A DNA stretch of 64,000 nt from Azolla caroliniana (lineage: Eukaryota > Plantae > Polypodiophyta). This document shows positions 1 through 64,000 of this stretch, piece after piece; within the stretch, counting starts at the first letter, position 1; every line of letters starts with the position of its first letter. The notes beneath the pieces were generated by a model. That model searched no databases. It was given only the letters and a program-made list of their open reading frames with translations, and had not been told where the DNA came from. Position numbers and translations under genes: made by a program. The stretch covers positions 16,492,001 through 16,556,000 of the forward strand of contig JBHGNT010000001.1 in assembly GCA_043228905.1 (NCBI GenBank), given 5' to 3'.

Positions 1-1305
1 GAGTGAGGTAAAGTCGGCCATGTTTGCAAAGGGCTAGAAAGTTGAAACCGACTTGAAATTGTGGCATAAGAGAATCGGCCACATTAATCTCCAAAATCTG
101 CAGAACATGCAATCGAAAGGAGTCGTAATCGGACTCCTGAACCTTACGGCGAAGGAGATTACAGGCGTATGCGAAGCATCTCAGTTCATAAAGCAACGCC
201 GCCACCCATTCCCTAAAGAGCAGAATGTGAGCAAAGGAATCCTAGATGTCGTACATTCAGATGTGTGGGGACCAGCCCAGACAACAACATTCGGCGGATG
301 TTGATAGTATGTCACGTTCATCGACGACTTCTCTAGGAACACCTGAATCTATCCGATGAAGCAGAAGAGTGAGGTGTTTAGGCACTTCTAGAGATTCAAA
401 GCCGAAGTTGAAAAAAATACGGGTCGGCATGTACGCTGTCTTCGATCAGATGGAAGCAAAGAATATTTTTTGGATGAATTTACGGCGTATTTCCGAAAAG
501 AAGGAATTCGACGAGAGTTCTCGTGTCGACACATGCCTCAGCAAAACGGCGTAGTAGAGTGTAAAAAACGCCATGTAGTAGAAGTCGCATGAACCATGAT
601 GAACGAGAAGAACCTGTCGAAATCATATTAGGCATAAGCAACAAATACAACCATATATCTCATGAACAAGTGCACAACCTCGGGAGTACACGATATAACT
701 CCGCATGAGAAGTTCTTCGGAAAGAAGCCGTACTTGTCACATGTCCGCATTTTCGGTTCTATCTCCTACGTACATATTCCCGAGGATATGTGACAAAAAC
801 TTCACACAAAGTCGGAGAAATGTATCCTCATAGGATACTCACTCGAACAGAAGGGGTACAAATGCTACAACCCATCTACCCGTAAGGTTCAAACAAGTCG
901 AGACATGTAGTCTTCGATGAATACGCATCTTGGTACGCACCAGAGAATACTTCGACTCCAACCCCGCTCGACGTGGATGACACTGCAATAGAAATAGAAG
1001 TTGAGGATCGGCTCACACAGATGTTAGAAGACAACCCAATTACGACATGGCTGAGTGGGCCATCAGAGCCGCCGAGCGATGAAAGCACATCTCGGCCGAG
1101 TCTGAAGCTGGACAAAGGGAAGGTGAAAATGCGGGAATATGAAGATCAGGAAGAGATCGAGATGCTTCACTCTCTTGATAGTGAATTTGAAGATCTCGAC
1201 ATCCGCATAGATTGAGCGAAGAAAGCCATACTCCCCACGGATCGAGAGCTACGCCGATCCACACGTGAAAAGAACCCCGTAAACTGCTACGGCTACGACG
1301 AATAC

Positions 1306-2955
1306 ATGGCGTATCACTACACTTTTATGATGAAAGTAGCGTCAGTACGGGAACCGGAAACGCTTTCCGAAGCCGCAAAGGATCCGCGATGGGTCGACGG
1401 GATGAATGAGGAGATGGAAGCTTTATGCAAAAACGAGACATGGGATCTTGTTCCTCTACCCCCGAACAAGAAAGCGATTGGCTGTAGATGGATATACAAA
1501 GTAAAATACATTGCCGATGGATCCGTAAATCTCTTCAAAGCACAACTCGTTGCGAAAGGCTACGCGCAAACACACGACATAGACTACGAAGAAACCTTTG
1601 CCCCGGTGGCAAAGAGGACAACTGCATGGACAATAATTGCACTCGCCGCAGCGAAGGGATGGCACCTCCACCAGATGGACGTGAAAAATGCTTTCCTCCA
1701 AGGAGAGTTACAAGAAGAGGTGTACATGATACAACCACCCGGATTTGAATTGCGTAAACATTCGCACGCCGTATGCCAACTCAAGAAGCCACTCTATGGC
1801 CTCAAACAAGCCCCACGTGCTTGGTATTCGAAGATCATGCAGTATCTTCATCAAGCTGGATTTCGGATGTCAAAATCCAATACTTCTATGTACATCCGAA
1901 ATGAGTCGGATAGCCCGATCATCATCATCCTATACATGGATGGCTTGGTCATCGGAGGAAAGATTCTCGCCGAGATCAACAAAGTCAAAACACTTCTCTC
2001 TGGTAGATTCGAAATGAAAGACCTGCACAAACTCCATTACTTCCTAGGCATTGAAGTAATTCGGACACCAGTCGGGATAATTATCTCACAACGACACTAT
2101 GTCCTCAACTTACTCTACAAGTTCAGAATGACCGAGTGCAAGCTTGTGTCTACCCCTCTCGATCGTAACCTAAATATTGATGGCAATTCCGGAACCGCTG
2201 AGAGCGAGCCGACTCAATATCGACAACTGATTGGTAGTTTGATCTATCTAACCATTACGTGACCTGACCTCAGTTATTCGGTCGGCCTACTTAGGCAATT
2301 CATGCAGAATCCGCAAAACCTTCATCTTGATTATGCTAAGAGGATACTACGGTATTTCAGTATGACAATGGCTTACGACATCATGTATAAGTCGAACACG
2401 ACTATTTGACTCGAAGGGTACACCGATGCGGACTGGGCAGGCTATAAAGCGTATAGACGATCCACCTCCGGATTTGTCTTCTCCCTCGGCAGCGGAGCAA
2501 TATCTTGGAGCAGCAAGAAACAACCGACAGTCGCACTATTGAGCACAGAAACCGAATATAGGGGCGCAACAATCGCCACATGCGAAGCCGTATGGCTTAA
2601 ACGCATACTAAAGGATCTGGGTGTTCCCATCAAGGATCAAATACGTCTCTACTGCGACAACATGAGCAATATCTACCTGGCGCGGAACCCCGTATTCCAC
2701 GGGTGGACTAAATATATCAAAGTGCATTACCACTTCATCCGCGAGCGCGTACATGCCGGTGAGATTGATCTACAACATACCAATACGCACGTCCAAGTTG
2801 CTGATATATTTACAAAGGCCTTAGGAGTCGACAAGCTCGAGCAATTTGCATCGGACCTTAGTCTCACGACATCTATATTGCCGAAGTTGAGGGGGAGTAC
2901 AGGTACAGGAGACATGGAAGCAATACGCAATGATACGCAACACATATGCAATTGA
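1306..2955 (+). pseudogene. Copia-1 reverse transcriptase + RNase H, disrupted
   Basis: ORFs 1306-2262 and 2539-2955 carry RVT_2 and copia RNase H motifs ([26 protein letters not shown]). YVDD is mutated to YMDG and there are in-frame stops. Confidence 0.9.
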
Positions 2956-3049
2956 TCGAGTACTCGAGTACGCAACACAACCGACTAGACAAGTCGAAGT
3001 ACGAACCGAACAACCTTCTCGACAGATAGAAGTTGTGTTCGAAGGGGCG

Positions 3050-3347
3050 TGTTGAGAGTCGAACTCAACTTCCCATAGATAGGTTTCACACTAGCTCATG
3101 GACATGTTGGGCTAGTTTTGTAAATAGTAGAAAGGGCACTTGCCCTAGCTTAGTTGGTATATAAACCAACACATTGTAACTTAGTTACTATTGGATGTTT
3201 TATGTTTGATGTATTTTTGGTTAATATACAGTTTTTCTATCTCTGCCTTAAGAGCTCTCTCTCTCTCTCCCTTTGTTGCCTCACACACACGCACTCTCAA
3301 TCTTCTTCTGCTGCATTGCAATCACTCTTGCCTCCCATCCCATTACA
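3050..3347 (+). repeat. 3' LTR of Copia-1
   Basis: Starts tgttgagag right after the PPT, has tatataaa near 3158, and ends ttaca where the host integrase frame (..KLRFR|W) resumes. The partner LTR is not in the window. Confidence 0.7.
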
Positions 3348-3450
3348 CACCGAAACCGTAACTTCCCCGGCATGCTGCCCATCCGGGTCTGGAAAACCAA
3401 GACCGGTTTTCCAATGCCGAATTCCTTTTCGTTGCCGCATCGATGCTTGT

Positions 3451-3907
3451 TGTCAGGGCCAAAGTTAGGAATGAGTTTTAAAATGAAGAAGAAAATGAGA
3501 TGTGAAAGATATGAGAGAGATAAGAAGAATTTGATAATGTATTAACAACGAGAGCAATGTTTACAAGAATATGCCGAAGACTGGCGTTGAACCAGAATGG
3601 TTCATCAATAGTCAAATACATGTTTATATAGCATGGTTTGGATACATGCATGCTCGCTACCTCATAGGCACGCATGATCGCCACTTGGCATTCATGCAAG
3701 CATGACTCTTGGCAATCATGCGTTAGCCTATTCAAGGTGGCGACATTTCAATAATATTATTATATGTGTTTCCTATTGATATAATAGAATTTATTATTTA
3801 ATATATACAATATGATGTATCCTATTGGATGGGGTTGTATGCCTTCTTTGAGGATGTCATGGGTTCGAATCACCATAAAGCTTATTGGGTTTTGTATACA
3901 CATGGCA
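3451..3907 (-). repeat. solo-1: solo LTR of a chromovirus related to C1-C3
   Basis: 5-bp TSD cttgt (3446-3450 and 3908-3912). Shares gactggcgttgaacca..tggttca and catgggttcgaatc with the C1/C2 LTRs. Host integrase FVD|KHR joins across it. Confidence 0.88.
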
Positions 3908-4309
3908 CTTGTCCACAAAGGTTTTCTGTCGTCGTTGCTCTAGCTCTAGCTATAGTAAGCTAGTTATCTGATGCTCCTCTAGTTCGCACAACGTTGCCAA
4001 CCGGATCTTCTTCGACTCCTTTACACTCAAGCGCTCTTTGACTTGTATTTGTAAACTCAGAATCTGAAACTCGATTGGCATGCCAACTTCCAATCCGAAT
4101 GCTAACTAGAACGGGGTTGTGTGTATGCTTGTCTTGTAGGTTGTTCGATACGCCCATAACACACTCTGCAATTTTGTGTTCCAATCCGTTCGGTTTTCGT
4201 TGACGATTTTCCGGAGTATATTCTGTAGTGTCTTGTTTGTGGGTTTGGCTAGTCCGTTTTCTTGTGGGTAGTACGGGGTACTACGTTTGTGGACTACCGT
4301 ATACCACGT

Positions 4310-5087
4310 TGTCGTGATGATTTTCGTCCATAGTGAGAAAACCGAATGGGATAAAGAAAATGGGGATGTGCAACATTGCACATGCACTTGTACATTTGTA
4401 TATAAAAATAAGATAACAAAATGTAAAGGGGAAGGGCATTAACCTAAGGTGACAAAGGTGCTCCACGGAGTTTGTTAAGTGTAAATGCGATGTGCACTTG
4501 GTGGACTAGATAGAGGTACGTGAAGAATAAGTGAAGGGAGTAATAGGCATTGAATAGGATGGCTAGAGGAGTGAGAGTTATGGCCAACGATCTCAAGATC
4601 GAGATCAAATATTCTCCTTTGAAAAGGATAAGAGGGTTTGACCACTCTTGTAATGTGCCTTACCCCTTACTACTATAAAAGGGAGTGAGGGGTCACATTG
4701 GAAGGGGTTGCCCATCTTGAGAGAGAGAGGTATACCACTTAGGTCAAGGGTTTCCCCTTTCGGTTTTAGGGTTTGTTTAGGGTTTCGTTTAGGGTTTCTT
4801 CTTCATCTTCTTTACTTGCTTATCCGGTTAGGGTTTGTTATACCGTTTGGTGCGACCTATGCGGCCTTGGTTGTAATCTTTTGTGAACTCTTTATATAGC
4901 TTGTTGATCTTCTTGCCTTGTGGGTGTATCTTGATTCTATTTTATTCTATGTTTATGTGCTATTCTTCCTCTTCTCCCCTTGAGCTAAGCCTCCATTTTG
5001 GGTCTTATTCCTTCTCTTGTACTCCCTAGTCCAAGACCCCCATGGTCTCGCCTCGGATCCTACACGTACTCACGGAATAACGCGACA
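4310..5087 (+). repeat. solo-2: solo LTR of the K/L gypsy family, 4-bp TSD
   Basis: Termini tgtcgtg...cgcgaca, TSD acgt (4306-4309 and 5088-5091), ctataaaag near 4674. Both ends are homologous to the reverse complement of the L LTR (61901-62584). Confidence 0.9.
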
Positions 5088-8000
5088 ACGTCGTGAGGCT
5101 CTCCACAACTTGGCCCAGGAAGTGTCCTCCTTGATCGTTGATTAGTTCAATTGGACAACCATACCGACACCATATAAGCTCGTATAGAAACATTGTTGTG
5201 GATGCAGTCGTATTATCCCTGAGTGCCTTGGCTTCCACCCATTTCGTGCAGTTGTCGGTGGCCACAATAATGTTTCTGTTATCGGTCCTCATTGCCGGTA
5301 GTTTGAATGGTCCGACAAAGTCCAGTCCCCATTTTTGGAATGGTTCTAATGGTAATACCGGGTGATGGGGTATTCGGGCCTGCTCCGTTGGTTGGCCTAA
5401 TCGTTGGCAGAGGTCACATTCCTTACCGTACCTGATGGTGTCTTTTAAGGTTGTCTGCCACCATAACCCGCTTTGCTATATCTTGCGGGCTGTCGCGTAG
5501 CTGGCATAATGGCCTCCGGCTATTCTGTAGTGGGATTCTCTTAAAATCGTTTCTTTTTCGTCGTTGCGCACCACCCGCCGCCAGATTCCATCTACCCCTT
5601 TGTGATATAGGGTATCCTAGATGAGGCAAAAGTGGCGGCCTCAGACCGCTAATATCTTCCGTTCGTCCCGATCCATTTTGTCGGGAGGTAATCCGGTGCT
5701 CAAGAAATGATGCATGTTTGTAAGCCACTTATCCTCCTGAGCAATTGTTGAGTCGGTTGCCGATTCGGGGAACTCGTCTCATGCTCCGTCTCCTGCTTCA
5801 CTGGATTCTAGCCGGCTCAAGTAATCGGCTACTGCGTGCTGCGCCCCGGGTCGATGGTAGATGTCGAACTCAAATTCCTGCAACAGTAGTGTCCATCTTG
5901 CTATTTTCCCGGTTAGCGACACCTTAGACACCAAGTAAATCAGTGCTGAGTGGTCCATGTGAAATGAAAACTTCCGCCCTAGCAAGTAGTGTTGGTACTT
6001 GGTTACGCTATACGCCATTTTGAGAGCCTCCCTTTCCGTTGTGGAGTAGTTGCGTTCGGCCTTCGAGAGCTTCCGGCTTGCATAGTACATCGGCCGGTAC
6101 CACTTCGGTTCGGTGAGTTGCATAAGGACACTATCGATTGCTATGTCCAATGAGTCGACAAACACATGGAAACTCTTCGTCCAGTCAAGAGGTTGCACCA
6201 CCTGGGCTTGTGACAACATTACCTTTAATGCTTGGTAGGCCTTTTCCTCCGGCTTCGCCCATTGAAAGGGCAATCAGTGCACTGCTGCATGTAGTGGTGT
6301 CGCGAAGTCAGCCAAGTGCCGTAGCATTCGACTATGCCACCAGATTTATCCTAAAAACCGGTTGAGGGCTTTTGCGTTATTTGGTGCGGGTGCTTCCAGG
6401 ATTGCCCTCACCTTGTCGGGGTCCACCGCAATTTCCTCCTTACTCACAATGTGGCCCAACAACTTGTAGCCGCTAAATCCTTCTAAAAAATTATATACTT
6501 TGTGCCCAACCACCGCATCCTACACACCGTCCATGAACGGGAGTGGGAACACATCCGTTACTCTGGCCGCATTCAGCTTCTGGTAGTCCACGCATACCCG
6601 AACCTTACCATTTTTCTTAGGTACTACCAAAATCGAGCTCAACCACGTTTCTTGCTTTACTGGCTGTATGAACCTGACTCTCAGCAGCTTGTCGATTTCC
6701 TCCTTGACTTTCGTTGCGTAATTGGGATTCATTCAGTATTGGCGTTGTGCCACTGGTTTGGCGTCCGTGTTGAGGTGGATCTAATGCTGATAAAGTTGGG
6801 GATCCAATCCTCTCATATCCTCGTAGCACCATGCGAACACATCTTGGAAACTTGTGAGTAATTCGACCATCGCCTTCTTTATGTCCCGTGGCATTTTTTT
6901 GGCTACGTTCACCGGTCTAGGTGTGTCGTCGGTACCAAGGTCCACTTCCTCGAGATGGGATGCTTTTACTCTTTGGGATATAATCATTTCCCTTTCCAAT
7001 GATTCTTGTGCTTGTCGTAACTCCCAGATCGCTTCTTGATCCGGCCGGTCCGTCTGCTTCCTTTCCCGGGTTCGTCACATATGGTATGACGGCTTCGGTT
7101 ATGTCTACCTCAAATAATGGCACAATCTTCGGGTGCTCTTCCAAGTAACGGTCGACTTCTTCGTCAACTAACCCGTCCAACATGTTGATGCTCTCCGCAT
7201 ATAGGGGGGTTACTTCCTTACTAGGTCCTACCCGTGGTTGTGTCAGTACGCGTACTTTGGTCTTTCCTCGTCGAAAGGTGATTACATTCTTTTGCCAGTT
7301 TTGTTTTATGTGCATCGTCCGTAGCTATGGTCTTCCTAGCAACAGGGGATAGGCCCCTTGCACATTAAGTTGTAATACTACTGCCGATATCCGGAATGTG
7401 TATCTTTTGATTGTGATATCCAAGTTCCAGATCAGTCTAGTTGGTCGAACCGAACTTGTATCCTCCATTCTTAGCCAGAATGGACATGGTTCCCAATCTT
7501 GGATTCCCAAGGTGTCACATGTCCCCTTGCTGATGACGTTCACCCCAAACCACCGTCAATAATGGTTTCAATGGTTCCACTGTGATGGTCGGGCTGCTTG
7601 TGTCCACCACTATCGGTCCTTCCTCTAGATTTGAGAAGAATACCGGTGCCGGTTCCTGATTTGGTGCAGTGAATGTTGTTTTGAGCCCTTCAGTGAACTG
7701 GGGGACTAATTGTAGTAGGCCCCCCAATGGTAACACGATCTGGCATTCTTGTAATTCCTGCCAAGTTGGGTCCTTGTCGGTACTCTTTACGGGCTCCTTC
7801 GGATGTATGTTTTGTTCCTGTATCTTGACCACTTTACATTCATTGGCTTTCTTGATCCATTCGGTGGCTTGCTTCTGGATATACTTCTGAGTTTCCCACT
7901 CGGCCACTTTTCCTTTGGAACGGGTAGTGACTTGTTGGGCGTCGGTAACTTTAGCGGTGACCATGTTTACCGCCGGTTGTTTTTCGTTAGCCTTGACCAG

Positions 8001-8461
8001 ACATTGGTTGCTATAACGCCCATCCTTCCGGCAATAATAGCAATATGGCTTTCGCTTGCTGCTTGACTCTCTCTTGTCCATGTTCCCGATTTGTGCATCG
8101 GAGGTTATCCGGCGGTTGTCATCCGTTTGTCGTTGCTTCGGTGGTGTCACAATGATGTTTGTGCTTCCTTGATTGTACTCTCTAGCTGCTTCTCGACGCT
8201 CTTCCCTACGAAAATACCCTCATTTTTTGTTGCGTCGGAAATTCCAGTTTCCTTGTTGTTTTGGATAATGTCTATCATCTCTTCTCCGATCGTAATCCGG
8301 AGATTAGTCCCGTTCATACCGATCTCGGTTGTAGCCTTCCCTGCGTCGGTCATTGCGATTGCGCTCATAGTCGTCGCGTCTTCTATCATTGTACTGATCC
8401 CCACGTTCTGGTCGGTAACGGTCCTCCCTCCGGAACCGTTGTCATAGTGTAATTCGCACAC

Positions 8462-9329
8462 TATGTGAAAAACACATTTTTTGTCTCTCCGAATAGGACA
8501 TGAAGAGTACCCGGTGAGAACCGGATGAAGAAGGCCGGTGAGAGTCAGTGAGAAGAGAACCGGTCAAAACCGGCAAGGAGGGAGTGGCAAGGAGGACCTG
8601 GTAAGGAGACCCGGTAAGAACCGGATCAAGTAGACCCGGTAAGAATCGGATAAGGAAAACCGGTGAGAACCGGATGAAGAGACAAATTTGTAAATAAAAG
8701 AAAAGATTGTTACATGCATAGGGCAAGATTCAAACCCTATATCTCCATGTTAATAATGTAAAGCCTTACCATTACACTAACATATCATTAGTGTTAAAAA
8801 AGTAGACGTCCTCATAGAAAGGTAAGTGCACAGTAGGATAAACTTTAGTTAGAAGAAAACGCATGATAAAAGAAAAAGCTACGCATGCACATGTAGCGCG
8901 CATGAACACCATAGTTGATAAAAATGCATCAAGTTAGAAAACGTAGGATCACTTTAGAAAGAGCATGTTAGAGAAAGCATAGAGTCTATCTATAGAAAAA
9001 GCATGGATTGTTAAGACTCTCTCATCACTATATAAGGATGAGGAGCACAATGTAATGGGGGTGTGTGGAATATTTGGAAATTGGATATATTTCCTAAAAC
9101 ACCAATTAATATAATATATTCGTGGGATTCACGAATTTGTGATCAAAATTGTCTCTTACTATCTAAATATTGATTAAATACACTAAACTCGTGGGATTCA
9201 CGAGATTCATAACTTACCCATCTTTCTACCTATGCTTTACTAGCCTTATCTCATTTTCTTCTTTCTCCTAGTCCAAAACCTCAGGGGCTCCCACCCGACT
9301 CACACAACGATCCGGAGCCAAAAGGCACA
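8462..9329 (+). repeat. solo-3: solo LTR with CCGG-rich tandem repeats, 4-bp TSD
   Basis: TSD acac (8458-8461 and 9330-9333). Termini ta(g)tg...caca, TATA near 9029, and a 3' end resembling solo-2 (ctagtccaa). Host gag is continuous across it. Confidence 0.75.
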
Positions 9330-9931
9330 ACACCGTTTGTTGTCTGGTTCGTAACTACTACGTAGTTCAATGTTCCGCACCGGTGCCGCTTGTCGGTTGA
9401 GCAGGTTGTACTCACATCGGTCCGTTGTGTGTGCTCGTGAGTGGCATATCATACACTGCATCCTCATTGTGCAGTCTACCGTAGAGTGGCCCGGGTTTAG
9501 ACACGTTGTGCATTACAACGCTTGGCGAAACCTGAGATCCTCCTTATTTGAAAGGGCCCTATGAAGGGCTCCCATCATCATCAAGGAGCTTTGTTTATCC
9601 ATTTCCAGCACCCGATCAATGACTTGATCCATCGTGCTGGCCTGGAAATCCAGTACTGCGCACATCGTTCGGAGGGGTTCCTGTAGAGCGGCTAGGAACA
9701 CCACTTTCGCCTCCTCTTCTGGAGGAGCCCTTCTCAACTGGTTGTGTAGTGTTTGAAATCGGATGATAAATTGGGGCACTGTCTCGTGCTCCTCTTGGTG
9801 GGTTGTGTAAAACGGACCGACTAGTTCGCGCTGTTCCACTTGCCTATGGAATAGTCGAAGGAATTTTGTTTTCAAGGCTTCGAATGTGGCAAAGCTTCCG
9901 GATAGATGTTTTGCGTGCCAGTGGGTCGCCG

Positions 9932-10342
9932 TGTTGAGAAGCAAGCTCAACAAAGGTATGTGATGCTTATTGAGAAATAAGCTACAGTAGCTATTAGCTA
10001 ATTAGCTACTAGTGGACATAAAGGTGAAACAACTATTTAGTTATGAATAGCTATTTAGCTACTGGCAGCTAATTAGCTGCATATGTAAGTCACTTATAAC
10101 TTAGGTAAAATAGTAAGTGTAGTAAGTAGTAAGGAGAATAGAGAGAGTAATGCAGTGAGAGTAAGAACAGAAAAATAGAAAACAGACGAGAGCGAGTTGA
10201 GCTCTACGTGTGATGAAGTAGAAGCTTTTTGTACTGTGTAGAGGTAAGCCTCCTTCCCTTTCCCTTTCTTTCTTGAGCACTAAAAGATCCAACACATCAT
10301 GATCCGCTGTGCACACAGAAGAGCCGTAGCGCCTTTGTAACA
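9932..10342 (+). repeat. Copia-B 5' LTR
   Basis: tgttgagaagc...tgtaaca, followed by a tRNA-iMet-type PBS. Direct repeat of 32790-33236. Confidence 0.95.
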
Positions 10343-10469
10343 TGGTATCAAAGCTGAGTTGCTCATAAAGAAGATTAGAACAGTACAGATCTGAGAAAGG
10401 TTGGTGCTCTGCTTGCTGATCTGAATCGGAGAGAGAGTTGTCTGTGAAGTTAACCCTAGTTGAAAGAGA

Positions 10470-12082
10470 AAATGGCTACATAGAATGCAAGCCAAATAGT
10501 CACAGAGAAACTGGATAAAAACAATTTCCCGGCGTGGAAATTCAGAACGACAAACTTCCTTATGGGGAATGGATATTGGAATTATATTGAAGGAGACCTT
10601 GAAGAGGCTCCAAAGATCCCTGAAGAAAATGCATCTGCTGCTCAGATTAAAGCATTTAAGGAATGGAACCAAGGGGCAAGAAAGGTATTGCATTGGTTGT
10701 CACTTAGCATCAAAGATTTGATGCTTGGACACATACAGGATGCTATGCTTCCAAAAGAAGCTTGGGACAGTTTGGTAAAACTGTTTGCAATGAATACAAA
10801 GGCAAGAAAGCTCTAGTTGAAGACTAAGCTAAATACTCTGGAAAAAGGTAAGATGTCAGTGAATGAGTATGCTCTGAAAATAAAGAGCATATGTGAATCG
10901 CTTGCTTCTATCAATGTGAGGATAGAAGATGATGATAAGGTGGAAATATGCTTAAGAGGTTTAGGACCTCAATATAAAAGCTTCAAAACATCTATTCTCA
11001 CAAGGGATAGCATCCTAAGTTTTCCAGATCTGGTTTCAATGCTTGTAGTAGAGGAAAGAAATCAAATGGATGATGTAAAAAAAGGAAACACTGAGACTGA
11101 GGGGCAAGTCCTCTACAATAGTGCTGGAAGAGGCCGAGGAAGAGGCCATGGAAGATTTGGTTCAGCTAGAACCAACAACAATTATCAAGGAAGAGGACAA
11201 CATGTTGTAAGTGGAAGAAACAACATCAGAGGCAGGGGGAGCAATTGAGGAAAAGGTAAGCCAACCTAATTGAATGATGATGGTTGTTGGTATTGTGGAA
11301 AAACAGGCCACAGACAAGCTAAATGCTATAAAAAGAAAAATGATGAAAAAAGAGTGAAGAGATAGCAAAATAAATATGCCTCAACTAGTGAAGACTGTGA
11401 TAAAGATGGTGCATTTGTGATGCAACATGAAACCACAATAGTGGCTGAATGTTCACAAAGATGCAATGAAGAGTTTATGTGGTATGTAGATTCTGGGGCA
11501 TCTAATAATATGACAGGACATAAAAACTGGTTTGAAAGGTTAAGGGAATTAGAGATTTCTGGTTATGTACAGACAGGTGATAATACTACTCACCAAATAG
11601 AGCATTGTGGGAAGAAAAAGGAAAAACAAAGTATATGTTGAATGTTATGCATGTTCCAAACCTTGCAAAAAATTAGATTTCTGTTGGACAGATAGTAGAG
11701 CAAGGAATGCAAGTGAAGTTTAAGCAAAGTGGATCCTTCATAGAGAAAAATGGAAAGCTCATTGCAAAAGGAAAACGAGAAGGAAGGATGTTTGTGTTAG
11801 ATGTGGATATGCCTAGGAATATTACAACCATGTTTATAGAAGGTATGAGGGTAATCTCAGAAGTGGAAACGTGCCATAAAAGAATCGGTCACATAAGTAT
11901 GCAAACATTGAAAAATATGTTGAGGAAAGATGCAATGGCTGGGTTGCCTAAGCTCAAAGACTGTGACATGGGAAAAATATGTGAAGCATGTCAATATGGA
12001 AAACAAAACAGGTTGCCTTTCCCTCATGAAAGACATATAAGTAAGAATCTGTTGGATTTGGTACATACGGATGTATGGGGAC
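10470..12082 (+). pseudogene. Copia-B gag (UBN2, zinc knuckle), protease and integrase N-terminus
   Basis: ORFs 10562-10816, 10817-11248, 11417-11641 (WYVDSGASN) and 11707-12090 (CEACQYGK, HTDVWG), with stops. Start approximate. Confidence 0.88.
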
Positions 12083-12520
12083 TGTCATGATATGGCAAGA
12101 CTCGAACCCATGACCTTAGATTATATGGGTCGAGCTCTTGACTATTAGACCATCTATTGTAATACATAAGATATTATTTTCATTTACATTTTATTATAGG
12201 AAATTAGTGTATAATCTAGATTTCTCTGGAACACTCTAGAAGCTTCAGGATTACTCCTGAAAACGCTATAAAAGAGGGCACTAGGCATTATGTTGAACCA
12301 AATTGGTTCAACGCCAGTCTTAAGCCTTTTAGCCACCATTGTATATTCTCTTCATATAATACATATCTTTCTTATCATCACTCACTCTCTCTCTGGATCT
12401 CTCTCTCTCTCTCCCCGTCTCGCTCACTCCTTCCTTCTCTCGAAGAAGTTCTACACCTCTCATAGTACTAATCCTTCGTTTAGTACTAATTCATTCTCTG
12501 TCACAGTATTGTTCCTGACA

Positions 12521-12534
12521 GTTTGAACCAATTT
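12521..12534 (+). promoter_or_regulatory. Putative self-priming PBS of C1 (gtttgaaccaattt)
   Basis: Lies directly after the 5' LTR. ttgaaccaattt is the exact complement of aaattggttcaa at 12300-12311, about 30 nt downstream of the LTR TATA box (12268). Confidence 0.75.
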
Positions 12535-12593
12535 TTCTACCTTCTATCTCTCTCATTTCCTACTAATCTCTTATTCCTCTTTTCTTTCATCCC

Positions 12594-15500
12594 ATGGACA
12601 CTATTAGCGTTGAAGAATATCAATTTGTTTTCTCGGAATTTCAATGCGAAGTTCCATGCTTTGGAACAAGAAAACCAACGATTGCTGGGGGATCTTCAGC
12701 AAATCTCCTTAGAAAAGCAGCAAACGCAACAATAGCATGGGGAACTTGCGTTACGCGTGCAACAACTCGAAGCAACCATTGTAGCGATGCAACAACAAGG
12801 GCCCGGAACACAAGGGATTCATAAAGAACCCAAGCTTGGCCTTCCCACAAAGTTCCTTAACCAGGTATGATTAGTTATCCAAATGCATCCTTCCCGATAT
12901 CCCACCGATGCATCACGAGTGGGTTTAGTAGGCACTTTGTTAAGTGGCTAAGCGTTTCATGGTTCGCTCCACTATTAGAAAAGGAATCTCCGTTACTCAA
13001 CAATTTTGAAGAGTTTCTAGGTGAGTTTAAAGCATGTTTCGGAGATACTGACAGCATCAGGACCGCAATCAACAAAATTCGGCGATTACGCCAAGGTGAC
13101 CGTCCAGCCTCCGCATACGTTGCAGATTTTCGCCTACTCGCCGCCGATATCCCTTGGGATGATCAAGCGTTGATGGAGCAATTCCGTTATGGTTTACGCA
13201 ACGACGTCAAGGATTTACTCTTGAGCTTCCCCGAAGAGCCAAAGTCCTTAACAGAAGCAATTAGTCGCGCGGTGAGATGTGACAACCGCCTCTTTGAGCG
13301 ACGTTCGGAAAGACAGCTACAGATGCCGAGGCCAACATCAGAGCCCACCTACGCCTCAATGGTAGCAAGAACTTTTCCGAGGGAGTCATATAATGCGCCT
13401 CCAGCGAATACTCCGACTCCGATGGACATCTACACGTCGTCGAGGGCCATTATTCGAAGAAGAAAAGTAGCGACGCCGTACAAATCGACTATGTCTTTAC
13501 TGCGGTGGACCAGGACATATCACAATAAATTGCCCCCATAGGCTCGAAGACAGGTAAACCAAATAGTCACTAGTTCTAATTGTACTAAACCCGAGCCTAT
13601 TTCAGTAGGAATATCTGATAGTCTTAATAGTACTAATAGCCCAGATCTAGCGAACAAATTTGATGTCCTTAGTCAGTTAGAAGAAGAGTTAAACGACTAA
13701 GTCGAGCCAAAATAGGAGCCGTTTGGTTGGACAACCCTAGATCTGTGCAGCCCATTAGTGGTTCCATTCCCTCTAAGCAAGTTAGTGATGTGTTCGCAGC
13801 CCAAGTAATAGTTAGTACTAAAGGTACCCTTCCAGTACATGTCCTAGCACTCCTAGATTCCGGAGCTAACTCTTGCTTTATGGATAAGAAATTTTCTCAA
13901 GCTCATAAGATATCCCTAAGAAAATTCCAGTGTCCAGCCTCTATAGTAGTCATTGATGGACGTCCCATTGCTTCCGGAAATATCATAGAAGAGTCAGAGC
14001 CCATTAATATTGTCCTAGATAACTTAACATGTGTAGTATCATTTAATATTATTAGTATCCCAGAACATCCTATAGTTTTAGGATTACCGTGGTTCGAGTT
14101 ACATAACCCAGACATAGATTGGAGAACAAGAGAAATCCGGTGTCGACAAACCCAAGGGTCAACTCAGAAGATGGCAACCATTTCGCTACGTCAGTTGCGT
14201 AAAGAAGGGCGCGAGGAGGAAATGTTCCTCTTTGCAATATCAGGAAACCCCTCCAGCACTACTAAAGAAGAATCCACCGTTCAACTTCCCGAGAAGTATC
14301 GTCATTACGCCGATGTGTTCGATAAAGTACAAGCCAACACACTTCCTCATCATCGACCGTACGATTGCCCCATCGATTTACAATCGGGAAAAGAGACGCC
14401 ATGGGGACCTATCTACAATTTGTCACCAACCGAGCTAGAAGTTCTTCTGGCCTATATCGAGGAGAATTTGGAAAATGGTTTCATTTGACATTCGAAATCT
14501 CCAGCCGGCGCGCCCATTTTCTTCGTCAAGAAAAAAGATGGATCGCTTCGTCTCGTTGTAGATTACCGTGGCTTGAATAAGGTTACAATCAGGAATAGGT
14601 ATGCTCTTCCCCTTATCTCAAGTCTTTTAGAACGTATCAATGGTGCCAGGTTCTTCACGAAGGTCGACTTACGGGGAGGATATAACCTCGTACGGATCCG
14701 ACCAGGAGACGAATGGAAGACCGCGTTTCGCACCAGATATGGGCACTTCGAGTATACGGTCATGCCGTTCGGCCTCACTAATGCGCCGGCAGTTTTCCAG
14801 CACATGGCTAATGATATATTCCGAGATCTATTGGATGATTGTTTGATCATCTATTTGGATGATCTACTGGTTTATTCAAAGACCCAAGAAGAACATGATT
14901 CTCATGTACTATTAGTACTAAAACGACTTCGAGAACATGGTGTGTATGCAAAGCTGTAAAAATGTAGTTTCGGGTGCAACCAAGTGGAATTTCTCGGCTA
15001 CATCATTTCTTCAGAAGGCATCTCCATGGACCCAGCTAAGGTCAAAACGGTGGTAGAATGGCAGACTCCGCGTTCGGTGCGGGATGTGCAATGCTTCCTA
15101 GGCTTTGCCAATTTTTACCGGAAGTTCATACAAGATTACTCAAAGATCGTTCTACCTCTCACACAACTTACCAGGAAGGGACAACCGTTCATATGGTCTG
15201 AAGAAACGGACATGGCTTTCGAGAGTCTTAAAAAGGCATTTACATCGGCTCCAATTCTAGCTCATGTCGATCCGGAAAAAGCATTCATTATCGAAGCTGA
15301 TGCATCGGATTTTGCATTGGGGAGCATTCTGTCACAACAGGGGAATGATGAGAAGCTACATCTTGTGGCTTTTCACTCACGCAAGTTTGACGCCGCCGAA
15401 ATTAACTACGAAATTCATGATAAGGAGCTATTGGCAATAGTGGATTCTTTTATGCAATGGAGGCATTTTCTGGAGGGATCCTCTCATCCAGTCACCGTAT

Positions 15501-17284
15501 TTAGTGATCACAAGAATCTTGCCTACTTTCAAGATGCTCGTGTGTTGAATCGACGTCAAGCTCGGTGGGCCCACTTCCTGATGCGTTTCGACTTCAAAAT
15601 TACATATCGTCCGGGAAAGCACCAAGGGAAGGCAGATGCATTATCACGACGTTCGTATCTAGCACCCCGTCCCGGCGAGCTAGCTTTCGATAACCAAAAA
15701 CAAGTCATCTTGGGACCGGCACGACTACAAGTAACACAGATTTTTGACATGCCCATGGATTCCCGCGTTATCGATACCATACATGAAGACTTGAAGAAAA
15801 AAGCGTTCGCCCAAGCTATACTAGCACAAATTGATCCCTCTTGAGCGTCGTGTTCATAGTCGCAACCACCAGGTACGGACTATCGGCAATTCAAATACCA
15901 TGATGGATTACTCTTCTTTAAAGAACTTTTGTATGTTCCTAATGGTTCTTGCCGCCTTCGAGTAGTTCAAAACTGCCATGACACATATACAAGTGCGCAT
16001 TTTGGTAGTATTAAAACATTACATTTAGTACAACTACCATTCTGGTGGCCCTGTATGCGACAATTTGTCGAGGATTTTGTTCGGACTTGTGATACATGTT
16101 GCAGAGCGAAAATGCCAAGGCATCATCCATATGGTTTATTAGAACCATTACCAATTCCAAGCAAGCCGTGGCATTCCATTGCTCTAGACTTCATCACAGA
16201 TCTTCCAGTCTCTAAGGGGTTCAATGCGATTCTAACAGTGGTCGATCGATACACGAAGATGGCTCATTTCTTGCCATGTACTAAGGAGATCTCGAGTGAA
16301 GACACTGCCAAAATTGTCATGCGTGAAGTATGTCGGCATCATGGACTTCCCGATAGTATCATCAACGACCGTGGGCCCTAGTTCGTGTCAAAATTCTAGA
16401 AGCACCTTTTTAACATGCTCAAGGTCTCTTGTAACCTCTCCTCCGGCTACCACCCACAAACCAACGGCCAAGCTGAACGAACAAATCAAACGCTGGAGCA
16501 GTATCTGCGGTGCTTTCTTAGTTATCATCAGGACGACTGGGCAGATATTCTCCACTTCGCCGAATTTGCCTATAACAACTCTATCCACGCATCCACTAAA
16601 GTTACGCCATTTTATGCTTATACGGGATGTCACCCCCGGTGGAGTGTACTTGAAACCCCAGAGGTGTCCACAAATCCGTGCGCGGAGGATCGTTTGGAGC
16701 GGTTACGCAAGATACAAGCGGATTTATCTACTCATCTCCAGCAAGCTTAACAAACACACAAGGTCTACGTGGATCGTCATCGACTTCCATCCAGTTTTAA
16801 TATTGGAGATCGGGTGTGGCTGCTACGACGACACATCAAGACTACTTGCCCATGTGAGAAGTTGGATTATCGGCGATTAGGTCCTTTCCGTATTATTGGA
16901 CAGATTAATGATGTCACTTTTCGTCTCGATCTACCTCCTCAACTTCGGATACATCCGGTGTTTCATAGTTCTCTCCTCGAACCCTACCACGAGAGCACCA
17001 TCCCAAGACGTCTTATCCAACCTCCACCCCCCATCGAGCTTGAAGATGGGCCGGAGTACGAGGTTGCCGCCATCCTTGATTCCAAGATTGTTCGCAACAA
17101 GCTCTACTATCTAGTCGATTGGCTAGGCTATAGTCCCAACGAACGTACTTGGGAACCGATCGAGAATGTGACCAATACTCGTGCTCTTCTTGAAGACTTC
17201 CATCGTCAATATCCACACAAACCGGGTCCTCAATCCAAGACGACTCGTGACACTCGTCGTTTTAAAAGGGGGATAGTGTCATGA
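12594..17284 (+). pseudogene. C1 gag-pol with chromodomain, several stops and frameshifts
   Basis: ORFs 12867-13541, 13727-14488, 14573-14959, 14984-15844, 15929-16381, 16415-16750 and 16769-17284 tile gag-PR-RT-RH-INT-CHD. Confidence 0.92.
13688..13732 (+). promoter_or_regulatory. Putative -1 ribosomal frameshift signal (G UUA AAC + stem-loop) at the C1 gag/pol junction
   Basis: The gag stop taa is at 13698-13700 and pol is open in the -1 frame from 13673. A hairpin gtcgagccaaa..tttggttggac starts 6 nt after the heptamer. Confidence 0.7.
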
Positions 17285-18680
17285 TATGGCAAGACTCGAA
17301 CCCATGACCTTAGGTTATATGGGTCGAGCTCTTGACCATTAGACCATCTATTGTAATATGTAGGATATTATTTTCATTTACATTTTATTATAGGAAATTA
17401 GTGTATATTCCAGATTTCTCTGGAACATTCTAGAAGCTTCAGGATTACTTCTGAAAACACTATAAAAGAGGGCACTAGGCATTATGTTGAACCAAATTGG
17501 TTCAACGCCAGTCTTAAGCCTTTTAGCCACCATTGTATATTCTCTTCATATAATGCATATCTTTCTTATCATCACTCTCTCTCTCTCTCTCTCCCCGTCT
17601 CGCTCACTCCTTCCTTCTCTCGAAGAAGTTTTACACCTCTCATAGTGCTAATCCTTCGTTTAGTACTAATTCCTTCTCAGTCTCAGTACTGTTCTTGACA
17701 GCTACTCCATGAAATAGTTGCACTTCCCAATGTAAACATATATCCACTCGACTGGACCAAAGGGAATTGTTGGAACAAATATGGAGAAGGCAATGAAGAA
17801 AGCGAAAGAAATACAAACCGACACGGAAAGACACGACTAGTCAGATGACCGGGAACAAGGAACCAAAAGTACAACCAAATGGGCAGAACTCGCCGGAATG
17901 GCCGGACAACGGGCAAGAGTGGCCGGAGTGACTGGATAGCAGCCGAAGTGTCTAAGTGGCCGGACAACAGTCAGAGCGACCGTAGAGAGGTTGGAATGGC
18001 CGAATAACGGCCAAATAGCGGCTGAAGAGCAACTGGGCAACAGTCTGAGCGGTTGGAGAGCGGTCAGAAAGGCCGGAAACCAGTCGGAATAACCGGATGC
18101 AGACAGGCGGCCGGGACGACGGATCAGATGCAAGATCGAAAGACGACGGAAAACAATCGAACTGACAGCCGAAAAATCGACCGGAATGAGCCGGACTAAG
18201 ATGGCTCGAAGGCTAGAACACCGACAGAGACGGAGGAGAGGCCGGAGAGTGACCTAAGAGTGGTCGTAGTGGCCGAACAGCGCCAGAACGGAGGCGGCCG
18301 GACCAGACGATGCCGGACAACGACGAAGATGGAGACGGACAAACAGCGGGACGACGGCCAAACAGAGTCAAAGAGTGACAGAGATGATAGTCGAAATGTA
18401 TAGCCACGACAATGGCAACGGCAACGGCAACGACCAGATGATGGGACATTGACACCGAAAAGTGACGTAGCCGGCAACAGAGCCGCCGAAAAGCGAAGGA
18501 GACAATGACAACGACGGAGAGTAGGTCGACGAGCGGAGGAAGAAATGGCTTGAAACTACTGTTGGGATTTCGGTCCCTCCGGATGGGATGTCCGGAGATG
18601 AATGACGGCAAGCCCGGAGGCTGTTACGGAACCGTAGGATGAAGAGTACCCGGCATGAAGCCGGATGAAGAGTACCAGGT

Positions 18681-18778
18681 TACGGAGCCGGATGATGAAG
18701 ACCCCGGCTACGGAGCCGGATGCTGAAGACCCCGGCTACGGAGCCGGATGATGAAGACCCCGGCTACGGAGCCGGATG
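18681..18778 (+). repeat. 28-bp tandem repeat (tacggagccggatgatgaagaccccggc, ~3.5 copies) in the U3 of E; also in the E 3' LTR and both F LTRs
   Basis: Units start at 18681, 18709, 18737 and 18765. Confidence 0.95.
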
Positions 18779-19269
18779 ACGAATGTACCCGGAGAGAGAG
18801 ATCCGGATGCGGGGACATATTTGTGAATATGTTTGCCAAGAGCCCTTGAGGTTATATTTGTAAATAGCCCGAAAGTCATATGTGTATAAATATGACTTAG
18901 GGCAAACAGTTGATGTTGTTGCTTAATTTTCATGCGAAGTGAGAGCAGCCGAGAGAGAGAGAGAGAGAGAGACGAAGAGGTCGTTGCCTCTGTGTATTGC
19001 CGCCGCCTGTGGCGAAGACAGTGAGCTCAAGGTTGTTGCCTTGTAGCTTCACCAGTGTACATCCCTGTTCATAGTGATAGTTGGAGTTTGAGGCTCCCGT
19101 GGTTTTTCCCATTTAGGGTTTTCCACGTAAAACATCCAGTGTACCTTTCTCTCTATTGTCTTTCGTGCATTGTTGTATTTCCCGTTTTCTGTGAATCGAT
19201 CCTGTTCCTCGGTTGTGGCCGAGCACGGAATTTCAATAAAGTGGTATCAGAGCGACGATAACACAGAAG

Positions 19270-22200
19270 ATGGAAGGCGGCGGTAGCGGGCAGCCGGGAA
19301 TGATGGTGCTGAATGCGCAGAATTACGCCGACTGGAAGATCAAGATGGAGGATCTTCTGATTGTTCGGGACCTGTACGAACCGATTGACAGGTCGGAAAT
19401 ACCGAAGGGAGTACTTGAGTCGGAGTGGAAGCTCCTGAACCGGAAAGCAGTAGCGACGATCCGGCAATATGTCGATGTAAGTGTCCTGCAACATGTGGCG
19501 AACGATACGAACGCCTATGAGATGTGGAAGAAGCTGTCGGGCCTCTATGAGAGGAAGAATGCGTTGAACCGGACCTCCCTGATGAGAAAGATAGTGAACC
19601 TCAAGTACCGGGACGGCGAGAGTATGGTGGAACACGTAAGCACGTTCATGGGATTCGTGAACCAGCTTGCGGCGATCAAGTTCCCGTTGGAGGATGCAAT
19701 GCAAGCCATCATCCTGATGTGTACATTGCCGGACAGCTGGGAGAACTTGGTGGTGACTCTCAGCACCTCCTGCGCCGAAGATAACTTGTCCCTACAAACG
19801 GTAAAGACAAGTATTTTGAACGAAGAAGCGCGTCGGAGAGATAAAGAACCGGTCTCCGACTCGAAGGCGCTGCTTACCGAATCGGAACGGGGAAGACAAT
19901 GGAACCGGAGTCCGCAAAGACGGGAGAAGTCGGGGACCCGGTCGCAGTCAAGAGGAAGACCCACATGCTTCCACTGTGGGAAGCCGGGGCACTTCTGGAA
20001 GAATTGTCGGCATTACCGAAAAGACAACGGAGCCGACGACACCGATTCGAAGAAATCACCGGAGAGAAACGGTGCATACCGGGGAGCCACGGACCGGAGA
20101 GGTCCGGATCGGCGAGGGCAGGACCGGAAAGGAACGACGGCACTCGCGGCAAGTGAAGAAGAGATAATGCTTATTACCGAAGAGAGGGAGCTGAACCTTG
20201 CCGGTGTAGAGATGACCTGGGTGGTCGATTCCGGAGCGTCGTTCCACCTGACCCCGGAGAAGAAATACTTCTCATCCTACACAGCCGGTGAGCACGGCTG
20301 TGTCCGGATGGGAAATGAAGGTACGTGCCGGATAGCCGGCATAGGAGACGTGTGGCTGATGACATCAACCGGATGCAAGATGCTGCTGAAGGATGTGCGA
20401 CACGTTCCGGAGGTCCGATTGAACCTGATCTCGGCCGGGAGGCTAGATGATGAAGGCTACACGGGTAGCATCCGGAACGGTGTCATGAAGTTCAGCAAGG
20501 GGAGCCTGATCGTGGCTCGGGCCCGGAAGGTCAACACACTGTACCTGATGAATTCCCGGCTATGTCTGGAAGAGCTGAATGTGGCAGCCGACACTGCCGG
20601 TGAGCTGTGGCACAAAAGACTGTGCCACATGAGTGAGAAGGGGATGAAGAGGCTTGCAGAAGACAACCTCATTCCAGTGAAGCATGTGCACCTGGAGAAG
20701 TGCACCGACTGCCTGGCCGGTAAGCAAAACCGGACCTCCTTCCACTCAAGGCCACCGACGAGACGTAGCGCACCATTGGAGTTGGTGCACACCGATGTGT
20801 GTCAGGTAGAAACGAAGTCGCATGGCGGAGCCCAGTACTTCGTAACATTCATTGATGATCACAGCCGGAAGCTGTGGACGGCACCGTTGAAGACAAAGGA
20901 CCAAGTATTGTCCGTCTTCAAAGAACTCCACGCGAGAGTGGAAAGGGAATCCGGCAAGAAGCTGAAAGCGATACGAGCGGATAACGGAGGGGAATACCGG
21001 GGGCAGTTCCAGGAGTACTGTCGCTCGAAGGGAATCCGGCTCGAGTTTACTGTGCCGAAGACGCCGGAACTAAACGGGCTGGCCGAGAGGATGAACCGGA
21101 CCATAATGGAGAGGGTCCGGAGTATGCTGGCGCATGCGAAATTACCCAAGGGGTTTTGGGCTGAGGCAATGTCGACGGCGACATACGTGATAAACAGATC
21201 ACCCTCAGTACCTTTGGACGGAGACACGCCGCAGAAAGTGTGGACCGGTAAGGAAGTGTCCTACCGGCATCTGAAGGTGTTCGGGTGTCTCGCATACGTG
21301 CATGTGGCAAAGGACCGGAGAGGAAAGCTAGATCCAAAGACCCGGCCATGCATATTCCTCGGTTACGGCGACGACGAGTTCGGCTACCGAGTATGGGACC
21401 CGGTCGACAAGAAGATATTCAGGAGTCGAGATATCATTTTCATGGAGGACAAGACGCTCGCCGACTGGGAGTCGGAGAAGAAGATGAAGAGCTCCAAGTC
21501 GACCGGTGAGGATAAACTCTACGAGGAGCAGTCCCGACCGGCAAGGGACCGGTTAACACTCGAAGACCCGGCCGAAGACGGTGAAGAAACAGAACCGGCC
21601 GAAGAAGATGAAAATGATACCGGAACCGGCCCCGATCCCGAAATGGATTCGGATGAAGAAGAAGAATCGGAAGAACCGGTTACCGAAGCTCCCGAACGGA
21701 GATATCCTCTAAGAGAGAGAAGGGCCCCCCGGAGATTTCCGGAACCAGAGCACGTGCTGCTAACCGACGAGGGGGAGCCGGAGAGCTTTGAAGAAGCAAA
21801 GCACGACACCCAGAGCCGCAGGTGGTTAAGTGCCATGCAGGAGGAGATGGATTCCCTGCATGAGAACCACACATATGAACTTGTGGAGTTGCCGAAAGGA
21901 AAGCGGGCACTTCGAAACAAGTGGGTGTTCAAGCTGAAACCGGGAGATGCCGGAAACCCCCAGAGATACAAAGCCAGGATCGTGGTGAAGGGGTTCCAGC
22001 AGAAGAAGGGCGTCGACTTCGACGAGATATTTGCCCCGGTAGTGAAGATGACCTCTATCCGGACGGTGCTGAGCATAGCGGCAAGCATGGACCTCGAGGT
22101 AGAACAGATGGACGTGAAGACGGCATTCCTTCACGGTGACCTCGATGAAGAGATCTACATGCAGCAACCGGAAGGATTCGAGAAGAAAGGGAAGGAGCAC

Positions 22201-23346
22201 CTGGTATGCCGGTTGAAGAAGAGCCTTTACGGACTGAAGCAGGCTCCCCGGCAATGGTACCGGAAGTTCGACTCCTTCATGACCGACGAAGGGTACCACA
22301 AAACGCAGTCTGATCACTGCGTGTTTGTGAAGAAGTTCGAAGGAGGAGACTCTCTAATACTCCTCCTGTACGTGGACGACATGTTGATCGTCGGACGGGA
22401 CCAGGTCAAGATACGGGTGCTGAAGGAGGCACTTCACCGAACCTTCTCAATGAAGGACCTGGGTCCGGCGAGGCAAATACTAGGGATGCACATCATCCGG
22501 GACCGGAAGAAGAAGCAGTTGTGGCTGTCACAGGAGAAGTACGTGACAAAGGTGCTTCACCGGTTCAACATGTCGGAAGCAAGACCGGTCGGGTCAACCC
22601 TCCCGGCAAACTGCAAGTTGTCCAGCAAGCAAAGCCCCAAGACAAAGGCTGAGAAGGAGGACATGATGAAAGTACCATATGCCTCTGCCGTCGGAAGCTT
22701 GATGTACGCAATGGTGTGTACAAGACCGGACATAGGATATGCAGTCGGAGTGGTGAGCCGGTACATGAGCAATCCCGGCAAAGAGCACTGGAACGCGGTC
22801 AAGTGGATACTCCGATACCTGAAGGGCACGGCAAACGTGTGCCTCCGATTCGGCTCCGGTAAGCCCGAATTCGACGGCTTTACCGATTCGGATATGTCGG
22901 CTGATGCAGATACCAGCCGGTCCACATCAGGGTATGTGATGACGTATGCAGGAGGAGCTGTTTCGTGGCAGTCGAGGCTGCAGAAGACGGTTGCGTTGTC
23001 AACCACGGAGGCGGAGTACATGGCAGCTGTTGAAGCCGGCAAGGAAATAATATGGATGAAGGACTTCATTAGAGAGCTCGGTATCCAACAGGAGGAGTAC
23101 CGACTCTACTGCGACAGTCAGAGTGCCATCCACCTTGCGAAGAACGCGGCCTACCATTCCCGGACGAAACACATCCAGCGGAGATACCACTGGATCCGGG
23201 AGAGGATAGAAGACGAGGAGTTCGTGCTGACGAAGATCCACACTGACGAGAACGGGTCGGATATGCTGACCAAGGTGCTCACACCCGACAAGCTGGAAGC
23301 ATGCCGGAAGAGGATCGGATTGGAGAGACATCCCATGCCGAAGTGA
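19270..23346 (+). CDS. Gag-Pol polyprotein of copia E (1358 aa)
   Basis: CFHCGKPGHFWKNC zinc knuckle, WVVDSGAS protease, integrase D-D-E (HTDV, DNGGEY, LAERMNRT), RT (QMDVKTAFLHG, YVDDML), RNase H (TDSD, TEAEY, CDSQSA). Confidence 0.97.
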   Translation: MEGGGSGQPGMMVLNAQNYADWKIKMEDLLIVRDLYEPIDRSEIPKGVLESEWKLLNRKAVATIRQYVDVSVLQHVANDTNAYEMWKKLSGLYERKNALNRTSLMRKIVNLKYRDGESMVEHVSTFMGFVNQLAAIKFPLEDAMQAIILMCTLPDSWENLVVTLSTSCAEDNLSLQTVKTSILNEEARRRDKEPVSDSKALLTESERGRQWNRSPQRREKSGTRSQSRGRPTCFHCGKPGHFWKNCRHYRKDNGADDTDSKKSPERNGAYRGATDRRGPDRRGQDRKGTTALAASEEEIMLITEERELNLAGVEMTWVVDSGASFHLTPEKKYFSSYTAGEHGCVRMGNEGTCRIAGIGDVWLMTSTGCKMLLKDVRHVPEVRLNLISAGRLDDEGYTGSIRNGVMKFSKGSLIVARARKVNTLYLMNSRLCLEELNVAADTAGELWHKRLCHMSEKGMKRLAEDNLIPVKHVHLEKCTDCLAGKQNRTSFHSRPPTRRSAPLELVHTDVCQVETKSHGGAQYFVTFIDDHSRKLWTAPLKTKDQVLSVFKELHARVERESGKKLKAIRADNGGEYRGQFQEYCRSKGIRLEFTVPKTPELNGLAERMNRTIMERVRSMLAHAKLPKGFWAEAMSTATYVINRSPSVPLDGDTPQKVWTGKEVSYRHLKVFGCLAYVHVAKDRRGKLDPKTRPCIFLGYGDDEFGYRVWDPVDKKIFRSRDIIFMEDKTLADWESEKKMKSSKSTGEDKLYEEQSRPARDRLTLEDPAEDGEETEPAEEDENDTGTGPDPEMDSDEEEESEEPVTEAPERRYPLRERRAPRRFPEPEHVLLTDEGEPESFEEAKHDTQSRRWLSAMQEEMDSLHENHTYELVELPKGKRALRNKWVFKLKPGDAGNPQRYKARIVVKGFQQKKGVDFDEIFAPVVKMTSIRTVLSIAASMDLEVEQMDVKTAFLHGDLDEEIYMQQPEGFEKKGKEHLVCRLKKSLYGLKQAPRQWYRKFDSFMTDEGYHKTQSDHCVFVKKFEGGDSLILLLYVDDMLIVGRDQVKIRVLKEALHRTFSMKDLGPARQILGMHIIRDRKKKQLWLSQEKYVTKVLHRFNMSEARPVGSTLPANCKLSSKQSPKTKAEKEDMMKVPYASAVGSLMYAMVCTRPDIGYAVGVVSRYMSNPGKEHWNAVKWILRYLKGTANVCLRFGSGKPEFDGFTDSDMSADADTSRSTSGYVMTYAGGAVSWQSRLQKTVALSTTEAEYMAAVEAGKEIIWMKDFIRELGIQQEEYRLYCDSQSAIHLAKNAAYHSRTKHIQRRYHWIRERIEDEEFVLTKIHTDENGSDMLTKVLTPDKLEACRKRIGLERHPMPK

Positions 23347-25459
23347 AGGGGGAGTTTGTTGGGATTTCGGTCCCTCCGGATGGGATGTCCGGAGATGAAT
23401 GACGGCAAGCCCGGAGGCTGTTACGGAACCGTAGGATGAAGAGTACCCGGCATGAAGCCGGATGAAGAGTACCAGGTTACGGAGCCGGATGATGAAGACC
23501 CCGGCTACGGAGCCGGATGCTGAAGACCCCGGCTACGGAGCCGGATGATGAAGACCCCGGCTACGGAGCCGGATGACGAATGTACCCGGAGAGAGAGATC
23601 CGGATGCGGGGACATATTTGTGAATATGTTTGCCAAGAGCCCTTGAGGTTATATTTGTAAATAGCCCGAAAGTCATATGTGTATAAATATGACTTAGGGC
23701 AAACAGTTGATGTTGTTGCTTAATTTTCATGCGAAGTGAGAGCAGCCGAGAGAGAGAGAGAGAGAGAGACGAAGAGGTCGTTGCCTCTGTGTATTGCCGC
23801 CGCCTGTGGCGAAGACAGTGAGCTCAAGGTTGTTGCCTTGTAGCTTCACCAGTGTACATCCCTGTTCATAGTGATAGTTGGAGTTTGAGGCTCCCGTGGT
23901 TTTTCCCATTTAGGGTTTTCCACGTAAAACATCCAGTGTACCTTTCTCTCTATTGTCTTTCGTGCATTGTTGTATTTCCCGTTTTCTGTGAATCGATCCT
24001 GTTCCTCGGTTGTGGCCGAGCACGGAATTTCAATAACTACACAGAAGAAGAAGAAGAAGAAACAGAGGGGAGAAAGAGAAAACAAGATGAGCATGAACTA
24101 AGACAAATAGACAGAGATCAAATAGATTGGAAGAGGATGAAGAGGAAGATAGAAGCCTTTCTCTTGAAGAGAAGAAAGCTAACGAATCGCAAGAAGGCGG
24201 GAAGAAGAGAAAGATGCAGACAACGGCAAGAGAGAAACGTAAGAAGCAGGAAAAGGACAAACTGAACAAAGAAGGAAAGGAAAAAGACCTAATGCAAATT
24301 AATAAATAAATAAATAAAATAGGAAAAAGAGAGGGAAAAGGAGGACAATAAGGAGCATTTAAGGAATTTTAAAAATCAAAGGGCACCTACAGAATTTCGA
24401 AAACTCATTAACCTAAAAGAAATGAACGTGATCCACACACAACTCACAAAATACAAAGAAGAACACACATACATACAACGGTTTTTTTGATGACCCGAAT
24501 GATGTCACCGAAGTTTGTAAGCCGACAGAATGAGAATGTTTGTGTCGCGGACGATTTGCTGACGGACAAAGATGTTCGAGTCAAGCATTCCGATCGAGGG
24601 AGTCGATCGTTGAAAGGACCGATGGAAGTTTCGGTCGAAGAAATATCATCATCAAGGCATGTGGGATTGACGTGCAAGGCACTTTCCCACGGGCGTGCCA
24701 TATTGTGTTACCCATTATAGGGAGCAGGAGGCGGACACGGTTTGGATCATCAAGCAGTTGAAGGAAGAGTGACAAGCCGCAGAAAATAAATCACAGATGG
24801 GAGCTGAACGGATCCAGTGCATCCTCTGGTCATGGCTCACTAAGACCAAAAGCTTGATTGATGACAGCTCTATGCGTTGGTGGGAAAAATGGGCGCAGAA
24901 TACCGCGGAACTCCAATTGCTTAGGGCGAACGTTGAAAACCGGCGAAAGGAGGGTGACGACTAATATATGCTGACCTCGGAGGACTTCACCACCATCAAG
25001 GATGAGCTGGCGGAAGATTTCACAGCCCTGGCGGATGAACAATTGGTGTAGGTCCGGTAGCTCGCTCGTAGCTCAACTGGACGATGATTGGTTGGAGGCT
25101 CAAATCCAGTTCGAAAGCTATGAGCGGTCCCGGCTCCGAGAAGAAAAAGCGCGAAAGATAGCAACGGTCAACCTTAGTGATGAGGAACCATCGCCGGTGC
25201 AAAGAACGGAGGGGGAATAGGCCGGGGTCAGTCAGCCACAGACAACTCTGACGAACCAACGACAGAAACGTCGGTGTCAGAGTGACAAACGGAGCCACAG
25301 CCACAAACAGAACAACAACAGCAACCACAACAGCAACAACAGATTCTCGACGAGCCATTGGAAATTTTGGAGCAAAGCATTCTGGACATTTTGGACGAAG
25401 CGTAAAAGGGCCGGATAGTGGGTTCAACGTACAAGGCACTGTCCCACAGGCGTGCCATG

Positions 25460-25916
25460 TGTTACCGTCCGGCAAAGAAGGCTTAAGGAGGTCCAAACCA
25501 GAGTGTGAAAGGAATAGTTATTCGGGAACTGTGGTAATTAGTAGTCTTAATATATACATATTATTATATAAAAAGATGTGGACGGATGGACCGGAATCGG
25601 TATGCCGATCCGGATCCGGAATGATTCCGTAAAGGTGCCGGTTGGCACCGTTTTGTATTTCACACCGGAAACCTATATAAAGGCCCGATTACAATGTAAT
25701 CAAGGACGGATAATTAATAAAGTTTATTGTCTTAATCTTCCAGTGTTGATTACCGTTCTATATTCATTGTTATATCTTACGCGTGTTAATTACGGATGGC
25801 TAAGTAATCGATTAAGGTCTAAGTAAGCGTTGTGACGTAAGTCATTCTGCCGTACCACCCTTTGGTGATGTGTCTTAAGTGGACACCTTGTGTTAGGCTG
25901 TTGTTCGGCCCTAGCA
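25460..25916 (+). repeat. LTR of D (inferred 3' LTR)
   Basis: tgttacc...ctagca termini, cctatataaagg near 25672, homology to 34035-34426. Copia-B integrase begins right after it. Confidence 0.8.
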
Positions 25917-26726
25917 ATAATAGATGGTCCAGTACATTCCATTGATGTGGAACTTTGTTGTCCAACATTCCTTCCATCTCCGTGGTTATCTCCTACATTT
26001 TCAGATTTTTTCTCTGTTTTCATTTTCACAGTTTTCATCAGTTTTGACATTCTGTTTTGGGATGTACCATTTGCCCAACTCATCAAATATCACATCCCGA
26101 CTTACCACAATCTTTTTTTTCACATGGTTATAGCATCTATACCCTTTTTGCTCCTCTGAATATCCAACAAAAACACATTTTTCAGCCTTTGGATCCAGCT
26201 TACTTCTCACTTTAGCAGGTACATGAACATAAACAAGGCATCCAAATAGTTTTAAGTGTCCTGAGCTAGGTTTCCTTCCATAGAAACATTCTTTAGGAGT
26301 TACTTCATGTACCCTAGATGTTATACATCTATTTAGAATATAATTAGTTGTGTTTACATCTTATGCCCAGTAATACCATGGCATATATTTTTCAGTCATC
26401 ATAGCCCTTGCTATGTTCACCAAAGTTCTGGTTTTTCTTTCAGCAACTCCATTTTGTTATGGAGTATATCTACATGTGAATTGTCTTCTTATTTCTTGAT
26501 TGCATAAAAAAAAAAGAATTCATTGGAGAAATATTCTCCTCCATCAGATCTTAGACATTTTATTCTTGTTCTGGCTTGTTTTTCTACCATACCTTTGAAC
26601 TTCCGGAAGCAATTAAATATTTCACTTTTTTCTTTCATGAAGTACACCCATGTTTTCCTTGAGCAATCATCAATAAATGTTACATAAAATGTGCAGCTAC
26701 CAATAGATGCATTTTTTGTTGGTCCC
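25917..26726 (-). pseudogene. Inverted Copia-B integrase core and SH3 region
   Basis: The minus strand reads PTKNASIGSCTFYVTFIDD, continuing HTDVWG at 12082, and later RSKLDPKAEKCVFVGY (ORF 26001-26210). Confidence 0.92.
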
Positions 26727-29700
26727 TGTCAGGAACAGTACTGAGACAGAGAAGGAATTAGTACTAAACGAAGGATTAGTACTATGAGAGGTGTAGAACT
26801 TCTTCGAGAGAAGGAAGGAGTGAGCGAGACGGGGAGAGAGAGAGAGAGATCTCGAGAGAGAGAGTGAGTGATGATAAGAAAGATATGTATTATATGAAGA
26901 GAATATACAATGGTGGCTAAAAGGCTTAAGACTGGCGTTGAACCAATTTGGTTCAACATAATGCCTAGTGCCCTCTTTTATAGTCTTTTCAGGAGTAATC
27001 CTGAAGCTTCTAGAATGTTCCAGAGAAATCTGGAATATACACTAATTTCCTATAATAAAATGTAAATGAAAATAATATCCTACATATTACAATAGATGGT
27101 CTAATGGTCAAGAGCTTGACCCATATAACCTAAGGTCATGGGTTCGAGTCTTGCCATATCATGACACTATCCCCCCTTTAAAATGACGAGTGTCACGAGT
27201 CGTCTTGGATTGAGGACCCGGTTTGTGTGGATATTGATGATGGAAGTCTTCAAGAAGAGCACGAGCATTGGTCACATTCTCGATCGGTTCCCAAGTACGT
27301 TCGTTGGGACTATAGCCTAGCCAATCGACTAGATAGTAGAGCTTGTTGCGAACAATCTTGGAATCAAGGATGGCGGCAACCTCGTACTTCGGCCCATCTT
27401 CAAGCTCGATGGGGGGTGGAGGTTGGATAAGACGTCTTGGGATGGTGCTCTCGTGGTAGGGTTCGAGGAGAGAACTATGAAACACCGGATGTATCCGAAG
27501 TTGAGGAGGTAGATCGAGACGAAAAGCGACATCATTAATCTGTCCAATAATACGGAAAGGACCTAATCGCCGATAATCCAACTTCTCACATGGGCGAGTA
27601 GTCTTGATGTGTCGTCGTAGCAGCCACACCCAATCTCCAATATTAAAACTGGATGGAAGTCGATGACGATCCGGGTAGACCTTGTGTGTTTGTTGAGCTT
27701 GCTGGAGATGAGTAGATAAATCCCCTTGTATCTTGCGTAACCGCTCCAACCGATCCTCCGCGCAAGGATTTGTGGACACCTCTGGGGTTTCAAGTACACT
27801 CCACCGGGGGTGACATCCCGTATAAGCATAAAAAACTTTAGTGGATGCGTGGATAGAGTTGTTATAGGCAAATTCGGCGAAGTGGAGAATATCTGCCCAG
27901 TCGTCCTGATGATAACTGAGAAAGCACCGCAGATACTGCTCTAGCGTTTGATTTGTTCGTTCAGTTTGGCCGTCGAATTGTGGGTGGTAGCCGAAGGAGA
28001 GGTTACAAGAGACCTTGAGCATGTTAAAAAGGTGCTTCCAGAATTTTGACATGAACTAGGGTCCACGGTCGTTGATGATACTATTGGGAAGTCCATGATG
28101 CCGACATACTTCATGCATGACAATTTCGGCAGTGTCTTCATTGGAGATCTCCTTAGTACATGGCAAGAAATGAGCCATCTTCGTGTATCGATCGACCACC
28201 GTTAGAATCACATTGACCCCCTTAGAGACTGGAAGATCTGTGATGAAGTCTAGAGCAATGGATTGCCATGGCTTGCTTGGAATTGGTAATGGCATTTTCG
28301 CTCTGCAACATGTATCACAAGTCCGAACAAAATCCTCGACAAATTGTCGCATACAGGGCCACCAGAATGATCGTTGTACTAAATGTAATGTTTTAGTACT
28401 ACCAAAATGCCCAGTTGTATATGTGTCATGGCAGTTTTGAACTACTCGAAGGCGGCAAGAACCATTAGGAACATACAAAAGTTCTTTAAAGAAGAGTAAT
28501 CCATCATGGTATTTGAATTGCCGATAGTTCGTACCTGGTAGTTGCGACTGTGAACACGACGCTCGAGAGGGATCAATTTGTGCTAGTATAGCTTGGGCGA
28601 ACGCATCTGTCTTCAAGTCTTCACGTATGGTATCGATAACGCGGGAATCCATGGGCATGTCAAAAATCTATGTTACTTGTAGTCGTGCCGGTCCCAAGGT
28701 GACTTGTTTTTGGTTATCGAAAGCTAGCTCGCCGGGACGGGGTGCTAGATACGAACGTCGTGATAATGCATCTGCCTTCCCTTAGTGCTTCCCCAGACAA
28801 TATGTAATTTTGAAGTCGAAACGCGTCAGGAAGTGGGCCCACCGAGCTTGACGTCGATTTAACACACGAGCATCTTGAAAGTAGGCAAGATTCTTGTGAT
28901 CACTAAATACGGTGACTGGATGAGAGGATCCCTCCAGAAAATGCCTCCATTGCATAAAAGAATCCACTATTGCCAATAGCTCCTTATCATGAATTTCGTA
29001 GTTAATTTCGGCGGCGTCAAACTTGCGTGAGTGAAAAGCCACAAGATGTAGCTTCTCATCATTCCCCTGTTGTGACAGAATGCTCCCCAATGCAAAATCT
29101 GATGCGTCAGCTTCGATAATGAATGCTTTTTCCGGATCGACATGAGCTAGAATTGGAGCCGATGTAAATGCCTTTTTAAGACTCTCGAAAGCCATGTCCG
29201 TTTCTTCAGACCATATGAACGGTTGTCCCTTCCTGGTAAGTTGTGTGAGAGGTAGAACGATCTTTGAGTAATCTTGTATGAACTTCTGGTAAAAATTGGC
29301 AAAGCCTAGGAAGCATTGCACATCCCGCACCGAACGCGGAGTCTGCCATTCTACCACTGTTTTGACTTGAGTTGGGTCCATGGAGATGCCTTCTGAAGAA
29401 ATGATGTAGCCGAGAAATTCCACTTGGTTGCACCCGAAACTACATTTTTACAGCTTTGCATACACACCATGTTCTCGAAGTCGTTTTAGTACTAATAGTA
29501 CATGTGAATCATGTTCTTCTTGGGTCTTTGAATAAACCAGTAGATCATCCAAATAGATGATCAAACAATCATCCAATAGAACTCGGAATATATCATTAGC
29601 CATGTGCTAGAAGACTGCCGGCGCATTAGTGAGGCCGAACGGCATGACGGTATACTCGAAGTGCCCATATCTGGTGCGAAACGCGGTCTTCCATTCGTCT

Positions 29701-32346
29701 CCTGGTCGGATCCGTACGAGGTTATATGCTCCCCGTAAGTCGACCTTCGTGAAGAACCTGGCACCATTGATCCGTTCTAAAAGACTTGAGATAAGGGGAA
29801 GAGCATATTCCTGATTGTAACCTTATTCAAGCCACGGTAATCTACAACGAGACAAAGCGATCCATCATTTTTCTTGACGAAGAAAATGGGCGCGCCGGCT
29901 GGAGATTTCGAATGTCGAATGAAACCATTTTCCAAATTCTCCTTGATATAGGCCCGAAGGATTTCCAGCTCGGTTGGTGACAAATTGTAGATCGGTCCCC
30001 ATGGCGGCTCTTTTCCCGGTTGTAAATCGATGGGGCAATCGATGTGGTGGCTTGTACTTTATCGAACACATCGGCGTAATGACGATACTTCTCGGGAAGT
30101 TGAACGGTGGATTCTTCTTTAGTGGTGCTGGAGGGGTTTACTGATATTGCAAAGAGGAACATTTCCTCCTCGCGCCCTTCTTTACGCAACTGATGTAGCG
30201 AAATGGTTGCCATCTTCTGAGTTGACCCTTGGGTTTGTCGACACCGGATTTCTCTTGTTCTCCAATCTATGTCTGGGTTATGTAACTCGAACCACGGTAA
30301 TCCTAAAACTATAGGATGTTTTGGGATACTAATAATATTAAATGATACTACACATGCTAAGTTATCTAGGACAATATTAATGGACTCTGACTCTTCTATG
30401 ATATTTCCGGAAGCAATGGGACGTCCATCAATGACTACTATAGAGGCTGGACACTGGAATTTTCTTAGGGATATCTTATGAGCTTGAGCAAATTTCTTAT
30501 CCATAAAGCAAGAGTTAGCTCCGGAATCTAGGAGTGCTAGGACATGTACTGGAGGGGTACTTTTAGTACTAACTATTACTTGGGCTACGAACACATCACT
30601 AACTTGCTTAGAGGGAATGGAACCACTAATGGGCTGCACAGATCTAGTGCTGTCCAACCAAACGGCTCCTATTTTGGCTCGACTTAGTTGTTTAACTCTT
30701 CTTCTAACTGACTAAGGACATCAAATTTGTTCGCTAGATCTGGGCTATTAGTACTATTAAGACTATCAGATATTCCTACTGAAATAGGCTCGGGTTTAGT
30801 ACAATTAGAACTAGAGACTATTTGGTTTACCTGTCTTCGAGGCCTATGGGGGCAATTTATGGCGATATGTCCTGGTCCACCGCAGTAAAGCCATAGTCGA
30901 TTTGTACGGCGTCGCTGCTTTTCTTCTTCGTATAATGGCCCTCGACGACGTGTAGGGTCAATCTCCATCGGAGTCGGAGTATTCGCTGGAGGCGCATTAT
31001 ATGACTCCCTCGGAAAAGGTCTTGCTACCACTGAGGCGTAGGTGGGCTCTGATCTTGGCTTCGGCATCTGTAGCTATCTTTCCAAACGTCGCTCAAAGAG
31101 GCGGTTGTCACATCTCACCGCGCAAATGATTGCTTCTGTTAAGGACTTTGACTCTTCGGGGAAGCTCAAGAGTAAATCCTTGACGTCGTTGCGTAAACCA
31201 TAATGGAATTGCTCCATCAATGCTTGATCATCCCAAGGGATATCGGCGGCGAGTAGGCAAAAATCTGCAGCGTATGCGGAGGCTGGACGGTCACCTTGGC
31301 GTAATCGCCGAATTTTGTTGATTGCGGTCCTGATGCTGTCAGTATCTCCGAAACATGCTTTAAACTCACCTAGAAACTCTTCAAAATTGTTGAGTAACGG
31401 AGATTCCTTTTCTAATAGTGGAGGGAACCATGACAACGCTGAGCCACTTAACAAAGTGCCTACTAAACCCACTCGTGATGCATCGGTGGGATATCGGGAA
31501 GGATGCATTTGGATAAATAATTGTACCTGGTTAAGGAACCCTCTAAACTGCGATCATGTTCCATCGAACTTCGTGGGAAGGCCAATCTTGGGTTCTTTAT
31601 GAATTCCTTGTGTTCCAGGCCCTTGTTGTTGCATTGCTACGATGGTTGCTTCGAGTTGTTGCACGCGTAATGCAAGTTCCCCATGTTGTTGTTGCGTTTG
31701 CTGCTTTTCTAAGGAGATTTGCTGAAGATCCCCCAGCAATCGTTGGTTTTCTTGTTCCAAAGCATGGAACTTCTCTTTCAAGCATTGAAATTCTGAGAAA
31801 ACAGATTGATATTCTTCAGTGCTAACAGTGGCCATGGGATGAAAGAAAAGAGGAATAAGAGATTAGTAGGAAATGAGAGAGATAGAAGGTAGAGAAATTG
31901 GTTCAAACTGTCTGGAACAGTACTGAGACAGAGAAGGAATTAGTACTAAACGAAGGATTAGTACTATGAGAGGTGTAGAACTTCGGAGAGAGAAGGAAGG
32001 AGTGAGCGAGACGGGGGGAGAGAGAGAGAGAGAGCGAGAGAGAGTGAGTGATGATAAGAAAGATATGTATTATATGAAGAAAATATACAATGGTGGCTAA
32101 AAGGCTTAAGACTGGCGTTGAACCAATTTGGTTCAACATAATGCCTAGTGCCCTCTTTTATAGTGTTTTCAGGAGTAATCCTGAAGCTTCTAGAATGTTC
32201 CAGAGAAATCTGGAATATACACTAATTTCCTATAATAAAATGTAAATGAAAATAATATGCTACGTACTACAATAGATGGTCTAATGGTCAAGAGCTCGAC
32301 CCATATAACCTAAGGTCATGGGTTCGAGTCTTGCCATATCATGACA
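26727..32346 (-). mobile_element. C2: chromovirus closely related to C1, opposite orientation, degenerate
   Basis: LTRs 26727-27166 and 31909-32346, self-priming-type PBS 31895-31908, ORFs 31554-31835, 31074-31508, 30684-31067, 29842-30657, 28782-29423, 28056-28658 and 27159-28052 (chromodomain). Confidence 0.95.
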
Positions 32347-32789
32347 GTAGCAAGAAACAAGATACTGTTGTATTGTCAAGTACTAAAGCTGAGTATAAAG
32401 GAGCTGCGATAGCTACTTGTGAAGAGGTATAGATTAGAAGATTTCTTTTTGATTTGGGAGAATATATAGATGGTGTTGTCACAATTTCGTGTGACAATAT
32501 GAGCAGCATTCAACTGGCAAACAACCTAGTGTTCCATGCAAGAACAAAGCACATCGAAGTGCATTATCACTTTGTTAGAGAAAAAGTGATTGATGGAGAA
32601 GTGGATCTGTTGTATGTAAGTACAAATAAGCAAGTGGCTGATATTCTTACGAAGGGATTGAGCATGGAAAAACATACACAGTTTACAGACATGATGGGAG
32701 TTATAACCATCGGCATGGTAGCTGAAAAGCATGAAGAAAAGAAGATTGAACATGATCCAAAGAAAGGATAAGTTGAGCTTGGGGGGGAG

Positions 32790-33236
32790 TGTTGAGAAGC
32801 AAGCTCAACAAAGGTATGTGATGCTTATTGAGAAATAAGCTATAGTAGCTATTAACTAATTAGCTACTAGTGGACATAAAGGTGAAACAACTATTTAGCT
32901 ACTGACAACTATTTAGCTACTGACAACTATTTAGCTACTGACAACTAATTAGCTACTGGCAACTAATTAGCTGCATATGTAAGTCTCTTATAACTTAGGT
33001 AAAATAGTAAGTGTAGTAAGTAGTAAGGAGAATAGAGAGAGTAGTGCAGAGAGAGTAAGAACAAAAAAACAGAAAACAGACGAGAGCGAGTTGAGCTCTA
33101 CGTGTAATGAAGTAGAAGCTTTTTGGACTATGCAGAGGTAAGCCTCCTTCCCTTTCCCTTTTTGTCTTGAGCACTGAACGATCCAGTACATCATGATCCG
33201 CTGTGCACACAAAAGAGCCGTAGCACCTTCGTAACA
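32790..33236 (+). repeat. Copia-B 3' LTR with an expanded 18-bp repeat
   Basis: Direct repeat of 9932-10342 but 36 bp longer. gacaactatttagctact-type units at ~32887-32975. Confidence 0.95.
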
Positions 33237-34017
33237 CGCCGGTTCCTCTAATGTCATGCCGAATTCTGCAATTTTTGACCGTTTGGCTTCCAGTTCTGTT
33301 AGCCTTTGGGACACATGATTGACTTCCCATGTTTGTAGGAACGCATAGACGTGCGCCTCCACGTCAGGGTCATCACGGTACTTCGGATACGGGTATGGCA
33401 TGGTGCAGTCATCAAAAGGTTGTACCGGAGATGTGTGGTCTTGTTCTTGCTCTGCAGGTGGTGTTGGTGTGTGGTTTTCCGCTTTCTCCGTGGGTGGTGT
33501 TGATGTGCGTTCTCTTACTTTCTCCATGGTTGGTGTCAGTGTGCTTTTGGTCTTGTTTGGAGATTGCCGCTCTCCGGATACCAAGGGTAATTCCTCCGTT
33601 GGTTCTTGTGTCGATGAGCTGTCCGATTCATCATCCTCCGGATCGTCCGGAGTATCGTGGCTGCTTTTGTAATTCAACTGAACGCTCTATTCACTATCTG
33701 ATTCTGACTCCAAGGCCGAGAATGCCTTCGAGTCTCCGTTGCCTTTGGCAAGCGTCCGTAGTCTCGATTCTGCCTTTTGCAGACTCATCAGGCTATTGCC
33801 CTCGTCGGAAAGTTGTTGTTTTCGGAACCGAAGTGCTTCTTCCGCGACCCTCCGAAGCACTCTAGGAAAAGACCGATCCTGTCAGATCACCTCGGCCGCT
33901 TGTTGGAAGGTTTCCCACCTTTGATGTCTTTCGGCTAGTCTTCTTCCTCGTTCGGTGAATTGGTCGTTAGTTGGTCGAGAAATCCATCCCACGGTGTTCT
34001 CTGCTCATTGTAGGAAT

Positions 34018-34028
34018 TGTGGTCGCCA
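34018..34028 (-). promoter_or_regulatory. PBS of Gypsy-A (tggcgaccaca), tRNA-Arg type
   Basis: Lies 6 nt downstream of the 5' LTR end. Matches the recalled 3' end of plant tRNA-Arg(UCG), UGUGGUCGCCA. Confidence 0.65.
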
Positions 34029-34034
34029 AATTAG

Positions 34035-34426
34035 TGTTGATCCTTGGCCGGACTAGCCACAACACAAGGTGTCCTCTTTCGGAACACTTCTCCAAAGGGG
34101 TGGTAAGGTTAGGATGTTTTGTAATTCACACACGTAAGATCTTAATATTAACCACAGATGGCAAGTAAGCAAGCATTAATTAATCAATATATGTAATGTG
34201 CCATTACTTCTGTAAGCATTACATCGGGTCAGATCCTTCTATAGGAATCCGGTGTCATTACAAAACAGGGCCCTATCGGCAACCGGCTACGAATCTGTTC
34301 AGATCCGGATCCGTGCAGCTATACTGGATCCATCCCTCCGAATACTAATTCTATTTATTTCTAAATATATATATTCCTTCAACTCACCCTTTACCCACTT
34401 ATCCTTTGGCCCTTAACCGGCCAACA
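34035..34426 (-). repeat. Gypsy-A 5' LTR
   Basis: tgttg...caaca termini, followed by PBS and gag on the minus strand. It interrupts the C3 3' LTR 42 bp from that LTR's start. Confidence 0.85.
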
Positions 34427-37400
34427 ATAACATAAGGTCATGGGTTCGAATCTTGCCATATCATGACACTATCCCCCCTTTTAAAATGACAAGTGTCACG
34501 AGTCGTTTTGGATTGAGGACCCGGTTTGTCTGGATATTGACAATGGAAGTCTTCAAGAAGAGAACGAGCATTGGTCACATTCTCTATTGGTTCGCAAGTA
34601 CACTCACTGAAACTATATCCTAGCCAATCGACTAAATAGTAGAGCTTGTTGCGAACAATCTTGGAATCAAGGATGGCAACAATCTCGTACTCAGGTCCAT
34701 CTTCAAGTTCAATCGGGGGTGGAGGTGGTTTAATACGACCTGGGATGGTGTTGTCTTGATAGGGTTCTAGGAGAGAACTATGAAACACCAGATGTATCCG
34801 TAGTTGCGGAGGTAGATCGAGACGAAAAGCAACATCATTAATCTTTTCGATAATATGGAAAGGACCTAATCGTCGATAATCCAACTTCTCGCATGGGCAA
34901 GTAGTCTTGATGTGTCGTTGTAGTAGCCATACCCGATCTCCAATGTTAAATCTGGATGGAAGCAGATGACGATCCGCGTAAACCTTGTGTGTTTGTTGAG
35001 CTTGTTGTAGCTGAGTAGATAAATCTGCTTGTATCTTGCGTAGCCGCTCCAAACGATCCTCTACACAAGGATTTCTAGGTAACTCTAGGGTTTCAAATAC
35101 ACACCACCGGGGGTGACAACCTGTGTAAGCATAAAATGGTGTAACCTTTGTCGATGAGTGGATGGAGTTATTATATGAAAATTCGGCAAAGTGGAGAATA
35201 TCGGCCCAAGCATCTTGATGATAGCTTAGAAAGCATCGAAGATATTGTTCCAGCGTTTGAATTTTTGGTTGTGCTTGGCTGTTTGTTTGCAGGTGGTAGT
35301 CAGAGGAGAGGTTACAAGTGACCTTGAGCATTTTGAAGAGGTGCTTCCAGAATTTTGAGACGAACTGGGGTCCACGATCGCTGATGATACTATCGGGGAG
35401 GCCATGATGCCGACATACCTCACGCATGACAGTTTCAGCGGTTTCTCCACTGGCGATTTCCTTAGTACATAGCAAGAAATGAGCCATCTTCGTATATCGA
35501 TCTACTACTGTTAAGATCGCATCGAATCCCTTAGAAACTGGAATATTTTTATTGAAATCTAGAGCAATGGATTCCCATGTCTTGCTTGGAATTGGTAATG
35601 GTTCTAATAAAGCATATGGATGATGCTTTGGCATTTTTGCTCTACAACATGTATCAAAAGTCCGACCAAATCTTCGACAAATCGTCGCATATAGGGCCAC
35701 CAGAATGTTCGTATTACTAAATCTAATGTTTTAGTACTACCAAAAGGCCCAACTGTATATGTTTCATGATAGTTTTGGACTACTCTGAGGCGACAAGAAC
35801 CATTAGGGACATACAAGAGTTTTTTAAAGAATAGTAATCCATCATGACATTCGAATTGTCGATAGTCCGTACTTGGTTGTAGCGACTATGAACAAGATGC
35901 TCGAGAGGGATCGATTTGTGCTAGAATGGCTTGGGCGAAAGCATCTATCTTCAAGTACTCACGTATGGTATTGATAACATGGGAATCTAATGGCATACCG
36001 AAGACCCACGTTGCTTGCAGTCGTGCCGGTCCCAAGATTACTTGCTTTTGGTTATCGAAAGTTGGCTTGTCGGGATGCGGTGCTAGATATAAGTGCCGTG
36101 ATAATGCATCTACCTTCCCTTGTTGCTTTCCCAGAAGATATGTAATTTTGAAGTCGAAACGAGTGAGGAATTGGGCCCAACGAGCTTGACATCGATTTAA
36201 CACACGAGCATTCTGAAAGTAGGCAAGGTTTTTGTGATCACTGAATACGGTGACTTGATGAGAAGATCCCTCTAGAAAATGCCTCCATTGAATAAAAGAG
36301 TCCATTATTGCTAATAGCTCCTTATCATGAATTTCATAGTTGATTTCAATGGTGTCAAACTTGCGTGAGTGGAAAGCCTTAGGATGTAGCTTTTCATCAT
36401 CGCCTTGTTGTGACAGAATGCTACCCAAGGCGAAATCTGACGCATCTGCCTCAATGATGAATGGTTTTTCCAGATCAACATAAGCTAGAATAGGAGCTGA
36501 TGTAAATGCATTCTTAAGACTCTCAAAATCCATGTCTGCTTCTTCAAACCAAACGAACGATTATCACTTCCTGGTAAGCTGTGTGAGAGGCAGAACAAGC
36601 ATTGAGTAATCATGTATAAACTTCCGGAAGGAATTAGCAAAGCCTAAAAAGCATTGCGCATCTCGCAACGAACATGGAGTTGGTGCCACTCTACCACCGT
36701 TTTGACCTTAGCTGGATCCATGGAGATGCCTTCCGAGTAGATGACATAGCCTAGAAATTCCACCTGGTTGCACCCGAAACTATATTTTTCCAGCTTTGCA
36801 TAAAGACCATGTTCTCGAAGTCTTTTTAGTACTAACAGTACATGAGAATCATGCTCGTCTTGGGTCTTCGAATAAACTAGTAGATCATCCAAATAGATGA
36901 TCTAACAAACATCCAAGAGATCTCGGAATATATCATTTTCCATGTGCTGGAAGACTGTTGGCGCATTAGTGAGACCGAATAGCATGACCGTATACTCGAA
37001 ATGCCCATATCTAGTGCGAAACACCATCTTCCATTCATCTCCTGGTCGGATTTGTACGAGGTTATATGCTCCTCATAAGTTGATATTTGTGAAGAACCTT
37101 GCACCATTGATCCATTCTAAAAGACTTAAGATAAGGGGAAGTGCATACCTATTCCTGATGGTGACCTTATTCAAGCCACGGTAATCTACGATGAGACGTA
37201 GTGATCCATCCTTTTTCTTGACAAAGAAAATGGGTGCGCCAGCTAGAGATTTCAAATGTCGAATAAAACCATTTGCCAAATTCTCCTCTATATAGGCTCG
37301 AAGGACTTCTAGCTCGGTTGGTGACAAGTTGTAGATCGGTCCCCATGGTGGTTCTTTTCCCAGTTGTAATTCAATGGGGCAATCATACGGTCGATGGTGA

Positions 37401-39225
37401 GGAAGCGTATTGGGTTGTACTTTATCGAACACATCGGCATAATGACGCTACTTCTCTGGAAGTTGAACGGTGGACTCCTCTTTAGTGGTGTTGGAGGGTT
37501 TTACTAATACTGAGAAGAGAAACATTTCTTCCTTGTGTCCTTCCTCACGCGAAATTGTTGCAATCTTATGAGTAAATCCTCGGGTTTGTCGATACTAGAT
37601 TTCTCTTGTTCTCCAATCTATCTCTGGGCTATGTAATTCGAACCATGGTAATCCCAAAACAATGGGATGTTCTGGGATACTAATTATAATGATACTACAC
37701 ATGCTAAGTTATCTAGGGCAATATTAACTAGCTCTGACTCTTCTATGATATTTCCGGAAGCAATGGGACAACCATCAATGACTACTACTTTCTTAAGGAT
37801 ATCTGATGAGCTTGGGCAAAATTCCTATCCATGAAGCATGAATTAGCTCCGGAATCTAGGAGTGCTAAGACATGTACTGAAGGGGTACTTTTTGTCAAGA
37901 TTCAAACTCTTGACATGACCATGTTATAATCTAGTATCATGGGTTAACCGATATATCTAGTAATCAGTTATGTATGTAATCGATCCATATTATTTTGCGA
38001 GCATCATGTGCATAGTTGCTCCCTTCTAGTATTTACACTTGGCACATGCATGCATACCTACATGCTCTATTGTAGATTCACATGCGTGCAACAAGTATGC
38101 ATGCCATGTAGTATAAATAGAGGAGTTCACCTTGAAGGAATTCAAGGTGAACAACACAAGTTACGGAGTCTTTCCGTTAATACTACTCATCCATTTTTCT
38201 ATCTTCTTTCTTGTCTCTTGAGCTTATGATCTATCCGTGACACTTTTAGTACTAACGGTTACTTGACCTAAGAACACATTGCTAACTTGTTTAGAGGGAA
38301 TGGAACCACTAATTGGCTGCACAGATCTAGGGTTGTCCAACCAAACAACTCCTCTTTTGGCTGGACTTAGTCGTTTAACTCTTCTTCAACCATGCCAAAG
38401 CTAAACCACTTAACAACGTGCCTACTAAACACACTCATGATGCATCGGCGGGATATCGGGAAGGATGTATTTGAATGCCTAATCGTACCTGATTAAGGAA
38501 TCCTCTAAACTGTGATCGCGTTCCATCGAATTTCATGGGAAGGTCAATCTTGGGTTCTTCATGAATCCCTTGCGTACTGGGTCCTTGTTGTTGCATCGAG
38601 TTATTGCACACGTAACGCTAGTTCCCCATGTTGTTGCGTTTGCTGCTTTTCTAAGGAGATTTGTTGAAGATCCCCCAACAACTGTTGATTTTCTTGTTCC
38701 AAAGCAAGGAACTTCTCTTTCTTTAGTTATGATGACTGGATAAATACTCTATTGTTGTAAACCAATTGTCTCATGGGCCAAATTTGGCCTTAGAAGACGT
38801 TAATACACCTTTCTTTCTTTCTTTCTTTCTTTCAAGCATTGCAACTCCGAGAAAACGGATTGATATTCTTGAGCGCAGGATGAGAGGAAAGAGGAATAAG
38901 AGAGTAGTACGAAGGGAGGGAGATGTAAGAAGATAAAAGGAAGTGGAGAGGAGGGAAAATCGGTTCAAACTATTAGGAAGCGTACTGAGACAGAGAGGAA
39001 ATTAGTACTAAGAGGAAAAGAGGGTGTAGAACACGAGAGAGAGAGAGAGAGAGAGAGAAAATGATGATGACAACGATATATTATGTGAAAGAATATACAA
39101 GGATAGCTAGGAGGCTTAATACAGGCATTGAACCAATTTGGTTCGAAATAATTCCTTGTGCCTCCTTTTATAGTGCAATGGTCAAGAGCTCGACCCATGT
39201 AACGTATGGTCATGGGTTCAAAAAT
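34427..39225 (-). mobile_element. C3: older degenerate chromovirus of the C1/C2 family; its 3' LTR is interrupted by Gypsy-A
   Basis: 3' LTR start 34468-34427, PPT 34469-34484, INT+CHD ORF 34438-35700, RH 35886-36533, RT 36644-37432, gag with a deletion near 38390, PBS 38956-38970, and an eroded 5' LTR at 38971-~39225 (approximate). Confidence 0.88.
37893..38242 (+). repeat. solo-4: solo LTR inside the C3 protease
   Basis: tgtca...tgaca termini, TSD ctttt (37888-37892 and 38243-38247), tataaatag at 38112 followed by a 12-bp hairpin. Confidence 0.92.
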
Positions 39226-39229
39226 TACC

Positions 39230-39860
39230 TTCATTCCTACTCTTGTCCGAATCGGTTGTCTCCAATCGTCTTATTTTTTACCCTTGACAACATCTGCCGA
39301 TTTCCTGGTCCTCACCTTCACTTTGTCGGCTCTTCCCTTCTTAGCTCTGCTTCCCCTTTCTTTGGTCGACCTTGGCTTCGGTTCGTTCTTTCGGGCGCTC
39401 CCCCTACATCTGGCTAGTTTGAGCCACTTAGCCAATCTTCTTCCATCTATCCATACGTCCGTCATGTCCTCGGTTTCTTCGGCCGTTCTAGATGTTCTGA
39501 CTTCTTCAATCGTTTGAAGATAGATTTCTTCACCCGTTTCAGCTTCTTGGACATCTCTCCCCCTCACGTTCAGCAAGTCGAGATGTTGTAGACCAAGCAA
39601 TGTTGAGAATTGCCGCAAGTTGTCCAGGACGAGAGGTTTGGTGAAAATATCAACAACTTGTTGATCTGTTAGAAGATGCACAACTTTGACTTCATTGGAG
39701 AGGAATTGCACGCGGATGAAATGATAGTGCACCTCAATGTGCTTCGTCCGGGCGTGGAAAACGGAATTTTTAGCGAGTTGGATGTTGATAAAGTTTTCAC
39801 AATATATGACTTTCGGATTAAATACCTCCTATAGATCCTTCAACAGTCTCTTCAGCTAGT
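39230..39860 (-). pseudogene. Ty1/copia RNase H C-terminal fragment
   Basis: FHARTKHIEVHYHFIR..QVVDIFTKPL (ORF 39271-39732). Limits approximate. Confidence 0.85.
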
Positions 39861-41950
39861 TTGTTAGCTTCTTCTACCCATTCTTTAGCTGCTTTTCGAA
39901 CATCGTCCTGGACTTCCCATTCTGATTGCTTACCTTTGCTTCGGGTAGTCACTTGTTGAATTTCGGGAGCCACCATATTAATAGTAGGTGCTTTTCTCTT
40001 GTCTCGAGTCGGACATTGGTTTGCATAATGACCATTTTTCCTGCAAATGTAGCAATTTGGAATTGATGAACCACTGGCCTCACCATGTTCATATTGCGGA
40101 CGACTAGTTTCGTTGAAATCAACGATTTCTCTTTAGGAACCATGCTGAAATTGCCTAGATGCTTTTGGCCTATTAAATTTTTTGTTTGGCGGTTTTCCTG
40201 ATAACGTCCCCCTCTATATTGTTGCCGGTGACCATTTTCTCGAGGTGGAGAGTAATCTTGATCCTGATTATTGCGATCATCCCTTCAATAATCGTTTTTT
40301 CGATCCTCTTCTCGACTTGAATCATAACTATCGTTCTGCTTGTAATCATTCCAATTATTAACATTATTCTGCTGTTGAGACTCATTCCGTCGATCTAAAT
40401 AAAATATGTATTATTAATCATCTTCCTGAGATCGGTTGGTGAACCTAATTTGGCTATCCTGAGGCGGTCGCCTTATTGAGCAAATTGTATTCACATTGCT
40501 CTTCAGAATGAGCTTCAGAATGATAAATTCTACAATGAGTACGCAGAGTGCATTCGATTGTTGAATGCCCATTGTTGAGACAAGTTGTACATTGTATTGC
40601 TTTTCGAAATTGTAACTCTTCTAGTGTTAGTAGATTACTGTGTAGTGCTGACATATCCATACTTTTCTTATTTTTGTGAGTTTGATCCATAGCAAGTGCT
40701 TTATCAATCACTTGATCAATTGACTGATTTCAAAAATCAAACACTGCTAGAGTTGTCCGCATTGGTTCAAGGATGGCTTCTAAGAATATATCCTTCAATT
40801 CCTCATCTGGAATTGTCTTCGAAATTTGAAGTTGCAAATTTCTAAAATCGAATAATGAATTGTGATACCGTTTCATGCGGTTCCTAATAAAATGCATAGA
40901 ATTCATATCTTTCTGAGGGATTTGTCGATGAAATAATTGGGTGAATTTGGTGGTTAATTGTTTGAATGTATCGAATGCTCGTAAGCCATTTTGTTGAAAC
41001 CAATTTGCTGATGGACCATCCAATGATAGGATGAACTCAGAAATTTTAGGCTTATCTTTGGCTACTACCGATAGTCTCTGAGCTCCATGGTTTATTTCCC
41101 ATGTTGTCCAAAAATCCCTAATATGCGCTTTTGCATCAGCGTCGTCTCGATATTTCGAGTAAGGGTAAGGCATATTGTTGTCACCCCAGATATCGTAAAA
41201 TGATACCTCTTCAGACTGTTGGTAGTCTGAATAATTGTCGGTTAAGTCGGGATTTGAAGACCACCTCCAACCTGTTTGTTGCTGATCAACAACAGAGTTA
41301 GTGTTGACACTTTGTGTGACAGATTGTGTATGAGGCCGTTTACATCCGATTGATGTAGTGGGACTAGACGGCATCCATTCAACTCGTTCTCTGTTGAATG
41401 CTAATGTAACCGGATGTGCCAAAATTTATTGTGTTGTTCGGCCAACAGATGACTCTCTCTAACCGATAAACAGTAGGGTCGAACGTCCTATCAAAGAACT
41501 GTGGAATACGAATGGATTATACTAGATAAATCATAACCTACGATACTGTATTTGTATCGTGATCGACTATTTTAGTTAGTACAGTTATAGCAGAATTATG
41601 GAGAACATTATTATCAACACAAGTGCTTAGAATTCCTATAACTAAAAACTATATTAATGGAAAATAGACGACAGTAGTACAATGATTTCAGTTCCTTTTT
41701 TTTAGGTAACCTGAAAGACTACCTTATCCAGAACTACAGTTTGCCTTGTCAGCAAGAAGTACAAAACTTCTAACCAACTTAAATATTCGTAATTACTATT
41801 TAATCGGCAAAGCTGTTGACTCATCGATCCACCTAGTTGATCCGACTCCGACTTTGTAGTTTCCGAACATTGTCGACTTTGACGCTTTCATACTTGTCTG
41901 ACTCATTTCCTGACCGGCTAACATTGAACATCCACATCATCATCTTTAAA
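39860..41950 (-). mobile_element. G: truncated Gypsy-A-related element (LTR remnant + gag)
   Basis: Gag homologous to Gypsy-A (MPYPYSKYRDD.., QCTTCLNNGHSTIECTLR, zinc knuckle near 40020). Probable LTR end at 41432 and PBS-like tggcacatcc at 41421-41412. Upper limit uncertain. Confidence 0.75.
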
Positions 41951-42037
41951 ATAACTTCACGAACGTCCTCCTCAGTCCGAGATCCCGGTGGTTCTGCTCA
42001 AGTAGCACACGCACGTGAGCATTTTCGCAACATCTTT

Positions 42038-42055
42038 TGGTGAACTCGACGTGAA
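42038..42055 (+). promoter_or_regulatory. PBS complementary to tRNA-Trp (tggtgaactcgacgtgaa)
   Basis: 17/18 match, with one G:U pair, to the recalled plant tRNA-Trp 3' end UUCACGUCGGGUUCACCA. Lies 5 nt after an LTR end. Confidence 0.75.
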
Positions 42056-42986
42056 GAATGGAAGGGGAGGATGAAGATGGACGAAGAATATCTCATGGAG
42101 GCAATGTCAAAGATGATGATGGAATTTTCAAGAAAAGTAAAACGATGAGGTGCGACCCAACAAGCCATTGAGATGAGAGCGTAGTCAAGTGACTCGGCTA
42201 TTTCAATGGTGCTGAAGTCCAAAATATTCTAAAAGCCTACAATGTTGAGATGGATTTGAGAGGTGTGAACGAAGCAATGAGGCTGGAGTACTTTTGTCGG
42301 GCAGTGGCTGAAACGATCTACGAAGAGATGAAAGAGCTTCAAGATGCTCACGACCCGTGGGGGTTCTTCCAAGAAACTTTACGGGAGGCATATGGATACA
42401 AAGAGCCAAAGAGACAAAGCCTATACGAGTTCGACCAATGGGTATCATTGATGAAGACCCACTAGAGAGCCATGCATGCTTTCGTTGAGTTCGAGTGTCA
42501 CTTTTCTCAACTTTTGGAGCGGGATCAAAGATTGGTGGGGGTGGATAAAGTCCTAATGTTCCCGAAATCAATAGATTTGAAGGAAAGAAAGGCCAATGGA
42601 ATCCGGCTTGAGGATGGCAATGGGGCAGATGGCGTCACTGAAAATTGGGCCTATGTTGAAAGAGTATGTCAGCAACATGACAAGAGAAAGATGGGAATCT
42701 TGTCGACAACATCATGGTCCACGAGGGACGATCAAAGGAGGATGAGATGTGGTAACACGCCACCACCGAAGGAAGAGAGCTCGAAGAGAGAAGATTCGAA
42801 CACACTCAACATAGAAGCTTTGATTAGTAAAGCATTCAAGAACTTAAAGGTGCAAGTTAATGTTGAAGAGGAGCTTAAAATGGAGCAAAAATTGATGTGA
42901 ATAGTGATCATGGAAGAAGAGACCTCCCACTAAATGTGGAGTAATGATACGGCCAATACGAAGGCCCAAGTTCAGTACGACGGTAT

Positions 42987-45900
42987 TGAGAAAGTGTTTT
43001 TAGAATTCAAGGTATTGAAGTTTACAAGAATATAAGGTATGTGCGTTCACATCCAGAGGACAAGATCACGAACCAAAGTCTCAAGGATAAGTCAAACAAA
43101 AAGCAAGACACAGTCTAAAACGAATGCTCATAACTCATTCGTTTGGAAGTCAAATATAATGTACAAATATGGGTTGGAATCTTATGAAGAGAGGTATCCG
43201 TAGCTTTTTAAAGCTCTAAATTTAGAGCTTCGACGAGGGAGATATGAGGATTTGAAGATTGTTGTGTCATAGATAAGAATAGGACTCGATGAAAAACTCT
43301 AAAAAAAGCATAAAAAAGAATGCAAGGGAAACTTATCTAGTGGAAGAGAACTTTATATAAAGCAAGAAGAGTAAGGTGGTAGAGGAGTCTCTTTCTTGTG
43401 GTGATTTCTTTCCAATTCATGTAGTGTTGTTTGAATTCTTATCAATAGATATTTGTAGTTGTATCTTCTTTCTCTCTTCCTTATTTCATGGTCAATAGAT
43501 CTTTGTAGTTTTAGATTTATATATCTTCTTTATCTTTTCTTTCTATCATCACTCTTTCATTTTGGCACTCCAGGGAGAGTCAATCTTTTCCGTATCTTGG
43601 GAAGATTGATTGTGTCTTAGTATTATGTGGAGATGGCTTTTCAATTTACCTTTGCAGGTGATGGTGTTCAGGATGCGGGAGCCTTTTTGGCATCCTTCGA
43701 GCATCACGCGGTTTCAATTGGGAAGGTGAAGGACATAGAGAAACTTCCCTTGTTGGTGGCGACTTTCTACTCAAGGGACCAAGAGTGGTATGAGTCTCTA
43801 TCTCCTAACCAACAAACCAATTACCAACTACTCGTTCAAGAATTTCAAAGCACGTTCATCAGTCGTCGTAATGTGATTGACGTGCGAGAGGAGCTCTTTG
43901 CGTTGCGCATATCAACATCAATGGAGTATTCCGAGTATGAGAGGGTGTTCAAAGATCTTTGGTCAACATGGATCCATCTACGAGGAGGTGTAGAGGATGA
44001 GTGGTTCAAGATGGATCGCTTCAAGGCGGGCTTGAATCCTTACTTTGCAATGGAGGCAAATTTGAAGGACCCAACCAATTTTCAAACTCTTCTACAAGTG
44101 TGTCAAATCAATGATAGACAACTAAAAGTGATGCAGATGGGAGATGATACAATGGTGGCTATAGCTGGTGCGAATGTGGTTCCAACTCTAAATGCTTCAC
44201 ATCTATCCTCTATTGTACATGGAGGCCAGGTTTTTCCAAACATCTTTAATTCTAATATAACTAACCAAGCTAGTATACCAATGATGCGAGATGTAGATAG
44301 TCTAAGAACTTATGGAACTTTCTCCGAGCAACTAAATCGACGCCTTGATGAGCTAATGAATCAATTCCGCCAAATGCAAGCAAGTTTCAACACCAATCAA
44401 GTTCGAGAGGTGCCACAAGAAAAATGAGTCCCAGTTTGTTATTCTTGTGGTATTGAAGGCCATATTGCTACACGGTGTCCTTCGAGACGACAAGGAGGTT
44501 TAGGAAGAGGTATCTATCAAGTTCAAGGAGGTTCAAATTACCCTAACAACCATGTGAACAACAATAATCAAGCTTCTATGAATGGAGGACCATTGCCAGT
44601 GACTCAAGTTCCAACAATACCTCCCAATGTAAATCTTCTTGATTTTATGTATGATACTGACAATGATTGTGATGTTGTTCCAATCAAGAGAACTAGAGCA
44701 ACCCATAAAGGCAAAGAGGTAGAAGGTGAGTCAAGTAACCCTCAAATAAAGAAAAAAGCTAAGGATTCTATGGACTCTAAGATGGAGAATCCTTCAAAAA
44801 GACATTGTTCAAGGAGAAAGATCAATATGAAGGACATGCCCATGGGAAAAGGAGTGGAGCCTTTCGACTTAAAGCAAAAGTTGATTACTAATGGACCCCG
44901 GATCACTTGGCCATAACTTCTTCAATTATCTCCCACATTACGAAAGGAGTGGGGGCAGCTTGCGAGTATTCGCCAAAGTCAGAAGACCGTGCATAATGTG
45001 GGGATCATAGGAGTAGAAGATCGAAAGGACATACGACCAACTATCCCTGTCTCCATCAAAGGGTTTCACATCAAAGATGCCTTGCTTGATAGTGATGCAA
45101 GAGTAAGCTTGGTTTCTAAATTGGTGGTTAACAAAGTGGGAATTCCTATTGGTAGGTCATCTTCAACAAGGGTGGTCGTAGCAGATGATGGAGTGACACA
45201 TTGCATTGTCATAGTGGAGGATGTGTTCATCGAGTGTTTCATAATAACAGGAGAAGCTCGCAACAAATACCACATCAACTTGAAGGAAAGTATACCAGTT
45301 TCCCCAAAGCTTCAGCACTTGGGTGTTGAAAGAGAACTGATACAAGAGTTCATAGCATGGTTGCAAGAAAGTTTCAATTGTAATATGGAGGATTTAAAGA
45401 GTGTGCCATCTATGGCTTTGGTTCCAACGAAGAATGAGATCGATTTCAAAACCGTGAGTAATTCGATCAAACGAGATGAATTTTCACTTCCTTTCCAAGA
45501 TGAGATTGCCGATAAAATGGTTGTCTATACAAAACAAAGTAGTGTGGACAATGTGTTGTGCCAAGAAGGATTTCATGTGAATGATTCAAACTTGATCAAT
45601 GTAATTAAAAAGATGACAATCCTAACAAGTCTCGAAGCTTTGAAGGTGTTTGTGCAAAAGGTTCGCTCGCTCAAAAGGTTTATTCATATGTTGACATGCT
45701 TACTTCGATCAAGAGTTATGTATCACATGGATCTACTCGTGTTTGGAGAGTTGACAAAGACAGTAATTGTGGTAACCTCTTTCTTTGTGTTGACAAGGAG
45801 AAAGATGGTGATGGCAATTGTCAATGTGTGTGTGGGTGTGTGTCTAGGAGTGTGAGGTCTTTTCTACCGACTAGCGGCGCTTTTACTCACATAATTTGTT

Positions 45901-46582
45901 TTATTTATTCTCTCCTTCTTTGTCTATAGCCATGAATAAGGTGAAAGAGAATTTTTGGTTTTATTAGTAGCTTAGGGTTCACCAAGAAGTAAGGGGGAGG
46001 GCTAAATGTGAAAGTGTTTTTAGAATTCAAGGTATTGAAGTTTACAAGAATATAAGGTATGTGCGTTCACATCTGGAGGTTAAGATCACGAACCAAAGTC
46101 TCAAGGATAAGTCAAACAAAAAGCAAGACACACAGAGAAAAGTAAAAGAAGAAAAAAGAGGGTCACCAAAACACAGTCTAAAATGAATCCAAATATAATG
46201 TGCAATATGGGTTGGAAAGCTTATGAAGAGAGGTATCCATAGCTTTTTAAAGCTCTAAATTTAGATAAGACGATTTGAAGATTGTTGTGTCATAGATAAG
46301 AATAGGACTCGATGAAAAACTCTAAAAAAAATATAAAAAAGAACGCAAGGGAAACTTATCTAGTGGAAGAGAACTTTATATAAAGCAAGAAGAGTAAGGT
46401 GGTAGAGGAGTTTCTTTCTTGTGGTGATTTCTTTACAATTCATGTAGTGTTGTTTGAATTCTTATCAATAGATATTTGTAGTTGTATCTTCTTTCTCTCT
46501 TCCTTATTTCATGATCAATAGATCTTTGTAGTTTTAGATTTATATATCTTCTTTATCTTTTCTTTCTATCATCACTCTTTCA
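42987..46582 (+). mobile_element. I: non-autonomous gypsy-type element (gag, decayed protease, RT remnants; no integrase)
   Basis: LTRs 42987-43559 and 46007-46582, PBS-like tggcactccag at 43563, PPT aagggggaggg (45991-46001), degenerate TSD ggtat/agtac, ORFs 43627-44427, 44554-44916 and 44989-45855 (ALLDSDA). Confidence 0.88.
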
Positions 46583-47867
46583 AGTACCACGGGAGAAGGT
46601 GTGGAACAAGCCACCTTCTTGACTTACGGAGGAACAATGGTCAAGAGAAAGGCCGAAGACTCGAGAGCGGGAAATGCCACTTTTAGAGTGGACGAGCATT
46701 TCGAAATGTGATGAAAGTGCAAGCATGAGCAAAGCTTGCATGATCGAGGGAGGTAAACAGTGCAAGGCCGACGTGATTGAGGCGGTAGCCACGAGAAATG
46801 ACATCGAGTCGGAGATGGCTATGGACGAGTCCACGACAGATGGCCATGTCAAGACTTTCCTAACACTTGATCTAGAGACTTGAGTAGTTGTGTCCAAGAG
46901 CCAACATGAGACCCAAGAGATGGAGAGTGATGGGGAAGCAAAGATTGAAGCCAATACGAATAACAACGTTGAGGGAAAGATGGCTATGGATAAGTCAACG
47001 GTGATAAATGGTCCCGAGGTTCTCCCCACAATGGTTCTTGAGACTTTGGCAGTTGTGCTGAAGTGCCAACGTGAGACCGTAGAGACGGAAGGTTGCGGCC
47101 GGAAATCGAAGGATTGAAACGGCGATGAGGAAGAGGAGGAGGATGACAAGAGGGATCCCTCCACACCAATTCCGGAGACTTCGGTAGTTCTGCCCTAGAG
47201 CCAACATTAGACCGGAAAGATGGAAGGTGGCGGTGGGGAGATGAGGGTTGAATCCAATGCATACAGAGGAACGGTAGCCAACAAGGAGGTCAAGAACAAA
47301 GCTACCATAGAGTTCGATGAAGAGCCAGAGTGCGGCAAGAAAGGAAGAACCAGAAGTCAATCCGGATGGAAGATGACGCGGTTGCTATTCCGACCCGAAC
47401 AGAAGCCAATCCGGACAAGAGTTGATAAACTGGGCCCGACCCAACCGAAACCCTATCTGGCCAAACCCGATCTGTCAGACTTGATCCAGCAGGGAGTAGA
47501 CTCTCTTGAAGCAGATTTTCTGAGTTCGATTTGGCAAAAGTGAATCCAAACGAAGGCCGGCCAAGCTAGAAGCTGATTGGTCGAGACCGATCTAGACAAA
47601 AGTTAAGCCGACCTAGCTAGAGGTCGAAGCAGACAAACCACGACACCCGATCGAGGTTGATGAGCATGAGGAAAAGGGAAGCATGAGACGAGAAAGGACG
47701 ATCGGAGGAAGTTTGGTGACTAAGGAGATGGTGGGGACTAAGGCGGCACATGTACGATGGATGAAGGGTTATGCTAAGGACGAGCAAAAAGGGGCTATGA
47801 CAAGAGGTCATGGCAATGTGAAGGGTGAGCGAATGATATGGTTAATCAGGTGGCGGCGATGGTTCGG

Positions 47868-48205
47868 GTGGAAGGAATGCACGTTCTCAAAAATGGAGGA
47901 CAAAGGACGACATGGGCGAGGTGTAAGGAAGGAGGAAATCAAAGGCCAACCACCTTTGACTCCGCCACATCACTCTTTCTTCTTGGCACATGCTGGAGGA
48001 TGTGCGGTTTGGTGGGGGTGGATGTCGTGATGTTGCGTGGAAGGAATGCATGTTCTCAAAAATGGAGGACAAAGGACGACGCGAGCGAGGCATAAGGAAG
48101 GAGGAAATCAAAGGCCGACCACCTTTGACTCTGCCACATCACTCTTTCTTCTTGGCACATGCCGGAGGATGTGCAGTTTGGTGGGGGTTGATGTCGTGAT
48201 GTTGT
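47868..48205 (+). repeat. 169-bp tandem duplication covering the 3' UTR end, PPT and first bases of the H 3' LTR
   Basis: Units start at 47868 and 48037, and both end ggtgggggt(g/t)gatgtcgtgatgttg. Confidence 0.92.
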
Positions 48206-48669
48206 GTGTCCAATGGGAGAAATTGTGAAATTGTGTGGTTCCACACACATTACACAAACGATTATAAATATGAAAATTAGCCTAGGGTCTAGTGGCATTC
48301 GAGTGCATATAGAGGGGTGCAAGCAAGATTTGAACCTTGCACCTCCAAGATAGAATACCTTTATCTTACCACTAGGGCTATTACCAAATACTTTAAATAT
48401 TATGTATTTCTTTTCATATTCAAAATGCATCGGAAACAACCGTACAAAACCGTGTGCAGAAAACCATGGTTCCAAGCCCATGGTTTTGTGCATGCCACAA
48501 GAAAAACTGTGTGCCCAAAAACCATGGGCCAAGCCCATGGTTTTGTGGATGTTAGAAGCATGGATAGACCTATAGAAACCCTCGTAAGTCTTGTGTAGCG
48601 GGGGGTTCAATATGTGATATCACCATCATCAATATAAAACTCTCATTTATCTTCTTCTAATTATCTTCT

Positions 48670-51600
48670 CTTAAGTGAATCTCAAGAGGATTTTCACCAT
48701 TAGGACAACGGCTAGGAAGCTACAGCTCAAGCAGGAGCTCAGCAATGTCCGACAGAAAGATCTATCTGTGGCTGATTACACGGCCCAAGTCAAGGAGATC
48801 TGCGACTCTCTTGCCTCCGTCAATGTGAATGTCAAGGAGGACGAAATGGTGCAGGTTTGCCTTAGTGGGTTAGGCTCGTCAAAGTTCGGAGCGTTCCGGA
48901 CGGCAAGCTACACAAGGGAGATTACACTTTCGTTCTTCGAGCTTCAGACGATGTTGCTCGTGGAGGAAAATCACGCAGGTGCGTCAATGAGTACGTACAC
49001 CAACAACAAGATATTGTACATGGAGGGAGATAGGCGCCATGGTCATGGCGGACAAGGCGGATTGGCGTGCAATGGAGGCGGCCGGAAAGAGCAAAACGTG
49101 TAGCATAATCAAAATGCCGAAAGCAATTACGAACCCTCCGGAAGCAGGGGGAGTCACAACGGTGCCAGAAGCCGGCAACAGAAGGCCGCAATGGAATGCT
49201 AGTATTGTGGCAAGAAAGGCCACAAGGAGAGCGAGTGCTGGAAGAAGAGAGCCGATTCGAACAAAGCCGATTCGAGTGGAAGAGACGCAGGAAGGTGTCA
49301 GAAATTGCACTACGCTGAAGGCTCTGAACACACCGTAAATGGATCAAGCCCTCTACGCAAGGGCGTTGTGAAGGGAGGATGTTCATCCTCGATACCAATC
49401 AAGCCGGAACCGCGATATTCGCAAAAGGACAGAAGGTCGAGTTGGACATCGATCTGTGGCACAAGCAGTTCGGCCACGTCAACTTCCCATGGCTTCGAGA
49501 AATGCAGAAGAAGAATATTGTTTTCGGATTGCCAAAATTTCGGGGCCGTAATGGCCAAGTCTGTGAACCTGCCAACTCGGGAAGCAACACCGATTTCTAT
49601 TCCCCAATGAGCGTAATCGTAGTCAAAATCCGTTGGATTTGATCCATTCGGATGTGTGGGGATGGGCACAGAATGTGAGTCTCGGTGGAAGCCATTACTT
49701 CGTAACCTTCATCGATGACTTCACTCGGTATACCTGGGCATGCTTGATCATGAAAAAGAGCGAAGTCTTCGCATGGTTCTTGAAGGGGAAAAACCTTGCG
49801 GAAAGGGAAACTGTGTGTAAGATCAAGTGCCTATGGTTCGATGGCGGGAAGGAGTACTTCTCCAACCAGTTCACGAGTTATCTACAACAGGAGGGAATTC
49901 GATGCGAATTCTCATGTAGATACACACCGCAGCAGAATGGCGTGGCCGAGCAGAAGAATCGGACAATTGAAGAAGTTGCCAAGGCAATGCTTGAAGAGAA
50001 GCATATGCCGAAGTTTTACTGGGCTGAAGCCGTAAGGACAACTGTTTACTTATAGAATTGGAGCTCTCCTAATGGAGGAGTGTCGCCACATGAGTTCTAT
50101 TACGGCAAGAAGCCGAACTTGGCACACTTGAGGATTTTCGACAACATTACATATGTGCATTTGCCGAAGGAGAAGAGTATCTTGGTCAAGAAGTGTACCA
50201 AAGCCGAGAAGTGTAACTTGGTCGGCTATTTAGATGAACAAAAGGGTTATAAGTGGTCTAACCCCCGGACAAAGGAAGTTCGCGTAAGCCGAGATGTTGT
50301 GTTCAACGAGTCCGCTTCGTGGTACTTGCCTACACCTCCAATACCTCATGACTCCCTTCCAAATTCTGAAAAGGAAGTCAGCAAGGTTGAGATGCCTCTG
50401 CATGATGAGGAAATCAGAGCTTTGATAGAAAGTCCAATCTCATTTTGGCTAAGTGGGCCCAATGAGGAGTTGGGCTGAAATGGCCAACGAAATGAAGAGC
50501 CAGCGAGTAGTGGAGACTCGGCCGTATTGTCCCCGCATAGAGAACCGAGGAGACGGTTTACGCATAAAGAAAAGGGGAAGAAGAAAATGTTGGAGTATGA
50601 TTTTGACAGTACCGAGTCAGAACGGAGTGAATCTTACCTCAGGCCAATCGAGAAGGAACCTCCACGAAAGGGGTCGAAATCGACCGAAAAGGTCGTGAAA
50701 TCGGGTAATTACGAATTATGCCGATCTACCCGCCTGAAGAACCCCGTAAAGAGGTACGGGTATAATGAATACATGGCACACCATTACATGTACATGACAT
50801 GAGTGGTGGAAGTGCGTGAGCCGGAGAGTTACGTAGACGCGGCGGAAGACGCAAACTAGCGTGCTGCGATGAAGGAAGAGATGCACGCTTTAATGGACAA
50901 TGAGACTTGGGACCTGGTTGACGTACCGAAAGGTGTAAAGCCGATCAGATGTAGATGGGTGTATAAGGTGAAATGCAACATTGATGGCTCCGTCAATTGA
51001 TATAAGGCTCATTTGGTTACGAAAGGCTACGCGCAAAAGCATGACGTCGATTACGACGAGACCTTCACGCCTGTCGCGAAGATGACTATTGTACGAGTTC
51101 TACTAGCCGTAGTTGCGGCGAAGGGGTGGCATCTACATCAGATGGATGTAAAGAATGTGTTCCTGCAAGGTGATCTTGAGGAACAGGTGTACATTGTACA
51201 GCCCCCCGGATTTCTATCCGAACAGAACACTTCAGTAGTTTGTTGATTGAAGAAGGCGTTATACGGCCTTAAGCAAGCCCCACGAGCTTGGAACGCGAAG
51301 ATTATGCAACGGTTGCATAGAATGGGGTTTATGACGTCCAAATCAGACTCTTCGTTATTTGTTCGACAAGGTCGACATGGACTAGTTTGTCTTTTACTTT
51401 ATGTTGATGATTTAGTCATCGTCGGTGCTGACCTGGAAGAAATTCGTCGTGTAAAGTCTCAGCTTGCGGCATCATTCGAAATGAAGGATCTTGGCGATCT
51501 TCATTACTTCCTCGGGATCAAAGTGATCCGTTCACCCGAAGGCATATTGATCAATCAACATCATTATGCGCTGAATATGCTCTTCAAGTTCGGGATGGCA

Positions 51601-51970
51601 GATTGTAAGCCCATCTCGACCCCTCTGGATAGAAACGTAAAGCTTCGCTGACATTCGGGAAAGGCGTGTGACCCGACATGGTTTCGACAAATTGTCGGAA
51701 GCCTCATCTACTTAACGATCACTCGAGCGGACCTCAGCTATCCGGTCGGAATGATCGGTCCATTTATGGCATAGCCCACAACCAAACACCTTCAATGCGC
51801 GCAAAGGATATTACGATATGTCAGTGGCACGAAAGACATGGCGTTGTTGTATGGTGCAAATGTAGCCGAGCAATTAGTCGGCTACACAGATGTCGATTGG
51901 GCCGGAAATGCCCACAATCATAGATCCACATCCGGATACACATTCTCATTGGGAAGTGCAGTGATCGCGT
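48670..51970 (+). mobile_element. J: degenerate Ty1/copia related to Copia-1 (partial gag, protease deleted, INT, RT, RNase H cut by K)
   Basis: ORFs 48675-49103, 49379-49642, 49633-50055, 50080-50478, 51013-51651 (YVDD) and 51838-51970 (RSTSGYTFSLGS). No 5' LTR found. Confidence 0.88.
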
Positions 51971-54003
51971 TGTCGCGTTGTTATGCGCGTGCGTGTAGAA
52001 GGTGCGGGACCACGGGGGTCATGAACCGAGGAGCGAGAGAGAGAGAGAGAGAGAGAGCAAGAGAGACTTGTAGATACGCGAAGCGAGAAGGAGAGATATA
52101 GAACGTAACACTCGATTTCAATAACAAGAGTTTACAACGACAAGAGAATTCAATAACAAGAGAATACAAGAGAATACGACTCTGACGGTTACAACCGGCA
52201 AGGCAGCGATGGACCTGACACGGGGATCCTACTCACACACACAGACAGCATTCGCTCGACTCCTAGAAACAAAACAAAAGGGGGGAGAGCCTCTGCTGGA
52301 AGCGCACGGGCTGTCCACGAAGCAAAGGCAGCGAGCTTCCAACCCACAGAGACCGACGGCCGAAGGAGAAGAGAGAGCTTGGCCCCAGATCTGCAGCAAC
52401 AGTTCGTCCTCCCTAGCGTGCGATCCCTGTTCCTTCGTCCTCTCTCTCCTTAAATAGTTCCCCAAAAGGGGGTGCCCCCTTTTCCTTAGCCAAACTGCTT
52501 TATTCCATGTCCCTGTCGACAAAGATACGCACAAAATCCCCTAATAAATGTGCAGTACCTAGTATTTACACCAGTCGCCTTAATTACGAATTATGTACAA
52601 TATATCAATCCTCGCGTCCACCCGTGTAAGAGCCGGTTCATCCGCCTTTTTCTTCGATTCCGCCTATGGCCGGTTTTCTTCACGACACCCACCCCCACCA
52701 AACCGCGCATCCACCGGCATGCGCCAGAGACGGGTATACACAGAAGAAAACCGGATTCACTCGTCGTTCTCCGATTCTCCGTCGGACCCAAACTAATCGT
52801 CGTCGTCGCTCCCGCTCGTAGGCTCCGGCTCATCTTCTAACCGCTTCTTGAACGCTTTGATCCGCTTCCTGGCCACCGGCACCGCTAACCGTGCCCTGTC
52901 GAGTTCCGTGAGGTGGTACGTGCCGTTGTCGTTCGCGCTCGTCACCGTGTAGGGCCCGAACCACCTGTTGGCAAACTTTCGCACCGCCTTGTGCTGATTG
53001 TCGAGGCTGTTGTCGTATACCAAGACCTAGTCGCCTTCCTCGATCTTCTTTGGTCGCAACCGGTGCGTCCGGTTGAACCGGGTCTTGTTCCGCTCACTTG
53101 CCGCTCGCAACTTTTCCTTCGCCCGTTCCACGTCCTCCAGGCTCTGCTCGAGTTGCCGAATCCGCGCCGCCAGCAACTCCTCCCGGCTCATCTCATCCTT
53201 CCAATCTACCGCCGCCCATGAAGAAACCGTTCGTTCCACCGTCATGATCGGCTTATGTATGTACATCAGCTCTGCCGGCATAAACCCTGTCACCAAATTG
53301 TACGTAGTTCGGTTCGCCCATAGTGCGTAAGGAAGGAGCCGCGGCCAATTCCCGACCTGCCCTCCACATGCACGCACCAACGCCTTTACGATCCGCCCGT
53401 GCCCACGTTCTACCTTCCCGTTCGCATCCAGGTTGTACGCCATAATGAGGGAGAGTTTGACGCCTAGCCGGTCGAACAACTCCTCAGCTTCCCACACATC
53501 CAGCTCTCCCCGGTCCGCCATGATCTTCCCAATGCACCCATACCAACACACTACCTCTTCGATTAGGAACCGGCATACAGCCGCGGTTGTCTTGTTCTGA
53601 AGTGCACGGCCTTCCACTTTGTTCGTTAAGTCTTCCCGTGCAAGCACCAGGTATCGCATCTGTCCTACCCCCATCGGCATCGTCACCAAGTCTACCATCC
53701 ACTTGAAATGGTCCGTAGGCGGGTAGGTCAGGTGTAGGTCGTCCCGGTGTCGGACTACTGAGTGCATCTGACAGCTTTCGCAATTCGTTACGAACCGATG
53801 CATGTCCTGGTACAGCCCCGACCACTAGTACTTCTCCTTCAGCTTCTCGAACGTGGCCCACGTTCCGCGGTGTCCGGCCCAAGGGCTCTCATGAAATGCC
53901 GCCAGTAATTTCCCCTGTTCTTCTTTCTTTGCCACTACTCGGAGTGGGATGCCGCTCCTCTTCTTTGGGTGCCTCCATATGCACCCGTCCCGCCGGAAGA
54001 ATC

Positions 54004-57000
54004 TGTTCGGAATCAACGCTTGGATTCACCTTCTTCAACCGGCCACAACCGATTAATCGCGGATCAATGGAGCAGAAAATAGGAACCACACGGAGAAACA
54101 AAATAAAACGCGAGTACACAGGGATTAACGTGGAAAACCCTAGACGGGAAAAACCACGGGAGTACAAGACTCCAAACCAAACACTATACAGAGAAGTATA
54201 CAATGGCGAGCTGCAAGGCGACGACCTTGAGCTCGCTGTCCTCGCCACAGGCGGCGGAAATACACAGAGGCGTCTACCTCTTCGTCTCTCGCGCTCTATC
54301 TCTCTCCCTCTCTCACGGCTGCTCTCACTTCACTCCCCTTGAGTGGAAAAACAGAAAAATAAGCAGCAACTAAGAACTGTTTGCCCTAAGTCATATTTAT
54401 ACACATATGACTTTCGGGCTATTTACAAATATAGCCTCAAGGGCTCTTGGCAAACATATTCACAAATATGTCCCCGCATCCGGATCTCTCTCCGGGTACA
54501 TTCGTCATCCGGCTCCGTAACCGGGGTCTTCATCATCCGGCTCCGTAACCGGGGTCTTCATCATCCGGCTCCGTAGCCGGGGTCTTCGTCATCCGGCTCC
54601 GTAACCGGAACCGGGCTTGCCGTCATTCATCTCCGGACATCCCATCCGGAGGGACCGAAATCCCAACAAACTCCCCCTTCACTTCGGCATGGGATGTCTC
54701 TCCAATCCGATCCTCTTCCGGCATGCTTCCAGCTTGTCGGGTGTGAGCACTTTGGTCAGCATATCTGAGCCGTTCTCGTCCGTGTGGATCTTCGTCAGCA
54801 CGAACTCCTGGTCTTCTATCCTTTCCCGGATCCAGTGATATCTTCGCTGGATGTGCTTCGTCCGGGAGTGATAGGCCGCGTTCTTCGCAAGGTGGATGGC
54901 ACTTTGACTGTCGCAGTAGAGTCGGTACTCCTCCTGCCGGATACCGAGCTCTCTAATGAAGTCCTTCATCCATATCATTTCCTTGCCGGCTTCAACAGCT
55001 GCCATGTACTCCGCCTCCGTGGTTGACAACGCAACCGTCTTCTGAAGCCTCGACTGCCACGAAACAGCTCCCCCTGCATACGTCATCACATACCCTGATG
55101 TGGACCGGCTGGTATCTGCATCAGCCGACATATCCGAATCGGTAAAGCCGTCGAATTCGGGCTTACCGGAGCCGAATCGGAGGCACACGTTTGCCGTGCC
55201 CTTCAGGTATCGGAGTATCCACTTGACCGCGTTCCAGTGCTCTTTGCCGGGATTGCTCATGTACCGGCTCACCACTCCGACTGCATATCCTATGTCCGGT
55301 CTTGTACACACCATTGCGTACATCAAGCTTCCGACAGCAGAGGCATATGGTACTTTCATCATGTCCTCCTTCTCAGCCTTTGTCTTGGGGCTTTGCTTGC
55401 TGGACAGCTTGCAGTTTGCCGGGAGGGTTGACCCAACCGGTCTTGCTTCCGACATGTTGAACCGGTGAAGCAGCTTTGTCACGTACTTCTCCTGTGACAG
55501 CCACAACTGCTTCTTCTTCCGGTCCCGGATGATGTGCATCCCTAGTATCTGTCTCGCCGGACCCAAGTCCTTCATTGAGAAGGTTCGGTGAAGAGCCTTC
55601 TTCAGCATCCGTATCTTGACCTGGTCCCGTCCGACGATCAACATGTCGTCCACGTACAGGAGGAGTATTAGAGAGTCTCCTCCTTCGAATTTCTTCACAA
55701 ACACGCAGTGATCGGACTGCGTTTTGTGGTACCCTTCGTCGGTCATGAAGGAGTCGAACTTCCGGTACCATTGCCGGGGAGCCTGCTTCAGTCCGTAAAG
55801 GCTCTTCTTCAACCGGCATACCAGGTGCTCCTTCCCTTCCTTCTCGAATCCTTCCGGTTGCTGCATGTAGATCTCTTCTTCGAGGTCACCGTGAAGGAAT
55901 GCCGTCTTCACGTCCATCTGTTCTACCTCGAGGTCCATGCTTGCCGCTATGCTCAGCACCGTCCGGATGGAGGTCATCTTCACTACCGGGGCAAATATCT
56001 CGTCGAAGTCGACGCCCTTCTTTTGCTGAAACCCCTTCACCACGATCCTGGCTTTGTATCTCGGGGGGTTTCCGGCATCTCCCGGTTTCAGCTTGAACAC
56101 CCACTTGTTTCGAAGTGCCCGCTTTCCTTTCGGCAACTCCACAAGTTCAAATGTGTGGTTCTCATGCAGGGAATCCATCTCGTCCTGCATGGCACTCAAC
56201 CACCTGCGGCTCTGGGTGTCATGCTTTGCTTCTTCAAAGCTCTCCGGCTCCCCCTCGTCGGTTAGCAACACGTGCTCTGGTTCCGGAAATCTCCGGGGGG
56301 GCCTTCTCTCTCTTAGAGGATATCTCCGTTCCGGAGCTTCGGTAACCGGTTCTTCCGATTCTTCTTCATCCGAATCCATTTCGGGATCGGGGCCGGTTCC
56401 GGTATCATTTTCATCTTCTTCGGCCGGTTCTGTTTCTTCACCGTCTTCGGCCGGATCCTCGAGTGCTAACCGGTCCCTTGCCGGTCGGGACTGCTCCTTG
56501 TAGAGTTGATCCTCACCGGTCGACTTGGAGCTCTTTACCTTCTTCTCCGACTCCCAGTCGGTGAGTGTCTTGTCCTCCATGAAGATGATGTCTCGACTCC
56601 TGAATATCTTCTTGTCAACCGGGTCCCATACTCGGTAGCCGAACTCGTCGTCGCCGTAACCGAGGAATATGCATGGCCGGGTCTTTGGATCTAGCTTTCC
56701 TCTCCGGTCCTTTGCCACATGCACGTATGCGAGACACCCGAACACCTCCAGATGCCGGTAGGATACTTCCTTACCGGTCCACACTCTCTGCGGCGTGTCT
56801 CCGTCCAAAGGTACTGAGGGTGATCTATTTATCACATATGTCGTCGTCGACATTGCCTCAGCCCAAAATCCCTTGGGTAATTTCGCATGCGCCAGCATAC
56901 TCCGGACCCTCTCCATTATGGTCCGGTTCATCCTCTCGGCCAGCCCGTTCAGTTCCGGCGTCTTCGGCACAGTAAACTCGAGTCGGATTCCCTTCGAGCG

Positions 57001-59446
57001 ACAGTACTCCTGGAACTGCCCCCGGTATTCCCCTCCATTATCCGCTCGTATCGCTTTCAGCTTCTTGCCGGATTCCCTTTCCACTCTCGCGTGGAGTTCT
57101 TTGAAGACGCACAACACTTGGTCCTTTGTCTTCAACGGTGCCGTCCACAGTCTTCGGCTGTGATCATCTATGAAAGTTACGAAGTACTGCGCTCCGCCAT
57201 GTGACTTCGTTTCTACCTGACACACATCGGTGTGCACCAACTCCAATGGTGCGCTACGTCTCGTCGGTGGCCTTGAGTGGAAGGAGGTTCGGTTCTGCTT
57301 ACCGGCCAGGCAATCGGTGCACTTCTCCAGGTGCACATGCTTCACTGGAATAAGGTTGTCTTCTGCAAGCCTCTTCATCCCCTTCTCACTCATGTGGCAC
57401 AGTCTCTTGTGCCACAGCTCACCGGCAGTGTCGGCTGCCACATTCAACTCTTCCGGACATAACCGGGCATTCATCAGGTACAGTGTGTTGATTTTCCGGG
57501 CCCGAGCCACTATCAGGCTCCCCTTGCTGAACTTCATTACGCCGTTCCGGATGCTACCTGTGTAGCCTTCATCATCTAGCCTCCCGGCCGAAATCAGGTT
57601 CAATCGAACCTCCGGAACGTGTCGGACATCCTTCAGCAGCATTTTGCATCCAGTCGGGGTTGTCAACCACACGTCTCCGATGCCGGCAATCCGGCACGTA
57701 CCTTCATTTCCCATCCGAACACAGCCATGCTCACCGGCTGTGTAGGATGAGAAGTATCTTCTCTCCGGGGTCAGGTGGAACGATGCTCCGGAATCGACCA
57801 CCCAGGTCGTCTCATCGCCGGCAATGTTTAGTTCACCTTCTTCGGTGATGAGCATGATCTCCTCTTCACTTGCCGCGAGTGCCGTCGTTCCTTTCCGGTC
57901 CTGTCCTCGCCGATCCGAACCATTCCGGTCCGTGGCTCCCCGGTATGCACCGTTTCTCTCCGGTGACTTCTTCGAATCGGTGTTGTCGGTTCCATTGTCT
58001 TTTCGGTAATGCCGACAATTCTTTCGGAAGTGCCCCGGCTTCCCACAGTGGAAGCATGTGGGCCTTCCTCTTGACTGCGACCGGGTCCCCGACTTCTCCC
58101 GTCTTTGCGGACTCCGGTTCCATTGTCTTCCCCGATCCGATTCGGTAAACAGCATCTTCGGGTCGGAGGCCGGTTCCTTATCTCTCCGACGCGCTTCTTC
58201 ATTCAGAATACTTGTCTTTACCGTTTGTAAGGACAAGTTATCTTCGGTGCACGAGGTGCTGAGAGTCACCACCAAGTTCTCCCAGCTTTCCGGCAATGTA
58301 CACATCAGGATGATGGCTTGCATTGCATCCTCCAACGGGAACTTGATCGCCGCAAGCTGATTCACGAATCCCATGAACGTGCTTACGTGTTCCACCATAC
58401 TCTCGCCGTCCTGGTACTTGAGATTCACTATCTTCCTCATCAGGGAGGTCCGGTTCAACGCATTCTTCCTCTCGTAGAGGCCCGACAGCTTCTTCCACAT
58501 CTCATATGCGTTGGTGTCGTTTGCCACATGTTGTAGGACGCTCACGTCGACGTATTGTCGGATCGTCGCTACGGCTTTCCGGTTCAGGAGCTTCCACTCC
58601 GACTCAAGTACCCCTTTCGGTATTTCCGACCTGTCAATCGGTTCGTACAGGTCCCGAACAATCAGAAGGTCCTCCATCTTGATCTTCCAGTCGGCGTAAT
58701 TCTGTGCATTCAGCACCATCATCATCGGCTGCCCGCTGCCGCCGCCTTCCATTTTCTGCAACAGTCGCTCTGATACCAGTTTGTTCGGAATCAACGCTTG
58801 GATTCACCTTCTTCAACCGGCCACAACCGATTAATCGCGGATCAATGGAGCAGAAAATAGGAACCACACGGAGAAACAAAATAAAACGCGAGTACACAGG
58901 GATTAACGTGGAAAACCCTAGACGGGAAAAACCACGGGAGTACAAGACTCCAAACCAAACACTATACAGAGAAGTATACAATGGCGAGCTGCAAGGCGAC
59001 GACCTTGAGCTCGCTGTCCTCGCCACAGGCGGCGGAAATACACAGAGGCGTCTACCTCTTCGTCTCTCGCGCTCTATCTCTCTCCCTCTCTCACGGCTGC
59101 TCTCACTTCACTCCCCTTGAGTGGAAAAACAGAAAAATAAGCAGCAACTAAGAACTGTTTGCCCTAAGTCATATTTATACACATATGACTTTCGGGCTAT
59201 TTACAAATATAGCCTCAAGGGCTCTTGGCAAACATATTCACAAATATGTCCCCGCATCCGGATCTCTCTCCGGGTACATTCGTCATCCGGCTCCGTAACT
59301 GGGGTCTTCATCATCCGGCTCCGTAACCGGGGTCTTCATCATCCGGCTCCGTAGCCGGGGTCTTCGTCATCCGGCTCCGTAACCGGAACCGGGCTTGCCG
59401 TCATTCATCTCCGGACATCCCATCCGGAGGGACCGAAATCCCAACA
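54004..59446 (-). mobile_element. F: intact young Ty1/copia, sister of E
   Basis: 665-bp LTRs at 54004-54668 and 58782-59446 (one C/T difference seen, at 59300). TSD gaatc (53999-54003 and 59447-59451), iMet PBS at 58778-58767, PPT at 54671-54680. Confidence 0.98.
54679..58752 (-). CDS. Gag-Pol polyprotein of copia F (1357 aa from the ATG at 58752)
   Basis: Uninterrupted ORF, near-identical to the E protein. The track's extra 14 N-terminal residues come from LTR/PBS sequence. Confidence 0.97.
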   Translation of the reverse strand: MEGGGSGQPMMMVLNAQNYADWKIKMEDLLIVRDLYEPIDRSEIPKGVLESEWKLLNRKAVATIRQYVDVSVLQHVANDTNAYEMWKKLSGLYERKNALNRTSLMRKIVNLKYQDGESMVEHVSTFMGFVNQLAAIKFPLEDAMQAIILMCTLPESWENLVVTLSTSCTEDNLSLQTVKTSILNEEARRRDKEPASDPKMLFTESDRGRQWNRSPQRREKSGTRSQSRGRPTCFHCGKPGHFRKNCRHYRKDNGTDNTDSKKSPERNGAYRGATDRNGSDRRGQDRKGTTALAASEEEIMLITEEGELNIAGDETTWVVDSGASFHLTPERRYFSSYTAGEHGCVRMGNEGTCRIAGIGDVWLTTPTGCKMLLKDVRHVPEVRLNLISAGRLDDEGYTGSIRNGVMKFSKGSLIVARARKINTLYLMNARLCPEELNVAADTAGELWHKRLCHMSEKGMKRLAEDNLIPVKHVHLEKCTDCLAGKQNRTSFHSRPPTRRSAPLELVHTDVCQVETKSHGGAQYFVTFIDDHSRRLWTAPLKTKDQVLCVFKELHARVERESGKKLKAIRADNGGEYRGQFQEYCRSKGIRLEFTVPKTPELNGLAERMNRTIMERVRSMLAHAKLPKGFWAEAMSTTTYVINRSPSVPLDGDTPQRVWTGKEVSYRHLEVFGCLAYVHVAKDRRGKLDPKTRPCIFLGYGDDEFGYRVWDPVDKKIFRSRDIIFMEDKTLTDWESEKKVKSSKSTGEDQLYKEQSRPARDRLALEDPAEDGEETEPAEEDENDTGTGPDPEMDSDEEESEEPVTEAPERRYPLRERRPPRRFPEPEHVLLTDEGEPESFEEAKHDTQSRRWLSAMQDEMDSLHENHTFELVELPKGKRALRNKWVFKLKPGDAGNPPRYKARIVVKGFQQKKGVDFDEIFAPVVKMTSIRTVLSIAASMDLEVEQMDVKTAFLHGDLEEEIYMQQPEGFEKEGKEHLVCRLKKSLYGLKQAPRQWYRKFDSFMTDEGYHKTQSDHCVFVKKFEGGDSLILLLYVDDMLIVGRDQVKIRMLKKALHRTFSMKDLGPARQILGMHIIRDRKKKQLWLSQEKYVTKLLHRFNMSEARPVGSTLPANCKLSSKQSPKTKAEKEDMMKVPYASAVGSLMYAMVCTRPDIGYAVGVVSRYMSNPGKEHWNAVKWILRYLKGTANVCLRFGSGKPEFDGFTDSDMSADADTSRSTSGYVMTYAGGAVSWQSRLQKTVALSTTEAEYMAAVEAGKEMIWMKDFIRELGIRQEEYRLYCDSQSAIHLAKNAAYHSRTKHIQRRYHWIRERIEDQEFVLTKIHTDENGSDMLTKVLTPDKLEACRKRIGLERHPMPK

Positions 59447-61900
59447 GAATCGGTATGCCTTCTTCCGTACCCGGTTCGCCTTCTCTCTCGCCCATGCTGC
59501 GTCCGGCATCATTGTCCGTAGGAGCCTCCCGATTTGGAGCCACTCCCCGTCGTACCTGATTTCGTCAAATTCGTTAAGCGTCGGAGTGTCCCTTTTCCTC
59601 GTCATTACGTTAGCCGAACCGAAGAAGTCCTCACCGACTTCTTCGTCATCCAAAACCATGTCTTCTTCGTCGTTGAACCTTGCCCTCGAAAGCATGTCGT
59701 CCTTTCCAAAGATATGCCGTATCTCTGGGTTCATGGACTTAATGTACGCTATCCACCGGAGCATTGCTAGGTCCGGCGTCGCACATCCGAAACCATGCCG
59801 AGTATCGGTAGGCAGTCCGTCTCGATGATCACCTCCGTCCCGATAAGATAATCCTTGTCGGCCTTGACTGCCGAAACGACACCCCAAATCTCGCACTTAA
59901 CTTGGGCGTATCCTCGCTACCGCTCGCTCAATACCTTCGGGAATCGTACACCGTCCTTGTCCTCCTGATTGATTACCCACCCGATCCCGGTAGGGCTGGT
60001 GTCCACCGTCACGCAGATGGGAACATCCTTGCCGTAAACCGCTTTATGGATAGACGGCGCTACCGTAAGCACCTCCTTTAGTCTCCGTACTGACTCCGTG
60101 TGCTCCGTTCTCCACTCAAAGCTACGCCCCTTTTTCAATAGTCCATAGAGGGGTTCTGCGACATGTGCGTAGTGCGGGATCCAGATGTGGTAGAACACGC
60201 ATGCTCCCAAGAATCTGTGGACCTCCGTGACCGAATTGCAGTCATGCTTCATCGCGGAGATGGCTTCCACCTTGGCCGGAGACGGTTTCCGACCGTATGG
60301 TCCGCATAGGTGCCCGAAAACCATGATCTCTGATTGCTCGAAGGCCGACTTTTCCCCGGAGAAGGTGAGCCTTGCGCCTTCTAGTCTCTACAGCACCTTC
60401 TCGTAGTCATCGATGTGGGACGCCACGAAATTCTGACATCCGTCCGGCCCGATTGCCTCGTTCTTTTTCTCCACCGGGCATCCCCTGATCAGGATGTCAT
60501 CTAAGAATGGCATGGTGATGTCCAGGATACAATCCCTGAGCACTTTGTTCATCGCGTTCACCATGTGAGCCATTGAGTTCGTCCCTCCTTGTGGCAGGGT
60601 ACACATCCGCACTAGCCCGAGAGGAGTTTGCATCGTTGTAATGTCTCTGCTCTCCACGGCTAGTTGGAACTGATCGTACCCTAAGTTCAGATCACCTACA
60701 AAATAGATCGACCTTCCTGCGAAGGCCTCTGCGAACTCGTCTATGGTCGGTCCGATTCCTGCATTACGGATGGTCACCTTGTTGACCGGTTGCAGGTCCT
60801 GAATGAAGCGCAACGTGCCGTTCTTCTTCGACACCGTAAACCACCGATTCGAATACGGGGCACTTGATGGTTCGAGGATGCCGATCTCCACCTTTTGCTT
60901 CAGGAGCTCCATCAACTTCGGGATGTGAGCTCTCGGCACCGGAATCGGCTTGAGATTCCACAGTACATGCGGTACCGTGAAGATCACCATCGGTTCGACA
61001 ACTGTCGGGTCTACGCACCCGATCTCCTCCGGTGAGAATGCGAAAGCCTTCCCATGCCTCCCGAGCATTCTCCGAAACCGGTCCTCCTCCGCCGGCAGTA
61101 GAAAGCCACCCCCACCGACCTTAAGCTCCCGTAACGTTATGTCGGTGAACCGGTGCCCTATCCCAGCCGGATTCCGTACACTTGGGTCCGATGCGACCCC
61201 TTTTATCCGCTCCTCGCTGCCCTCTAGCAAGGATGCCGCAATTGGCCTCACCTTCCGGTCCACAGTGTTGTACTTTGTATCCACGCGGGCCATCTGATCC
61301 GACCCGATCCTTTCCCCGAAGTCCACGATGACTTTGTACATTCCCATTGACCCCAGAATGGTCCGGTCTTCTCTAAGATCTTCACCGATCACCTTTCGCA
61401 GTTCGCCCAAGGTGTCGTCAAAAGAGACCGCCTCCACGGCGCCGCTAATGTCTTCGTCGAGGAAGAGGACTCCGCAACCCCTGAGCCGCTCCTCCGCTCG
61501 CTTCCTCTCCCGGCCGCTGACGCCGGTTATAGTACAACCTCCATTGTCGGAGAACCAAAATTTCCTACCTATGGTACAGGTCCTCTTCCGTACTGTACAT
61601 TTGTGGGGTTCTTCCCGGGTGTCCGGACTATCGCGGCCCCACGCCTTGATAGCCCTCTCTAAAGATCCCCTTGGGTTTCGCCTCTGAGGGCCTTGTGGTT
61701 TCGTCGCACCATTAGGAACTGGACCGAGTGACGCTCGTCCTGGCTCTTGACTCTTGCATAGGCTGAACCGTTGTCTAGCACCTTGGTCTCCATCCGTGCC
61801 GCCGTGATATATGGCTCCCCTAGTATAACCGGATGTCAGGACGTCTCCTGCGCGAAGAAGTGTTGGTCGATCTCGACATTGCCGATTTTCACCCGTACGT

Positions 61901-64000
61901 TGTCGCGTTGTTACGCGCATGCGTGTGGAAGGGGCGGGACCACGAGGATCTTGGACTAGGGAGAAGAGGAGAAAGGTTAAGACAACGAATGGAAGATTAG
62001 CTCATAGCTCAAGAGGAGGAGAGAACGAATATGACATTATGATAGAAGAAGATGAAGAAGATCGAGTCAAGATACTCAACAAGAAGTTCGATTAAGAAAA
62101 CATAAACGCTTTACAATGGTGGCCGCCATGGCCGCACCAAATGACTATAAGAAAACCCTAAAGGAAAACCCAAGAAGAAAACCCTAACCGAACCCTAACG
62201 CACGACCTATGTGGTATACCTCGCACACTCAAAATAGGCAACCCCCACAATGGTGCCTTCTCTCTCCTTTTATAGCACAAGGAGGGAAGACTGCTTACAA
62301 AAGTGAGACTAAAATATCCCCTTTCATTCAAAGGGGATATTTGCCTTGATTTGGGGGAGGGTGAGATTGATGGCCCCTTAACTCACACCTCCTCACAAAC
62401 AACTAGGGACCTATGTACCGCATAATACCTCTCTCTCTCTCTCTCTCGTGGATGTGCATACAACCACATCACCTTTATACCTTTATTACTATTACAAATA
62501 CATTATGTACGTGTGCAACATTGCACATTGCTCTTTGGCTCTCGTTGCTTGGGTTTCCGCTTGTGGACGAAAATCTTCACGACATCCGCCCCCACCTAAC
62601 CGCACATCCTCTGGTATGTGCCAAAACATAGGGGAGAGAACACGAGATTTTCGGCCACGACGACCGACCGAGTCCTTAGCGTCCTCGTGGGCCCGCCTGG
62701 CTTTGTCTTCCACTTCGAGCAAGACCACCCCGTCCACACGAACCGCCGCCGCCTTCCAGCCCACCATCCTCGCCAAATGGTCTCGAACCGTCAGCGCCAT
62801 CCGATCCGCCACACCCACCATGGGTCCTTGAACCACCAACTACATCCAACCCACCGTATCCGATGCCCGTGCTTTCCTCCCCGTTTGGTCCTCCCGAACA
62901 TCGTCGCCGACCCGGTTGCTCTTCCTTTGTCCGCCTCGTATATCCTCCGGATGCGCTCCCGGTCGCATGCCGGATTCCGCCCTTTGCGAGCCGCACACCT
63001 GGGCGTGCCGACTCTCTCCGCTCCGCGCTTGCCTTCCATAGGCTTTCCCCGTATGTTGATGTTGCCCTCCGAATGCGTGCTCGTGCTTCGGTCCTTCGAT
63101 GACCCCATCACGCGTTTTTCACTTTCCCCTTTTTCGCCGTGCTCTCTCGTAGTAGAGCGTATCGTCATCCCTACCTCCGTGTCGGTGTCCCTCGAGGCTC
63201 TCGTTATCGCCTCGCCTCAACTTGCGCCTTCTTGGCCCGTTTGGCCTTGTATGCCCTCCGGGAAGCCGCCGCGCTTTCTCTTCCCGGTGTGTACCCCGTT
63301 GTTCTCCGCGCATCTCCTCCGTTTTCCTAGATACGACTCTCCGCTCATGCCGATCGCGCTCGGCCCATGTCGTCGATCTTGGTGTTTCGCCGCGCCGTCC
63401 TTCGTCCCGCGTTTGCCTCTCGAAGGCTTGATCCGACCGTCATCGTCGGTCAATCGTTGTCACCCATCCGCCGTATGCATGCTTGTGTCTTGGCCCTCCA
63501 CCGGCCGTATTGCATGCGTCTCGTGTCGTGCTTCCGCCGTAGACCCGACCTCCGCGTCGGTCTCCAACTCCTCGCCGCCACCCACCGCTTCTTCGTTCTC
63601 CTTTCGATCCGCGACCGCCGATGCCTCACGGGTAGGTGTGGAGGGTTCCTCCCACTCTCGGTTCACCACCGAGTCCTCGCCTCTCAAAGGTTCAATCGGT
63701 CCACCGTTTCCAGTCACTCGTTGACGCTCTCTCAGATGCATGCTCGTTCTTGGGCCCTTCACCAACCGTAGTGCATGCTTCGTGTTACGCCCTTCATCCG
63801 CCGTAGACCCGACCTCTGCGTCGGCCACTTCTTCCTTTGTCACCGTAGCCCGTTCCGACCCGAGCTCACCATCTTGGACCCGCTCGTCCATCATCTCATA
63901 CCGGATACCCGCTCCGATAACTTTGTCCGCTTCGGCCTCTGACTCCTCGCCGCCACCCACCGTCTCTTCGGTCTCACGTTGATCCGCAACCGCCGAAGTC
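61901..64000 (-). mobile_element. L: K-family element (3' LTR and repetitive 3' internal region) inserted into the K protease
   Basis: LTR 61901-62584 is homologous to solo-2 and to the K LTR termini. PPT ggtgggggcgga at 62596-62585, flank acgt at 61897-61900. The element runs out of the window. Confidence 0.85.

What the first reader, a model, noticed from the sequence alone, without database searches (positions are those of the whole stretch)
12078..32351. Inversion by ectopic recombination between two oppositely oriented chromoviruses, shown by swapped TSDs
Seen: C1 is flanked by gggac (12078-12082) and gctac (17701-17705). C2 is flanked by gtccc (26722-26726, reverse complement of gggac) and gtagc (32347-32351, reverse complement of gctac). 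Copia-B integrase HTDVWG continues on the minus strand at 26726, and RNase H LGSATISWSS (minus, ~17730-17701) continues on the plus strand as KKQDTVV after 32347. The LTRs at 12083 and 26727 share a gatct interruption in the CT tract that the other two lack. Inference: two same-family insertions in opposite orientation recombined, inverting at least 17701-26726 and making C1 and C2 reciprocal chimeras.
Basis: partly seen in the sequence, partly recalled or inferred. Interest (0 to 1): 0.7.

Follow-up and report, generated by a model that had tools for sequence, protein, structure and literature searches.

The report
Retrotransposon pair flipped 9 kb
Two dead copies of one jumping gene face each other inside an older jumping gene, with their insertion footprints swapped and the 9 kb between them turned around in the assembled sequence, likely because the two copies recombined; this is a clean but ordinary example of a well-known rearrangement.

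Summary
The core observation is confirmed. Two 5.6-kb Tcn1-like chromoviruses (C1 +, C2 -) carry exchanged 5-bp TSDs. Their host copia, whose LTRs and TSD are collinear, changes strand at both junctions, and two independent paralogs abut across them. The 9,026 bp between them are inverted in this assembly.

The closest LTR pair is 17277/26727 (8 of 424), not the predicted pairs (15 differences each), and GATCT is uninformative. No crossover point was located.

New here: C1 and C2 share 15 alleles that most family contigs lack, including a premature RT stop. They were therefore likely homogenised by gene conversion, or came from one defective parent.

Best reading: ectopic recombination (0.80). 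Rivals are crossed co-integration of sibling cDNAs (0.08) and an assembly mis-join (0.07). No spanning reads were available.

The signature is textbook (Galileo, PMC2775673), only transposon DNA moved, and this scan has reported the same kind of event in other genomes.

The parts
9927..9931 (+). Left TSD (CGCCG) of the host copia element
   Evidence: matches 33237-33241
9932..10342 (+). Host copia 5' LTR, followed by a TGGTATCA primer-binding site
   Evidence: 27 substitutions in 411 aligned columns against the 3' LTR (6.6%)
10343..12082 (+). Host copia gag to start of integrase (degenerate), ending in TSD copy GGGAC 12078-12082
   Evidence: tblastn 10460-11611; paralog 49570-49662 maps to 11989-12081
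12083..17700 (+). C1: Tcn1-like chromovirus, 5618 bp; LTRs 12083-12520 and 17277-17700; 7 stop codons in its pol frame; 5 internal deletions at 12647-13542
   Evidence: (gag, protease, RT, RNase H, integrase, chromodomain E=1.2e-14)
12523..12534 (+). Predicted self-priming site of C1: 12-nt complement of LTR 12300-12311, which starts 33 nt after the start of a TATAAAA box; no tRNA-type TGG site
   Evidence: same in C2
14957..14959 (+). Premature stop in RT shared by C1 and C2 (C2 29448-29450, minus); C3 and at least 99.9% of laid family depth read a sense codon
17701..26726 (-). Inverted segment, 9026 bp, bounded by TSD copies GCTAC (17701-17705) and GTCCC (26722-26726)
17701..17751 (-). Start of host copia RNase H, inverted
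   Evidence: paralog 2464-2514 maps to 17751-17701
17752..25920 (.). Foreign insert E (limits approximate; about 2.7 kb without D1) standing where the host copia RT is missing; LTR-like end near 25550-25910
18560..24035 (+). D1: young intact copia nested in E; identical 679-bp LTRs, TSD ACTAC, one 1368-aa ORF
25921..26726 (-). Host copia integrase core, SH3 region and linker, inverted (lower limit approximate)
   Evidence: paralog 49660-50352 maps to 26725-26037
26727..32346 (-). C2: Tcn1-like chromovirus, 5620 bp; 3' LTR 26727-27166, 5' LTR 31909-32346; 4 internal deletions at 27834-30043
   Evidence: (chromodomain E=2.5e-14)
32347..32789 (+). TSD copy GTAGC 32347-32351, then rest of host copia RNase H and polypurine tract
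   Evidence: (paralog 2509-2871 maps to 32346-32708)
32790..33241 (+). Host copia 3' LTR (32790-33236) and right TSD CGCCG (33237-33241)
34427..39219 (-). C3: more distant truncated family member (13% from C1 and C2), used as outgroup only

Best explanation
Two copies of a chromovirus retrotransposon sit in opposite orientation inside an older copia element with exchanged target-site duplications and an inverted 9-kb interval, most likely because the two copies recombined with each other on the same chromosome. Shown: two separate 5-bp integration footprints, crossed; a host element that changes strand at both; host LTRs and outer TSD unchanged; neutral decay of both copies. Inferred steps: (1) copy A inserted into the host integrase gene (TSD GGGAC) on the + strand and copy B into the host RNase H gene (TSD GTAGC) on the - strand; (2) homologous repair paired the inverted 5.6-kb repeats and one crossover flipped the interval, so C1 would be A 5' + B 3' and C2 would be B 5' + A 3'; (3) the same pairing, once or repeatedly, likely copied sequence between the arms (gene conversion), which would explain the rare alleles they share and the higher divergence of their outer 5' 800 bp. 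The crossover site is not located. The event has no evident function: only transposon DNA moved, and the host copia is dead in either orientation because its RT region is missing.
For: Crossed TSDs, chance about 3e-6. Two paralog rulers abut across both junctions with a strand change. A family contig in run X2 matches 26582-26726 with 145 of its 162 letters and stops matching exactly at the TSD end, as a paralogous empty site would (table 8; its last 17 letters are not shown). Host LTRs are on one strand with a matching CGCCG TSD. Order of ages fits: host LTRs 6.6%, C LTR pairs 1.9-5.3% and C1/C2 3.0%, D1 0%. Signs of exchange between the arms: 13 of 35 places where at least 92% of family depth differs from C1 are shared with C2, 22 are C1-private; 6 of the 13 displayed C2 rows are shared; 15 places in all, 12536-16901. 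C3 has the family letter at 10 of the 11 shared places it covers. One shared allele is a transversion to a stop in RT. The 5' 768 columns differ at 5.1%, the other 4791 at 2.7% (changepoint 12875, permutation P=0.01). The signature (opposite orientation, exchanged TSDs) is the published test for ectopic recombination (PMC2775673, passages).
Against: Chimerism is not shown. LTR distances do not give the predicted pairing and C3-polarised substitutions show no switch. Under whole-arm conversion the two inner LTRs should share about 4-5 derived sites; 1 is seen (P about 0.05-0.11). The shared alleles are spread, not clustered; the best low-divergence block is almost the whole element (12883-17617, P=0.044). 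5 of 11 shared pol alleles are synonymous against 22 of 95 private ones (Fisher P=0.14), which leaves room for a common active parent. No read or contig spans either repeat. Logan contigs drop rare variants, so the rarity of the shared alleles may be overstated.
Confidence: 0.8

Rival explanations
1. Crossed co-integration. Two sibling cDNAs from one defective parent integrated at the same time a few kb apart, with their ends paired across molecules (one end of each cDNA at each site). This would invert the interval and swap the TSDs at the moment of insertion, with no crossover and non-chimeric copies.
For: C1/C2 divergence (3.0%) is no greater than LTR-pair divergence (3.4-4.2%), so the copies were nearly identical and of one age. 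The four LTRs form a star with one 2:2 substitution. Shared rare alleles are spread along the element. No chimeric switch was found.
Against: It needs a defective parent mobilised in trans (1 solid and 1 weaker shared stop), two cDNAs reaching one locus and mispaired integrase complexes. The one search aimed at it listed no paper holding the term 'half-site integration' among 15 shown of 299. It does not explain the excess divergence of the 5' 800 bp (P=0.01). GATCT, if it is a gain, pairs 12083 with 26727. Sibling copies that inserted normally and recombined later give the same data more simply.
Confidence: 0.08
2. Assembly mis-join. The true chromosome has matched TSDs, and the assembler oriented the middle segment wrongly through the two inverted 5.6-kb repeats.
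For: An interval between inverted repeats is the classic orientation ambiguity (general knowledge). No spanning read was available: the best run held 0.32 of the sampled words, and all 16 runs listed were contigs. No genome is held for cross-checks.
Against: The copies are resolved as distinct along their whole length: 168 substitutions, 10 indels, longest identical run 239 bp. Family contigs support 4 of 5 C1 deletions and 4 of 4 C2 deletions as copy-specific. The window has no N and passes D1's identical 679-bp LTRs, which points to long reads (inference). Shared and private alleles lie 2-3 bp apart (15580/15582, 16519/16522), which cross-polishing by mixed reads would not give.
Confidence: 0.07
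3. No homologous crossover. Breaks inside both elements were joined by end-joining or template switching and gave the same crossed layout.
For: Nine internal deletions show an ordered pattern: five in C1 (12647-13542), then four in C2 (C1-equivalent 14342-16604); P=0.035 for at most one switch, post hoc, and 0.09 if the LTR microsatellite gap is included.
Against: Both copies are full length and collinear end to end, with no reciprocal duplication or deletion at one aligned point. End-joining would need two breaks at matching positions.
Confidence: 0.03
4. No inversion. Each element has an ordinary TSD that has mutated.
For: GGGAC/GCTAC and GTCCC/GTAGC each match at 3 of 5 positions.
Against: It needs four substitutions that happen to give two exact reverse complements, and it cannot explain the strand change of the host copia at both junctions.
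Confidence: 0.01

Closest known systems
Galileo-mediated inversion 2z3 (and 2j, 2q7) of Drosophila buzzatii; Delprat et al. 2009, PMC2775673 (passages read)
   Same: Two copies of one transposon family in opposite orientation at the breakpoints, with exchanged TSDs.
   Different: There the copies are DNA transposons, the inversion is chromosomal, non-inverted chromosomes were examined and chimerism was shown (crossover in 141 bp). Here: LTR retrotransposons, 9 kb of transposon-only DNA, no ancestral haplotype, chimerism not shown.
Ty-mediated inversions in yeast and LINE/SINE-mediated inversions in primates (as cited in the introduction of PMC2775673; primary papers not read)
   Same: Inversion by non-allelic homologous recombination between inverted retroelement copies.
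   Different: Here both copies are nested in one older retrotransposon, whose split reading frame and outer TSD give an internal reference for the ancestral order.
Saccharomyces chromosome XIV flip/flop region; Salzberg et al. 2022, PMC9731477 (abstract and outline only)
   Same: An interval flanked by roughly 4-5 kb inverted repeats whose arms were homogenised.
   Different: Those arms are maintained genes, near-identical and re-inverting. Here the arms are dead, 3% diverged, and homogenisation is only inferred.
Chromovirus clade Tcn1 (Tf1/Sushi group); Neumann et al. 2019, PMC6317226 (passages read)
   Same: Gypsy domain order with C-terminal chromodomain, aromatic residues in the chromodomain, no tRNA primer site but a predicted self-priming site, 5-bp TSD.
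   Different: No phylogeny against Tcn1 references was made, so the clade name rests on these features only.

Membership tests
TE-mediated inversion by ectopic recombination (criteria of PMC2775673) | Two homologous TE copies in opposite orientation at the breakpoints | tested here: met
   C1(+) and C2(-), 3.0% substitutions
TE-mediated inversion by ectopic recombination (criteria of PMC2775673) | Exchanged target-site duplications | tested here: met
   each 5-mer is single in paralogous reading
TE-mediated inversion by ectopic recombination (criteria of PMC2775673) | Interval inverted relative to the ancestral order | tested here: met
   two paralog rulers; host LTRs and TSD; ancestral order inferred from the host element, not from another haplotype
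TE-mediated inversion by ectopic recombination (criteria of PMC2775673) | Both copies chimeric, with a locatable crossover | tested here: inconclusive
   LTR star; no substitution switch; deletion polarity hints at 13542-14342, P=0.035 post hoc
TE-mediated inversion by ectopic recombination (criteria of PMC2775673) | Arrangement exists in the chromosome (spanning reads or non-inverted haplotypes) | not testable with these tools
   only short contigs available, none spanning; no genome held
Chromovirus (Ty3/gypsy) | gag-PR-RT-RH-INT order with a C-terminal chromodomain, LTRs, PPT | tested here: met
   PF03732, RVP_2, RVT_1 in C1, RT_RNaseH, Integrase_H2C2, Chromo in C1 and C2; PPT
Chromovirus clade Tcn1 | No tRNA primer site; predicted self-priming | tested here: met
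   12-nt complement between the site after the 5' LTR and LTR position 218, both copies; criterion from PMC6317226. No tRNA search was run; absence of a TGG site read by eye
Chromovirus clade Tcn1 | Chromodomain with aromatic cage motif | tested here: met
   C1 chromodomain shows Y..W..Y at the cage positions (positions recalled, not aligned to a reference); the motif also occurs in Chlamyvir and Galadriel
Chromovirus clade Tcn1 | RT-RH-INT phylogeny groups with Tcn1 and Tf1/Sushi | not tested
   no reference sequences were fetched

The most novel reading that the evidence does not exclude
Two sibling cDNAs from one stop-codon-bearing parent integrated together a few kb apart with their ends crossed, so that retrotransposon integration itself, not later recombination, created the inversion and the swapped TSDs. 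Some 'swapped TSD' inversions credited to ectopic recombination would then be products of paired integration.
Probability: 0.08. Interest if true: 0.65.

Novelty: new member of a known kind. Interest (0 to 1): 0.27.

Why it matters
Modestly. It is a well-documented small instance of repeat-driven inversion in nested retrotransposon DNA, probably of a non-seed plant (inferred from the Tcn1-type features). It moves no host gene. Two practical points follow. Structure-based annotators would call C1 and C2 full-length elements with mismatched TSDs and date them from LTR pairs that likely never belonged together. And the rare alleles shared by the two arms suggest that neighbouring inverted copies exchange sequence over kilobases, which would distort family trees and insertion ages. 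If crossed co-integration were true it would weaken swapped TSDs as proof of ectopic recombination for LTR elements.

Tried and rejected
2. GATCT as a marker: equally parsimonious under both pairings if it was ancestral; none of the displayed contig rows showed its family state.
3. SNP switch point: with two reciprocal chimeras the pairwise alignment is symmetric, so an outgroup is needed; C3 gave 40:44 with no switch.
4. Short conversion tract: longest identical run 239 bp, P=0.065. The block 13546-15546 is low (41 of 1978) and richer in shared alleles (6:3 against 7:19, Fisher P=0.05, post hoc), but the formal scan chose nearly the whole element. Not claimed.
5. Insert E as a solo LTR with mismatched TSD: dropped, because the host frame runs on past the supposed end at 25961.
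6. Second shared stop at 16379 as firm evidence: down-weighted; it is a transition at a CAG codon, and C1 and C3 share another such stop at 15857, so parallel change occurs.
7. Whole genome: none held.
8. Spanning reads: 16 runs listed, none with half the words, all contigs; 5 of 16 were laid (X1-X5), and none spans a repeat. I drew nothing about habitat or source from them.
9. In one search only 40 difference rows were shown (506 hidden) and 13 lay in C2; the other 27 were not used. In one search all 35 rows were shown and used, but the 93% likeness filter loses clustered differences.
10. Literature: 7 searches. I saw no title or abstract start describing a swapped-TSD inversion between plant LTR retrotransposons, and the wheat paper's passages (PMC7156093) describe none. 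The library is partial, so this is no claim of absence. No supplements were read.
11. Earlier notes near this place: none. Three notes from this genome concern other features and were not used.
Full report
Observation. C1 (12083-17700, +) and C2 (26727-32346, -) are full-length inverted copies with 168 substitutions in 5559 aligned columns and 10 indels. The outer-left 5-mer is the reverse complement of the inner-right one, and the inner-left of the outer-right. Two random host 5-mers match with P=0.00185, so the double match has a chance of about 3e-6.

The elements. Pfam finds gag, protease, RT (C1), RNase H, integrase and a C-terminal chromodomain in the C copies. Both copies have a polypurine tract. 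After the 5' LTR both have a 12-nt complement of LTR position 218, 33 nt from the start of a TATA box, in place of a tRNA site. These features fit the Tcn1 clade of non-seed plants as described in PMC6317226 (passages); self-priming in the Tf1/sushi group is also described in 10.1101/2022.12.06.519325 (passages). No tree was made. Both copies are dead: C1 has 7 stops in its pol frame, and the 95 C1/C2 differences in pol are 22 synonymous, 65 missense and 8 involving a stop, as in neutral decay.

The host and the inversion. Both copies lie in one older copia element whose LTRs (9932-10342, 32790-33236) are on the + strand, differ at 27 of 411 columns and are flanked by a matching CGCCG. Two independent copia paralogs in the window serve as rulers. 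One maps 49570-49662 to 11989-12081(+) and 49660-49881 to 26725-26504(-). The other maps 2464-2514 to 17751-17701(-) and 2509-2871 to 32346-32708(+). So the host changes strand at both junctions with no gap, and each 5-mer is a true duplication. The assembled order gives no continuous frame when either element is removed. A family contig in run X2 matches 26582-26726 and stops matching at the TSD end, as a paralogous empty site would. The inverted interval is 9026 bp, or 3545 bp without the young copia D1. It also holds a foreign insert where the host RT region is missing, so the host is dead in either orientation.

Tests of chimerism. The predicted LTR pairing was not found. Differences are 15 of 438 (12083/26727) and 15 of 424 (17277/31909) for the predicted pairs, 18 of 424 and 15 of 438 for the assembled pairs, 8 of 424 for the two inner LTRs and 23 of 438 for the two outer ones. 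Only one substitution splits the four LTRs two against two, and it joins the inner pair. GATCT is shared by 12083 and 26727, but 17277 has a 16-bp deletion there. Polarising with C3 gave 40 C1-private, 44 C2-private and 6 unresolved sites with no switch. The only hint is in the deletions: five in C1 (12647-13542), then four in C2 (equivalent to 14342-16604). Family contigs support 8 of these 9 as copy-specific. If one parent carried all nine, the crossover lies at 13542-14342; P=0.035 post hoc, 0.09 with the microsatellite gap, and substitutions do not follow the pattern. I do not claim a crossover site.

An extra finding. Public contigs of the family show where nearly all copies differ from C1 or C2. 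Of 35 such places in C1, 13 are shared with C2 and 22 are private. Of the 13 displayed C2 rows, 6 are shared (506 rows hidden). The union is 15 places from 12536 to 16901. C3 has the family letter at 10 of the 11 it covers. One shared allele is a premature RT stop made by a transversion, read otherwise by at least 99.99% of depth in all four runs. A second shared stop at 16379 is weaker, since parallel change at such codons is seen. Contigs drop rare variants and these runs need not be the assembled individual, so rarity may be overstated. Still, C1 and C2 are far closer kin than random family members. Either the arms exchanged sequence after insertion, or they are siblings from one defective parent. 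For conversion: the outer 5' 768 columns differ at 5.1% and the rest at 2.7% (P=0.01), and the shared stop. Against: 1 shared site in the inner LTRs where about 4-5 are expected (P 0.05-0.11), and 5 of 11 shared pol alleles synonymous (P=0.14 against private ones). I put conversion slightly ahead (about 55:45, my judgement).

Mechanism. Most likely (0.80): two integrations in opposite orientation, then one intrachromosomal crossover between the 5.6-kb arms, probably with conversion. Crossed co-integration of two sibling cDNAs gives the same footprints without chimerism and is not excluded (0.08). A mis-join is unlikely (0.07): the longest identical run is 239 bp, the window has no N, and shared and private alleles lie 2-3 bp apart. 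It remains untested, because only short contigs were available and no genome is held. Relative order: host copia (6.6%), then the C copies (about 3-4%), then D1 (0%); the inversion follows the C insertions and cannot be placed relative to D1.

Comparison. Opposite orientation, exchanged TSDs and chimeric copies are the published criteria for inversion by ectopic recombination (PMC2775673, passages); the first two are met here and the third is inconclusive. Homogenised inverted arms around an invertible segment are known from yeast (PMC9731477, abstract and outline). Seven literature searches showed no listing for this signature in plant LTR retrotransposons, which is no proof of absence. This scan's own unchecked notes describe the same kind of event in other genomes.

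Verdict. Real in the assembly and very probably in the chromosome; a new member of a known kind; interest 0.27.

Noticed in passing
window 18560-24035 (+) and 54004-59446 (-): A second pair of same-family copia elements in opposite orientation (D1, D2; 96% protein identity, intact 1368- and 1374-codon frames, LTRs 100% and 99.85% identical). Each has its own matched TSD (ACTAC; GAATC), so this pair is not swapped. D1's LTRs both end in TA, not CA. A young, probably recently active family.
   Followed up: partly
window 17752-25920: The host copia lacks its RT region (about residues 758-1245 in D1 numbering). An unrelated insert stands there; its left end lies only about 50 bp from the 17701 TSD. 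Probably an insertion followed by a deletion; no TSD found.
   Followed up: partly
window 12647-13542 and 27834-30043: Nine internal deletions are ordered: all five C1 deletions lie in its 5' part and all four C2 deletions in its 3' part, with no matching bias in substitutions. Unexplained; P=0.035 post hoc.
   Followed up: partly
window 34427-39219 (-): Third chromovirus C3, 13% diverged; its 3' LTR is cut after about 42 bp by another LTR element that begins near 34426 on the minus strand. It shares a stop at the 15857-equivalent codon with C1, probably by parallel mutation.
   Followed up: partly
window 12300-12311 and 12523-12534: Tf1-type self-priming signature: the site after the 5' LTR is the 12-nt complement of a stretch just downstream of the TATA box, inside a near-palindrome in the LTR.
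   Followed up: partly
window 42987-46582: A 3.6-kb LTR element (LTRs 88% alike) with a gag-like frame and no pol hit in its two ORFs; its flanks read GGTAT and AGTAC, not a clean TSD.
   Followed up: no
window 47868-48208: Two tandem copies of a roughly 170-bp unit, 93% alike.
   Followed up: no

Follow-up and report, generated by a model that had tools for sequence, protein, structure and literature searches.

The window, a 64,000-nucleotide stretch of Azolla caroliniana DNA analyzed here in full, is a nest of plant long terminal repeat (LTR) elements in which Pfam recognized copia, chromovirus, and non-chromovirus gypsy open reading frames (ORFs). A copia element (9931-33236) lies inside the gag of a gypsy element, Gypsy-A. 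Within the copia element are two chromovirus copies, at 12083-17700 (+) and 26727-32346 (-), with swapped target-site duplications, which indicate that the 9 kb between them (17701-26726) was inverted later by recombination between the chromovirus copies. The chromovirus LTR start (12083-12130, 32300-32347, and 34440-34470) contains either GACTCGAACCC or GATTCGAACCC, which is complementary to the T-loop box of a tRNA. Also present is a very young copia family (18560-24036 and 54004-59446) with LTRs 100% and 99.85% identical and intact ORFs of 1,368 and 1,374 aa.

The inverted block contains the 3' LTR of a partial element, D, and the two copies of the motif that is the subject of this report. 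The D LTR (25460-25916, plus strand) runs from TG to CA, has a TATA-like box near 25674, and is followed by host copia DNA, namely a copia integrase fragment (25917-26725, minus strand) that marks the insertion site and belongs to the segment inverted later. The 5' part of D was lost along with the copia RT. Upstream of the LTR lies the broken C-terminal tail of the lineage's 3' extra ORF (24716-25405, plus strand), with its stop codon 52 nt before the CCA that ends the motif. Gypsy-A, of the same lineage as D, occupies the minus strand at 34019-34426, where its 5' LTR (34426-34035) is followed by a 6-nt spacer, a primer site, TGGCGACCAC (34019-34028), and then gag; this order fixes its orientation. 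No motif precedes the Gypsy-A 5' LTR. The sense orientation that a reading made earlier from the sequence alone had assigned to the D LTR was confirmed by its collinearity with the Gypsy-A 5' LTR (global score of 72, compared with -102 for the reverse complement and -70 for the best of 300 shuffles). That reading had also reported no purine tract before the D LTR, and the preceding 15 nt indeed comprise 8 purines and no tract.

The motif and the LTR start in relatives

Relatives were collected by scanning metagenome contigs with the last 23 nt of the motif, which gave 89 matches at 88 loci; the contig names form one accession series and may represent one host group rather than independent hosts. 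We also aligned contigs from four public runs (coded organisms A to D, three studies) to 25395-25490, obtaining 629, 763, 257, and 285 contigs per run. The commonest loose contig ends departed on the left from 25417-25423 and on the right from 25463-25477, mostly with low agreement, and their positions outline a conserved island composed of the motif and the first LTR bases. With 89 metagenome matches and 257 to 763 contigs in each of the four runs, the motif and the LTR start form one unit, as the sequence-only reading had proposed. In 88/89 matches, 1 to 8 nt (in most cases 2) separate the CCA from the LTR start, the spacer being 2 nt in 58/88 relatives, 5 nt in 22, and 4 nt in 6. This arrangement is spread over 29 LTR-start clusters (77 compared), and one locus, L060, has a close relative of the D LTR start behind the same motif (88.5% over 157 nt). 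Among viral contigs, the strict pattern gave no matches, a loose pattern gave 25 that were unrelated, and no relatives of the polyprotein P0001 (described below) were found.

The coding context of the relatives agrees with a 3' position. Pol occurs in sense upstream of the motif in four matches (L007, L015, L046, and L066); one 35-aa piece is antisense (L025). A primer site and gag follow the LTR in relatives, with gag downstream in sense in four matches (L015, L051, L058, and L077) and antisense beyond the LTR end in one (L028). The extra ORF was found in 34 matches, in 33 of which it is in sense and upstream of the motif. It measures ∼1,100 aa when whole (1,109 aa, in sense, at 71-3397 on the minus strand of contig L007) and has no Pfam match. 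Its later part is charged and of low complexity, and its 10 homologues are all from metagenomes.

Against the conserved order stands the thought, which we consider barely credible, that the D LTR is abutted, in a one-off junction, by the regular 5' primer site of an element on the opposite strand. The window is nested and rearranged, and the stretch between its motif copies is chimeric, as such an accident would have it. This candidate was rejected because the motif and LTR stand in the same order in all 89 matches, because L007 carries the integrase C terminus, the 1,109-aa extra ORF, the motif, and the LTR on a single 39x contig, and because gag lies behind the inverted site, TGGCACGCC, in 0/89 matches. 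A chimeric junction and a minus-strand 5' LTR, both raised by the sequence-only reading as grounds for giving up its claim, thus do not describe the family.

An ordinary polypurine tract (PPT) in relatives was the third such ground. None of 85 motif-selected relatives had a purine run of at least 9 ending within 30 nt of the LTR, and the longest run within 60 nt was 8, whereas the six other 3' LTRs of the window used as controls all had runs of 9 to 11 (6/6). One element that served as a control was a 3.6-kb, gag-only LTR element at 42987-46582 (plus strand), which has an ordinary purine tract. Because selection of the relatives relied on the last 23 nt of the motif, tract-bearing family members would escape, and the set cannot reveal members that kept the tract. 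Six LTR starts lie outside the pattern selection; two have the motif, four have unrelated DNA and begin at TG, and none has a tract. Among the motif-selected relatives, the motif is a conserved, lineage-wide replacement of the PPT.

For 26 LTRs, the other end was visible. A primer site follows in 13, and the remaining 13 meet other DNA at CA (calls made with a rough regular expression, about three of them doubtful). Those that continue into a primer site could represent tandem copies or collapse by the assembler. Of 13 loci with both ends visible, nine have a 5' site of the TGGCGACCAC type, three have TGGCACGCCC, and one has a variant. We take the TGGCGACCAC type to be the site for a second arginine tRNA. 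In the six loci examined, neither a complete element with both flanks nor a target-site duplication was found, and D is without its 5' part.

Two motif copies had been claimed for the window, and they are where they were said to be: 25418-25466 and 24661-24712 are 82.7% identical over 52 nt (E value of 5e-8), and GGCGTGCCA occurs in the 64 kb, whichever strand is considered, only at 24692 and 25449. The second copy, first described as diverged, proved not to be a duplication within the same element and belongs to a different subfamily. It consists of the motif, a 5-nt spacer, and the first 7 LTR bases (24661-24712, plus strand) of a non-autonomous sister family, with the rest of its LTR missing. 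Window positions 24365-24713 match the sister family at 82 to 91%; members of that family run on into their own LTR, and the longest aligned contigs diverge from the window at 24702-24712, which identifies the second copy as another subfamily's 3' junction. Its internal 3' region (24037-24660, plus strand) is 82 to 91% identical to L036, L079, L039, L030, and L059. A further internal part (17768-18559, plus strand; left limit set by eye), collinear with L039, L030, and L005 at 18216-18379, is separated from the part that begins at 24037 by the young copia insertion at 18560-24036. The window copies are therefore two subfamilies joined by local rearrangement, with a chimeric stretch between them. 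Chimeric joins 7 to 155 nt past the LTR start recur (window position 24713, L060, L030, and L011) and could reflect early plus-strand template switches or assembly errors. Near 4720-6280 of L059, a sister-family LTR adjoins a cluster of tRNA-Pro genes and fragments.

Anatomy of the motif

The motif is a 40-nt unit (25418-25457, plus strand) at the position of a PPT that reads as a copy of the 3' part of tRNA-Arg. On the plus strand, it comprises a T-arm 5' half (25418-25427), an inner hairpin with an AAG loop and, in the window copy, one broken pair (25429-25439), a T-arm 3' half (25442-25447), and an acceptor strand with CCA (25448-25457), which a 2-nt spacer (25458-25459) separates from the LTR. 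When the hairpin was omitted from the pattern and one base was added, all 15 matches in viral and prokaryote collections were tRNA-Arg genes (13 TCG and 2 TCT, all prokaryotic or phage). From these matches, the motif appears to be the T-arm and acceptor end of tRNA-Arg, one base short and with a hairpin inserted in the T-loop. The likeness to a tRNA 3' end noted earlier therefore stands, and it extends further than had been claimed, into the T-arm 5' half across an interrupted T-loop. Its end presumably corresponds to the 3' end of the host plant's tRNA-Arg(UCU). In an ARAGORN search, the window contained no tRNA and the relatives' loci contained only two tRNA-Pro genes; a tRNA-Arg gene was found neither in the window nor in the 88 relative loci. 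Rfam gave two chance matches far under threshold.

Conservation extends beyond the search pattern. The T-arm 5' half, which lies outside it, has at most one mismatch to GTGGGTTCGA in 53/68 unique contexts and at most two in 60/68, compared with none and 0.24%, respectively, of background windows. The four positions of the inner hairpin's 5' arm are conserved in 57, 57, 61, and 67 of the 68 contexts. A single base, G or A, separates CCCAC from GGCGTGCCA in 89/89 matches (the pattern permitted one or two), and at the free position facing G67 of the tRNA, 68/68 contexts have G or A, either one being compatible with pairing. The T-loop letters drift in whole subfamilies (ATCGA, TTTAC, and TTCAC), and one subfamily has lengthened the inner hairpin and thereby lost a base that matches the tRNA. 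GTGGG folds on CCCAC as an RNA hairpin in 33/41 motif variants. The stem described by the sequence-only reading is present, but the 71-nt region around it folds no more stably than shuffles (z-scores of 0.2 and -0.04), and z-scores of motif regions of 71 to 78 nt likewise lacked significance. Finally, the LTR-internal junctions mirror one another, with AACA, a C-led spacer, and TGGC on either side; the first spacer base is C at 81/88 left ends and 12/13 right ends.

Priming of the plus strand

The edge of U3 is set by the plus-strand primer, and the borders of these elements with host DNA, clean at TG and CA, imply that a primer must act at that edge. The same definition of the U3 edge is described for Ty3 in the accessible text of PMC5371799. 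The earlier proposal that the motif marks the start of the plus strand is accordingly well supported by position, while the identity of the priming RNA is something that we infer. We give an even chance to the reading that the motif acts, on minus-strand DNA, as a second primer-binding site for host tRNA-Arg, which would likely prime the plus strand. In its general form, about which we are equally balanced between belief and doubt, this lineage without a PPT would prime both strands with host tRNAs. In most subfamilies, these would be two distinct arginine tRNAs, and the second would bind minus-strand DNA at a three-part site from which a hairpin is extruded.

The predicted course would begin with tRNA-Arg starting the minus strand at the 10-nt 5' site. 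RNase H would clear the RNA upstream of U3, and the freed DNA would fold its hairpin, leaving TGGCACGCCC open. A tRNA-Arg could then pair through its last 10 bases and subsequently through the two halves of its T-arm; one base of the tRNA would bulge out, and the small hairpin in the DNA would be extruded. RT would extend the CCA through the spacer into U3, RNase H would remove the tRNA, and integrase would trim the spacer, as at the other end. In keeping with such pairing, a proxy tRNA-Arg(TCT) (bacterial, with RNA-RNA energies) co-folded with the minus strand in three segments for 4/4 motifs tried, with a ddG of -14.7 to -27.8 kcal/mol; the plus strand gave -4.8 to -6.9 kcal/mol, and the lowest value among shuffles was -13.9 kcal/mol. 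The T-arm 5' half would be of no use for recognition of an RNase H junction and fits tRNA binding; T-arm boxes take part in tRNA binding in Ty1 and Ty3, according to the portions of PMC5371799 consulted.

Where a locus has the TGGCACGCCC 5' site (3/13), that site is the full complement of the last 10 bases of the motif, and pairing between the two might circularize the RNA or self-prime the minus strand. We consider this highly improbable as the function of the motif, given that 9/13 loci carry the TGGCGACCAC-type site, with which the motif can form only ∼5 pairs, and that the motif does not covary with the 5' site across subfamilies. Such pairing would also leave the missing tract and the T-arm halves unexplained.

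Priming by the element's own RNA is a possible, though rather unlikely, explanation. Here the hairpin and CCA tail would survive RNase H and be cut after CCA, serving as a non-purine PPT that imitates a tRNA primer. The GTGGG/CCCAC RNA hairpin in 33/41 variants is suited to this role, a second tRNA would be unnecessary, and the subfamily with the longer inner hairpin gave up a tRNA-matching base for it. If RT paused at the base of the hairpin, moreover, its RNase H would lie ∼13 bp behind, near the edge of U3 where the spacer measures 2 nt. The distance of ∼13 bp is that between RT and RNase H in Ty3, as given in the part of PMC5371799 available. A spacer that ranges from 2 to 8 nt, however, is unlike a cut at a fixed distance, and in 9/13 loci the motif does not follow the type of the element's own 5' primer. 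The nine long loci lack a conserved 5' acceptor strand, which argues against a full tRNA-like fold in cis, and the cleavage by Ty3 RT is suited to Ty3's own purine tract.

Thus, conserved T-loop letters, mirrored junctions, and the variable spacer favor a host tRNA acting in trans, whereas loop drift, stable RNA folding, and the exposure of a tRNA-DNA hybrid to RNase H favor a primer in cis; sequence alone does not decide between the two. A tRNA-DNA hybrid is itself a substrate of RNase H, which counts against the host tRNA. Two further points weigh on the same side: the G/A pattern at the free position equally fits methyl-CpG decay, and a second tRNA species would need packaging.

It is also conceivable, but improbable, that the plus strand begins elsewhere, at internal purine tracts or random RNA pieces, and that the motif serves strand transfer, bridging of the RNA ends, or as a tRNA-fragment decoy. 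The sister family is strongly purine-rich a few hundred bases upstream, and 13/26 LTR ends continue into a primer site, as in tandem copies or one-LTR circles; such circles arise from HIV 3'-PPT mutants in the text seen of PMC9785060. The tandem joins may nevertheless be assembler collapse, and the other 13 ends meet unrelated DNA at CA, while the four motif-less LTR starts begin at TG, like normal integration. In addition, at the known 3' tRNA sites of Ty3 and Gypsy the RNA carries the complement of the tRNA, whereas the motif is in the tRNA's own sense.

Priming of the plus strand from a PPT is regarded as a general property of LTR retrotransposons and retroviruses. That a lineage can succeed and reach high copy numbers without such a tract indicates that this step can be rewired too, and whether a second tRNA or a built-in tRNA-like primer is responsible, the U3 end would be defined in a new way. 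The motif also provides a short, testable substrate for primer choice by RT and RNase H. Annotation tools that require a PPT would miss or misorient such elements.

Lineage and known systems

Gypsy-A matches P0001, an intact polyprotein of 1,901 aa, at 56 to 80% along its length. Pfam places the domains of P0001 and P0009 in the order gag-PR-RT-RH-IN of Ty3/gypsy elements, the LTRs are of the TG...CA type, and a primer site follows the 5' LTR. A PPT before the 3' LTR, another Ty3/gypsy trait, is absent from the window copy and from the motif-selected relatives (0/85) and present in 6/6 controls. The acidic residues of RT, RNase H, and integrase are kept in P0001 in comparison with Ty3. No chromodomain was found in P0001, P0007, P0009, or P0022, and none of these four polyproteins gave an RNase_H or RVT_3 match at an E value of 0.1; without aRH, the "Tat-type" label of the sequence-only reading had to be dropped. 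The nearest named relatives over the full RT-RH region are from Riccia, Marchantia, and Adiantum (∼50 to 52%), and a short Adiantum protein is 69% identical to part of the RNase H; a non-seed land plant is thus the likely host. A quick IQ-TREE tree of 61 rows (62 proteins hand-picked from 196, one dropped as short) placed the family in a clade of its own (SH-aLRT of 100) outside a 17-row seed-plant clade without aRH (99) and did not resolve it relative to aRH-bearing rows; the tree came with long-branch warnings, and its reference labels are inferred, with no REXdb sequences among the rows. The lineage thus appears to be an unplaced non-chromovirus Ty3/gypsy group that is not Tat and not clearly Athila. 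Another member of it in the window (39860-41445, minus strand) is 62% identical to the P0009 gag and has a 10-nt spacer followed by TGGCACATCC, a variant of the primer site.

Our literature search, which largely covered sources other than subscription journals, retrieved no description of a tRNA-end copy replacing the PPT. Variation is described for minus-strand priming, which can use a whole tRNA, a half tRNA, or a self-primer (PMC6317226, in the sections available). Tat elements (TatIII, Ogre, and Retand) resemble the present family in being non-chromoviruses in which tRNA-Arg primer sites are common, but the accessible part of the same source defines them by aRH (92 to 100%), which is absent here. 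Athila elements share the lack of aRH and chromodomain, several bases of AT-rich spacer that separate the LTR from the primer site, and a long 3' extra ORF, as far as the consulted text of PMC6317226 and 10.64898/2026.03.20.713144 extends. They differ from this family, in those same portions, in their tRNA-Asp/Asn primer (Arg-type here, with sites beginning TGGCGACCAC or TGGCACGCCC), in an extra ORF that is antisense in REXdb (PMC6317226) and in sense here, and in a conserved PPT junction (97% of Brassicaceae elements; ATHILAfinder, 10.64898/2026.03.20.713144), which is missing here; the quick tree, moreover, places the family outside the seed-plant clade without aRH. Phygy and Selgy are defined by clade membership, a 4-bp target-site duplication, and a tRNA-Trp or tRNA-Ala primer; here no duplication was seen, and the primer is putatively of the Arg type.

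Yeast Ty3 is homologous in RT and RNase H (E value of 1e-90) and, in the portions of PMC5371799 at hand, has the same domain order, TG...CA LTRs, and tRNA primer site after the 5' LTR; its plus strand, however, starts from a PPT just upstream of U3, the place taken here by the tRNA-end copy. The two-site tRNA binding of Drosophila Gypsy (PMC1635307) and the bipartite sites of Ty1 and Ty3 likewise involve a second tRNA-related sequence near the 3' end that touches the T-arm. As described in the text available, those sites are complementary to the tRNA on the RNA and bridge the RNA ends for the minus-strand start with one tRNA, whereas the present motif is in tRNA sense on the RNA, includes the CCA, and sits at the PPT position. 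HIV-1 3'-PPT mutants also lack a working tract before U3, but in the accessible part of PMC9785060 they yield 1-LTR circles and no integration, while the elements described here keep their integrase and join host DNA cleanly at TG and CA.
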